Translations under genes and position numbers: made by a program
Assembly (NCBI GenBank): GCA_026770705.1
Contig: JANJGN010000056.1
Coordinates: 1,674,001-1,738,000, forward strand
DNA length: 64,000 nucleotides
Direction: 5' to 3'
Source of the DNA: Isurus oxyrinchus
Lineage: Eukaryota
Notes under the pieces: generated by a model
Database searches by the model: none
What the model saw: the letters and a program-made list of their open reading frames with translations, nothing else
Told to the model about the DNA's origin: nothing
In this document: positions 1-64,000 of the stretch, one piece after another
Position numbering within the stretch: the stretch's first letter is position 1
Layout: each line of letters begins with the position of its first letter

Positions 1-844
1 ATGCCACCGGCTACCATCATCCAGACTAAATGAAAACGATAATAAATAGTTTCTGTTTTCTGTGCATTACCACAATTGATGCAATTGGAAAGCGACTCCT
101 CCCCCTCCCACAATCCGCGCCTCTGTCCTTTTTAATGAGCGTAAATGTTCTTAAGCAGCCTTATCTGCGATTAGTTGTCAATTAATATCTCAAAATCCAC
201 TTTGCCATGTATTAATTCATTAATTTTCTCTGTTGTGATATCAAAATGCTAGTAGGTTATACAAGCATATTCTTATTTTATGTCATGGTGTTACAAACCA
301 ATGACCATTCTTAATTAAACTCAACCGTCTCCAATTGCTGGCTAGACTCTTGGCAGTCAGGGCAGGTTAAATTATTCGTTTAATGCGGCAGTTGAACAGG
401 CAGAGCAGTGATTTAGAGAGAGTGGGGAGCTGATCACGAACAGGTGACATTTTTTTAAAAGAGAAGTAGATGAGTTGCCAGGGCAGAAAGGTAAAAGAGC
501 GGTAGCTGAGCTGCCAGAGGAGAGTTTTAAAAAGAGCGACAGCGAGGTATTCAAAGCAAGGATTAGAAAGTGACTGCCCCACCCCCCCAAAACAGATTTA
601 AAAATAATTGGAGCTAGATAATCAAAACACAGATACGAAAGTAAAAGACACTCTTCTCCCAAAGCAGAAGTTAATAAAAGTAAGGAAGCTAAAAAGGTAG
701 AACATAGTTTTATAAGAAGCAGGATGCATTGTCTAGGACATTGATTTTACTATAGTAGAAGAGAGCTGTCAGACTGGAGAAACAGGAAGCGCAGTAGCTG
801 TGCAGCCACGGAGACAATGATAATTTATTATTATTGATTAAGGG

Positions 845-1780
845 GGTTTTGGCGTCAATCACTCGCACAGCATTTATTGCCCAGACGTAGGTACCCTTGA
901 GAATATGGTGGTGAGCTCCCTTCTTGAATCGCAGCCATAGTGCTCTTAGGGAGGGAGTTCCTGGAATTTGACCCAATTACAATGATGGAACAGGGATATC
1001 TTCTCAAACAGACTGGTGAGTAGCTTGGAGGGGAACATCCAAATCGTTGAGCACCCATGAATCTACTGCCCATTATTCTTCTAGATGCTCCGGTCGTGGG
1101 TTTGGACTGTAATGTCAAAGGTGACTTCGGAAATTCAGGCAGTGGCACCTTTCAGATAGTACACACTGCTGCTATTTTTCGTCGGTTGTGGAGGGAGTCA
1201 TCGTTTATTGATGTGGTGTCAATCTACGACTGATTTGTCCCAGATGCTGTCGTGCTTCTTGGCTGTTTTGGAGTTGCACACACCCAAGCAAGTGGGGAGT
1301 ATATCATCACAGTACTATCGTCTGGCTTGTAGATGGTGGAATGGAATTGGGGAGTCGCCGCAGGATTCCATGCCTCTGAACTGCAATTGTGGACGTTCTG
1401 TTTATATGGCCAATCCAGTTCTGTTTCTGGTCAATGATAAGCATTACAATGCTGATAGTGCGACTTTCAGCGATGGTAATGCCATTGGCTGTCGATGGTT
1501 TGATTTTCTCTTTGGAGATATTCATTGCCTGGTACTTGTATGGTGTCAATGTCCTTTGCCACTCCTCAGCCAAAGTCTGAACATGCTGCATTTGGCCATG
1601 GACAACCTCATGATTTCAGGAGTCACGAATTGTGTTGAGCATTGTGTAATCATCAGCGAACATCCCCAATTCCGACCTTAAGATGGAGAGAAGGTCATTG
1701 ATGATGGAGCTAAACATCGTTGAGCCTTGGACATTACCCTGAGGAACTGATGTTCTCTCAGGAACTAAAAGGACTAGGAG
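845..1780 (-). mobile_element. Decayed non-LTR LINE (CR1/L2 group) RT and 3' end
   Basis: VPQG..., INDL, MFADD fragments. Paralogous to 26890-27880 and 52215-53180. Confidence 0.7.
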
Positions 1781-3341
1781 CTGAGCAATCGATATGTACA
1801 TTTAGAAAGTGTACATGGCGAAAAGCCAGAGCTAACATTTAGAAAAGAGTGGTAGCTGAGCCGGCGGTGTGAGCATTTAGTAATTCAGGCCCTAAGCAGC
1901 CAGTGTGAAGATATCAGAAACACTGTAGCTGCTGGAAAAGACGGATCACGTATGCTTTTCTGTAAGAACAGTTAAAGATTGACAATAATTGTTTTTCTTG
2001 CCAACTATGCCCCTCATGCCATGACCGAACTTGTCGTGTTTTTAATGTTCATTTGTTCAAGGAAAGCGGTTCTAGTTTTCTATTTAATGCAACGTTAATT
2101 GGCAGTTGTTCTGGACAATCATTTTCCCGGGTGATTAGGGTGGTTAATCAGGAATCGTCAAGACAATTTTGGATTAATATCTGAGAAAAGCGAATCACCC
2201 ACATAACAGGGAGAAGCCGACGGAGTGACTGCCGGCTGCATCTTCCTTAAGTGAGACAATAAGGAAAGGAGGGGCCAAATGCTCTGCTTCTGTGCTGTAG
2301 ACCTTCTATGGTTGCATTCTACGAACGGCTTTTAAGTTAAGTAAATGATAAGAATATGCGACGAGAAGAATTACATTACAATTTTTCGCATTCAATATGC
2401 GTAGGTATACAGGAAAGGAAATTAATGGTAGGGCCATGTGTGATCAGACGTTTCTTGGCTGGGAATTTGTGCAGATACCTGGCTGAAGCATCACTCGCTA
2501 CATTGATGAGTGGATTTCAAGTCATACATATGAAAATATTCGAGAATTATGATAACAGCCATTTGGTGGCTGTGCGTATGTGAAAGGACCGGATAACATG
2601 AAACAGAGAGTGTCGTGAATGAGCATGTGGAGAGGAAGTAGCCTCATTAATCGTGAAAAAACAAGTATGAGCCATTTGCGTATTCAAATGAATCGGAGGG
2701 AAATCGGATTTAAATGTACAGAATCCAATATATGGAGTCGACTCGCAGTCCGATAAATCATGGTAATGAGTGATCAGATGCGCCACTGCCCCTCCTTTCA
2801 CAAAACACGTGATGACCAGGCCTTCCTTGTTTTAATCATGTGCGGAAAATGGAAATCTGAGAAGCAGCTCATTGCGCAACTGTTCGATATTTGAAAGGTG
2901 CCAGACTTCGTGAAACATGTTCTGAAAAATCCCCCTATGTACTAATTGCCCCAGAATAGACGTCGTAGGAAATTTGCCAAGTTTGTCTATGTTACATTTG
3001 TCGAGTTGTCATGATCCAGCTGGTGATGTTTGGGTCTTCTCTTGCTGATCAGAACAACTGTTCCAATGAACACAAGGCTGTCAAAACCTGGCATCACAAT
3101 TCATTTTTTCAAACTCTGCAACGCTAACAGGAGCTGTTCAGTATTATTATTATTCTTATTTATTATTATTATCACAACTTACAATTCACCACTGATTACT
3201 GTATACTGTGAATAATAGTTCACTATATTATAACAGAGCATGTTAAGTAGGAAACCTTTTTTAGTAGGATATTAAACGTTGTTACAAGCGTTATTCTAAC
3301 ATGAGTTATGAGGGCATAATGTTTATGTCCGCCTGTACAGG

Positions 3342-3838
3342 TCAATGGGTTATCCACTGTAATTTGCATTGTTTTGCGCTCAGTTTCACAAGGTACTGCA
3401 TTCCACTCTTCAGCTCCTCCCTAAACCTAGCCTGCGTCAGCGCATAAATGAATGCATTTGTGCAGCAACTGAGGTCCCCTAGCATGAATCCAACTGGCCT
3501 AAGCTCATTTGCCTCAGAATTTGACGTGATTGTTACATGCAGAGAGATAATATATATAACAGGTGTTGTCCAGAGCAATATATAGCTGCCGGTAATACTG
3601 AAGAGTAAAATAATGGACTTTCTTCGGCTTTTTATTTCAGAGTCCTTGTGATGTTCTCCATTACTGCAACTATGGAGACCCCTGCGAACTTTACTGGCTG
3701 CCAAAATACGCCTAGCTGTCAAAACATTTAGCAACAAGATTAGAATGAATGGAACACATGGGGTCAAGGTAAGGGTAATAAATTCAAGTGCGGCCCACTC
3801 AGCAGAAATGAAAAATGTATGTTTTAGGACACAATCGC
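3342..3838 (-). pseudogene. Truncated GPR139-like GPCR copy C (ECL2-TM5-TM7-C-tail only)
   Basis: Minus frame DCVLKHTFFISAEWAALEFITLTLTPCVPF...SCCTNAFIY...FREELK is paralogous to A/B. Homology stops near 3838, where intron-derived sequence abuts; an in-frame stop lies at 3846-3848. Confidence 0.85.
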
Positions 3839-6737
3839 TTGTGTCTCAATGACAACATCTGTGATTTGAAGTTGAAGCTTAAAATTGATTTTTTTTCTGG
3901 GTATCAAGTGCATAAAATTGCGAGAAAAGGTTGTCCATGTTGGGCAAAAAGATTTGAGTCTGTAGACTAATCTGTGTTCAGAAAAGTAAAATTACGAATT
4001 GCTAATTACCTGACGATAAAGATCTAACTCCTAATACACCGATGTTTAAATTAATATCCTCTACAGCTTAATTCACTACAAATTGGCCAGACTCGTAAAA
4101 CCCATGACTCTTAGCATTATTTGCTGGGAGCGATTGATTTCCAGGTTTTTGATCCAGTGACAGTAAATGAACGTTGATGTATCTGCAAGTCAGCTTGATG
4201 CGTGACTCAGAAAGGATTTTGTAATTAAGAGTGTTCCCATCACTCTTCTGCTGTTTCCCTTCCACGATTTTGAGGTCAAATGCACAAACGAAGGAACGTT
4301 GCTGACACCTGCCCCATGTCCAATACAGCAGCAAGCAAAGCTAACAACACGGCTTAACCTGGTGAATTTCAAGCCCGGGGCTACTTGCAAGCAAAAAAGC
4401 GTATTCAGCATGAGAAAGACAGGGCTCATTGGTCCCCCTACCAAATAACGATAGCTCAGCTCTGAAGTCCTGTCACAATCACCTTTAATGGTGGTGTAAA
4501 ATTCTGCACCTCACTTACTCTCCAGCAATATCCCCATCAGCAATGACTGTGGAGCGCAGCACACCAGTGCATATACATGGCAGAAGAATTTGCAGCCACA
4601 TTCACCCTGAAGTGACGGGTAGATGAACCATCCGGCCTCCACCTATGGATGACAAGCATCACAGATGCCAGTCTTCATACAATGTGATTCTCAGCACTCG
4701 GATTTCAGGAATGACTGAAGGAACTGGATGATGAAGAGGTTATGGGTCCATTTAGATAATGCCAATAGTACGGGAGATCACTGCTCCTGAATCAGCCTTC
4801 CTATCGATGCTGGTATGGTGCATCTAAACCTTTGGCAACTATGCGAAACTTTGAGAATTTTCACAGGTATGCCTATCCACAAATAATCACGACAAATCCA
4901 ACCAATCTAAGTACAGCCCCATCAGCCTACATTTAATCAAGATCAATGTGATGAAAAGTATCATAGAAAATGCTTTCAATCGCCAAATACTCGGCAGAAA
5001 ACTGTTCACTGACCCTCACTTTTTGCTTCGTGCGAGCTGAACTCCTGGTTCGGACTGCCTCCAAACATGGACACAGGTGCCGTACTTATAAGATGAGGGG
5101 AGAGTGGATGTGAACTATATCAATGCATCAGTTATCACAATGTGGTATCAAGGAGGGGTATAAGAATTGTGGTCAATAAGAATAAGGGGAAACTTCCCTA
5201 CTGAGTGAACTCATACAAAGCAAAAATAATTTATTTTTTCATTTTTATTTTCTTTTGCAGGTGCATCATCTCAGCACCATGACATAACTGGACGACAGAC
5301 TGAGGGCAGTGTCCTGAGCCCACCCATCTTTAGCTTCTGAATCAATTATGCTCTCTCCATTTGAAACACAGTAGGACGCTGGTGTGGTGGGGGGGGGGGG
5401 GTGTGGGAAAGTGGGGGGAGGTTATATCCGCTGAGAATTGTTAAACGTTCCACACCATTCAGACTCAACAGATGCTGATGAAATCTCTGCCCATGTGCAT
5501 CAAGTCCTGGGCAACAGCCAGACCTGTGCTGAAGAATGATCAGTAATATTCGCCCCGCAAAATTGACAAGAAATGTCCATCTGCACCAAATGAACATCCA
5601 ACAAATTAGCCTTGACATTTACTGGCATTACCATCGCTTAAGCCCCCGTTTTCAACATCCTTGGACAAACCATTGACTGGAATCTGTGACTCGAAGGGCA
5701 GGTCAGAATCTGAAAATGTTGTGGTGAGCAACACACCCCCTGACTCTCCAAAACCTTACCTCCATCTAAAATGCACAAATCAGGAATGTGATGAGATACG
5801 CTACAACTGTCTAGATGATGTATGCTCCAGTAGAATTCAAGGATATTGACTTTACCCAGGACAAAGCTGATTGCTTGATTTGCAATCATTCCATAAATTT
5901 AATGATTCAAGCTGTTTACCCTTAACTGAATAATTCATCTTCCTGCTTTGAAAGTTCATACGAATCATGAGCAAACATCTGAGTGAAATTATCTTATCCA
6001 AAACGTAATATATCCACCGAATTCGTCGGTATGCTCAATTCTATTACTGCTTTCCTAAATACCATTTTGCAACACTTCCAGCGTGCACCATTTTTCATAT
6101 CCTTCAGTACACGTGGCACTTAAGTGACATCTCATGACATCACGCAACACATGGGCAATGAATGTCCCCTTCTGCTGACCAGCTCCCGTTCACCTCAGCA
6201 GATGAATCAATGATCATCAATGGCCGAAGTTTTAGGGAGAGAGAAGAAAAAAATGCTTTCCATCGGAGACCTTGAAGTCTGTGAGCAAGAGCGGATCAAT
6301 AGCATCAATAATGTCCGAGCTGGCAGAGTCATAAAGATAAATGCTAGATTAGGTCTTTGGGAGGTGGTCAGGGAACCAATCAGGTGCAAACCTCTAAGTG
6401 AATTCGCTCCACAAACTAACCACCACAGGTGCAGCTGTCCATTTAAGAATTGATAGGATAGACCACTGCACGTCCTTGTACAGATGAATTCCGCCTTCAC
6501 ATTGGGGCTTCTCTCCATCGTATTGTGTGAGACAACCATTGTCCTAAATGGGGTAGGTTTCACCTTGATTAACAAATCAAAAGTGGGCATTCACGAGGCA
6601 TTGTGGACCATTAGCTGCAGCTGATTGGTGCAGAACCATAATTTGTAACCCCAAGACCAGTCTATCCCCAAATCTGCAATTTTCATATGGACTGTTTATG
6701 GTGATGTTTCTGATGCCAGTCAAGCATTCTACTTCAA

Positions 6738-8933
6738 TATAAAAACAGAAAAACTGCGGATGCTGGGAATCCAAAACAAAAACAAAAACAGAATTACCTG
6801 GAAAAACTCAGCAGGTCTGGCAGCATCGGCGGAGAAGAAAAGAGTTGACTTTTAGAGTCCTTATGACCCTTTGACAGAACTTGAGTTCGAGTCCAAGAAA
6901 GAGTTGAAATATAAGCTGGTTTAAGGTGTGTGTGTGGGGGGCGGAGAGAGAGAGAGAGAGAGAGGTGGAGTGGGAGTGTGGTTGTATGGACAAACAAGCA
7001 GTGATAGAAGCAGATCATCAAAAGATGTCAACAACAATAGTACAAAAGAACACATAGGTGTTAAAGTTAAAGATGGTGATATTATGTAAACGAATGTGCT
7101 AATTAAGAATGGATGGTAGGGCACTCAAGGTATAGCTCTAGTTGGGGTGGGGAGAGCATAAAAGATGTAAAAAAATATATATTCTTTTCATAATGGAAAC
7201 AGCTGGGAAAAGGAAAATCTATATAATTTATTGGAAAAAAAAAGAAAAGGAAAGGGGAAACAGAAAGGGGGTGGGGATGGGGGAGGGAGCTCACGACCTA
7301 AAGTTGTTGAATTCAATATTCAGTCCGGATGGTAGTAAAGTGCCTAGTCAGAAGATGAGGTGTTTTTCCTCCAGTTTGTGTTGGGCTTCACTGGAACAAT
7401 GCAGCAAGCCAAGGAGAGACATGTGGGCAAGAGAGCAGGGAGGAGTGTTAAAATGGCAAGCGACAGGGAGGTTTGGGTCATTCTTGTGGAAAGACCGCAA
7501 GTGTTCTGCAAAGCTGTCGCCCAGTTTACGTTTGGTCTCTCCAATGTAGAGGAGACCACATTGGGAGCAACGGATGCAGTAGACTAAGTTGGGGGAAATG
7601 CAAGTGAAATGCTGCTTCACTTGAAAGGAGGGTTTGGGACCTTGGACAGTGAGAAGAGAGGAAGTGAAGGGGCAGGTGTTGCATCTTCTGCGTGGGCAAG
7701 TGGTGGTGCCATAGGAGGGGGTTGAGGAGTAGGGGGTGATGGAGGAGTGGAACAGGGTGTCCCGGAGGGAGCGATCCCTACGGAATGCCGAAAGGGGGGT
7801 GAAGGGAAGATGTGTTTGGCGGTGTCATCATGCTGGAGTTGGCAGAAATGGCGGAGGATGATCCTTTGAATGCGGAGGCTGGTGGGTTGATAAGTGAGGA
7901 CAAGGGGGACCCTATCATGTTTCTGGGAGGGAGGAGAAGGCGTGAGTGCAGATGTGCGGGAGATGGGCTGGACACGGTTGAGGGCCCTGTCAACGACCGT
8001 GGGTGGAAAACCTCGGTTAAGGAAGAAGGAGGACATGTCAGATGAACTGTTTTTGAAGGTAGCATCATCGGAACAGATGCGACGGAGGCGAAGGAACTGG
8101 GAGAATGGGATGGAGTCCTTACAGGAAGCTGGGTGTGAGGAGCTGTAGTCGAGATAGCTGTGGGGTCGGTGGGTTTGTAATGGATATTGGTGGACAGTCT
8201 ATCACCAGAGATTGAGACAGAGAGCTCAAGGAAGGGAAGGGAAGTGAAAGAGATGGACGACGTGAAAATGATGGAGGGGTGGAGATTGGAAGCAAAATTA
8301 ATAAATTTTTCCAAGTCCCGACGAGAACATGAAGCGGCACCGAAGTAATCATCGATGTACCGGAAAAAGAGTTGTGGAAGGGGGCCGGAGTAGGACTGGA
8401 ACAAGGAATGTTCCACATACCCCATAAAGAGACAGGCATAGCTGGGGCCCATGCGGGTACCCATAGCCACACCTTTTATTTGCAGGAAGTGGGAGGAGTT
8501 GAAGGAGAAATTGTTCAGCGTGAGAACAAGTTCAGCCAGACGGAGGAGAGTAATGGTGGATGGGGATTGTTCGGGCCTCTGTTCGAGGAAGAAGCTAAGA
8601 GCCCTCAGACCATTCTGGTGGGGGATGGAGGTGTAGAGGGATTGGATGTCCATGGTGAAGAGGAAGCGGTTGGAGCCAGGGAACTGGAAATTGTTGATGT
8701 CACGTAAGGTGTCAGAGGAATCACGGATATAGGTGGGAAGGGACTGGACAAGGTGAGAGAGAAGGGAGTCATGATAACGAGATATGAGTTCTGTGGGGCA
8801 GGAGCAAGCTGAGACGATCGGTCTACCTGGGCAGTTCTGTTTGTGGATTTAGGGTAGGAGATTGAAGCGGGCCATCCGAGGTTGTGCGACTATCAGGTTG
8901 GAAGCTGTGGGAGGGAGATCCCCAGAGGAGATT
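6738..8933 (-). mobile_element. 5'-truncated Penelope-like retroelement (RT + GIY-YIG endonuclease), frameshifted
   Basis: RT motifs MDIQSLYTSIP, GVAMGTRMGPSYACLFMG and FRYIDD (7778-8653). GIY-YIG NLVYCIRCSQCGLLYIGETKR..HL (7348-7620). The 3' pLTR/UTR carries a microsatellite and the GATGCTGCCAGACCTGCTGAG motif. Confidence 0.92.
6841..6883 (-). ncRNA. Degenerate minimal hammerhead ribozyme motif in the Penelope pLTR
   Basis: Minus strand reads aguu-CUGUCAA-a-GGGUC-auaag-GACUC-UAAAA-GUC-aacu. Stems I and II are present, but the catalytic boxes deviate from CUGANGA/GAAA. Confidence 0.45.
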
Positions 8934-9779
8934 CATCTGGCACCCAAACCACCAGCAATAAAAACGACCCTCTGCAAAATCGGGACACATAGCTGCTCGT
9001 CTCTACGATCAACAGGATGCAATACACTGGTGGCTAAAAGCTTGATAGAACATTCCAAACGAGCAATCTTCACGACGGATAAGAACCAGTACGGCATGTA
9101 CATTGGGAGAACATATGAAATATGAGCTGGAGAAAGGCATTGGCCTTTCGAGTCTCCTCCACCAATCAAGTGATCTTCTATCTCAAATCGATCTTCCCGT
9201 ACTGTGACCATATTCCTAAATTCACTAAATACTCGAAAACACATCCATCTGCGAACGTATTAAATAAATTCAACGTGTTTGTATAATACATGTCTCGCCG
9301 TTCAATCAACTACAAATGAAATTCTGCCTCTCGCTTCCGAAATTTCCAGGGACGGCACCATCACCAGTGAAAAAGAAGACACCGTGAAATATTGAGATTT
9401 GAAGACATGGTGCGGATCTTCCAGGTCAGATGAGTTTCATCATTCCCGATATGTGTTTATCACTTTCGAATTCGAAACCTGCTGTAATGGATGCTCATTT
9501 GCCATTATTTTTTAGAACGGATTAAATAGAAACAATATTCAATGATGGTGTCTCACTATTAGCACAATGGCTTAGCAATATGTGCCTGCAAAATTCAATG
9601 AAGGACAATGTGTTTTTCAGTCATCTTCATTAATCGATATGTTGTCAAAATACTATGTATATATTTATAGGAAACTACTTATTCAGAAGTTTTTCCCTCT
9701 CTCTGGACAAGAGCCACACAGGCTCACAGTTCAAAGTCACATCAGTTGTTTTATTGCAATTCATAGATTTCTCATGACA

Positions 9780-10470
9780 CACGATGTTAATATGCAGGTA
9801 CAGCAAGGCAAATAGAATTCTGCACTTTGTTAATTGCAAAGAAAATTGATTATTGAAGTAGTGATGTCTTACTGCAGTTGTGTAGAACGTTGCCGATATC
9901 ACATCTAAGGTACTGTGCACAGTTTTGGTCTCCAAATTTAAGAAAGGATATCAACTAATTAGAATCAGTTGATATAACATTCAGTCTGCAGATGCTTGTG
10001 ATGCTGGGTTGGTGGAGGGTTTTGGTGGTTTGGGTGTTAACTTACTCAGAAACTTTGTCAACATTTGTTGATTGGAGTCTGGAAAATGAGAGGTGCTTTG
10101 AAATAGGTTAGATCCTGAGGCATCGTCCGTATTTGATGCAAAGAGAAAGTTTCCCTTGTCGTGGAGTTTGGAGCAAAGGGAGAACAGTTTTCAAGTTGTG
10201 GGTCTCCCGCTGAAAGGGAGGTGGAAGCGATTTTTTTAAGTCATTGTGTTCAAGGGCTTTGGAACTCTCTTCCCGCAAGTGCTGTGTAGGGAGGCTGATT
10301 GGATATCTATTCAGGCAGAGACAGATATTCTCTTGCGTCCCAAGGGTATCAAATGTTATTGGAGGTGGAGGGAATGTGGAATTGCGTCCACAATCATATG
10401 AACCATAATGTTATTGAATGGCGGGGCTGGCTCGAAGAGCCGGTTTCTCTACTTCGACTCTAAATTCGTA
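9780..10470 (+). mobile_element. Decayed CR1 3' portion (paralog 36650-37270)
   Basis: AQFWSP.LRKDI..LE and LWNSLP motifs plus a CR1-like 3' UTR. Confidence 0.7.
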
Positions 10471-11137
10471 TTTATATGCTTCCATTACCCTGTGCAGCTT
10501 AATCTCCTTTTGAAAGAGGAAATCACTTGCTCTTTCAATCCACCATTACTTCAGTTTCCCCTCGTCCCTAAACCATGTCCTCCTGTTCCAACAGTGCATC
10601 TGCCTCAATGTCTTGAAAGCAGTGTTCATTGCCTTCCCCTAGCTTCGATCTCTCACAGACTCGACCTCCAGCTTCCACATCGAACTCCTTCCAGAAACTG
10701 AAGCTCCCAGCCGTGGCTCTCAGGCTGTTCCCGTTTTCTAAAGCCCACTGTTGATCCTTGTGACGCATAGGAAGAAACGACCTGCACCTCCGACTGCCTT
10801 GTTGCAAACAAATACTGAGTGTACAGCTAAGTCTCATTTTCATCCATATATTCGCTTTCACTTGAATGCGTTTATTGAACACAGCTCCCTCACTTAGAAC
10901 TTTCTGTGGATTGTGCGCAAAGATTGTTCACTTTATGTTTGTGATTGTCCGAGCAGTTTTTGATAATGGGATTTAGATACATTTTTGTGACTGAATGTGT
11001 TGCCCAGGCCAATTATCAGTTTATATGTTAAATGCCGCAAAGAACGGAGGGTTTTAGGACATTTCAAGGCAAACTGTTCCCTTGGCTCCACGTCTGGTGA
11101 AACACTTCTGTTTCTTCCTCTTTATTCTCTCTTCCAG

Positions 11138-11430
11138 GTAACTTGGTGACGTTTTTGTTCCTGTCGCGAGGAAACTATTGCATCTCTAATGTATCATTTG
11201 CTACCTGGAGCGAATGTCAGGGTCCGAATTCTAGGCCGTTATCTCTGATCCCATATTAAAGAGGATTTGTCAGCAGAGATTTCCAGTTCTATGCGAGCAC
11301 AATACTCGCATGTGGAAATTCATTTCGTTACTGTTCTTTTTTTCAAATTATCACAAAAAACTCTTTCTGCCTCACAGTTGAAATTACCCACTATCCTTCT
11401 GTGGCTATTTGTTGCATGAAGCAAATGTCT
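11138..11430 (+). pseudogene. Old degenerate GPR139-like exon 2 fragment (TM1-TM3/ICL2)
   Basis: Acceptor tctcttccag, then GNLVTFLFLSRGNYCIS-(frameshift)-CIICYLERMSGSEF*AVISDPILKRI. Later SFCLTVEITHYPSVAICCMKQ matches SVWLTVAFTFDRFVAICCQ. Not in the ORF track. Confidence 0.72.
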
Positions 11431-11484
11431 TACACCCCATCATGTTCATAGCTACAGAAGTATATTCTTATCTAATAATATTGC

Positions 11485-11670
11485 TTTTTATCTATCTATA
11501 TATCTATCAATGTATGTATCTATCTTGCTCTTTCACACACTCACTCTCTTTCTAGCACACACTGTCTTGTTCTCTCTCTCTCGCATGTTATCTCTCTCTT
11601 CCTATCACTCTTTCCACATGTCAATCTCTGTGCACTTATCTCTCTGTCTATCTGGCTATCAGTTTGTCTA
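11485..11670. repeat. Low-complexity (TCTA)/(CT)/(CA) microsatellite tract
   Basis: Degenerate tatc/ctct/caca repeats. Confidence 0.7.
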
Positions 11671-14479
11671 TTGAACTATCTTGATGATTGATTCCCCCGG
11701 CGCTTCGACAGGTGTGCACTCAAAAAAAATCAAGGTGATATCATTTGTGAAGTTATACCAAGTCTAAATTGGACAATCGATTTCCATGTTTTGTTTACAA
11801 CGTCCGTTCAGGCAGGATAAATTAACTTTGCCCGCCTTTCCTTGTCTTTAACACACTTGAACCTGTTCTCCACAACTGTAGAAATCACTGAATGAATTTT
11901 CAATTTGGGGTTGCCAAAGGTTTTTTTTATGTTCACAATTATATTTTAAAATACATATTTTCATGAGGTGGGGTTGTGTATAAATGGGCCAGAAGATACT
12001 GCTCTTTCCAAGTTGCCTTTGAGAAGGTTGTCAGTGGCCGTTCCTTGTAATCCAGCTCCTTCAGGCTCATGGAGAATTCACATGACTGAGAAGCCCAATT
12101 CTGGACCTATATGTCCATCCGCCGTAGGGCTCGCTTTTGGCCCATTTTGCGTTTCTTCTGCTCCTGTGCCTATGGCCTTCCAATTCTCTGTCGAGTCGCT
12201 GAGCTGCAAACTGGTTTTAGCCTTGCTGGACCAGATGGTGCCAGGCCGAGAGATCGGCAGCATTCTCAACCTGCTCACTGGTGTTAATGCCTCCGTGCTT
12301 TACGGCGACATTGAGCGTGCACTGCTAACTTTATATTTATTCGCCCTTTGGTCAAGGAATGCTCAGTGGCAGATGCAGCTGCCGGTAGGTACGCCTTTCC
12401 TGAAACATGTGTCCGGCGACCGCCATACATCTGCCGCGTTTATGCAGAATTTTAGCTGGTATCAAAGGTATCCAGATATCACAGCCTTGCACCTGTCGAC
12501 AATCCTCCATCCGCACAGTGTCTGTCGCCTGAAGGAGGCCTGTGCACTGTATAGTTTAGCATCAGGATTCCAGTGTGCCGGGCGGAGGGTTCATATGGTG
12601 CAGGTGAGCCACAGGGCTGTTAGTAAGGGAGCATTATGACCCCATTCACTGTGACGCAGCTTCCAATCTCTGGGTTTGGCTTTTAGATTTGAGACAACCT
12701 GTCGTGCAGCTTCCCGTGTTAACCTATTGAGGCCTGTGGAATGTTGGCATTCTCCACATGAGTCCAATGGCGTTGCAAATAAAAAAACACAATAAAAAAA
12801 ATACCGTTTGATAGACTTTGATCTTCCATCTGAGGGAAGCTCCATGTTTTTCTTCCAGAAGTCAGTGAGTGCAGCCTGCCCAATGCCGAACTCATTTATG
12901 TCAGGTCATTTTTTATTTGCTCATTGTTAGTTCTCTTGGAGAGCATGCTGCTGAGTTAGCAAACTTCCTCACAGAACAGAGGGGTGTTTTGTTCAGAGCA
13001 GCTGTGGCTTCTTGGATCAAGTAACCAGCGGTGATTTGATACAGTTTCTCTATCTGCAGATATACTGTTAATCGAAAGTATTCTGAGACAGCACGCAGCT
13101 GGATGTCTCCGTATTCTGCCCTATGAAAGCACAGTGGTCCACGAATAAGACTTCACTCAGTCGCTGTTCAGTCACCTATGTACAAGGTTTTGCTCTTGGC
13201 TCTTTGCAAACGTTGGCGTTTGACCTGAAATGAAAATGCAAACCGATGTCAAGCTCTTTGAGTGCATAGTGGAGAATGGCTTCCAAGTATATGATAAACA
13301 GAGCTGAAGCCATGAACAGTGTCTTACTTAGCGCCGCAGGTCACTTGAAAGGGGTCCACACTGACGAACCACTTTGCATCACTCTGTTTATCAGGTCATC
13401 ATCAAATGCACAAATGACACAGATCCTCTTTTTCAACTTTTCAGGGAGGCCTCATATTCAAGAGTGATTTGGATAGCTTATTGACGAATAATGGATATTG
13501 GGGTCATGAGGATGTATGTGTGTGTTTTCAGGGTGCAATGGAGGGGTAGAGTGTGTGACACTGGTTGGAGGAGTGCAGGCAGGAAAATGGAGCTGAGGCC
13601 ACGATCAGGTAAAACCATTTTCTTTCAGAGCTGCAGCACAGACTCGAGAGGGCGAATGCCCTACTCCTGCCCTTAATTCTTGTGATGTTGGCCATGTATG
13701 AAATGCAGCCCAAACCAACAGCTGGAGGCGACGACAATTCGGGTTCATTATAATGAGTGACTCAATAGGACAATGACAGTCGGCAGAAGACATTTGAGGG
13801 CCAAGGGTTCAATGTTCAACGTGGAATATTCTCCCAGCATTGTACTCTAGTTATCATACAATTTTATAGAAAAAATCGTTTTTCAATCAGCCCAAACATC
13901 TCTCTGGATGGAGTATGTGAGTGGGTGCTGTAGGATGATTGGCTGCTGCAGGAATGGATATTGAGCGTTTATGGGATCGGAATCATCTTGAACACTTTAT
14001 TTTGAAGTATTCTGGTTGAGAAAAGAAACTCCTTCTCCATACAGCTTGTGTTACGCATCACGTAATTAACCAAGACAAACCCTCCACGTCCTCCGCGTGT
14101 ATTTATAACTTCCAGGTGGAATGGCGCAAATTTCAATGCAACGCCATGGATTGTAGGCCTAGTAACCGATGGAGTTGTCAGTGCCAGCGTAATCCATGGA
14201 ACGATCAGTGCAGAGTATGTCTTCCATCTGGGAGCTTGAAAGTCAATGACAAGGATCACACAGTGCCTTGTTGGAACATAGAATGAGACCAGAAACTCAA
14301 AACAATGGGGAACATCTGAAATTTCTCCATTAGGTCTGGAGGATCAGGAACATTGAGTTGCTAAGCTTCATTTTGATGTAAATTAGTGATGATTTTCCCC
14401 GCAACAGCGACTTGTGGTTTAATCTTTTCCTGTCTTGACCACCTCCGATAATATTTACCCGTTGATCAAAACATGCAGC

Positions 14480-14700
14480 CCCTTCCACTGGTTTGACCAC
14501 AGACATCAGTCCAATATTGGACGTTTGACTTTGAAGTCGTTGCTTTCACAAGGAGAGAGACTGACGTAACCTGTTTGTTCAATGACTGAAATTGATTTAT
14601 TTCTTCAGGGAACATGAATGAGCTAATGGGGATTTAACTGTTGTATAAATAAGAGTTTCTCTGAACGGATCATTTCATGTTCTCCGAAAGACTCAGTGAT
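14480..14700 (+). promoter_or_regulatory. Putative core promoter of gene A (TATAAATA at 14644-14651)
   Basis: The TATA box lies in a block with only about 6 differences in 130 nt versus the copy upstream of gene B, well above flanking similarity. RUNX-type ACCACA at 14496-14501. Confidence 0.6.
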
Positions 14701-14799
14701 TCTGCTTCAATTAGCGCTTCTCACAGCAAATAGCCTTTATTGCAATTTGTCAGATACGGGACACTTACAAACCAATTGTCGAAGTTCTCGTTGTCTAAT
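14675..14799 (+). other. Predicted non-coding first exon of gene A (donor GTACGT at 14800; acceptor ends 15366)
   Basis: Starts about 25-30 nt after the TATA box. The donor is conserved in B (GTATGT at 39739). A pyrimidine-rich acceptor ccatctcag lies 24 nt before the ATG in both genes. Confidence 0.5.
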
Positions 14800-15390
14800 G
14801 TACGTTTATTTTCACAAACCCAGGCTAACAATAGGAATTTCTCTTATTCTATCCATTCATTGAATGTGGGCGACACTGGCGAGGCCAGCATTTATTGTCC
14901 ATCCCTATTTGTCCTTGAAAAGATGGTAGTGAGATGCGTTTTTGAGCTGCTGTAGTCTGTGTTATAAGGGGGAGGTCCAGTACTTTGACACAGAGGCAGT
15001 GAAGGAACGGCGATATACTTCCAAATCCGGACGGTGAGGGGTTTGGAGAGGAGCTACTGGTGGTGGCTTTCTCATGTCTATGTTACCTTTGTCTTTCTAG
15101 GTGGAAGCGGACGTGGGTTTGGATGTTTATGTACAGGGCTTCATGTCTGTAAAATGTAGCAGGTTTTCTCTCTTCCCTGTTACGAATGCTTTGGTGAGAG
15201 TTTTCCCCTTATATTCTGGGGTTAATTAATGTGGTATCTCCTTCCGAGTCTCGACAGTGATTTTACATTTTTTATTTTAAGTTTCTGATATTAATTCAAA
15301 GGAGAAGGGTATGTTTGTAAGTTCCAGCTCACATCGTTCCATTCCATCCTTTTTTACCCATCTCAGGAGGAAAGACATCTTCTCATAAAA

Positions 15391-15460
15391 ATGGCAGAAC
15401 TGATACTTCTCAAGATAGAAGCCATTTACTACCCGATTCTCGCAGCTGTTGGTGTACCTG
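15391..15460 (+). CDS. GPR139/GPR142-like orphan GPCR gene A, coding exon 1 (MAELILLKIEAIYYPILAAVGVP + 1 nt)
   Basis: ATG in aaaATGG context. It encodes the IYYPILAAVGVP start of TM1 and ends at the donor CTG|GTAAGA. The phase-1 junction joins in frame to the exon at 24396. Confidence 0.9.
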
Positions 15461-17089
15461 GTAAGAGCCTAAACACAATCAGTGGACGTATTAATGAATA
15501 TTGACTTTCTTCTCAAATGGTGTTGCTGGTAACGTGAAACCGTTCCTTTTCTGTTGGAGAGTTATCAAAGTTTAGGTGTCACGTTAACTGATTTCTTACT
15601 ATTGCTTCATATTTCATGCATCATTCTAGAGTGTTGACACCATATTTATTCTTTGGGGAATTTCTTGAATTTGGGTGCGCTCTGCAATAATTGTCATGAC
15701 CAAGTGCAGACCGTCTTTAAAATTGGAGATAAAACGTATCTATGAAAATCAATGCAAGGGCAAATTCGCATTCTGCAGAATTCAGCTTGAACTAATTGAA
15801 AGTGTTTGCTCACGGTTTTCCCCTGTTTTCCAATATCGCAAGCAACAGAATCCCTGTCAAATCACGTACTTTTTAACAGCGATATTTTTACAAATCAGTG
15901 TGAAGTTACGAAATCTGGAAACTTGGCTGAATCACAATGCTGTGTGTGATTAAGACATTCCGAAGTCTTACTCGCTTGTATGTTGATACAAATGATTTTC
16001 AACAGCCTTTGTTCACGACCACGTTGATGGAATTACTTAAAGTAAGCGTGATTTGTGCTCTTTAAGCTTCCATAGACATAATGTTAACAATGACCGGATT
16101 GTATTATTTTGTGGATTTTAGCTGAGGTATAAATTTCGTTCAGGACACAGGGGACTACAACAATGTTGCTCCTCGAAAAAGTGGAATTGAATCTTTTTAC
16201 GTTTTCCTCGTGAATCAATTTGACATCTTTTCTTAAAGGTTCTGCTTGTGGAAGTGCAGAATTAATTTACTAAGACATTGGAACATTAGCCGAGAACTTT
16301 GTTCTGAAGTCCTGGCGCCGGAAGCAAATCGTTAAACATCTATCTCAGCACGGAGATTTCAACTGACTGAGCCATAAGTGGCCTGATTTTGAAACAACTA
16401 CACACCCCAAGTAGTAATTTGGTTCTGAATATTCTGCTCCATTCAATTTCTCGCCCTGCACTACCTGCTGATGTAAAAAAAACTTGCAAGTTTATTTGAT
16501 TTGTATTGAGGATTGAAATTAGTTGGATTAAAGCATTTTCGGACTCCCCTGTCTCTTTTTGAATCTCGCATTGCTAAGTGACATGCAGGTTCTGACAAAA
16601 GAGCATAGAGGCAGAGGCAGTGGGAGCAGAAGTTAACAATTTGGCCGCTTGAGCTTGTTCAACTACTCAATTATATCATAGCTGTAAAGATGCATTCAAT
16701 TCATTTCCTTGCACTATCGCATATCTCTGGATGCATTTAACATTTAGAAAATGGTTCATCGCGCTGCCTTCAACATTCCCAATGACTGAGCCTCTGCCGC
16801 TGTTGGGAGAGATAGTTTCAAACATTCGCTGCTCTCTGAGTGAAGAAATTCCCCCTCATGTCTGCCCTAAATGCACACCTGTTATTCTGATACTGTCTCT
16901 CATGATATTAGACACATCAGCCAGGGGCACATCCCTCCAACATCTGTAACATCGAACCCTGTAAGAACGGTCTATGATTCAGTGAGATCATTTCTCATTT
17001 GGCAAAGCTCCAGAAAGCATAGGGTCAGTCTCGTCAATGTCACCACATTGGAATATCCCAGCTAATTCCCAGTAATTCAAGGAATTATC

Positions 17090-19860
17090 TTGTTAACAAT
17101 CATTGTAGCACAGCTATAACAACAGCGCAAAAACTCACGCCAAAAGGAGAATTTGGAATGCTTGTCCTGCACCACAACCATCACCATAATAATGCCACAT
17201 GAAAATTGAGGAGTTGGAGATAGATTGGGTTTGGAATTGCAAACTCTGGTTGTGCACATCCCTGGTCTAGCATATGGCACAAATTGCCTGATGAATGCCC
17301 ACTTTTATGTTGCTGATCAGATTGAAAACTACCCCATATCGCACAAAGGTGGTGTCACATTATACGATGGAGGAACTTTCCAATGTGAGGGCCGACTATG
17401 TCTGCACAAGGAGCATGTGGTGGCCTATCCTATCATTCCTGTAATGGGCAGGTGCATATGTTGCTTGACGTTTGGTGAGGCGTGTTCATTTCGGTCTTTG
17501 CACCTTGTTGTTTCCCTGATCACCTTCCAAAGACCCAATCCAGCGGTTATATGTCTGACTCGGCCTGATCGGCCACTAGTGGTGCTACCGAACCTGTCTT
17601 GGTCATAGACGATGACAGCACCTGCATACAATAGTTTTTGTTTCTTGCCACTCACCAAAACTTCGTTTTATGCCCCACAAGAGTGCATAAGTTAAGCGTG
17701 AGGTGCAGGTGTTTTAGGTGGGATTGGAGGAAAAACTTTTTTCCCCTGAGTTTGTTGAATGTCTCTAATGCGCTGCCTGGCAGGGTGGTAGAGACAGATT
17801 GTCTCACATCCTTTAAAAAGTAACTGGATGAGCACTTGGCACATCAATACCTTCAAGGCTATGTGTCAATTTCTGGTAAATGTAATTAAGTAGTCAGGAC
17901 AGGTGTTTTGCACATGCCAGTACAGACTCGAAGGGCTGAAGTGCCTCTTGTGCACTGTGATTCTGTGATTCTATGATTCGTCCATGGATGCTCATTCATT
18001 CATCATCTGAGGGGAACGGGAGGTGGTCAACAGAAGGGAATATTCAGTGCCCGTGTTTTACATAATGCCATGAGGTTGAATATAAGTTCCCCGTGCTCTT
18101 AGCACTCTGAAAAATGGTGCTCACTGAACGGAGAGGCGTGGCCAAATGATATTTAGGAAAGCAACAATGGAATTGGGCGAAGCCAAAATTCCCGTTTTCG
18201 ATGAAGTTATTTTCCTCAGGTGTTGGTTGATGGTTTAAATGAACTTTAAAATCAGTAAGAATAGCTATTCGCTAGAGATAAACAGCTTGAATCATTAAAG
18301 CTAAGCATTAGTTGTCAAACAAGCAGCCTGATTTGTCGTGGATTAGTTCAATATTGTTGAATGTTATTGAAGCAGAACTCATCCAGAAAACTGTTGTTTA
18401 TTCCAGTAGATTCCTCAATTGTGCATTATAGATGGAGTGAAGGTTTTGCAGAGTCAGGCGGGTATGTCCTCGCCACAGAATTCCCAGTCCTGACTTGCGC
18501 TTCTAGTCACAGTTTCTAGTCAATGGTTTTTCCGTGGATCTTCAAAATGGAGAATTAAACGATGGTGATACCATTAAATATCTATGAGAAATTGTTGGAC
18601 ACTTTTTTTTCGTAGGTGGTCATTTCCTGTCGGTTGTGTGTCTAATATGACTTGTCAGTTTTCAGCAGAATCCTGGATATTGCCCAGGTCTTGGTGGACA
18701 AGGGCAAGATTTCTTCAACATCTGTTGAATCGCGAATGGTTTTGAAATTTAAACAATCATCAGCGGACACTCCTGCCACTCACTCTCCTACCATAAGACT
18801 TCCTCTGGGCATATGTTGCAAAGAAGTTAATTGATGAAGAAGCTCAAGGTCGTTTGACTCAGGACACTGCTCATAGGATCTCGTGCAGTGCTTTCATCGG
18901 GATGAGATGATTCACCTGAGAAACAAAACAAAAAAATCTTCTTTGTGATAGGTATGACAGCAATCAATGGAGATGCTTCCCCATTATGTTTATTGACCTG
19001 AATCCTGATATATCTCCTTCTTACCACAGAATTTCAAATGTTGTCTTGATGTAAATAACATCCGCTCTCCACTCCCCGCGTGAATTCAGCACTTTTGACC
19101 ATGTTTGGTTTAAGGCCGAACCGAGAGTTGGAGCTCAGACGAAGCAGAAAATGGTCATCAGTGAGCAAGTTGCTCACTAGTACATGGCGATTGAAAGCAA
19201 TTACCATGACCGATTCCATCAATATGTTCATGATGAAGAATAGGGGATAAGGGGGTAATTATTGGTCCGATTTGACGAGTTTTGTTTTTGTGGATAGACC
19301 CAGCTGTGCGACAGCTCACATTTTCGCTTAGAGGCCAGTGTTTTAGCTGTCCTATACCAGGTTGTCTAGGAAGATTTATTCGGGAGCACTGAACGCCCGG
19401 ACGATTGCCGGTATCTGACAGGACCCATAGTCTCTGCATCATCCCGTTCCTTCAGTCATTCCTTTAGATGAAGTGCAGTGAATCACATTAGCTCAAAATT
19501 GGCATCTGTGACGCTCTCATCCTCAGAAGGGGGACGGGATGTTTCACCCGCCCTTCACGTCAGTCTGAATATGGCGGAAAGTTCTTGAGCCATGTGTATG
19601 CACTGATGTGCTGCGCTCCACAATCATTGCCGATATGGATATTGGTGGGGTGTTCACCACCCTTGATTCGTTGCTCTGTCCAACATCATTCAAGATGGCA
19701 TGAGCAGAACTTCAGAGCTAAGTTAACGTTATTTGCTGGTTGGATCAATTAGCCCTGTCAATCACATTCTGCATCCATTGCTTTGCATACAAGTCGTCCT
19801 GTCTCACAATTCACCAGGTCAATGCCCCGTTTTAAGGTATGATTGCAGCAACTCCTGATA
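17090..19860 (-). mobile_element. Heavily decayed LINE remnants in the gene A intron (paralogs at ~42000-44880 and inverted at 4300-6737)
   Basis: Endonuclease-like and RT-like fragments (QVIREPTR...; VVREP; SVL.P.IFS). Confidence 0.55.
17666..17980 (+). mobile_element. CR1 3'-end insertion in the gene A intron (paralog at ~42560-42872)
   Basis: R.NFF...WNALP-like RT C-terminus and an ATTCTGTG/ATTCTATG tail. Absent from copy C. Confidence 0.75.
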
Positions 19861-22800
19861 TATGACAGGTGTCGGCAAAAGTCATCCTTTTGAGCAATTC
19901 ACTTCGAAAGCCTGGAAGGATACGAGCAGAAGTGGCATGGGAACACTCTTATTGCAAAATCCTTTCCAAGTCACACCCCACACTGACTCCGAGACACATT
20001 AGCGTTCCCTGAATGCCACTGGATCAAACACCTGTAAATCCATCACTCGTAACACTGTGTGTGCAACCGCATCACATGGACAGCAAGAAGAATAATATCT
20101 GCTCTCGGAAAAATGCTGATCCTACCAATGATTCCCCAAAAAGAAAGTGCTGCATAATGCCGAATCTATGAATGTTTTTGTCATTTGATATGAAAGGACG
20201 TTCCTTTATGTTTACTTTGTAGCACTAAACTAAGACAGACTGCAACATGCATGTTTTAGTTCAAATCCTTTCGCAGTAGTCTGGTTCCCAACTGAGGATG
20301 TATATCTTCAATTCGTTCCTGAATACCTAAATCTGTAGCCGAAACGATGGGCTGGACATTTCTCCCCAAATTGCAGCTCAAACCTACACACTCACACTCC
20401 CCATCACCCCTCGCACCCACCCCGCTTACCACCCCCACTCCCCAGCATCACCCACCCCCATCGAAAACGTTGAATCTGCACAAATATCAGATACCTGCAT
20501 CGAGTATAATGGTGTCGTGTACTTACTTCTCCCCAAATGCAGATGGAGAATGGGCGGGTCAACCATTCTCAAGTTACTTATTAACAGGTTATTGAGCTTG
20601 TCAGTAAACCAATCGTATGTTGTGCCGTTTGGTGCATTGCATTTGCTGTGGCTCGGATGAGAAAAATAAGTGTTTTTGTGCAGCTATTGTGAGACGGGCA
20701 AAGAGCGGTAGGGAACTCCTGCCTCCAGGAGCATGATCGAATGTAGCAGCAGATTGTGCTGGAGAAGATGGCTGCATCTTCAAGCTTTATTTCTCACTTT
20801 TTCGTTTCTTGCCTGAGCATTGAATGAAAAGTATTTTTCAAAAAAATGTCTGAGTATAGGTTGTTTTGAGCTTGTAGCCATAGCGACTGTCTGTTCACAG
20901 CATTACACTCTGCTGCATGACGTCCAGGCATTCACTGTCGATTGGATACGGACACCATTTTGCATCTTTCATTGCCTCTTCCCCGGAATTGGATGGATTG
21001 ACGAGGTGGAGGCCGCCTAAGGGAGGATGAGTAGGACAAGAGGGAGTAGGCCACTCATTTTGCATTTACCCAATATCACAATGCCGAAAAGCGTGAAATC
21101 CAGTCTGATGCCTACTTGATGTAACGTTGCTTTATGAACGTAAATCACTTTCAGCGTTTTTAACCTGCACCGGGTGTCTTGGCCTATCTTTCTACTGTTA
21201 GTGTTGCTACCGAGTCTGCAGAAATGTGTCATAACCAAAAACACTGTTCAGTGGATCTCACTCTGTGTTGCTTTAGCCAGAGCATTCACAACGTCCCTAA
21301 AATGAATTTGAACTTTAGGATCTGCATGGCATACAAATGATGCCACAGATAAATGTTAATTTGTGCTTACATTACGTTGCAAGCAACGCTCCTGAAGTGA
21401 CATAGAGTTAGGAAAGTGGCAGAAACTAAATCGCTCTGTAGTTCATCAGACTGGGGTATTTAAGGAAACCACTCCAAGAGGCATATAGGTCAATGTGCAT
21501 TGAACCTGCTCTATGTTTCTTTTCACAAACAGCAAATCAATAAGAGAAGCAGATTGCATTTTCAGATAGCAATTGTGCAGCCTATTTAAATGTTCAATTC
21601 TCGAGTTATTCGATCAGGGTCTTATGTGGATAATATACTTGATATCTGTACACTTAATTTCACAGATAAAATGATGTATAATGGTTTGGATAATTCACCG
21701 TTGAATTCGTTAGAAAAATCTGTGGTTCATTCCTGGGGCATTTCAATGTTTAATGTAGAAGAAACGTCTAGAAACATGTGGATAATTTATTGGATATTAG
21801 TTTTGATAATTAATTTGTTCAAACATTTGCTGCTTCAATATATAATTGTTAAACTTACTGTCTTTTTCCTACTTTTAACTGTTTCCTTATTTACAGTTCT
21901 GTCAAGTACAGGTTCAAGTGCTAATAATCTGGTTAACCATCTCTGTTTAATTCAAAAATGCGAATTGATATTTATGACTCTGAGTGAAAATTCATGCCAT
22001 TGTAAGGATATCAATACTAGATTTGTTCAGGGAATAATTTGTTTATGATAAATGAACATAAATCTAACTTACAAGCTGATACAGAAATGTAAAATTCTGT
22101 TTATCTTTATCTGACTAATACCACTTTCTTTTTTCAAAGCTCATGTAAAAAATTAATGAACATCCTCAGGAATTAATATGATCCAAAATGTTAATTCAAC
22201 ACCCCGTTTATAGACATTGCTCCATTGCATTGATGTTTTCCCAAATACAAGTTTGCGGAAACTACACTTTCTGTCTGCTCCAGGTTGCAAAGCCTTCAAA
22301 GCACTTAGTACTTCATTGAACTCATCCCTTCCTTGTGAGAATGTGCATTTTATATTCCTGAATTTGGGCATCCTGAGTCTAACCAGAGATTTCATGCGAA
22401 AATCTATTCTGTACCCTTGCAAGAGCCATGAAATCCTATCCTACACCATAGGCATCAGAACCACAAACACAATTTAGGAAGCGAACAATTACTTACTTTG
22501 GATATTAATTATTAGAGTTATTTAACTTGCTTTGAAATGCAGGTAATAAATAAATGAACATGTGCATGAACTTAGTAAATGTATGGCAGCAACAAATAGG
22601 TTCATTGAGATTCACTGAGAAACTCCATTCTTCAAAAATGCAACGGAGTTTCATTAGTTAAACATCAGAAACGTTGATGCAGGCACTATTATCTGAGGCT
22701 CACATCAATTTCGCTTGATTTACAAAGCTTATTGGATTTAATCAGTAATTAGTAGAAATCTCTCAGTTTATTCTTCTGTATAGTAACAGATCATTGAATT

Positions 22801-24395
22801 AGATAGCTAATTCACAAAAATGTTCTTGCATTTTGAAAAATAAATATGCATTTTATCAAATATTGCTAAAATTGAAGGATGGTATGATCCGAAACAATCT
22901 AAAATGAAAATAGCTGCAACGTATGATAATTTAACCATGCATATGTTAGGAGTTAGATCATTATCATCAAGTAATCGACACTTCATTGTTTTGCTCTTCT
23001 AATCTTATATTAGACCTAAAATAATCTACCTACTCAAATCGATGGGCCGTCACGGTCCATGTCGACTTGGAACTTTTGCCCTTGGTGTCCTGCAAGTGTC
23101 AGTGTTCAGCTTCACATTTCAAATCATTTCTCACAGATATTGTGAATGACATGCAAGTGACTCCCTTATGCCCTTTCGGAAAAAAAAGCGCTTTGATATA
23201 CAGCTCATCAATCAATGGGAACGTACCCCTGTCTCCCCAGAATAGATAGTTGATTTTAAACACACTAGAATCACATCTTCGAATTGCTTACTACACTTTA
23301 ACAATGTGTCTTGTATCGCTGCGAATCTTATTGTCCCTGTTTTTTGCGATATCTATTCACTGCACTTTAAACTAGTCCTTCCACAAAGAAGCGTGGTCCT
23401 GCAAAATTCCCACTCTGCCTTCCCGTTGGCCAATAAATATTTCACACTTAATCTGATACCTATGTCACTGTTCCCATTCGGCCATTAAACTACCCGCCTG
23501 ATCAGCACCAAATATACACAGTTGGCAAAGAAATGTTGCTTCACTTTTTTTCTGCAATGAATTTGCGATGCATTCACCTGACCTAAACCTTCACAATGCC
23601 CAGCCTACATATTAATCTTCCATTACTGAGTTTGCCTTAAAAAAAAACCTGACTCATCTGCCCTCATCTCCTACCACAACGTTTCAATGAGAATCTGCAT
23701 AAAAATGTCACCATGTTTTGATTCTCATTGGACCGGATCTGTGAAGTCTCCTGGGTAAACCCTTGTTCGGCCTCGTCTATGCTAGTGTTTCTTTGTAGCC
23801 CAGTGACCATTCTAACATATCCTGTGCAGTTAATATTCCATCTTTACACTCCCAAGCGTTGAGAGTATGCCAATGCTGCTGGGCAACAATTTACGTACGA
23901 GCTGTGAGTCCTGTGTCACAGCAACCCTTTCAAATACTTACCGCATCCATAAACCACGCAGCGCACATTGCACGACTACCTCTTCCAGAGTCTAACTCTG
24001 CTTTCCCCAGATTCCATTTTGCGTCTTTATTTCCCAAATGATATTGCACCTTCACACATTAGTTGTCTCTTTACACCTCCTACTTACTATCTCAAGTTCA
24101 ACATGCCGAGCCGTTTTTGTACCTTCAAATTGTCCACATCACATTCTCGCTCAAGAAGCTCAATCGTTATTGCACACTAGTTGCCCAGTTTAAACTGATG
24201 ATGTTCCTATCAAAAGAGGAATGATCATTTCCCTGTCCACATTTACTAAGTCCAATCCACATTTAGTATATGCTCATCTCGGGAAGCAGGTCCTGCATGT
24301 TTGGGTGAAATGCATGAGCCTTTGCTGCAACTGCAAGAGAAGTTGCCTTGTTCATCTGTGACTTCTATCTCCTTCTCTCTCTTCCTCACTTACAG

Positions 24396-25300
24396 GTAAT
24401 GTTGTTGCGATTGTGATCCTTTCCAGAAGAAAGTGTGGTCTCTCCAAATGCATTACATGTTATATGATTGCAATGGCAGCGGCTGATCTCCTGTTTATTT
24501 GTACTGAAGTCATACTGAAGGAAATGCTGAATATTTATTTTCCGGATTCATTCTTGACCATGAGCACGGTATGCCATCTAACGGAGACATTGATTTATGT
24601 AGTCACTTCAGCCTCTGTCTGGTTGACATTGGTGTTCACCTTCGATCGTTTTGTGGCGATATGTTGTCTGGAACTGAGAAAAAAATATTGCACAGAGAAA
24701 ACAGGTGTAGCTGTCATATCAGTAGTGAGTGTTTTGAGTTGTTTGACAAACATTCCCTGGTATTTTGCTTATGAACCTGCATATATAATTGGCAATGTAC
24801 CTCGCGGTTGCAAACTAAAACAGACATTTTTCAGTTCTGCTGAATGGGCTGCATTTGATTTCTTTGTGCTAACTTTGACCCCACTTGTTCCATTCATTTT
24901 AATTTTGTTGCTAAATGTTTTGACGGTGAGACGTATTTTAGCTGCCAGTAGAGTTCGCAGGGGTCTCCGCGGTTGCTGCAATGGAGAGCATCACAATGAT
25001 CCAGAGATAGAAAGACGAAGAAAGTCCATAATTTTACTCTTCAGTATAACCGGCAGCTTTATATTGCTTTGGACAACTCCAGTCGCATATGTTTTCTCTC
25101 TGCATACAACAATCATTTCATATTCTGGCACTAATGAACTTGGGTCAGTTGCAATCATGCTTGCGGTCCTCAGCTGCTGCACAAATACATTCATTTATGT
25201 GCTGACACAGTCTAGGTTTAGGGAGGAGCTGAGGAACGGAATGCAATACTCTTTGAAACGGTGCGTAAAATTAGTCAAATTACAGCTGAAAACCAATTGA
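24396..25300 (+). CDS. GPR139/GPR142-like orphan GPCR gene A, coding exon 2 (TM1-TM7); full protein 324 aa
   Basis: Polypyrimidine tract plus TACAG acceptor ending at 24395. Open frame GNVVAIVILSRRKCGLSKC...MAAADL...FTFDRFVAICC...PW...RRKSIILL...W..P...SCCTNTFIY...FREEL, with seven hydrophobic segments and TM3/ECL2 cysteines. Confidence 0.93.
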
Positions 25301-25455
25301 CATATGCAGGAGGACTTAAAAACTGTGCCTGAAGGGAGTCACATTAGCAAAATACTTGAAGTGATGTATGCTGACTCTGGATAAAATTACATCCCAGGTG
25401 AAAATACTCTTTCATGGTGTAGTCTCAAATTGAACCCCTTTTCACTTTATTCTAT

Positions 25456-25493
25456 AATAAATGGTGGACTTGAGGCATGATGATAATAATAAA
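25456..25493 (+). terminator. Candidate polyadenylation signals (AATAAA x2) of gene A
   Basis: AATAAA at 25456 and 25488, about 160-190 nt after the stop. A positionally equivalent AATAAA lies at 50817 in B. Confidence 0.4.
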
Positions 25494-26889
25494 AAGCAAA
25501 TTACTGAACAACCCTGGTTATAGTTGCAGGGTTTGAGAGTTTGAATTGTGATGCCAGTCTCTGATCGCATAGAGCTCATTGGAGCAGATGCTCTGATCAA
25601 CAGTCCATACATCACAGGCTGGATCAAAATAACTCGAACAAGCGTAACATAGAAAAACAGCACAAATACCCTTCAATGTCTCTTCTGGGCCGAATAAGAT
25701 ATGGGGCAGTTTTCAGAACAGGTTTCATGAAACCTGGCTCCCCCCAAATATCCGACTGTTGCACAATGAGCTGCTACTCAGAGTTCCATATAAATCACAT
25801 GATTAAAACAAAGAATGCCTGGTGATCACGTGCTTTGTGAAAGACTGGGCATTGGCGCAATTGATCATATGGTAAATTTAAGACTCATTCCAACGATCTA
25901 TCGGACTTAGAGACGGTTCCATATCTTGATTTCAAATTTCCCTACAATTCCTTTGCAAGCTTGCAAAACTCAAACTTAATTATTCACGAAGACAGGGACG
26001 GCCTCCTCCCCACATGCTCATTCACAACAGTCTATGTTTCATGTTTTCTGGTCTTTTCACACACACGGCCACCAAATGCTTGTTATCACAATTCACAGAT
26101 GCTGTGGCGTCTGAAAATTATTAATTTGAAGTCCACTCATCAAAACAACGAGTGAAGCTTCCACCAGATATCCGCACCAATTCCCAGCTATGAAACGTCC
26201 ACTCGCTCATGGCCCAACCATAATCATCTTCCTTTCTATTCCTTTGTATTTTGTGCATGAACAAACATAATGTAATTCTTCTCTTCACATATTCTCATCA
26301 TTTATTCCCATTCACTTAAACACAGATCGTAGATGCAACCATATACAGGTTACAGCACGGAAAACAGAATTTGACCTGCCCTTTCCTTATTGGCTCCCTG
26401 AAGAGGATATGCATCGATCATCCACTCCTACTCCTTGACCATGCTGTCTGGGTCATTCAGTTTTCTCAGATGCTAACACAAAATCGCCTTAACCTTTCCT
26501 AGTTGACCAGTCTAATCATCCAGGGAAATGTTTGGCCACAAGAACGGCCAATTAAAATAGCAAATGGAACGTGCCGTTAGATAGAAACCTACACCTGCTG
26601 TCAAGGAATAAATGAACATTTAAAAAAAAAGATTCGGTCATGGCATGAGGGTTACAGCTGGCAAGAAAAGCATTTATTGCCAAACGCCCATTGTTCTTAC
26701 AGCAAAGTGAACGTGATCCACCATTTCGAACAGCTACAGTGATTGTGATATTTCGCAGACGATGCCTTTGGCCTGAATTACTAAATAACCACAAGTCGGC
26801 CACGCAGCAATCTTTTCTAAATAGTTCCTCTGACCTTTTGGCACCTGCACTTTCCAAATATACACCCCGGCTGCTGAGCTCCCAGTCAT

Positions 26890-27880
26890 TTTAGTTCCTG
26901 AGGGAACCTGATTTTCTCAGGGTAGTGACCGACGCTCAACAGTGTTCAGTTCTCTCTTCAAAGATCTTTCCTCCATTGCAAAGTCAATAATGGAGATGTT
27001 CGCTGATGATGCACAATGCTCAACAGCATTCCCAACTCCTGATATAGTGAGGCAGCCTAGGCCAAACTCAGCATGTCCTGGACAATATACAGGCTTTGGC
27101 TGACAATTGGCAAACATAATTCAGACCACACATGTGCCAGACAATCACTGTGTACAAAACAGATAATTTAACCAACGCCTGTTGACGTTCAATGGCATTA
27201 ACGAATTTCCCACGAGCAGTGATTATCATTGACTGGAAACTGAATTGGATTAGGCATATAAACACAATGTCTACAAATCCACTTCAGAGGCTAGGAATCC
27301 TGCGGAGAATAACACACCTTCTGGTTCCCCAAATCCTATCCACCATCTTCAAGGCAAAATATAGGATTGTGATGCTCTACTCTCCACAGGCCAAGATGCT
27401 TGCAGCTCCAACAAAACTCAAGAAGCTTGACAGCATTAAGCAGAAAGCAACTGGTTGTTTGACACCACATCGTCACACATTGAGTCCCTCCACCGCTGAC
27501 GATCAATGGCAGCAGTGTGTGCCATCTACAAGAAGCACTTCAGCAATTCCCCAACACTCCTTAGGCAACACTTTCCAAACACACGACCGCTACCATCTAG
27601 TAGGATAAGGGGCAGCAGGCGACAGAGAGCACAAAAACCTCGAAGATTCCCACCGCACCCCCCCCCCCCCCCCCAAACTACTTGCAACCCTGATTTCGAA
27701 ATGTATTGCTGTTCCTTCTCTGTCGCTGGGTGTAAATCCTGGAAATCCATCCCTATGTGCACTGTGGGTGTACAAGTACACGAGGGACTACTGCTGTACA
27801 AGAAGGCAGCTCTCCACCATCTTCACAAGGGTAAGTATTGATTTCCAAGAAATGCTGTGCCAGCGATTGAAGCCAAAATC
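26890..27880 (+). mobile_element. Decayed non-LTR LINE RT and 3' end
   Basis: MFADD and KLNWIRHIN...QRLGILRR...STIFKA...YSP fragments. Confidence 0.72.
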
Positions 27881-30800
27881 CCGTAATTGAATAACAGAAT
27901 CGTGGGGGAGTTCTGATTCTTCAATAACCAGAGAACGTTTCAGTGTTTTCTCATTTTCTCGCTTTTTCCTGCCTTTTCTCCTCACCCGCGCAATATTTCA
28001 TCCACTTGTTTCTCTCACTGCACGTGCTACTGATTGCATTCTAAATATGAATTTGGCCGCAGATTTATGTTAACTAATCAGACGCCCCCAATCTTACACA
28101 GAAAGGGAAGGTCACCCGCATTGAAAAGTCAGCACGGCGCACCCCACATCCTGCCCCCAAAGTGCGGTGCCAAGCGTGTTTGCCAAAATTATCCATAGCC
28201 TAGGCATGGCTGTGACAACCACATTCAAATATCGAAGAATCTGCAGCCTGGTCACTCTTTTCAGCCACATTCTTTACAACTCTGACATTCTGCTTCCTTT
28301 GACTCTCTCTACCCCTTCTGCCAAAGTGTATCATTTTGCCCTGCAATGCATTAAATTGCATCTGCTAATTCCTTGCCAATTCTGCTCTTTTTTCCATGTC
28401 CGATTGCAATGGATTCGTATCATCCTGACTGATTATCATCCAATCCACCAAAGTGGTATCCAATGAAAGCAGCGACGGGGGGAATATATCGCGGCCACAG
28501 TGGGGGAGTATGAGATTTTCGCCGGATGAACGGGAATTAAATTTTATCTCACTGGAGGGAGCGGTATGAAAGGGGGAGAGCAAGACCATGGCGGGTGATG
28601 GGCATAGTAAATTCTCTCTATCTCTCCCTCTCTCATTCTCTCTCTCTCTCTTAAATAAACGTTCAACCTCCTAAATAGTAAGTATAATGCCTATAATAAT
28701 GGTTATTGTTTCTGCATTTCAGCATTTGGCTAATTCAACTGACAAATTATTTATAAGCCTCCTTGATGATTATTTAATCACTATGTGGTCAGGACTCTGA
28801 AACAACTGTTTCACTGTTCATGGAACTCGGACAAAAAACATCTCACTGAGCACCGTACATGGAGCAGTCAGATTTCAGGACCCGTCATTGTTTTACCTCT
28901 GTCAAGATCGCCATAGGACCTCCTGTCACATTGTCGGATGGAGCAGGGGATTACGGGATTCATACAGTGATCCTGACAACTACAGATGTAACATGAGACA
29001 GAGTCCGAAATGCAGCAATGGAAGCCCTCGCATATTAGTATTGAATATAAACATAGTAAAACAACCAATGATGCTGCACCGAGCATTATATGGCAAAGTG
29101 ACAACAACAAATCATATTGATATGACATATTTAACACAATCACGTGGCTCAAGTTGCTTCAGATCAGCTCCACATAACAGAACATGACAACTGATCAAAG
29201 GGATAGTCAAACGGGTCGGTCTTAAGAATTATCTTGAAGCAGAAAAGGGAGGCAGAGATTTGGAGCCGCGCTGGGGGTTGGGGGGGGGGGGCGGGTGGGG
29301 CTGTGCGTGGCGGGGATTCCAGAGCATGAACTCTAGGCAACTGAAGGCAAGTTCAGTAATGTTGGAAACATTATATTCGCAGAGGATAATGCAGCCAGAA
29401 ATAGACTACCACAGTTATCATGGTGTCTTAGGGGGGGAGGAGGAAATTACAGAGATAAGGAAGGGAAAACGAAGAGACATCACAGACGTCAAAGTGACAT
29501 TTATTCGCAAATGACTAACCAACCACAGATGAGTTGCCTTCCCTCGCCTCCTGTTTTTAAGCTCAAATATTCACTTTTAATGCAAAAAGAATTGGGGGTG
29601 TCACAGGTTATTAGATCGAGGTGAGTGCGCAAAGTACAGAAAGTCCGAATAAGAACACCATGTTTTTTTTCTAAAAAGAATGTTCGCCTTTCAGAGAAAG
29701 AAAGAGATGGGAGGGATCACTAAACACGTAGAATAAAAAGCTTTCCCAACATAATTTGCTTGTTTTTGCTTCAAAAGTAAAAAAATGCGTTATTCCACCA
29801 TCTTGTTTCATGTGAACATCATTGTGGGTGGAATCTTTATTTAGTTTTTAGTGGTAACAGTGATTATTTCACCCTTTCCTCTCCCCCAGTGAAACTGACA
29901 GGAGGCGCTGTATATCAACAGATGCTTATTACCCTCTGCTTATTTTTGTTTAATCCTAGTTATTATTTCAATCTTGCTGCTCTGATCAAAGAGAGAAGGA
30001 GCACACATGGGGACATTAATCTGCGTCAGAACCCGAGGAAGGGACTGATCTAGGCAGATACCATTGGTCCCATCATTATTTTTGCTCTCGCCAACACATA
30101 TCTTCATTGAAGCAGGGTGAAATGGAAAGGGCAGGAGAGGGGTTTGAACTTCTGGTTACAATGCGGCGCAATAACTCTTCAGATGTTTGCCTAGCAGAGA
30201 CTTAATCAGGTTAATTGCATTCTGGTAAAAAATCAGCAGCTTCTGTCTCACTCGGCCTCCCTTTCTTTCTCTCGCTCTCACACACGCACATCTCTCATTT
30301 CTCTCTCTTTCTCTCAATTCTCTCCATCGTCTTATCTCGTTTGTTTACACTGTGATAACATCGCCTTCACGATTTTCCATGTTCCCGAATCCAACTCATC
30401 GACCTTTCCTGCGCAGTATTCTCGGGACTGGAGCTTTCATAAAGGGAAAGTGGCCTGGACCAGGTAGTCAGTTCAAAAATACGGGATAAAACAAACTGTA
30501 ATCCAGGGAACTGAACTGTTTATAAATACACTGAAGGGATATACCATGCGTGGATTTATGGCTCTGATTAGAGTGTGCAACACAGAAAGGTATGCAGACA
30601 CAGGGATCTGATGCATGGTGTGTGGCCTTACCGTTCTCCAAGCAGTGAAATGCATGTAACTATTCATAAATAAAGCGGTGGAGTTGATTCGGAGAGAACT
30701 CGCACAGTTGGACACTCTCAGAAACATTAACGTTTACATAAGTCCAGCAAACTTCCAATTAAACGAAATCCGGAACGGAAATCCTGGCATAATATTCCCA

Positions 30801-31899
30801 CTAATTGTGTTAATGGAACAATTGGATTGTCTCTAAAAATCTGGATTTGTAATGCCATATGGTGGAGGACATATTTCGGCCTCACACTGCCCGACCTACA
30901 AGTTATTCCAGTCCCACGGTAACGTGCTTGACTCTTAACTGCCCTTAGAAATGGGCGAGAAAATAATCAGTTTTATAAAGACGCTGCAGAAAAGAAGAAT
31001 AAGGATGAAATCGTACTGCCTATCCAGCTTGAACCGAGGGACTGCTCGGCACCAGCTTCTCTAGTGCAATCATAGATCAGCAGCAAAAGCAGGTCTTGGC
31101 TGTGGTGGTCACCGCCGATGAACGAAGAGGGAAAAGTGCAGTTAAACCAACCCTGCCGTCGAGCCTCAGTCACATCTGGGGTCCAACACGAAAACAAAAG
31201 TGCTGACCGTTGTTTTACTCCAGCTTGCGGAAACTCACAGTCTTAATAAATAATTACCAACGTGGTAGAACGAAACATTCAATCTGCCTAAATTGTAACA
31301 CTGACCATAAACAATGCAAAGAACGTTAAGGAGTTCTGTCCTTCACAGGCCTGGATGGTCCAATGTTGAAATACAGAGGAAACGAATACAAGAAGTCAAA
31401 CTGCCTTTACCTTTAAGGTTACATATCTGGAATAAGTAGAAAGTTGTTTATTTACTTTAAAATAATCATGAATTATATAAATGCATCCAGTTCTCTGACG
31501 ATTATTAAGGAAGAATTTAACGGGCCTAGCTGGTATGTAACACAGGGACGGCAACAATTCCATTAACATTTCACTGTCCGCTGGTAAAGTGGCCCCGATG
31601 TCTGCTCGGCCGAAAACACATATTCGAAAGAATTGCTGAACTTTTGACTTTTGAGAGCGACGAAATTCTAAATGTCTTAAGGGTTCATGTGCTTTTAAAA
31701 TAAAATGTTATTTGTTATATTTACAATTAATTTATTATTAATCTTGACTTTTTTCGTTTGACCTCTTCCCCTCAGTGCAAGGTGCCTTCTCATTCTACCA
31801 ACAGAAATCCTTGTGCGACCGGATGGAGCAGGTTTCCAAGGCTGATGCGTTCTTTTTCTGTTTATTCTCTTTCTCTAAACTCCAGCAGGAAGGTATTTT

Positions 31900-33015
31900 T
31901 TAAGGAACTGAAAGCAGAAAATGTAGGATTTCATGTTCCAATCAGGCAGTGCACATGATTTTCTGAAATAACAATCGTGTATCAAGTTATTAGTTATTTG
32001 AGGATGTAACAAGGACGATGAGGAAATAAGGACGATAAAATGCAGTTTTATTTTAAATTACCTAAATATATCAGCTACGTTTCCACTTAAAAAAAATGAA
32101 TACACATGTTACATCGTCATGGGTTTAGGGTAACATAACATCATGACTATCGGGCGGCTTAACAGGAAACAGAGTCGATATAACTGGCTCGTTTTTAAGT
32201 TGACGAACTATATCTAGACGGGTGAGGATACCATAGGGTTCAGTACTGTGGCCTCAAGTTTACCCAAACCGTTTTATAATGTTGACTTGGAAAAAGAAAT
32301 GGAGTGCACTGCGGTCAACTTTACTGGCGATATAAATGTGCATTGAAAAATAATTCTGATACCGTTGCAAAGACTCTGCAAAGATAAATGTTAAGTGTTT
32401 GTTCAAAAATAATAAAAACACGTTGCAGGAACCTATAGGAAATTGTCTGATCGTCATTTTGGTAGGTATAATAGAGGCTGAAGATTTGAAGGTAGAGATA
32501 GAATTCTGTCTGTTGCAGCAGAATTTCTCCAGATTTTCTCGAACATGTATCATGAAGAGTTAGCATACCGGTACAGGAAGTGAAAAGTAAGGCATATAAA
32601 ATATTAGCCTTCACTGGATGGTGGGTGATGTATGCAAGTAGGGATTCCTTGCTGCTGCAAAACGTTGGTGGTGTCTTGGGCGGTTAAGCTCTCCTTATTT
32701 AAGTGGCATTGCAAATGCGTTAGGCACAGTTTGTAGATGGATCACACGACTGCTTCCTTGTATGAAAAGCTTGTGTTATGAGGAAAAGTCTGTTCATTGG
32801 GCCGCTGCTCATCAGAATTTGGAAAGGTGGGAAGAGATATTCTTGAAACCTATATGGTTCTGGAGCGGGTTTATCAGTTTAGATGTTGAGAGGATGCTTA
32901 TCTAGTGGGGGAGTCTATTACTAGGGGAAATGTTTCATGTTAAAAAGGCTCCCTTCCAAACCAGAGAATATGGGGAACTTCATTTGTCAGGGGGCCAGCG
33001 CTATTTGGAATTCAG
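31900..33015 (+). mobile_element. Decayed CR1 RT region (paralog ~62050-62730)
   Basis: QHGF.K..SC.TNL..F.DVT...DAV-like motifs, clearest in ORF 61955. Confidence 0.65.
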
Positions 33016-33101
33016 TGTTACAAAGAACAAACAACAGTAGACTTAGGTCCTTAAATAATTTCTCGAAATACTGGGGATAGTCTGCAGTAATATCAAACCA
33101 A

Positions 33102-33315
33102 GAATTCATTGTCACAGAAGGGTGTGGAGGCCAGCTCATTGGGAGTATTTCAGATCGAGGTAGATAAGTTCTTGGTTGTTCAGGGGATCATAGGTTACCG
33201 GGAGAAGGTGGGAGAATGCGGTTGAGAAACCAATCAGCCATGACTGAATGGCGGACAAGACTCGATGGGCCGAATGGCCTAATTTATGCGCCATTGTCTT
33301 ATGGTCTTATGGTCT
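33102..33315 (+). mobile_element. Relatively young CR1-type LINE 3' end
   Basis: Terminal gatgggccgaatggcct followed by a tandem TCTTATGG tail. Confidence 0.8.
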
Positions 33316-34919
33316 CCCTGTTCCCCGAGCTGCAACAAATTTTAAAAGAGTTTCAACAGCAAGCACATTGCCCAATTCTACCAAACCTTTTAGTTTAGAT
33401 TAGCGGAATATGAACGTCAGGCCTGGAAACTTAACATGTGTTATGACACAACATTATTAAAGGCTGAGCTTGTTAAAGACACAGAGGGCAAATTTAAACA
33501 AATGTCATAACCTGTCTTTTCAAATCGTATGCTTTGAGTTCTTGCTCTAAATTCAGGGGTAAAACCATTTGTTCTCGACAGGTCCTCTAACAGACTAAAT
33601 GAGACATTTATTAGTTTGCAATAAATTAAGCATGTACATGTGGCTAGAATTTACTATCATCGTAACATTTTTGAAAAAAATGCCAAGTAATTCTCCACCA
33701 AGGCAACAATATTTAATAGACTTAGCCAGATACCAGGCAAAGCATTTTCCCCTTACAAATTCAAAACAAGTTTCCTTTCAATCTCTTTGCTTTGCACACT
33801 GTTGGAGGCTTACAGCTGTTTGATGTTAGATGCTTCAGCCTTTCACACACAAGCTCCCTTCTAAGCTTTCTTTGAATGTAAATTCTCAGTGAATTACCAC
33901 GCCCTTTGGGCATGACCTCTTCCAACAATAAAACCCATATCATTGCACCAACTCTTTCAGTAATATAAATATTGTCTGGTGTCTCCTGGCAAGGTGAAAG
34001 ATTTCACTCCCCTCTTGAATGCTCCATTCAAGAACATGCAAATGCAACTTTACCTCTGTTTACTTCTCAACAATAGTATACACCAAAGAACCGAGAGTTC
34101 ATGGTCTTAATCCAATTGAACAACAGAGTGGCTCACCCACAGGCTAAGCCTCTATTTGGAAATAAAATTTGGTGCTTTGTTGCAAAACCTGCATTTTATG
34201 TTTGTAAAGAATACTTTAACTCCTAAGTGAAAGTAAGAAAGAATTTTGGAAGGAAGAACAATTGAAGTCAACATTATGATGTTATTAGAGCTCTGAGATG
34301 TGAAGCTCAAGTTCAAGTTGCAATGTGGTGGAAGATAAAACAGCAAATTAAACGAATTATTATTTTAATTGCATCTCGTGTGCTGCTGCAGGAAGAAGGA
34401 TACAGTTCCAGAACGCAAACAGGTATCTCAGCATGAAACCGTGGGTATAATTATGTGACAACATTACAGGGACTTTGAATCTGTGGATTAAAATAATTCA
34501 AGGTGAGAATTCATAACAGAATCAGATAGGGAGAACAAGCCAGGTGGATTCTGCGTAGGACAGTGACAATTGAGAAGAGGATTGCGCATTTGGATTGCTG
34601 CTGGAAATCGGATGCAGTGTGTCTGTTTTCTGAAGGGACCTCGGGCCGAACTGTTCTGAGTAAAGCTAATTGGTCTACACCTCAGGAATAGGGCTTGACG
34701 TGAAACACTTTATCTTACACACTGAGAGCAGAGAGTGTACTTGTTGCAACGGGAATTGGAGTAGAGGAATGAAGAAACTTTGAAAGGTCTGCACAGTGTT
34801 TTGTTGACGCAACACCTCGACTTTTGTGCGCAGTTTTTGTCTTGTCATTGAAGAGAAGAAACGCAATCTTCGGAGGTGGTAGAGAGAAGGTTCACAAAAC
34901 GGGTGCCTGGAAATTGCAG

Positions 34920-35215
34920 GGAATGGAATTCAACCCCAAGATATGCCACGCTAGTAAGCAACGGCGGCGCAGGCTCGAAGGGGGATTTGATCCACCACAT
35001 TCTCCAATTTCTTGTGTTTTTGTGACTACCCAACATTGAAATTTACATCTCACCTGAAGTATCAGTGAACTATTAATGTTTGAATTATGTTGAGTTTGGG
35101 TCCATCGCAGCAATGCAACTATTTTTTTTTAAGATGTTCGGATTATTTATTTTGCTATCATGAATATCCAAATATTCTGTACGGTCATCGTAACACCGGA
35201 GCTCCCTTCAGGTCG
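34920..35215 (+). pseudogene. Possible decayed first exon of a GPR139-like gene (longer N-terminus type)
   Basis: DVRIIYFAIMNIQIFCTVIVTPELP resembles a pre-TM1/TM1 segment (..IQ.IYYP.LA.VGVP). No clean donor and no linked exon 2. Confidence 0.3.
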
Positions 35216-35701
35216 CTCATGGACAAATGCTGCCTTGACATCAAGACACGTCATTATCATCGCAGCTCCTGAGTTCAGCCATTTTGTATGTTATACACGC
35301 AAAGCTGTAATGAAGCCATTAGACGAATGGCCCTGGCAGACCTCCATCCGTGTATCAATGAGCTAGTGGTGTTATGTAACTGCCGCTTAATACCAAAATG
35401 ACAACTTGCATTTTATTGCTTATGACCAAGGCCAGATTGATGGACGGGGATTTGCCAGGGTTATATTTCTCATGCTACTTGCGTAGGGCACACACTGGGG
35501 CACTTTTTCCACATGTTCGGTAGCATGTGCTTTTGGTATGTCTGCGCTGATGTTTTTGGCCTCCGGTTTCGTCTGGCTATAGAGCCCGAATGTTCAATAA
35601 AATTGCCGGGATTGTGTCACCCCTACAGCTAATGCTGTTTCCAGTCCTTTCAGCCATTTCCTGCGATTTTACCAAGTAAATCAAATATTCTACAACCTGA
35701 T

Positions 35702-35825
35702 GGAAACAGAATTAACATGTTGAGTGCGGATTCTCTCCGCAGAATCTGCCAAAACTTTTGAGGTTTTCCAGCCTAACTTGTGTTTATTTCAGATTTCCAT
35801 TATGAACAATATATTGTTTTTTATA
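35702..35825 (+). mobile_element. Old Penelope pLTR-like remnant
   Basis: tctctccgcagaatctgccaaaac...ttttccagc...tcagatttcca resembles the pLTR end at 6740-6850. Confidence 0.45.
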
Positions 35826-38800
35826 TTCAGTCTGACGTCTGTGATGTCAGGGACATTAGAAGAATGAAGCATTTACAATCCTGACACACACGAGCTGCAA
35901 ATGTTTCAGCCTTGTCGATTGTACTGAGGTCGTTTGACTCCCAACATAGCCAGTGGGAATACTTTTGAAGCCTCCTCCTCCTGAAAGCTGTCTTTCTGGC
36001 ACTATCAAAAGCCGCTGGATGCGACGGGGACTCAAGGTTTGATTCGGTGCACTGTCTGTGGGAGGTGTTAGCATTGTTGCAGTTTTATTCCGTTGTCTAA
36101 AATGCAGGTAATGGTGTGTTGAATATGCACGACCTTCCGCTGTGTGGTATATTTGGAGCTTCTCTTTTACTGCTACCTGCACTCGTCATTTTATCTGTGT
36201 TAATCCCGCGGTGGACATTTCAGTAGAATGAGGAATATGCCGCGGCATGAGTTTAAGGAGTGCAATTGAATATAATTCTGCTGCAACCTGAGATCTGCAG
36301 CTTCTCCCAGATTTCCTGATTTAATGACAAGGTCTGTTCAGCATCTCTGTCAATAAGCTCATGGCAATGCTACAAAACCAGATGGAGGGCATTGTTAATG
36401 TGAAGTTGTAAGAAAGTAATGCAAAGGGGTTAGGAGATTCACTTGTAATCTTAAAAAGTTAAATATGGTTATGCTTAATTGTCAAATTGCACATGACGAT
36501 CAATACCAAAAAAGGAGGAGTTACAATTAAGCTTTAATTATCAATTACAGTTCAACTACTAGCAGTAAATCTGACAAAGTGTGCATGCCAATCTTTACAT
36601 TCTCTTCATGTTTATTTGCTATTACCCTAATTTAGCAGGAACTCTAAAGTTATACAGTAATGATGTTTTATTAAAGTTGAGCAGAACGTTGCCGATATCA
36701 CTTATAAAGAACGGTGCACAGTTTTGGTCTCCAACTTTAAGAAAGGATATCAATTACTTAGAATCAGTTGAGATAGCTTTCATTCTGCAGACACCTGGGA
36801 GGCTGAGTTGGTGGAGGTTGGTGGTTGTCTGGGTTTTATCAAATTCGGAAAGATTGGATAACCGTTTTCAATTGGAGTCTGGAAAAAGAGGGGTGCTTTG
36901 ATTGAAATAGGTTGGATCCTGAGGGATTCACCATATTATTTGCAATGAGAATGTTTCCCTTGTCACGGAGTTTGGGGCAAAGGGAGAAAAGTTTTCAAGT
37001 TGTGGATCTCCCGTTTGAAGGGGAAGTGGAAGCGATTTATTTCAGTCACAGGGTTGAAGGGCTTTGGAACTCTCTTCCGACAAGTGCTGTGTAGGGAAGC
37101 TGATTGGATATGTTTCAGGCAGAGACAGATATATCCTTGAGTACCAAGGGTGTCAAATGTTATTGGAGTTGGGCGGAATGCTGAATTGCATCCACAATCA
37201 AATTAGCCATAATGTTATTGAATGGTGGGGCTGGCTGGAGGAGCCGGATTTTCTAATTCTGCTCTGGATTTATATTTATATTTTTTCCATTACCCTGTGC
37301 AGCTTTATCTGCGCCTGGCGTTGGCCTCATATGGTTCTGGTACGCTACAGGGGTGTTGGCAAGGGGGAATCAGGAGCCCATGCATTGGGACCCAGTTTCC
37401 AATCTCTGGGTTTGTCTTTGAGATTTGAAACATCCTGTCATGCAGCTTCCTGTGTTCACCTAATGCGGCCTTTGGTATGTCGGCATTCTCCATATGAACC
37501 ACATGACTGACCTAGGGAAGCGGGGCTCTAATGACCATGTTATCGATGCTCAGTACGCTGCACTTTGCAAGAATATTTGTGTGTGGGAATCGGTCCTGCC
37601 ACTTACCGTTGGAAATGGATTACAGACAGTGAAATTGGAATGTTTTCACAAGGTTTCAATGAGGCTGATCAATGTTGCATATCTCGCACTGACAAGAATT
37701 TAGATAAAAAAAAACACGGCCTGACAGGCTTTGATCTTCCATCTGAGAGGAGCTCCATGTTTTTCTTTCAGAAGACAGTGAGTGCAGCCTGCTAAATGCC
37801 GAACTTGCTTTTGTCAGGCGATGTTTAATTTGCTCATTCAGTTAGTTCTCTTGGAGAACATGCTGCCAAGTTAGCAACTTTCCGCACTGAACAGTTGGGT
37901 TTTTCGTTCAGAGTGGCTGTGGCATCTTGGATCAGGTGACCAGCAGCGAATTGATGCAGCTTCTCCATCTGTGGATATATTATTAATCGAACGTGTTCTG
38001 AGTCCACAGCAAAGCGTTCAGCATGCAGCTGGATCTCTCCGGATTCTGCCCTATGCGAGCGCAGTAGTCCGTGAATAAGGCTTCACTCAGTCGCTGTTCA
38101 GTGACCTATGTGCAAGGTTTTACTCTTGGCCGTTTGGCAACGTTGCTGTTTGTCCTGAAATCGTTATGTAAGCCTGTGCCAAACTCTTTGAGTGTAAACT
38201 GGATAATGGCCGGCAAGTATATGACAAATAGAGCTGAAGCCATGACAGAGACTTACTTGGCAACGCAAGTCACATGAAAGGGGTCCACACTGTCGAACCG
38301 CCTTGCGTCACTCTGATTATCAGGTCATCGTCAAAAGAGCAAATGGCATTGATCATTTTCTTCATCTTTTTCAGCGTGACTTCATATTCCAGACTGGTTT
38401 GGATAGTTCATTGACCAATAAAGGGTATTGAGGTCATGAGGACGTATGTGTGTGTTTTGTGGAGGGTGTGGAGGGGCGGGTGTGCGACGCAGGTTGGAGA
38501 AGTACAGGCAGGAAAATGGAGCTGAGGCCACGATCAGGTAAACCATTTTCTTTTCGAGTTGCAGAAGAGACTCAAGAGGCCGAATGAGCTACCCCTGCCC
38601 TTAATTCTTGTGATTTTGGTGTTGTATGAAATGCAGCGCAAACCAACAGCCGGAGGTGATGGCGATTCTGCCTCATTATAATGAGTGATTCCATCGGCCA
38701 ATGATTGTTGGCAGAAGACATCTGAGGGTCAGGAGTTAAATGTTTAGCTTGGAATATTCCCCCAGCTTTGTACTCGAATTAACCTATTATTTTATTCAAA

Positions 38801-39419
38801 ACATTGTTTTTCAATCAGCCCCAACAACTCTCTGGACGTAATATGTGAGTGGGTGGAATAGACTGATTTGCTGTCGGGGGGCGGGGGGGGGGGGATGGTT
38901 ATTGACCATTTATAGGTTTGGAAACGTCTGGAAAGAATTATTTTGAAATTTTCTGGTTGAGAAAACAAATGCCTTCTCCATACAGATCATGTTACACCTC
39001 TCATAATCACCAGCACGAATCCTCCATGTCCTCTGGTTGCATTTTTAATTTGCAGGCGGAATGGTGCAAATTTCTGGGCAACGCCATAGAATGTAGGCCC
39101 AGTCACCGACGGAGGTATCAGTGCCAGTGTAATCCAGGAACAATCCGGGCAGCGTATGTCTTCCCTCTGGGAGCTTGAATGTCAAAGACAAGGATCACAC
39201 ACGTGCCTTGTTGGAACATAGAATGGATCCAGAAACACAAAACAGTGGGGAACATCAGAAATGTGCCCCCTACTTAGGGAGGTTCAGAACCATTGTGTTG
39301 CTAAGATTCATTTTGTGTAAATTAGTGACGAGTAATCCCGCAACAACCCCTAGTGGCTTAATCATTTCCCGCTCTGACCATCTCCGATAATATTTATCCA
39401 TTGATCGCTATCATGCAGC

Positions 39420-39640
39420 CCCTTCAATTGGTTTGACCACAGACATCAGTCCAAAATTTGATGTTTCACTTTGTAGTGGTTGCTTTCACAAGGGAGTGAC
39501 TGACATAACCTGTTTGTTCAATGACTGAAACTGATTTATTTCTTCAGGGAACATGAATGAGCTAATGAGGATTTATCTGTTGTATAAATAAGAGGTTCTC
39601 TGAACGGATCATTTCATGTTCTCCAAAAGACTCAGTGTTT
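39420..39640 (+). promoter_or_regulatory. Putative core promoter of gene B (TATAAATA at 39583-39590)
   Basis: Paralog of 14480-14700; ACCACA at 39436-39441. Confidence 0.6.
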
Positions 39641-39738
39641 CTGCTTCAGTTAGCGCTTCTCACAGCGAATAGCGTTTGTTTCACTTTGTCAGATACGGGA
39701 CACTTACAAACCCATTCTCGAAGTTATCGTTGTCTAAT
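39614..39738 (+). other. Predicted non-coding first exon of gene B (donor 39739; acceptor ends 40302)
   Basis: Same architecture as gene A. Confidence 0.5.
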
Positions 39739-40326
39739 GTATGTTTATTTACATACTCTCAGGCTAAAAATGATAATCTCTCTTATTCTATCCATTCATT
39801 GAATGTGGGCGACGCTGGCGAGGCCAGCATTTATTGCCTTCCCTAATTGCCCTTGAAAAGATGGTAGTGAGATGCATTTTTGAGCTGCTGTAGTCTGTGT
39901 TATAACGGGGAGGTCCAGTACATTGACGCAGAAGCAGTGAAGAAATGGAGATATCTTTCCAAATCAGGGCGGTGAGTGGTTTGGAGAGCAGCTACTAGAT
40001 GGTGGCGTTCCCAAGTCTATGTTACTCTTGTCTTTCTAGGGAGTAGCGGAAGTGGGTTTGGAAGTTTATGTACAGGACTTCATGTCTGTAAAATATAGCA
40101 GCTTATCTCTCTTCCATGTTACAAATGCTTTGCTGCCAGTTTTACCTTGATATTTTGGGTTTAATTAATGTGGTATCTCCTTCTGAGTATCGACAGTGAT
40201 TTTACTTTATTTATTTTATGTTTCTGAAATTAATTCAAAGGTGACGGGGGTTTGTAGTTTCCGGCTCACATCGTTCCATTCCATCCTGTTTACCCATCTC
40301 AGGAGAAAAGACAGATTCTCATAAAG

Positions 40327-40396
40327 ATGGGAGAACTGATAATTCACAAGATAAAGGCCATTTACTACCCTATTCTCGCAGCTGTTGGTGTACCAG
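40327..40396 (+). CDS. GPR139/GPR142-like orphan GPCR gene B, coding exon 1 (MGELIIHKIKAIYYPILAAVGVP + 1 nt)
   Basis: Paralog of 15391-15460. Start aagATGG, donor CAG|GTAAGA, in frame with the exon at 49723. Confidence 0.9.
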
Positions 40397-42559
40397 GTAA
40401 GAGCCTAAATACAATCAGTGGACGTATAACTGGATATTGACTTTGTACTCAAAAGGCGTTTCTGGTAACGTGAAATAGTTCGTTTTCTGTTGGAGAGTTA
40501 TCAAAGGTTAGGTGTCACGTTACATGACTTCTTAAGGTTGCTTTATGTGTCACGCAGCTTTCTACAGTGTTGACCGTCTTCATTCTTTGGGGAATTTCTT
40601 GAATTTGGGTGGGGTTCTGCAATAATTGTCATAACCAAGTTCAGACCGTGTTTAAAATTGGAGGTAATTGGAGGTATGGAAATCATTGCAGGGGCAAATT
40701 CGCATTCTGCAGAATTCGGTTGCACTTATTGAAAGTGTTTGCTCACGGTTTTCACCTGTTTTCCAATATCGCAAGCAACAAATTCCCTTTCAAATCACCT
40801 AATTTTTCATAGCGATAGTTTTGCAAATCAGTGTGAAATGATGATATCTGTAAGCTTGGCTGAAACACAATGTTGTCTGCGCTTAAGACATTCCGATGTC
40901 TGACTCACTTGTATATTGATAGACATGAATTTGAACAGCCTTTGTCCATGACCACATTGATGGATTTACTTAAAGTAAGCGTGACCGTCGATTTGTGCTC
41001 GGGAAGCTTCCATTGACAACATGTTGACAATGACCGGATTTTTTATTTGGTGATTTTAGCAGAGGTAGAAATATCGGTCAGGACATAACTGGCTATGACA
41101 ATGTTGCTCCTCGAATAAGTGGAATTGAATCTTCTACAGTTTCCTCATCAATCGTGAATCTGTTCTTAAAGGTTCTACTTGGATAGTGCAGAATTATTTC
41201 ACTAAGAGATTGGACCATGAGCTGAGAACTTTGTTCTGAATTTCTGGTGCCGGAAGTAAATCGTTAAACATCTATCTCAGCACGGAGATTTCAACTGACT
41301 GAGCCATAAGTGGTCTGATTTTGAAACACCTACGAACCCCGAATAGTTTCTGGTTCTTATTATTCTGCCCCATTTAGTTTCTCGCCCTCCACTACCTGCT
41401 GGTCTAGATGAAACTTCCAAATCTAACTGATTTACAGGGAGAATTGAATTGAGTTGGTTTAAACGATTTTCGGACTCCCCTGTCTCTTTGTGAATCTCGC
41501 ATTGCTAAGTGACAAAAGGACATAGATTCATAGGCAATGGGAGCAGAAGTTAGAAAGGTGACCGCTCGCGCTTGCTCCACTATTGAACTATATTATGGCT
41601 GTAATCATGCCTTCATGTCATTCCCTTGTACTATCTCATATCTCTGGGCGCAGTTAATATTTAGAAATTGGTTCATTGCACTGCCTTCAACATACCCAAT
41701 GACTGAGCCTCTGCCGCTGTTGCGGGAGATAATTTCAAACATTCGCTGCTCTCTGAGTGAAGGAATATCTGCAGTAAATGCACATCTGTTATTTTGAAAT
41801 TGTTTCTCATGATATTAGACAGACCCGCCAGCGAAACATCCCTCCATCATAGATAACATCGAACCCTGTAAGAATGGTGTATGTTTCAGTGAGATCAATT
41901 CTCATTTGGCAAAGCTCCAGAGAGCAGATAGTCAGCCTCGTCAATGTCTCCACATTGGAAAATCGCAGCTAATTCCCAGTAATCCAAGGAATTCTCTGGT
42001 TAATTCTCTGTCGCACAGTGACAACAGCGAACACCAAAAGGAGAAATTGGAATTCTTGTCCAGCACCACAACCATCACCAAAATAATTCCGCATGGAAAT
42101 TGAGGAGTTGGAGATAGGTTGGGCTTGGAATTCCAAATTATGGTTGTGCACATCCCTGCTCCAGCTGATGGCCCAATGTGTCTGGCGAATGCCCACATTG
42201 GTGTTTTGCGATCTGCTTGAAATCTACCCGTATCGCACAATGGTAGTGTCACACTATACCATGGAGGAACATTCCAACGTGAAGGCCGACTAAGTCTGCA
42301 CAAGGAACATGAGGTGTTCAATCCTATCAATCCTGTAATGGGCAGGTGCATATGCTGCTTGAAGGTTGGCGAGGCTAGTTCATTTCGGGCTTTGCACCTT
42401 GTTGGTTCCCTGATCACCTGCAAAAGAGCCAGTCTAGCAGTTATCTGTCGGAGTCGGGCTGATCGGCCATTAGTGGTGCTACCGATCCTGTCTTGGTGAT
42501 AGACATTGACGTCCACTGCGTACAATAGTTTTTGTTTCTGGCCACTCCCTAAAACTGTG

Positions 42560-42872
42560 TTTTATGTCCCACAAGAGTGCATAAGTTAAAGGTGAGCGGC
42601 AAGAGGTTTAGGAGGAATTTGAGAAAAAGCATTTTTACCCAGGGAGAGGTGACTGTCTGGAATGCGCTGCCTGGGAGGATGTTGGAGGCGGGTTGCCTCA
42701 CATCCTTTAAAAAGTGCCTGTATAAGCACTTGGCTTGTCGTAACATTCATGGCTATGGTCCAAGTGCTTGCCAATGTTATTACGTATGTATTTCAGGTGT
42801 TTCTCACTTGTCGGTGAAGACTCATTGGGCCAAAGAGACTCTTCCGCACTATGATTCTGTGATTCTATGATT
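42560..42872 (+). mobile_element. CR1 3'-end insertion in the gene B intron
   Basis: ORF 42577 KFRRNLRKSIFTQ..VWNALP-like segment (RFRRNLRKSIFTQGEVTVWNALP) plus an ATTCTGTG/ATTCTATG tail. Confidence 0.78.
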
Positions 42873-43837
42873 CGTCCATGGATGCTCATTCAGTCATGAT
42901 CTTAGGGGAAGGGGAGGTGGTCAACATAAACGAATATTTATTGCCCGTGTTTTACATAATGCCAGGAGGTTTCACATAAGTACCATGTGCTCTTAATGCT
43001 CTGGAAAATGGTGCACAGTGAACGGAGGGGCGTGGCAAAATGGTATTTAGGAAAGCAAGATTGCAATTGTGCGAAGCCTAAAAAGCCATTTTGATGAAGT
43101 TATTTTGCTAAGTTATTGGTTGATGATTGATATGATCTTAAAGTCAGTAAGAATAACTATTCGGTAAAGATAAACAGCTTGAATCATTAAAGCTAAGGAC
43201 TGGTTGCCAATCAAGCAGCCGGCTTTGCCCTGGATTAGGTCAATATTGTTGAATGTTATTGAAGCGGAACTCATGCAGAAAACTGCTGTGTTTTCCACTA
43301 CATTCCTGAATTGTGCATTGTAGATGGAGGGAAGGTTTTGGATATTTAGGGGGTGATGTCCTCGTGACAGAATTGTGAGCTTCCGACCTGCCCTTCCTTT
43401 CACAGTTTCGAGACGATGGTTTTTCCATCGATGTAAAAATCGGGAATTAAACGATGGAAATACCATTAAATGTCTAGGAGAATTGGTTGGATACTCTGTT
43501 TTTGTAGGTGGTATATGCCTGTCAGTTGTGTGGTGCTAACATGACTTGTCAGTTTTCATCAGAAGCCTGGATATTGCCCAGGACGTGATGCACACGGGCA
43601 AGATTCCTTCAGTATCTTTTAAGTTGCGAATGTTGTTGAACTTTGAACAATCGTCAGCGGACACTACCCCAACCCCCGTCCCCCACCGCAAACCTTCCTC
43701 TGGGAATATGATGCAGAGAAGTCAATTAATGAAGCAGCTCAGGTTGGTTTGGCTCAGGATAATGCCCATAGGATCTCGTGCAGTGATGTAATCGGAATGA
43801 GTTGATTCACCTTCAAAACAAAACAAAATATAAATCT

Positions 43838-43945
43838 CGAAACGTCAACTCTTCTCTTCTCCGCCGATGCTGACAGATGCGCTGAGTTTTTCCAGCTAAT
43901 TATGTTTTTGTTTTGTATTTCCAACATCTGCAGTTTTTTGTTTTT
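43838..43945 (+). mobile_element. Short Penelope 3'-end insertion with target-site duplication, unique to the unit B intron
   Basis: CGAAACGTCAACTC...GATGCTGACAGA...CAGTTTTTTG matches the 6740-6855 pLTR. It is flanked by AAAATATAAA (43825-43834 and 43946-43955); the site is empty in A near 18930. Confidence 0.85.
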
Positions 43946-46900
43946 AAAATATAAACCTTCTTTTGTGATACGTATTTTTGCAATCAATGTGTAGGTCCCC
44001 CATTATTTTTATTGACCCCAATCCTGATATATCTCCTTGACAAAACATTATGTGAAATGTTGTCTTCATGTAAACAGGAGCCGCTCTCCAATCACCTCAT
44101 GAATTCAGCACTTTTGGCCATGTTTGGTTTAAGGCCGAACCGAGAGCTGGAGCTCGTATGAAGCAAAAAATGGTCACCAGTGAGCAGGTTACTTCCGAGT
44201 ACGTGGCGATTGAAAGCAATGCCCATGACGCATTCCATCACTTTGTTCATGATGATCATTAGGCACATTTGGTGGTAATTTGATTGTTTGGATTTGACGT
44301 ATTTTGTTTTTATGGATAGGCCCAGCTATGCAACTGCTCACCTTTTCGCATGCATGCCAGTGTTTTAGCTGTACTATACCAGGTTCTCTAGGAAGGTTTA
44401 TTCAGGAGCACTAATCTTCCGTACAATTGCTGGTATCCGACAGCACCCATAGTCTCTTCATCATGCAGTTCCTTCAGTCATTCCTTCACCTCAAGTGTTG
44501 TGAACCACATTGGCTCAAAACTGGCTTCTGTGTTGCTCTCATCCACAGAAGGGGGCCGGGATGATGCATGCACCAGTCACGTCAGTCTGAATATGGTGGC
44601 AAGTTCTTCAACCATGTATATGCACTGATATGCTGTGCTCCACAATCATTGCCGATGTGTTTATTGGTGGTGTCCGCCACCATTGAGTCATGGAATTTCC
44701 AACAACATTGAAGGTGACATGAGCAGAACTTCAGAGCTAAGTTAACGTTATTTTCTGGTGGGACTAATTAGACCTGTCAATTGCATGCTGCATCCGCTGC
44801 TTTGCATGCAAGTTGTCCTGTCTTGCAATTCACCAGGTCAAAGCCGTGTTGTTAGGCATGATTGCTGCTGCTCCTGATATATGACAGATGTGAACAAAAG
44901 GCATCCGTTCGAGCACTTCACATCGGAGGCCTGGAACGGCAAGAGCAGAAGTGGCCTGGGAATACTATTATTGCAAAATCATTTCCAAGTCACACCATAT
45001 CCTTACTTGGAGATACATCAGCATTCCCTGACTGCCAGTGAATCAAATTCCTGTAAACACATCGCTCGAAACACTGTTTGTGCACCCGCATCACATGGAC
45101 AGCAAGAAGAAGAATATGTGATATCGGAAAAAAATACTAATCTTGCCAATGATTCCCACGAAAAGAAAGTGCTGCATAATGCCGAATCTATGAATGTTTC
45201 TTTGTCATTTGATAATGAAAGGACGTCCCTGTGTTTTTACTTTGTGATAGTAAACTAAGGTGAACTATAACGTGCATGTTTTAATTCAAATCCTTTGCAA
45301 TAATCCACTTACCAACTGAGGACATGTGTCATCATTTCACGTCTGAATGCCTACATCTGCAGCCAAAACGATTGGCTGTAATTTTCATCACCAAATCGCA
45401 CGCCGAACCCCCACCCTCACACTTCCTATCACCACTCGCACCCACCCGGCCACCACAACCTCCTCCACCGCATCACCCACCCGCCTCAAAATAGTCAAAT
45501 TTCCAACGTAGATAAATTACATGCAGTGGGTAAAATGATTTTGCGTTCTTAATTCTCCCCATTTACAGATGGAGAACGGGCGGGCCCACCTTTCTCAGGT
45601 TACTAATCAACAGGGTATTGAGCTTGTGAGTGAACCAATCGTGTGTTCCCCTGTTTGGTGCATTGCATTTGCTGTGGCTCAGGTGAGAAAAGTAATTTGT
45701 TTAGTGCAGCTACTGTGAGACGGCAAATTGTCGGAAAGGAACTCCTGCCTCCAGCAGCATCATCGAATAAAACAGCAGATTGTGCTGGGGAAGATGGCAG
45801 CATCTTCATGGTTTTTATCTCACTTTTTTTTTCTTGCCTGGGCTTTCAATGAAAAATATTTTTCGAAAGAAATTCTGAGTAGGTTGTCTTGAGCTTGTAA
45901 CCAGACCGACTCTCTGTTCATAGCATTACACTCTGCCGCATGAGGTCCAGGCATTCACTGCCGACTGGACTTGGACACCATTTTGCATCACTCATTGCCT
46001 CTTCCGCGGAATTGGATGAGTTGAGGAGGTAGAGGCCGTCTAAGGGAGGGTGAGTGGGACAAGATGGAGCAGACCACTCATTTTGCATTTCGCCAATCTC
46101 ACGTTTCCGCAAAATGTAAAATCCAGTCTGATGCCTACTTAATGTAATGTTCCTTTAGGTACCTAAGTCACTTTTCGCGTTTTTAACCTGCAGCGGGGGA
46201 ACTTCTCCTGCATTTCTACTGTAACTGTTGCTATCTAGTCTGCAGCAATGTGTCATAACCAAAAAACACTGTTCAGTGGATCTCACTCTGTGTTACATGA
46301 GCCAGAGCATTCACAACGTCCGTGAAATGAATTGGAGCTTCAGAATCTGCTTTACATACAAACGATGCTGCAGAAAATTGTTATTTTGTGCTTACATTAC
46401 GAAGCAAAGATGACTCTTGAACTGATACGGAGTTAGGAAAGTGGCAGAATCTCCATCGCTCTGTCGTTCATCAGACTGGGGTATTTACGGGAACGACACC
46501 AAGATGCAAATTAATCAAAGTGCACTGAACCTGTTCTATGTTTCTTTTCACAAACAGCAAATCAATAACAGGTGAGAAGCAGATTGCTTTTGCAGAGAGC
46601 AATTCCTCAGCATATATACATGTTCACTTCTCCACTTAATTTATCAGGGGTTTATATGGATAATATACTTGATATTTGTATATTTAATTTGAAAGATAAA
46701 ATACTGAATAATGGTTTCTATAGTTCACTATTAAATTCGGTAGAGGATTGCGTGGTTCATTCGTGGGGCATTTCAATGGTTAATTTGGAGGAAATTTCTG
46801 GAAACTTGTTGTTAATGTATTGGATAGTAGTTTTGAAAATTAATTTGCTCAAACATTGGCGGCTTCATTATATAATTACGTACATTACTCTCTTTTTCCT

Positions 46901-49722
46901 GTTTTAATAGTTTCCTTATTTACAGATCTGGCCAGTACAGCTTTATGTGCTGATAATTTCGTTAAATATCTTTGTTTAGCTCAATAAAGCAAATTGATAA
47001 TTAGGACTCACAGTGAAAATTAATGACATTGTAGTGAAATAAATACTAGATTTGCTCAGGGAATAATAGGTATAGGGTTAATGAAGGTAAACTTTATTTT
47101 TGACGTTTCCTTTGGGCTGTAAATAAGTCAAAACGGCTTTGACTTTCTACTGTTTCCCTCGCTTTCTCGTGCAGCCTACGTGATCAAAAGAAAATCAACC
47201 TTCAACTTATATACATTACCTAGCGTTTTCAAGGCTGTTTGTGATTATCTCTGACAGTTCTCATCAAGTCAATCAAAGTTTGACGCTTACATTCGAATTA
47301 GAACATTGTGAATGGGAGGCAGCAGCTGCCAAATGGCCTGTGTTTGTCACCTTATAAAGATTATTTTTGTGTGGTCAGAGCTTGGCAACTTACAAGCTGA
47401 TACAGGAATGGGAAATTCTGTTTGACTTTATCCGACTAATACAACTTACTTTTTTCAAAGTTCATGCAAATAATTACTCAACATCTTCAGGAATTAAGAT
47501 GATCCAAAATGATATTTCACCACCACTTTTATAGACATTGCTCCATTGCATTGATGTTTTCCTAAATACAAGTTTGCAAAAACTACACATTCAGTCTGCT
47601 TCAGGTTGCAAATCCTTGAAAGCACTTGGTACTTCAGTGAACTCTCTATTCACTCATACCTCGATTGTGAGAATGTGCATTTTCCATTCCTTAATCTGGG
47701 CATCCTGAGTCTGAACGGAAATTTCAGCCGAAAAGCTATTCTGCACCATTGCAAGAGCCAGCAAATCCTATCCGACATGATAAGTACCAGAAGTACAAAC
47801 AAAATTTCAGAAGCTAACCAATTACGTTTCATATTAATTAAGACTAGAGTTATTTAAATTGCTTTGAAATGCAGATTAAAAATAAATAACCGTGTTAATT
47901 AAGTTATTAAATGTATGGCAGGAACAAATTGGTTCATTGCAATTCACTGAGAAACTCTTCAAAACTCAACGGAGTTTTAGTAGTTTAGTTGAACAAAAGA
48001 GACCTTGTTGCAGGCATGATTATCCGAGGCTCACGTCAATTTCGTATGATTTATAAAGATTATTGGATTTAATCACTAGTAAGTAGAAATGCTTCATTTA
48101 ACCTTCAATATGATAACACAACTGTGAATTCCATGGCTAATTAACAAAAATGTTCTTGCATTTTGAAAAAGAAATATATATTTTACCAAATAATGCTAAA
48201 ATTCAAGGATGTTATGATGCAAACCAATCTGAAATAAAAATAGCTGCAAGATATGTTAATTTAACCATGCATATGTTAGGATTTAGCTCTTTATCATCGG
48301 GTAATACACACTTTGTTGTTTTCCTCTTCTAATCATATAATAGACCTAAAATAATCTATCTACTCAAATCGATGTGCCTATCACAGTCCATGTCGACCTG
48401 GAACTTTTACACTTGGTGTCCTACGAGGGTCGGTGTTCAGCTTCACATTTCAAATCATTTCTCATGGTTACTGTGAATGAAACGCAAGTGACTCCCTTAT
48501 ACCCTCTCGGAAACTAAGTGCCTCCATCAACATCCGATCAATCAATGGGAACGTTCTCCTGTCTCCTCAGAATAGATAGTTGATTTTAACTATTGGAATC
48601 ACATCTTCCAATTGCTAGCTCACCACACATTACCAACTATGTGTCTTGCATCGCTGTGATTCCTATTGTACCTGCATTTTGCGATATCCGTTCATTACAC
48701 TTTAAAACTAGTCATTCCAGAAAGAAGCGTTGCGCTGCGCAATAACTACTCTGCCTTCCCGATGGCCAATAAATATTGCACACTTAACCTGATAGCAATG
48801 TCACCGTTCCCATTCGGCCATTCAACTGCCGCCTTGATCAGCATCAACTATACCCAGTCGGCAAAGCAATATTGCTTTACTTTGTCTGCAATGAATTAGC
48901 GCTGCATTCACCTGATTATACCTTCACAGTGCCCAGCCTGCATATTAATCTTTCATTACTGAGTCTGCCTTAAAACATCTGACTCATCAGCCCTCATCCG
49001 TTACCACAACGTTTCACTACGAATCTGCATAAATATGTCACCTTGTTTTGATGGTCATTAGACGGCATCTGTGTGGACTCCTGGGTAAACTTTTATATGG
49101 CCTCGTCTATGCTAGTGTTTCTTTGTAGCTCAGTGACCATTCTAACAGGCCCTGTGCAACTACTATTCCATCTTTACACTCCAATCGTTTCAGAGTATAT
49201 CCATGCTGCCGGCCAGGATTTTAACTTCGAGCTGTCAGGCCTGTTGCGCAGTAACCCTTCCAAAAACTTATCACATCTATAAACCACGCAGCACACATTG
49301 CAGCACTACCTCTTGCAGAGTATAACTCTACTTAGCCCATTTTGCAGCTTCATTTCCCAATTTATATTTCATCCTCACACATGAATTATCTCTTTACAAC
49401 CCCAATTTAATATTTAAAGTTCAACATTCCCAGCCGTTCTTGTACCATAAAATTGTCCAGAACAGATTCTCCCTCCAAATGCTCGATCGTTGTTGCAAAG
49501 TAGTTGCCCCCAGTTTAAATTGACGATGTTCCTATCAAAAGAGGAATGAACAATTCCCTGTCCACATGTACTAAGTCCAATCCACATTTAGTACATGCTC
49601 GTCTCGGGAAGCAGGCCCTGCATTTTTGGGTAAAATGCATGAGCCTTTTCTGTAACTGCAAGAGAAGTTGCCTTGCTCATCTGTGACGTCTATCTCCTTC
49701 TCTCTCTATCCCTCACTTACAG

Positions 49723-50630
49723 CTAATGTTGTTGCGATTGTGATCCTTTCCAGAAGAAAGTGTGGACTTTCCAAGTGCATTACACTCTATATGATGGCCA
49801 TGGCAGTGGCTGATTTCCTGTTTATTTGTACTGAAGTCATACTGAAGGAGATGCTGGGTGTTTATTTTCCGGATTCATTCTTGACAATGAGCACGGTGTG
49901 CCATCTAACTGAGACGTTGATTTATATATTCACATCAGCCGCTGTATGGTTAACAGTGGCGTTCACCTTCGATCGTTTTGTGGCGATATGTTGTCAGGAG
50001 CTGAAAAAAAAATATTGTACAGAGACAACAGGCGCAGCTGTCATATCAGTAGTGAGTGCTTTGAGTTCTTTGACAAACATTCCCTGGTATTTTACGTATG
50101 AACCTGCATATATAATTGGCAATGTATCTCGCGGTTGCTTCCTAAAACCGACATTTTTCATTTATGCTGAATGGGCTGCATTTGATTGGTTTACCCTTAC
50201 TTTGACCCCATTTGTTCCCTTCATTTTAATTTTGTTGATAAATGTTTTGACGGTGAGACGTATTTTAGCCGCCAGTAGAGTTCGCAGGGGTCTCCGCGGT
50301 TGCTACAATGGAGAGCATCACAATGATCCAGAGATTGAAAGCCGAAGAAAGTCCATAATTTTACTGTTCAGTATAACCGGCAGCTTTATGTTGTTCTGGG
50401 CAGCTCCGCTTTTATTTTATTTTATCACCCTGCGTACAGCAATCATTTCATATTCTGGCACTAATGAACTTGAGTCATTGGGATTCATGCTTGGGCTCCT
50501 CAGTTGCTGCACAAATACATTCATTTATGTGCTGACACAGTCTAAGTTTAGGGAGGAGCTGAAGAAAGGAATGCTGTGCCTTATGGAATGGTGCGTAAAA
50601 TTAGTCAAATTACAGCTGAAAACCATTTGA
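49723..50630 (+). CDS. GPR139/GPR142-like orphan GPCR gene B, coding exon 2; full protein 325 aa
   Basis: Acceptor CTTACAG ends at 49722. Intact 7TM frame ANVVAIVILSRRKCGLSKC...DRFVAICC...NTFIY...KTI*. The ORF-track start at 49668 is intronic. Confidence 0.93.
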
Positions 50631-50816
50631 CATATGCAGGAGGACATAAACATTGTGCTTGAAGGGATTAACATTAGCAAAATACTTGAAGCAATATATG
50701 GCCACTCTGGACAAAATTATATCCCGCCTAAAAATACTCCTTTATAGTATGGAGTCAAATTGAACTCCTTTTCACAGTATACTGTAAACAATGGTGAACA
50801 TGAGGTGTGATGACAT

Positions 50817-50822
50817 AATAAA
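50817..50822 (+). terminator. Candidate polyadenylation signal of gene B
   Basis: AATAAA about 190 nt after the stop, at the position equivalent to gene A. Confidence 0.4.
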
Positions 50823-52214
50823 CGAAAATTACTGAACAGCCCGTGTTATTATTGCAGGGTTTGAGAGGATGAATTGTGATGCCCGGTTCTGTAACAATAG
50901 AGCTCATTGCAACAGTTGCTCTGAACAGCAAGAGAACATCCCAGACATCACCAGAAGTATCACAATACCTCGAACAAGCGTAACTTAGAAAAACGTCACA
51001 AATACCCTTCAACGTCTCTTCTGGGTCGCATAATGTATTGGGCGGTTTTCAGAACAGGTTTCAGGAAACCTGGCACCCTCGAAATATCGGACTGTTGCAC
51101 AATGAGCTGCTGCTCAGAGTTCCATATACCTCACACGATTAAAACAAGGAACGCCTGGCCATCAAGTGCTTTGTAAAAGACCGGGCATTGGCGCAATTGT
51201 CACAGGGTACATTTTATCACTCATTCGCAAGATCAATAGGACTTAGAGACGGTTCCCTATCTTGGCTTCGGATTTCCTTACGATTTCTTTGAAAGCTTGC
51301 ATAGCTCAAACTTAATTATTCACGAACATAGGAGCTGCCACCTCTCCACATGCTCATTCACAACAGTCTGTGTTTCACGTTTTCTGGTCCTTTCTCACAC
51401 ACGGCCAGCAAATGGTTGTTACCACAATTCACAGATGCTGTGGCGATTGAAAATTATTAACTTGAAATCCACTCATCAAAATACCGAGTGAATCTTCAAA
51501 CAGATATCCTCTCCAATTCCAGGCTATGAAACATCCACTCGCTCATGGCCCTACCTTAAACATCTTCCTTTGTATTCCTATGTATTTTGAATGTGAACAA
51601 AAAACTTTATTCTTCTTTGCACATATTCTTCTCGTTTATTCTCATTTACTTTACTTAAACACAGTTGTAGAATGCAACCATATACTTCTTAGAACGTAGA
51701 GCAGATAATTTGACTTACTCTTTCTTTATTGGGTCTCTGAAGCGAAGATGCAGCCTCCTCCGTGTGCATGCTGTCTGGATCATTCGGTTTTCTCAGATAC
51801 TAACACAAAATCGCCTTGACCTTCCCTAGTTGACCAGCCTAATCATCCCGGAAAATGGTTGGCCACAAGAACGGCCAATTAAAATGACAAATGTACACTG
51901 GCGTTAGATACAAACTTGCACCCGCCATCACGGAATAAATTATCATTAAAAAAATGATTCGGTCATTGCATGAGGCGCACAGCAAGAAAACCATTTATTG
52001 ACAACCTCTCATTGCTCTTACAGCAAAGTGAACGTGAACCGCCTTTTCGAGCAGCTACAGTGAATGTGATATATTCGAGCAGGATACTTAGGACCTGAAT
52101 TAATAAATACCCACACCGACAGCTAGGCTAGCACTCTTTTCCAAATAGTTGCTCTGACAGTTTTGGACCTCCACTTTCTAATAATCAACCATAGCTGCTG
52201 AGCTCCCAGTCCTT

Positions 52215-53180
52215 TTAGTTCCTTGGGGAACCTGAGATCCTCAGGGTTGTGACCGAGGCCCAACCATGTTTAGCTCCATCATCAAGGATCAGCACTCCAT
52301 TGCAAAGTCAGGAATGGGGATGTTCGCTGATGATGCACAATGCTCAACACATTTCCAGATTCCTGAGATAATGAGGCAGCCCATGGGCAAATGAAGCATA
52401 TTCTGGACAATGTACTGTCTTTGGCTTACAATTGGCAAACAACATTCACACCAGACAAGTGCCAGGCAATGACCGTCTCCAAAAGAGTTAATCTAAACAA
52501 CACCTGTTTTCGCTCAATGGCATTGACAAATGTCCCACGATCAGCATTGTAACTGTTATCACTGAGCGGAAAGTGAACTGGATTAGGCATATAAACACGA
52601 TGTCTATTAATCCACTTCAGAGGCGGCAAGTAACACACTTCCTGGTTCCCGAAATCCTATCCACAATCTTCAAGGGAAAAGAAAGGATTGTGATGCTATA
52701 TTCTCCACTTGCCTAAATACGTGCAGCTCTAACAAAACCCAAGAAGCTTGACATCATCAAGGACAAAGCAGCTGCTTGATGGACACTACACCAACACACG
52801 TTTTGTTCCTCCACCGGCGATGAACAATGGCAGCAGTCCGTGCCACCTATAAGAAGCAATTCAGGGATACACGAAGGCTCCTTAGGCAGCACTTTCCAAA
52901 CTCACAACCGGTACCACCTAGCAGGATAAGGGGCAGCAGGTTACCAGGAACACCAGTACCTGGAAGATCCCCCTCAAGCTATTCGCAACCCTGATTTGGA
53001 AATTTATCGCTGTGCCTTCAATATCATGTGTCAAAATCCTGGAAATCCATCCCTATCAGCACTGTGGGTGTACGGGCACACCAGGGACTGCTGTGGTTCA
53101 TGAAGTAGCTCATCGCCATCTTCACAAGCGTAACTATTTATCGGCAAGAAATGATGTGCCAGCGATTGAAGCCAAAATAA
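52215..53180 (+). mobile_element. Decayed non-LTR LINE RT and 3' end (paralog)
   Basis: Colinear with 26890-27880. Confidence 0.7.
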
Positions 53181-56100
53181 CGTATATGAATAATAAAAAA
53201 GTTGACTATGTGGCTGCACAACTTCTGCGCATTCCTATTCTCCACTCTGAGAACCATGCTCTACCACAGTCACATCAATGTTCCAACTTCCTCTGACACT
53301 CTGCTCTAGCTACATAGCTCCCGCTCTTTTATTAAATCTCTGCTCTGGGGGAACAGCCCCAGTTACCTTTCACTCTGTGATTTGATTACCTCGCCCCCGA
53401 TCTTTCTACTTCTTTCCTCTCACAGCCCAGCTCCCGCTCAATTTAAGTCCCGATGTCTCAACCCACCGCTCTTTTTAAAAATACCACCTGTTGCCGCTCA
53501 GCCTCCATCTCTCTCTAATTCAGTGTGCTCACTGTTCAGCTGCAGTACCAAGAATATCACTAAATATGACTTTACAGCCAAGCGTCCAGCCCGGAATTGG
53601 AGACAGCTGAGATTAATTGAGAATGATTACGGATTTGTAAAAGGCATCCCTTTGACTAAGTACATCCTGGAACAACATAGTTTGCAATCTAATGTCACAA
53701 CTGGGAAAATTAAGAATGATAATACAGGAGTGGTTGGCTAACTGGATTTTGAGGTATTAATTGACAACCTACTGCAGATAGAGCTGGTAAGAAAATTTAG
53801 GCTCATGAAAGAGGGCAGAAGCGGGGTGTCTCTATCCAATTGGATACATTTAGGTAACACACCGAAAACATAAACTGTTGGTAATCGTTTTGTTTCAGTC
53901 TGGATGAAGTTAGCCATTGGTTTTCCCCATGAATCTGTGTTGGACTGGTGTTCGTTTTGCTGTCAATAAACCAGTTGAATCTTAGAATAAGGCACAACGT
54001 CTCAAAACGTGTGAATTATACACATAAAGTGGGCTGGGTGTTAACCAGTGAGGATGATACGAATCTATTGCAATTGGACACGGAGAAACGAGCAGAATTG
54101 GCAGGGAATTAGCAGATGCAATTAGATGCATTGCAGGGTAAAATAATACATGTTGGCTGATGGGGTAGAGAGGGGTAATGGAAGCAGAATGACACTGTTA
54201 GAAAGAATGTGGCTGAACAGGGTGAGCAGGGGGACAAGCTTCGATATCTGAATGTGGTGGACACAGCCGTGCTGAGGGTATGGCTCATCGTGGCGAAGGC
54301 GACTGACACCGCACTTTGGGAGTGGGGGGAGGGGGGTGATGTGGGGCGCGCTGTGCTGACTTTTGAATGTGGCGACCTTTCCTTTCTGGGTAAGATTGGA
54401 GGAATCTGTCTAACTGAGGTAGATGAGTGACGCTATTCGTATTTAGAATGCAATGGCTACTACGTGCAGTGAGAGATAGAAACAGAGGAAATATCGCTCG
54501 GATGTGGAAAAAAAGGCAGAAAAAAATGAGAAAATGATAAGAACCTGAAACGTTCTCTGTTTACCTGAAGAGTCAGAGCTCCATCAAGTTGAGGACCAAT
54601 TGGAAGAAGCTTTGAGGATGTCAAGGACACGATCTGCAATCTGCTTGAGGAACTTCAATGCACTTCCTCAAGTGTGACTCAGTCGCACTATTACTTTCCA
54701 AACTGGCCGGCTCATAAATCAGTTTGCTGCTGGACTGGCTCAGTAGCAGCTGGTGAGGGAACCAGCAAAAAGGAACACAAATCTACGTTACCTACTCCTA
54801 ATTTTTTTTTCTGTTTTAGATGCATGTAAACATGAAAGCATAAGTAAGAGTTAGCACCTCACAATTGTATTGGGGACTAACTCCCGTGCTCACACTGAGA
54901 TAGCCTCCATCCTATAACGTGACTCTATGAGTGCGTTAAATGAAATAGTTATACTATTCTACCAACTGGAAAATGGGCATCCATTATGTGCCATGGGAGA
55001 ACAACGGCAGCAGCATTGTATATAACCACAAACTGTAACCCCTTGACCCTGCATATACCTCACGTTGCAATTAATATCAAACTGTAGCTAAACACTGGTT
55101 GTCAGAAGACCGTTGGTGGTGAGGGGGTGAGGGTGTTTTGTGGGGTGCTGGCATTTGGGAACACTGCCAGACATTCCTTAAAGTGAATTGAAATACTTTC
55201 AAAAACACGCTGCAAAGCTGCAACAAATTGAAACTTAATTTACAAACATCCAAAGAAACGTGTGATATGCAGACCAAAATGATCCCAAAATAAACGGACC
55301 AGATGTTAAATCATCAGTTTTTCCACATGAATGAGTATGAATAAAAACACAGCGAACTGAAGGTGGAGGCTGCACAAACATTCCCAACCTCACTGATTGG
55401 GGAGCTGAACACATGACCGCATATGACATGGCAGAAATATTTGCAAAAATTCCAACCATAGGTCACGCATGGATGATCTAAATAGGCAACACGTTTTGTC
55501 CACAGTATCACAAATGCCAGTCTTCAGCCAGATAAAATCACTCTACGTGCTATCAAGAGAATGCTGAAGGCACTGGATACTCCTAAGAGTTAGGACCCTG
55601 AAAAACCGCTGGCATATTACCGAGGACGTTAGCTTCCCAGCGGCTAAAACACTCGAATTTACCTGGAAATGTAGACAAGTGCTCTGGTTTGTTCTGTCCA
55701 CCAATTTAGAAAACAATCCAGGTCGACAAAATGCGACCCCATTAATGTACTCTCGATCATCTGAAGAAAATATTGGTGGAGGCCGTTGACAATGCTACCA
55801 ATTGATATTAATTCAGCAATAAATTGTTCGCTGATGCTCAGTTTGGAATCTGCAAGAATCCCTCAGCTCCTCACCTAGTTTCATACCCGGGGGCACATAT
55901 GCACACATGAGGTAAACTCTTGAGGTGAGAGTGAGAGTGACCGTCTTTGGTATCAAGGCGAGAATTTACCGTTCTTTCACTGCTGGCCTTGTTCCACTCT
56001 GCCATGACTATGTTCCCACATCCAGGCTTCCCTTTTTAGGTGGCCAGGAAATGAATTGTCAACGGAATGCTGGCATTTATCAAATCGCCCAAAAACCTGT

Positions 56101-56334
56101 GACTACACATTTTGTATTGCACCTCAATATTATTTACCGTTTGACAATCGATTTCATAGTCAGGTTATCGCTACCTAAGAAACATAAAGTTGGAACTGGT
56201 ACATTTATTTACGATTTGCAAATGTATTACTAGATATAATAGCACATTTGGAAATCATAATGAAGTCATCAAGCAAACTGGTAACTTTGCTTCTTGTCTA
56301 ATTATAATTGTCCTGCCGTTTCTCTGCCTTGCAG

Positions 56335-57210
56335 CTAAATTGGTGACGACGGAATTCTGTCGCGGCGTAAGTCGGGGCTATCGAAATGTATCACTCGCTA
56401 CCTGGTGGCCATGACAGGGGCGCATCGACTCGTCATTATCCTCGACATGATATTACCACACATTCCAATTGTTTTCCAGAAGCAGCTTCATTTCCTGAAG
56501 TTCATTACTGTGTGTAATGTCCATGCCGTTCTGAGTTATGCAGCCACTAACTGTTCTGTCTGGTTCACTGTAACGTTCACTTTTAATCGATTTACAGCCA
56601 TCTGTTGCCGGAAACTTAAATATAAATATCGCACCAGAGAAACTGCGAATGTCGCCCTGGGAACAGTGATTGGTCTGAGCTGCACAAAGAACATGTTGTG
56701 GTATGTTATGGTAACAGGCCTGTGCTGAGGAACGTCCCCTGGTTTTGTTAGGTACGCGGGGTTCTTGGTTGTCTCAGATCTGAGTAGCAATGGTGTTCAC
56801 ACATGGAATTCGAAATCCAGTAGTACCATTTATCGTGATTCTGGTGCTCATTGTTTACACTGTCAGACACATTTTAGTGAGCAGCTGAGACAGGAAGAGG
56901 CTCAGGCCTCACAACACTGGGAAGAACCGCGGAGACCCAGGAATGTAAAGTCGAAAGAAAACCATTATTATATACTTTGCAATTTCAGCGAATTCCATCC
57001 TGTTACGGTCAGTGTTAATGCTTTATTCTATATGGATCGGATGTAATATTTGGGGTATCGATCTCTAATGACAGATGTGCTTGTGCTGGAATTGGGTTTA
57101 ATGCTGCAGCATCTTAGTTGCTGCACGGAAACTTGCCATCACCAGGTTCAGAGCCCAGTCAAGAATGTATTCAAGCATCCCTTTCCTCTAATTGTTCAGT
57201 TCACTAAACA
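56335..57210 (+). pseudogene. Divergent GPR139-like exon 2 pseudogene (different subfamily), multiple frameshifts
   Basis: Acceptor ctgccttgcag. Fragments ILSRRKSGLSKCITRYLVAMTGAHRLVIILDMIL...VCNVHAVLSYAATNCSVWFTVTFTFNRFTAICC, LRNVPWFC* and ELGLMLQHLSCCTET are spread over several frames. Confidence 0.85.
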
Positions 57211-57339
57211 ATTGAACAGAACAGCACACTGCACAGAACTTACTCACTGAGCGCTTCCAGGATTTTCTGAGTTTATTCCATATTTTTGCTTGGAATTTGC
57301 TCTTGCACTTTTGGAAAAGATCATCAGAGGCGCCTGTCA

Positions 57340-58880
57340 CAATCATGATGCACTGGGTGTTTGTTGCCTCGCAATGGTGATAGAGTGGAGCGGGACAGTC
57401 TTTTTGCAGACCAGATGAGGATCTGGTCTAGTAACTATGATGTCAGAGCAGGTGGCAACACCTGCACTACAGTGACCAAACATTAACGTGTCCTTTTGCT
57501 TTGAAAGCCCTGGCTGATTCGTGAATATCACTGGCCGGCACAAACCTGCTGCTCCATTGCAACAAAACCTGCCTGCCCACAAGCTGTCTCCATGACTAAC
57601 GGGCGCACCGGGTTTCAGGTGGTTGAGAATTGCGCCAAGTACATTGCAGGATGTGAAAAACTTACATTGACGACAATGGTGGATTTGATGTAGCAGGAAC
57701 AAGCGATGAGCATGGGGGTAGTAATGGTATAATGGCGCAGATGTTATATACCAGGTTGACAAGCAAATATAGGATTATACCTCATGTTTACCTGGCTGAT
57801 GGCTGATATACCTGATAGACCAGAGGAGTGTTTTGATTTCTAATGTAGAGTGGAAAAGTGCGGATACAACAGATGTGAATCTTGTCTGGGGAGGCATGCC
57901 AGTTTCACTGGGGAACGAGATAGCAGGGAAAATGGTGGAGGGAAAACCTTTGTTGAATTGTGGTGATGCACATATGAATGAGATACAGGTTATGCTGCGT
58001 TGAATGCTCAAAATAAGGAGGTTCTACATATGGAGGGATTGATATGCCACATAAACTGGCGAGCTGGGGCGATATATAAAGTACATGGAAGTAGAGGAAG
58101 CAGGTACTGGAGAACAATCAGTGGAGCGTGATATATACCAGCAGCACAAGGAGAGGAGGTTGGTGTGCCAGGAACTGGTTCAGGTGTGGATAGGGAGGAG
58201 AGCCAAGTACACTGGGAGAGGTATAAAGTACACAATGGGATGTGGAGATCTTCCTGTACAGTGGGTCCAGTCTGGTTGCCGAACAGATTGAGAGATAAAC
58301 TAGGCACTGGGCCTGGCGTTTTTTTGTACACAAAGTGGCGGAAAAAGCTATAAGTGAAGCAAATGAAGATGAGGTTGATATAAAAGGTAAACTGGCAGAG
58401 GGGTAAATATATAATACGTGCTGCAGGGCAGGAAACGAAGAACAAGATTTTCCAGGGAATGAGGCCATGCATACCAGGTACGCTGCTGGACTGGGACTGG
58501 GGGAGTGTGGGGATATGCTAACTCCAATGGACGGGGAGTAATTTGTTCGGCTTTACTCGGGAATGGTGAAATATGGCAGGTAAATCAGAGAGGAGAATGT
58601 TTATCAGCTACAACTGGGGGCTTGGGTGATATATTACAGGAAAAGCGGGGAGGAGTAGATATATACCATGATCACCGGGGGAGGAGCAGCTGCAGAGGTT
58701 CTATTAGATGATCGTATCCGATGAAAGCAGCGAGGGGGGTATATATTCCGGCCACAATGGGGAAGTATGAGATTTCCATCGGACGATCGGGAATTACCAA
58801 TTTTCTCTCTGGAGGGAGCGCTATGAACCGATTTTCGGGGGAGGGGAAGTTCATGGCGGGTGACAGACATCGTAAATCCT
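57340..58880 (+). mobile_element. Decayed CR1 5' portion (ORF1/endonuclease-like)
   Basis: Purine-rich degenerate coding sequence with CR1-like motifs. Its 3' end continues into the segment shared with unit A at 28465. Confidence 0.5.
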
Positions 58881-61800
58881 TTCTCCCTCTCTCTCTCTCT
58901 CGCTCTCTCTCATTCTATCTCTCTCATAAAGATAGTTCAGCGTCTTAAATAGTCAGTTAAATATCTATATTAATCGTTATTGTTTCTGCATTTCAGCATT
59001 TTGCTAAGTTCAACTGAGAAATTACTTTATAAACCTCCTTGATGATTATTTAATCTCTAAGTGTTCAGGAAAGTGCAACATCTGTTTCACTGTTTATGGA
59101 AATCCGCCAAAATAATTCCCACTGAGCACCAAATATGGAGCAGGGAGATCTCAGGACCCATCATGGTTTTAGTTCTGTCAAGATCGGCACAGGACCTCCT
59201 GTCACATTGTCGATGAGTGATGGAGGCAGGGGATTACGGGATTCATTCAGTAATCCTGACAACCACACATGTAACATGACACAGAGTCTGAAATGCAGCA
59301 ATGGAAGCCCTCACGCATTAGTATTGAATATAAACATAGTAAAACAACCAAAGATGCTGCACAGAGCATTATATGACAAAGTGACATATACATAGGGCAC
59401 ATTTAGCACAATCCCATGGCCCAAGTTGCTTCAGCTTAGCTCCACAGAACAGAACTTGACAACTGTTCAAAGCATTCTTCAAAGTGGTTGGCCTTAAGAA
59501 TTATCTTAAAGGAGGAAGGCGGGCCGAGGTCTGGAGCGGTGCTGGGAGGGATTCCAAAGCATGGACTGTAACCAACTGACGTCAAGTTCAGCAGTGGTGG
59601 AAAAATCACAGTTGGGAATGTTCACACAGCCAGAATTAGATGACCACAGTTATCACGGTAACTTGTGAGGGAGGAAGAAATTACAGCGATAGGGAAGGGA
59701 AAGCCATGAAGAGACATCACAGATGTCATTGTGACTTTTTGTTTGCAACTGACCAAGGAGGGAATGATTAGAAGATGTCCCTCGCCTCCTGCTTATTAGC
59801 ACACATATTATTGACTTTTAATGAAGCAAGAACTGGAGGTGTCACATGTTCTCAGATCGAGGTGAGGGTGCAAAGTACAGAAAGTCCGAATTAGAACACT
59901 ATGTTTTTCTAAAAAGAATGCTCGCCTTTCAGAGATAATAGAGATGGGACAGATGAGACACACAGAAAAAACAGCTTTCCGAAATAATATGCTTGGTTTT
60001 GCTTTAAAAGAAAAAAAAATGTGCATTATTACATCGATCTTGTTTAACGTGAACACCTTTGTGGGCTGAAGATTTATTTAGCTTTTAGTGGTAACAGTGA
60101 TTATTTCACCCTTTCCCCTCCCCCAGGGAAACTGACAGGAGGCGCTTTATATCAGTAGATGCTTTTTACCCTCTGCTTACTTTTCTCTAAGCCTATTTAT
60201 TGTTTTAATCTTGTTGCTCTGATCAAAGTGATAGGGTGAGGAGGAGCGAGGAAGGGAACATTCATCTGCGTCAGAAACCCAGGAGGGGACGGATTTATGC
60301 AGACAGTATTGCTTCCATTATTATTTTTACTGCAGCCAACACATACCCTCAGTGAAAGGAGAGTGAAATGGAAAGGGCAGGAGAGGGATTTGAACCTGTG
60401 GCTACAAAGCGGTGCAATAACTCTTCAGATGTTTGCCGAGCAGAGACTTAATGAGGTTAGTTACAGTCTGGTAAAAAATCAGCAGCTTCTCTCTCTCGGC
60501 CTCTCTTTCTTTCTCTCTCTCTCGCACACACACAGACCTCTCATCTCTCTCTTGCGTTCATTTATCTCTCTCTCTCCTCTTATCTCGTTTGTTTTCCCTG
60601 AAATAACATGGCCTTCACGTTTTTCCCATGTTGCCGAATCCACCTCATCCATCTATCCTGCGCAGTACTCCCGGGATTGGAGCATTAAAAAGGGGAAAGT
60701 TACCTGGACATGGTAGTCAGTTCAAAACAAACTGGATAAAGCAAACTCTAACGCAGGGAACTGATCTGTTTGTAAACACAGAGAAGTGGAAAACATTGGG
60801 ATGCCTTATGGCTCTGGTTGGAGTGCATAACACAGAAATGTATGCAGGCACAGGGAGCTGATGCACGGTGTCAGGCTTACCATTCTCCAGGCAGTGAATT
60901 TCATGTAACTATTCATAACTGAAGCGTTGGAGTTGACCCAGAGAGAACTCACACATTTGGACACTCTCAGAAACATTAGAGTTTTTATAAGCACAGAAAG
61001 GTTCCAAATGTATGAAATCAGGAAATAAATCCTCGCATAATATGCCCACCAATTGTGACAATGGATCTATTGGATTGTCTTTAAAAATCTAGTTTTGTAA
61101 TGTCATTTAAGGGAAGAAATATTTCGCCCTCACACTGCTCGCCTACAAGAGATTCCAATCTCATGGCAACGGGGTTGACTCTTAACTGCCCTTTGAAATG
61201 GCCGAGCAAATAATCAGCTTTATAAACACGCTGCAGATAAGTGGAATAAGGGTGAAATGGAACTGCCTACCCAGCTTGAACCGAGGGACTGCTCATCACC
61301 CAAATCTCTGGTAAAATTATAGATCAGCAACAAAAGCAGATCATAGCTGTGATGGTCACCACCAATGAATGACGAGGGCAAAGTACAATTAAACCAGTCG
61401 AGACTCTGTTACATTTGGGGGCAAACAGAAATCCTGATCGTAATTGTGTACCAGTTTGTTCATTCTTACAAAGTTAATAAATATGTGCCTACCTGGTAAA
61501 GTTACACATTCAATCTGCCTAAATAGTAACACTGACCATAGACGTTGCACAGAACGTTATGGAATTGTGTCCTTCACAGGCCTGGATGAGTCCAGCATGG
61601 AAATACAAAGGAAATGAATCCGAAAAATCCATCTAGTTCCCTGGCGATTTTTATGGGAGACTTTAACAGGTCTAGTTGGCATGTAACACAAGGCCCACAA
61701 CAATGCCATTAACATTTAACTGTCCGCTGGAAAACTGGTCCGGAGGTCTGCACAGCCGAAAAGACATATACAAAATAATTACTGAACTCATGATTTTTGC

Positions 61801-64000
61801 GACTGATTAAGTTCTAAATGTCTTAAGCGTTAACGTTCTTTTAAAATAAAATAATATTTGTTACATTTACAGTTAATTAAACATTAATCTTGACTTTTTT
61901 TCCTTTGATTTCTTTCTCTCAGTGCAAGGTGTCCACTTATAGTACCCACAGAAATTGTTCCGCGACGAGTTTGAGCAAGTTACCGCGGCTGATGAATTCT
62001 TTTTCTGTTTGTTCTCTTCTTCTAACCACCAGCAGGAAGGCATTTTTAAGGAACTGATCGCAGAAAATGTAGGAATTCATGATCCAGTGAGACAGAGTGA
62101 ACATGGTCTTCTGAAATCACAATCGTGCACAAATTTATTCCTGTTGTTTCAGGATGTAACAAGCAGGAGGAGGAAAGAAGGACTATTGGATGCAGTTTTT
62201 ATTCGAATTACTAAAACGTATCTGATACGTTTTCAAGAAAAATAAAGGTTATTACACATGCTACATCGTCATGGTTTTAGTGGAACATTGCACCATGTCT
62301 AACGGGTGGCTTAACAGTGAAAATAGTCGACATAACTGGCCTGAGGCAAAGCTGGCAAACTTTATCTATAGGGGTGAGGGTGCTATAGGGGTCAGTCCAA
62401 TGGCCTCATGTTTACCCAAACCGCTTTACAATGTTGACTTGGATAAAGAAATAGAGTGTAGTGTGGTGAACTTTACTGACGATTTAAACGTGCATTCCAA
62501 AATAATTTGAATCCATTGCGAAGAGTCTGCAACAAATGTTAAGTGCTTGTGCAAAAATAATAAAAATCAGGTTGCAGGGGAACAGAGCGGAATGTCACAT
62601 TGTCACTTTGGTAGGGATAATAGAGGCTGAAGATTTAAAGGTGAATAAAGAGTTCTGTCTGTTGCAGCAGAAGGGCTTTAGATGTTCTGGAACACGAATC
62701 GTGAAGAGTTAGCATACAGGTAGAGTAGGTAGAAAGACCTGGATATTATTGTAAAATGAATTGTATATAAAAAAAGGATAGTTTCCTTTTTATCCACGAG
62801 TTGTTGTAACCGGAAATGCACAAATTTAATGGGAGGTGGAAGCAGATTCAATAACACCTTTAAAAAAGTTTAATTGTAAAAATACTTGAAGGTGAATGGT
62901 TTGTCGGGTGGTGCATGTCGAGCAGGTTGGAAAGAGGTGTGATCGGATAGTTCTGTCAGAGAGATGTTACAGGCACTGTTGTACAATTGCCTGTTCTGCT
63001 GTATGTTTCCTTCGTTAATCATGGACAGTAATTCTCTAAATGGCCTCCAGTGGAAACATGACTCAAATTGGAGCTTTTGTTTATGAATAAACGACTTGGT
63101 TTGGCGACTCGTGTAATCTTTGATTCCAGTGGCTGTTGGACTTAGTTAATGAACTGTACATTCACCAAGGAAAAATTGTGCCACTACCCACCGTTTGTGT
63201 TTGATTGGTAAACACAGAATACTCCCTGAATTCATATAAAGGGCTTATATGCTCCATTCATTTGATTGTTTCTCTGAGCAACTGAGTGTAACGTGGGGAA
63301 AGCACTGCTCTTGCTCCTTGGTGTCCTGATACTGATGAATCCGTTTAATGCTGTATCCATGTGCTTTGCTCATGTTTTCGAAGGCCAGTATATTTCGCAG
63401 TAGTCAATATCTAGAACCATTCATAAGAACAGGATGAGGTAATTTGCCCCCTCATATTTGTTTCCAAAATTGGCTCATTGCTGATGAGCACCCTAACTTC
63501 ACCAAAGTTCATTAGCACTGCAACTCTCAATATATTTTTTAACCTGAGAAAAACTCTATTGATCTCAGTGATGCGTTTTTTTGTAAAACAAAGGACTTTG
63601 CTTATCTTTAAGTTATCCCAATAACTTCAGCTTTTACTTCTCCTGCAATGAACTGCACTTGCCAGCACCTATTCCCAATTCTCATCTGCATGGAGCTTCA
63701 CGGCTAAATCACCTAACGATACAGGGTTACTTTTTTAAACCTTTATAGCAACAAGTTCTGTCTCACCAACATATTCCTGCGCTCCCTAGGTTTCCTCTTG
63801 ATTGCTTGCTTCAGCTTGTTTATGTGACATCAAATAGCGAACGTGAAGTCATGTGCCCCCAGTTTAATACTGGGAAGACTTAAGCCATGATTTCCAAAGA
63901 ATGGACTATAGTTTATTGCCTTGCTTCCAATGACTGCCCTGTCCCAATTGTATGTGTGAAGTGAAGTGACACTGGTTTCAGCGTTGGTGAAGTAATTCCT

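Follow-up and report, generated by a model that had tools for sequence, protein, structure and literature searches.

Two intact class A receptor genes of Isurus oxyrinchus as putative members of a large elasmobranch receptor repertoire with variable ligand pockets

The window (the whole stretch of 64,000 nucleotides from Isurus oxyrinchus that was analysed) contained a single class A GPCR gene in five copies, of which A and B were intact and C, D and E were dead (Table 1). A and B are class A (rhodopsin-like) GPCRs, and they are best explained as working members of a large elasmobranch receptor repertoire. Such a repertoire would quite probably form a layer of many ligands with one output. The full statement, a diversified repertoire in which different ligands act through one G-protein pathway in chemosensory cells, is put forward tentatively, at somewhat less than an even chance. 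The original prediction had counted two intact receptor loci, one truncated locus and two relics of other subfamilies, and all five were recovered.

Table 1. Positions of receptor exons, dead copies, duplication units and upstream blocks in the window
Feature	Position	Strand	Evidence or remark
Unit A of tandem duplication	9857..32587	+	self-BLAST
Unit B of tandem duplication	36656..62736	+	self-BLAST
Unit C, older inverted partial duplicate, two internal deletions	9..6729	-	~70% identical to A and B, self-BLAST
Gene A, first coding exon (N-terminus to middle of TM1)	15391..15460	+	exon-1 profile search
Gene A exon 2 (TM1-TM7 and helix 8)	24396..25300	+	Pfam 7tm_1 E 2.7e-23
Gene B coding exon 1	40327..40396	+	exon-1 profile search
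Gene B exon 2	49723..50630	+	Pfam; AlphaFold pLDDT 90.4
Copy C, exon 2 from ECL2 to the stop codon (its 3' half), no premature stop	3342..3839	-	profile/BLAST comparison
Copy D, decayed relic with acceptor and first part of exon 2 (TM1-TM3)	11113..11422	+	nhmmer E 4.8e-19
Copy E, near full-length exon 2 pseudogene	56335..57208	+	profile search, tree
Conserved non-coding block, unit A	14500..14800	+	92% vs 83% background, highest between units
Counterpart block, unit B (limits approximate; TATA-like motif near 39583)	39440..39740	+	unit alignment

The coding sequences of A and B were each interrupted by one GT-AG intron of phase 1 inside TM1 (8,935 bp in A and 9,326 bp in B), and the spliced frames were open, giving proteins of 324 aa (A) and 325 aa (B) with 81% identity. 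Pfam 7tm_1 matched A and B with 83 and 73 bits against a cut-off of 30.5, with no other Pfam family at E<=0.001, and seven TM helices, D2.50, DRF (3.49-51) and NTFIY (N7.49-x-x-x-Y7.53) were identified in both. The exon-2 model of gene B gave a confident 7TM fold, which Foldseek matched to class A receptors (TM ~0.7); this search, with GPR139 at rank 26 and lower, did not set it apart from other peptide receptors, and so it supported class A only. The exon-1 profile search gave 26 and 24 bits for two coding exon-1 sequences, the only ones in the window, against 1.2 bits for the next match and 1.9 for the control, thus C, D and E were without exon 1. Two ORFs (21590-22048 and 46569-46907) were rejected as first exons, having no Pfam or family match; the true exon 1 lay 6 kb further upstream.

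For the conserved block of unit A, the maximum identity was matched in 0.1% of 2,000 shuffles. Within it lay a TATA-like motif (near 14644) and, near 14800, a possible donor, and an acceptor-like site was located ~25 nt 5' of the gene A ATG. The block is a candidate for the promoter of gene A together with an untranslated 5' exon. Rfam and tRNA scans of the window gave no match.

Units A and B were tandem duplicates, with blocks 78-83% identical and a spacing of 24.9 kb from ATG to ATG. Unit C probably extends past the left edge of the window. The segment with D (10505-12574) was present in unit A only and the segment with E (54582-58714) in unit B only, thus D and E were passengers, not units. 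Amplification as whole ~25 kb units, which had been proposed for the cluster, stood for A and B and partly for the inverted C, and did not apply to D and E.

Copy C was 78% identical to Carcharodon P0002 and had lost exon 1, the acceptor and the first half of exon 2; judged by its sequence, it is a pseudogene through deletion. Copy D was spread over three frames with a stop. It was weak at the protein level (12.2 bits, best control 5.1) and clear at the DNA level by nhmmer (best reversed-window control E 5), and its best matches fell outside the A/B/C subfamily. Copy E, with at least three in-frame stops and several frame changes, grouped with Heptranchias P0008 (support 100/100) in a distant subfamily.

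At E<=1e-10, 2,453 clusters matched the family, and the best 120 of these 2,453 were all from sharks or skates, with no holocephalans among the named matches. Among the 120 matches listed, 50 belonged to Heptranchias and 44 to Heterodontus; the listed Heterodontus matches lay on at least 22 different contigs, 13 of these >20 Mb, and the family copies among the listed matches were spread over many chromosomes. A cartilaginous-fish origin had been predicted, and the listed matches (120/120 elasmobranch) agreed with it, what is shown being an elasmobranch origin.

In a tree of 79 hand-picked rows, with D left out and with no true GPR139/GPR142 rows and no OR, TAAR or V1R rows, the sister of the family was a gene from amphibians and sturgeon (99/98), and the two together grouped with a gene spanning sharks to reptiles (87/85). 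A motif scan of the 410 proteins collected found no true GPR139 or GPR142 among them. For both relatives, each species appeared to have about one cluster; those of amphibians and sturgeon, the nearest to the family, are conserved and apparently low-copy. Some subfamilies were common to sharks and skates with strong support, thus several lineages have been kept since before the shark-skate split. Family size, distinct copies and the tree agreed in upholding the proposed multigene birth-and-death repertoire. The low-copy amphibian/sturgeon relatives and the jawed-vertebrate paralogue were absent from the original prediction.

Most listed matches were labelled 'probable G-protein coupled receptor 139', and there is next to no chance that the genes are simply shark GPR139 or GPR142, as these database names say. 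GPR139 was the best relative by sequence when solved-structure receptors only were compared, both for the family profile (80.6 bits, 56.2 for the next best and ~54 for chemokine receptors) and for the two low-copy relatives, and GPR139 likewise has two exons (PMC7318219). However, B reached only 37 bits against human GPR139 (~25% identity, ~71 identities over residues 2-279), and the structural alignment to GPR139 gave 20-22% identity, compared with 70% between human and zebrafish GPR139 (PMC7318219). In addition, catshark has a GPR139 of its own (81.3% to mouse) and also a GPR142 (58.7%), both of them reciprocal-best hits (PMC13200729 supplement). In the whale shark supplement, the GPR142 orthogroup has a low copy number, with 70 proteins from 35 taxa. 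The claim that these genes are not true GPR139 orthologues was borne out by the low identity and by the catshark pair.

The agonist site of GPR139 is formed by E3.32, F3.33, H5.43, W6.48, R6.51 and N7.38 (PMC7318219, PMC8807744), and the residues at these six positions were I, Y, V, W, P, I in A and I, Y, T, W, P, F in B; the loss of site residues also spoke against GPR139 orthology. The acidic 3.32 was missing from 113 of 113 family sequences, R/K6.51 was found in 15/113, and no sequence (n=113) retained more than four of the six, so aromatic amino-acid sensing as in GPR139, part of the earlier proposal, was weakened. R6.51 is common to GPR139 and GPR142 and was replaced by P in A and B; on this residue and the separate catshark GPR142, A and B were judged not to be GPR142 orthologues.

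Like GPR139 and GPR142, the family has two coding exons, W6.48 (111/113), mostly no proline at 7.50 (T in 105/113) and, in A and B, an aromatic 3.33. Unlike them, it has many copies instead of one, and it carries Cys at 3.25 (107/113) and in ECL2 (109/113), whereas the aligned 3.25 of GPR139 is aspartate. The family appears to belong near GPR139/142 as a wider group, with GPR139 as the nearest characterised human receptor. 'Probable GPR139', the name under which the genes are already in databases, is a wrong orthologue name, and annotation pipelines should drop this label for them. GPR139/142-related 'GPR210' subtypes were named in coelacanth, gar and fishes by Rinne et al. 2019, with sharks unmentioned in the main text (PMC6504862). 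The taxa of both low-copy lineages overlapped those of GPR210A/B only partly; the low-copy lineages differ from the family in their near-invariant pockets and in having, as it appears, about one cluster in each species.

The pocket was defined as 16 positions lining the GPR139 agonist pocket, mapped by alignment at ~25% identity. Alignment A1 contained 94 of the 120 listed matches (mostly long mispredicted models were omitted), 14 representatives, three hits from a second search and the two window exons; A2 contained 19 of the 21 non-elasmobranch matches of that second search, and A3 32 of 120 matches of a third. Pocket entropy of the family was 2.60 bits, against 1.39 overall and 0.69 in the cytoplasmic half, and the order was reversed in the low-copy relatives (pocket versus overall 0.32 vs 0.69 and 0.59 vs 1.34). 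At an overall identity of 50-60%, pocket identity was 24% in the family (2,593 pairs) and 78% in a low-copy paralogue (269 pairs). Pocket positions were more variable than other outer-helix positions (permutation P 1e-4), also within single species (P 4.5e-4 and <5e-5), and distinct pocket strings were carried by 39/39 Heterodontus and 33/36 Heptranchias sequences. Relaxed constraint could inflate this entropy contrast, since solvent-facing positions can tolerate more residue types than lipid-facing ones. In each receptor the N-terminus was very short (~10 residues), a disulfide joined TM3 to ECL2, the W6.48 switch was fixed and the cytoplasmic face was conserved. A variable pocket on a conserved G-protein face is the signature of a ligand-diversified repertoire, and the multigene, birth-and-death, pocket-variable pattern of chemosensory repertoires is present in the family.

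A largely neutral expansion, in which a duplication-prone unit was spread by drift, the pocket was unconstrained and most copies were redundant, is improbable. It would fit the three dead copies out of five in the window, the A/B dN/dS of 0.65, whose 95% interval (0.43-1.00) reaches 1.0 (DNA was compared for A/B and C pairs only), and the pocket identity of close pairs (61% at 80-90% overall, 123 pairs), which was about the neutral expectation. However, both frames were retained at an A/B intron divergence of 0.19 substitutions per site; had both copies been neutral throughout, the chance of this would be ~0.002 (no frameshift) x 0.0026 (no stop). The cytoplasmic half (pN 0.074 below pS 0.168), the conserved upstream block and the strongly supported subfamilies common to sharks and skates also spoke against drift. 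No positive selection was evident, a point against the preferred reading: in the 16 pocket codons pN was 0.22, below pS of 0.43, and the excess of pN in outer TM6-ECL3-TM7 (0.25, with pS 0.17) came from a small post hoc window.

The family grows when an entire gene unit, with its promoter and intron, is duplicated, and it loses copies through deletion and decay. The pocket residues between TM2, 3, 5, 6 and 7 vary among the copies. In the preferred reading, the ligands, small polar molecules or short peptides, may differ between copies, and by analogy with GPR139 all copies might signal via a single pathway, through either Gq/11 or Gi/o. Where the receptors act is a guess, most likely chemosensory cells facing outside or the gut, such as those of the nose, taste buds or solitary chemosensory cells. 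The vertebrate chemoreceptors (OR, TAAR, V1R, V2R, T1R, T2R) likewise have clustered and dispersed copies, many pseudogenes and a variable pocket on a conserved face; they are of other ancestry, and the intron inside TM1 is a difference of the family. Membership in the known OR, TAAR, V1R, V2R or T2R families was rejected, as Pfam gave only 7tm_1 at E<=0.001 and, among the 79 tree rows, the affinity was with GPR139-like genes. Against a nose site, catshark olfactory neurons are reported to be all microvillous and V2R-dominated (PMC10116579), and the top 50 nose-specific catshark genes include no GPCR, though this list is also without V2Rs (PMC11979771). In the elasmobranch papers and supplements searched, neither expression of the family in any tissue nor a ligand was found.

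An immune or barrier role is the next reading in rank, though unlikely: the same repertoire, carried by granulocytes, mast-like cells or the endings of sensory nerves, might sense peptides and metabolites of microbes or parasites, as formyl-peptide receptors or MRGPRs do in mammals. All the repertoire evidence fitted it equally well, and the high A/B dN/dS was in its favour. MRGPR and formyl-peptide receptors of mammals are lineage-specific birth-and-death expansions with diverging ligand pockets; they are of another class A branch, and the affinity of the family to them is that of the general fold only. MRGPRs belong with MAS1. According to an excerpt of PMC8455134, MAS1 and its relatives were gained in bony vertebrates and are missing in sharks, therefore that niche was left open. 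However, a small nurse-shark spleen supplement contained no such gene name, a weak point, the best solved relative was GPR139 ahead of the chemokine receptors, and an N-terminus of this length would argue against protein ligands such as chemokines.

Receptors for diversified peptides of the animal's own (neuropeptides, seminal or oviducal peptides), in line with an ancestry from myoinhibitory-peptide, sex-peptide and FMRFamide receptors, have a small chance of being the answer. This ancestry is stated for the GPR139 group in PMC12208981, and the structural neighbours were peptide receptors, without discrimination among them. However, receptors for endogenous ligands tend to retain the same pocket, as was the case in both low-copy relatives, and dozens of distinct pockets per genome would require as many ligands.

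Known shark olfactory repertoires comprise 20-62 genes, the smallest among vertebrates (PMC10869828), and cartilaginous fishes were described as poor in GPCRs in the same excerpt of PMC8455134. The present family, of which one shark alone has at least 50 distinct clusters at 90%, falls outside the published GPCR and olfactory counts. Among the papers listed from open-licence PMC and bioRxiv, none describing the expansion was found; the main texts on the genomes of catshark, whale shark and zebra shark did not mention the family, and the supplements searched contained nothing on it. If sensory, the family would bear directly on how sharks smell and add to a small known repertoire; if immune, the oldest jawed lineage would have a repertoire for pattern sensing. 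It is a rather doubtful, bolder possibility that the family is a seventh family of vertebrate chemoreceptors, which in sharks and rays arose independently from the GPR139/peptide-receptor branch, is at least as large as their whole known olfactory repertoire and is expressed in nose, taste buds or skin with one or a few genes in each cell; this would explain a keen nose on few OR, TAAR and V1R genes. The amphibian/sturgeon relatives with near-invariant pockets could give a Xenopus handle on the ancestral ligand. As a lead only, the atlas neighbours of the family included Srw-, Srsx- and Srx-bearing clusters of nematodes, arthropods and echinoderms.

Five receptor loci were recovered in the window by tBLASTn and the family profile, with nhmmer for relic D: two intact class A GPCR genes (A and B), one truncated inverted copy (C) and two old relics (D and E), in agreement with the number of loci in the original prediction. 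Exon 1 was found in the window for A and B only, and none for C, D or E. Several database gene models of relatives derail at the same exon 1/exon 2 boundary as A and B, which suggests that the intron position is common to them. Since the flank alignment of C with B stops at 50131 and restarts at 48343, about 1.8 kb including the acceptor is missing from C by deletion; a second gap of ~3 kb follows in unit C, the segment carrying this copy. The window is free of N, with G+C of 37-47% in 2 kb blocks, and holds decayed retroelements.

Unit C is inverted and older than the A/B pair. Amplification as whole ~25 kb units, as had been proposed, holds for the direct repeats A and B but not for the relics, since D lies inside a 2 kb segment exclusive to unit A and E inside a 4 kb segment exclusive to unit B. 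In the simplest reading, the segments missing from A, including the B flank common to C, were lost from it, and E would thus be an old passenger.

Receptor copies, duplicated segments and other sequence features of the window
Feature	Position	Strand	Description
Genes A and B			Intact; coding exon 1 of 70 nt, phase-1 GT-AG intron of ~9 kb within TM1, long exon 2; proteins of 324 aa (A) and 325 aa (B)
Copy C		-	Only 3' half of exon 2 left
Copy D			310-nt relic; nhmmer E 4.8e-19, best control E 5
Copy E			Exon 2 nearly full-length, with stops and frameshifts
Unit A	9857-32587		Direct repeat with unit B; ATG-to-ATG 24,936 bp
Unit B	36656-62736		Direct repeat with unit A
Spacer between units A and B	32587-36656		4 kb; no match elsewhere in window, no receptor remnant
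B flank	53360-53915		Common to C, missing from A
Inverted segment	27907-28448 (A); 54029-54582 (B)		0.55 kb, inverted between units; flanked by sequence that A lacks
Reverse-transcriptase element	7348-8848	-	Decayed; Pfam RVT_1 E 2.3e-7
Stop-free frame	11950-12639	+	229 codons, no Pfam match; in unit-A-specific segment with D
LINE-like fragments	27186-27608; ~42619-42687; 52852-52926		Presumably LINE reverse-transcriptase C-termini; no Pfam match for 27186-27608

Across 8,846 aligned intron sites A and B diverge by 16.7%, with 56 indels of non-triplet length, and neutral survival of a 975-nt frame had a probability of 0.002 for frameshifts and 0.0026 for stops. The pair is under real though loose constraint, because dN/dS was 0.65 (0.43-1.00); in the cytoplasmic half pN was 0.074 vs pS 0.168. 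Drift, the rival reading on which these figures bear, was judged improbable. The best-conserved non-coding 300 nt (92% vs 83%) contains a TATA-like motif and lies upstream of the ATG at a distance of 600-900 nt; its conservation was matched in only 0.1% of 2,000 shuffles.

Human GPR139 scored 37 bits with B and 70 bits with the coelacanth member of a further GPR139-like paralogue; identity between human and zebrafish GPR139 is given as 70% in the text available of PMC7318219. The catshark has its own GPR139 (81.3% to mouse) and GPR142 (58.7%) in an orthologue table of PMC13200729. The accessible parts of PMC7318219 and PMC8807744 name six residues of the agonist site, of which no family sequence kept more than four; E3.32 was present in 0 of 113 sequences and R/K6.51 in 15. 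Identity of the family with GPR139 was rejected on these three grounds, which bears out the earlier view that these are not true GPR139 orthologs. Among receptors with solved structures, GPR139 is nonetheless the nearest by family profile (80.6 bits vs 56.2 for the next).

A search with B exon 2 gave 2,453 clusters at E<=1e-10 from 4,804 candidates, where one locus may contribute several clusters via alternative models. The best 120 of the 2,453 were all elasmobranch (11 species; Heptranchias 50, Heterodontus 44, Pristiophorus 9, Rhinoraja 5, others 12), and the other 2,333 may hold other lineages. Cetorhinus and Carcharodon matched most closely (70-71%), which makes a lamniform origin of the window plausible. 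The family is dispersed in the genome as well as clustered, since the Heterodontus matches among the best 120 spread over at least 22 contigs, 13 of them exceeding 20 Mb. With 50% representatives, matches formed a continuous series to ~40% identity, followed by a few full-length proteins at 33-36%, two of which were a newt gene, related to 20 clusters from amphibians and one from sturgeon, and a coelacanth gene (relatives from sharks to reptiles). In both lineages a species seems to be represented by roughly one cluster.

In the tree, built without true GPR139 and GPR142 rows, A and B were sisters (100/99), and C and the sequences of Cetorhinus and Carcharodon joined them in one group (100/99). 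E fell within a distant subfamily (100/100). The 47-row elasmobranch radiation had moderate support (92/88), and its sister was the gene of amphibians and sturgeon (99/98); sharks and skates were mixed in two subfamilies (100/99; 99/94). The closest outgroup of the vertebrate GPR139-like genes was formed by the proteins P0246, P0257 and P0259, which may be amphioxus-like.

The amphibian orphan GPCR (P0210, P0387-P0406) is apparently single-copy. Identity is 66-74% among its frog, salamander (one species) and caecilian (one species) sequences and 46% to its sturgeon relative. Position 2.50 is N and position 6.48 is H, the pocket hardly varies, and no amniote or teleost was among its 25 matches. 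The other paralogue (P0224, P0269-P0386) occurs in sharks, coelacanth, ray-finned fishes and amphibians as well as in turtles and squamates; of the 120 matches listed, none that carries a species name is from a mammal or a bird. R6.51 is present in 32/32. Two of its models bear the name TMEM183A isoform, a hint that the paralogue may be linked to TMEM183A. In the accessible text of Rinne et al. (PMC6504862), the name GPR210 was given to related subtypes of fish and coelacanth, to which the two low-copy lineages may correspond.

The pocket of the family, 16 positions lining the GPR139 agonist site and placed by offset from helix anchors in GPR139 alignments, has diversified. Its entropy was 2.60 bits (1.39 for all columns, 0.69 for the cytoplasmic half) and exceeded that of other outer-helix positions by permutation, overall and in each of two genomes; in the low-copy relatives it was below average (0.32 vs 0.69; 0.59 vs 1.34). 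Pocket identity was 24% vs 78% in a low-copy relative at 50-60% overall identity, and 30% vs 81-85% at 60-70%, for non-independent pairs in which the controls are orthologue sets and the family set mostly paralogues. Charge swaps occurred at 2.57, 2.61, 2.62, 3.36, 5.43, 6.51, 7.35 and 7.38, amid constant W6.48 and disulfide cysteines. Between A and B, 6 of the 16 pocket residues have changed, all in TM5-TM7, vs 56/300 overall; dN > dS at the pocket was not seen in their codon counts.

Modelled with AlphaFold, B exon 2 gave a confident 7TM fold (pLDDT 90.4) with an ECL2 beta-hairpin, similar to peptide-type class A receptors with no single one standing out. The short N-terminus, variable polar pocket and constant cytoplasmic face would fit a large set of ligands, small or short-peptide, that all signal through one G-protein pathway. 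Chemosensation is tentatively favoured as the role, because shark olfactory repertoires hold only 20-62 genes (PMC10869828) for a large nose (PMC10116579), and receptors of the wider group are responsive to amino acids and short peptides (PMC12208981), as far as the available parts of these sources go. Immune or barrier sensing by the same receptors seems less probable, and receptors for endogenous peptides would be an unlikely reading.

The existence of the genes is already recorded, since NCBI carries them under a borrowed name, and expanded GPCR repertoires as such are familiar. No description of the expansion, the relatives or the variable pocket was found in the open literature, subscription papers and some large supplements lying outside this scope, including the accessible parts of the shark genome papers PMC11979771, PMC8455134 and 10.1101/2022.10.17.512540, of PMC13113109, and of the supplements of PMC8455134, PMC10115646, PMC10529500 and PMC13188829. 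A vertebrate repertoire from the GPR139-like branch thus appears undescribed so far.

The decayed reverse-transcriptase element is probably Penelope-like, and may mark the loss of C exon 1 because it is located where unit C homology ends. The segment after it presumably holds a GIY-YIG-like motif, without Pfam match. The 229-codon frame may be the antisense strand of a mobile element. Some gene models in the databases have taken up pieces similar to the LINE-like fragments at their N-termini.

Follow-up and report, generated by a model that had tools for sequence, protein, structure and literature searches.

It is rather probable that genes A and B of Isurus oxyrinchus belong to a subfamily of duplicating and dying class A receptors in which the inner half of the protein is under purifying selection and the predicted ligand pocket changes at an approximately neutral rate, while one residue, at generic position 7.43, changes faster than neutral and has likely been selected for differing ligand preferences among the copies. 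Most of the apparent positive selection in this subfamily vanishes once the analysis controls for CpG hotspots, for gene conversion, and for synonymous change being faster in the outer half of the receptor.

Two intact genes, a relic, and a pseudogene

The DNA analyzed here, referred to as the window, is a stretch of 64,000 nucleotides from I. oxyrinchus (assembly GCA_026770705.1, contig JANJGN010000056.1, positions 1,674,001 to 1,738,000 of the forward strand). It contains two intact two-exon class A GPCR genes on the plus strand, A and B, in both of which the intron is located within TM1. Exon 1 of gene A (15391 to 15460) comprises 23 codons plus one base, encodes the N terminus and the first half of TM1, and is followed by a GT donor. 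Exon 2 (24396 to 25300), which is preceded by an AG acceptor and ends with the stop codon, encodes the rest of the 324-amino-acid receptor, including the portion from ECL2 to TM7 (24780 to 25200) on which the first-pass annotation of this DNA had focused. The splice sites of gene A were deduced from the sequence, and among the family copies, exon 1 was checked in A and B only. Gene B, with exon 1 at 40327 to 40396 and exon 2 at 49723 to 50630, encodes a product of 325 amino acids with one extra codon in outer TM6. It is a tandem duplicate of A within a block of approximately 25 kb, with about 82% DNA identity; the duplicated units of about 25 kb that carry A and B extend over window positions 12794 to 32587 and 37707 to 62736 and are 79 to 83% identical. 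Both products score well above the curated cutoff of 30.5 bits for PF00001 (71 bits for A and 63 bits for B), which is the sole match in the profile search of A and B at an E value of ≤0.01.

A, B, and a further copy, C, had previously been compared as three paralogs, which is appropriate for the intact A and B, whereas C is a dead relic. Copy C (3342 to 3833, minus strand) is 5' truncated and corresponds to the 3' part of exon 2 only, from the ECL2 cysteine at its start (window 3833) to the stop codon, with Asp at position 7.43 (3476 to 3474, minus strand). Intron-like sequence lies upstream of this start, and neither an exon 1 nor TM1 to TM4 was found for C within the 64-kb window. That C is a working third receptor is ruled out, since no exon 1 or TM1 to TM4 was found for it in the window and the break is common to all eight copies of the block; an assembly error behind the break is likewise ruled out, since eight of eight near-identical block copies carry it. 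The block comprising C and A is present eight times in the genome at 97 to 100% identity (contigs C56, C39, and C153), and some of the near-identical blocks on different contigs may be alleles. The closest full-length relatives of C, with 92 to 93% DNA identity, are L076 and L077 (C56:2003210-2004640 and C39:7923445-7924872), in both of which His takes the place of Arg3.50 and a premature stop follows helix 8; the C branch as a whole may therefore be decaying.

Copy D (56335 to 57133, plus strand; start approximate, at a putative acceptor) is a divergent pseudogene with a frame change and two in-frame stops, which represents a more distant branch of the wider family and shares about 40 to 46% identity with A. 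At 7778 to 8653 (minus strand), there is a broken reverse-transcriptase reading frame, whose RVT_1 match is weak and below the cutoff and which sits roughly at the expected place of exon 1 of copy C; we presume that it is a non-LTR or Penelope-like element. Elsewhere in the genome, a second recent burst comprises 16 copies with 93 to 96% identity to L126, each with two or three TGA stops (C51, C63, C70, C85, and others), and it is probably a pseudogene amplified after breaking.

A large family of orphan receptors in sharks

Searches of the I. oxyrinchus genome returned at least 139 matches with A as the query and at least 131 with a divergent member, 16 of which were in common, giving a total of about 250 matches to a wider orphan receptor family; at least 136 of the matches belong to one subfamily. 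The database proteins closest to A are those of the basking shark and the white shark (75% and 74% identity), followed by many shark and ray proteins at 50 to 65% identity, mostly labelled "probable GPR139," and 2,307 database clusters passed an E value of ≤1e-10. Class A receptors are characterized by D2.50, DR3.50, W6.48, N7.49/Y7.53, and a cysteine pair linking TM3 and ECL2, all of which are invariant or nearly so in this family. A fold model of exon 2 built on 97 sequences yielded a class A seven-helix bundle (pLDDT of 77), for which TM-scores against numerous solved class A receptors are about 0.7; a single-sequence fold of the receptor reached a pLDDT of 40 and was discarded. We deem the family a set of shark-expanded orphan class A receptors, for which the "GPR139" label does not establish membership. 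A literature search, which covered few subscription journals, found no published description of the family, and the name GPR139 is absent from the main texts of a survey of vertebrate chemoreceptors (PMC10869828) and of the catshark sensory atlas (PMC11979771). Of four sequencing runs that we probed, the two that we presume, by a guess, to be RNA yielded only fragments of distant paralogs, which says little about expression.

Divergence of the outer and inner halves

The first-pass annotation held that divergence among A, B, and C concentrates on ECL2, TM5, TM6, and TM7, with almost invariant intracellular segments. All nine TM5, TM6, and TM7 strings that it quoted are present in the sequence, as is the one-codon TM6 insertion in B, and the outer halves of the three copies do differ more: between the ECL2 cysteine and helix 8, variation is seen at 32 of 61 outer positions versus 19 of 82 inner positions (Fisher's exact test, p = 0.0003). 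To call the inner segments almost invariant is an overstatement, given these 19 variable positions and the fact that C differs in two of the three inner strings quoted. Between A and B alone, the outer bias is found from residue 162 on (22/61 versus 8/82, p = 0.00015) and is absent over residues 25 to 161 (8/64 versus 11/73). The intron divergence of the two genes (0.156) is similar to their synonymous divergence (0.153), and their nonsynonymous divergence is 0.128 in the outer half and 0.056 in the inner half. The concentration of change is borne out for TM6-ECL3-TM7, with a dN/dS of 1.04, but not for outer TM5 (0.70) and ECL2 (0.72), which do not exceed the remaining outer positions (0.72); outer TM3 has a value of 0.92 (shared synonymous rate, family-wide). 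As suggested in the first-pass annotation, the copies may differ in ligand specificity and may have a common G-protein coupling.

Selection tests on 104 paralogs

Selection was analyzed in 104 unique exon 2 sequences of 280 codons. They derive from 128 of the 139 matches to A, with 11 partial ones left out, after 18 sequences were dropped for an early stop, a frameshift, or a missing acceptor, 3 outgroups were removed, and 3 identical copies were collapsed. The site models kept relative branch lengths fixed and relied on naive empirical Bayes, and a one-ratio check gave a log likelihood of -9851.43 versus -9851.46 with IQ-TREE. Generic position numbers were assigned from motif anchors and from the alignment to GPR139, and 26 positions were assumed to make up the canonical pocket. 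In addition, 14 ligand-contact positions of GPR139 were taken from the text of the structure paper (PMC8807744).

Neutrality was rejected in the comparison of M8a with M8 both without a CpG term (2ΔlnL of 38.1) and with it (31.7), and the fitted CpG factor of 4.8 raised lnL by 104. Residues 45, 52, 160, 203, 215, and 216, which are fast in the plain codon model, lie in CpG contexts, and their posterior probabilities fell below 0.5 with this factor. With the CpG term, the sites exceeding a posterior probability of 0.95 are 74, 84, 206, 256, 269, and 281, five of the six being outer; residue 206, in inner TM5, is high in M8 but CpG prone and fails correction. Codons 84 (position 3.26, top of TM3; 24575 to 24577) and 256 (position 6.55; 25091 to 25093) are second-tier fast sites with nominal significance only. 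To see whether misalignment around the indel produces the signal at codon 256, the 11 B-type codons were masked; the likelihood ratio test (LRT) value was then 8.4 or 3.4, according to the neutral rate assumed, and significant only nominally.

With one shared synonymous rate, dN/dS is 0.81 in the outer half, 0.45 in the inner half, 1.07 in the canonical pocket, and 1.41 (1.15 to 1.70) at the GPR139 contacts. The synonymous rate itself is 0.52 in the outer half versus 0.37 in the inner half (p = 1e-4), and flanking DNA evolves at rates above both (0.65 and 0.77), so that inner synonymous sites change at roughly one-half to two-thirds of the rate seen in flanking DNA; gene conversion may be part of the reason, as may some constraint. 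Because the synonymous rate is also higher in the outer half, the difference in dN/dS shrinks to 0.68 versus 0.53 (p = 0.02) when each class is given its own synonymous rate, with values of 0.69 for the 26 pocket positions and 1.00 for the 14 contacts. The nonsynonymous rate is still biased toward the pocket, both for the canonical positions (0.449 versus 0.306, p = 0.015) and for the contacts compared with other outer helix positions (0.57 versus 0.306, p = 0.0012), which agrees with the earlier claim that the variable sites are not randomly placed. Taken together, these values indicate a pocket that is free to change about neutrally and is not driven as a whole. In the site-wise check proposed with that claim, a single codon, 281, keeps a dN/dS above 1 once 280 tests are corrected for, and the pocket taken together does not exceed neutrality. 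The inner half has a dN/dS of 0.39 on old branches and 0.79 on young ones; the old-branch values for the outer half and the GPR139 contacts are 0.68 and 1.17. Recent copies are therefore weakly constrained, and many may be drifting.

Position 7.43 and its probably remodelled surroundings

Codon 281 of gene A (25166 to 25168) encodes Val at position 7.43 and is hypervariable: the 104 paralogs carry Asp (24 copies), Val (20), Ile (20), Leu (16), Ala (9), Phe (7), Ser (4), Thr (2), or Gly (2) at this site, which is Leu in gene B (50496 to 50498). It is the only one of the 280 sites to pass Bonferroni correction, and it does so whether the neutral rate is set at 0.5, 0.65, or 0.8 (LRT values of 28.7, 20.8, and 15.1, respectively). 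Its dN/dS is 5 to 6 in four reanalyses (a tree built without codon 281, 82 cleaned genes, a local tree of TM6 to helix 8, and 25 cluster representatives) and about 3 against the flank-calibrated rate. In the 25 representatives, the first two bases of the codon need 16 changes, a number reached by none of 274 adjacent non-CpG flank pairs; in all 104 sequences they need 18 changes, reached by none of 138 intron pairs and by 9 of 210 3'-flank pairs, for which the tree fit is poor. All four bases occur at codon positions 1 and 2, and a single change is found at position 3. A tree-free test of how often a neutral site would show nine amino acids is weaker, with uncorrected P values of 0.005, 0.04, and 0.10 under the three neutral rates. 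The codon aligns without gaps to GPR139 Leu275, described in the structure paper as lining the deep ligand pocket under the number 7x42 (PMC8807744), and model confidence near residue 281 is only about 64 pLDDT. Residue 7.43 is predicted to face the pocket, and it likely tunes the predicted ligand detection of each copy. A look for a hairpin or repeat that might raise mutation at codon 281 turned up one imperfect 25-nt inverted repeat (25161 to 25241, 76% complementary), the left arm of which covers codons 280 and 281.

Two further positions set the subfamily apart from the wider family, which is represented here by 93 proteins (95 of the 120 listed shark and ray proteins were aligned, and two lamniform ones were set aside). 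Codon 280 (position 7.42; 25163 to 25165) encodes Gly in 94 of the 104 subfamily copies and Ala in A, in contrast to Gln in 77 of the 93 wider-family proteins, and codon 252 (position 6.51; 25079 to 25081), at which GPR139 has Arg, encodes Pro in 89 of the 104 copies and in none of the 93 proteins. The span from W6.48 to N7.49 measures 39 residues in 92/104 subfamily copies versus 43 to 46 in 83/93 wider-family proteins. Both lamniform database proteins carry Pro6.51 together with Gly7.42. The pocket bias recurs in the 93 other shark and ray proteins (entropy of 2.34 versus 1.42 bits, p = 0.0009), in which positions 7.39, 3.29, 3.32, 2.61, and 2.65 vary the most and 7.43 is Leu in 64. This suggests that the TM6-TM7 wall was rebuilt in the subfamily and that 7.43 then became its variable element.

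There are also signs that segments are exchanged between copies. L074 is a mosaic over codons 188 to 292 (23 consecutive diagnostic sites, p = 2e-4), and L023, L019, L020, and L006 have short stretches suggestive of conversion, with uncorrected p values of about 0.02 each; 6 of 11 run tests were nonsignificant. Among nine A-type copies that hardly differ, three have codons 280 and 281 exactly matching those of neighboring paralog types, through either conversion or retained ancestry, and some repeated states at codon 281 look like conversion rather than new mutation. Overall, the A- and B-type copies contain 73 minority bases, of which 34 are shared with a neighboring paralog type; some of these may be ancestral. 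A PHI-type test did not find a gene-wide recombination signal (p = 0.27 and 0.46).

What drives the change

In the reading that we prefer, purifying selection would hold the inner half of the receptor, and the predicted pocket would change at about the neutral rate. Loss of the Gln7.42 side chain, gain of Pro6.51, and an ECL3 about 5 residues shorter would have reshaped the TM6-TM7 wall, whose size and charge would then be set by the residue at 7.43 (Gly, Ala, Val, Ile, Leu, Phe, Ser, Thr, or Asp). Through this residue, selection would favor copies with different ligand preferences, and gene conversion would likely swap such segments between neighboring copies. The receptors may serve in sensing, either of external chemicals or of immune cues.

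It is doubtful, in our opinion, that diversifying selection is absent altogether and that the copies are simply redundant, with a relaxed pocket and with conversion that homogenizes the inner segments and mimics selection at codon 281. Such relaxation would account for a pocket dN/dS of 0.69 to 1.00 with its own synonymous rate, for an inner synonymous rate (0.37) well under those of the flanks (0.65 and 0.77), for the 34 of 73 minority bases matching neighboring types, for the weakness of the tree-free test at codon 281, and for the loss of the CpG sites 45, 52, 160, 203, and 215 once these are modelled. However, codon 281 has every base represented at its first two positions and a single change at its third, it exceeds in the 25 representatives all 274 flank pairs, which share any conversion or tree error, its signal persists on the local tree, and the PHI-type test is without a gene-wide recombination signal.

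Positive selection across the entire pocket (ECL2, TM5, TM6, and TM7), partly hidden because drifting copies enter the average, seems improbable, since codon 281 alone passes correction against flank-calibrated neutral rates and both TM5 and ECL2 equal the outer background. The contact-set dN/dS of 1.41 with a shared synonymous rate and the six sites above 0.95, five of them outer, speak in its favor, as does the joint change of 5.42, 6.59, 7.35, 7.38, and 7.39 on the stem of A. A pN of 0.224 between A and B in TM6-ECL3-TM7, compared with an intron divergence of 0.156, also fits, but it amounts to 17.5 differences in a region that was chosen afterwards and has an ambiguous indel inside. We consider it highly improbable that an arms race, in which pathogen or toxin binding rather than ligand sensing drives change of the outer surface, underlies the pattern: second-tier fast sites do occur in exposed loops (74 in ECL1, 263 and 266 in ECL3), but these loop sites fail correction, the strongest site, 7.43, is predicted to lie deep in the bundle, and expansion in copy number fits a repertoire better than escape.

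The pocket-biased pattern of change is common and ordinary in kind for such families. The useful outcome is that the controls explain most of the apparent selection and leave one residue, 7.43, as a concrete experimental target. On balance, the first-pass observation largely holds, and its interpretation holds in part. A more speculative proposal, which we advance only tentatively, is that the family constitutes an undescribed sensory repertoire of sharks that outnumbers their known olfactory families combined, with a lamniform-type pocket rebuilt around Gly7.42 and Pro6.51 in which 7.43 would act as a specificity dial reset by selection and short conversions. The family has about 250 matches in this genome, and even the count of the one subfamily exceeds the 20 to 62 complete olfactory receptor genes that the chemoreceptor survey gives for individual cartilaginous fishes (PMC10869828).

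Comparison with known receptors

By family profile, GPR139 is the nearest solved relative (E = 2.6e-19, the next best being 1.4e-12); single-sequence and fold searches place other structures first. The GPR139/GPR142 structures referred to are PDB 7VUG and 9M42 (PMC8807744), and the fold alignment, made with 7VUI, has about 22% identity. Like GPR139 and GPR142, the shark family has W6.48 and a residue other than proline at 7.50. Arg6.51, which the structure paper describes as unique to GPR139/142 and required for activation (PMC8807744), is missing in the subfamily (Pro in 89, Ser in 10, and Leu in 5 of the 104 copies) and occurs in 15 of the 93 wider-family proteins. Phe7.50, given for GPR139 in the same text (PMC8807744), is replaced by Thr in 101 copies and by Ala in 3, and the invariant Cys3.25 and ECL2 Cys of the subfamily have no counterpart in the GPR139 alignment. 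Furthermore, GPR139 and GPR142 are a pair, whereas the shark family has hundreds of copies. Functional hallmarks of the GPR139/GPR142 type are activation by Trp/Phe or JNJ-63533054 and Gq/11 coupling. GPR210A/B, which Rinne et al. (2019) describe from coelacanth, gar, and fishes as unnamed orphan sets close to GPR139/142, in a text without shark data (PMC6504862), are a possible bony-fish counterpart, by description only.

No family-specific profile for OR, TAAR, V1R, or T2R matched A or B at an E value of ≤0.01. Chemoreceptor-like features are nevertheless present, namely, a large clustered family, pseudogenes, and pocket-biased variation, the last of which is also a feature of ORs. TAARs are marked by Asp3.32, unlike the shark receptors, in which 3.32 is Thr, Ile, Phe, or Ser. 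The shark genes also differ from those of the OR, TAAR, V1R, and V2R families in having an intron inside TM1 and PF00001 as the sole profile match. They resemble the OR, TAAR, V1R/ORA, and V2R/OlfC families in their clustered birth-and-death evolution with pseudogenes. The expansion of FFAR2 (GPR43) in chicken, as reported in PMC4453067, is alike in being a lineage-specific array of class A receptors with gene conversion and a small number of positively selected residues near the ligand groove; it differs in comprising about 23 copies with a known ligand, compared with at least 136 matches in an orphan subfamily nested in a larger family. The pattern of variation thus resembles those of chicken FFAR2 and of the chemoreceptor families, and the shark family is a member of neither.
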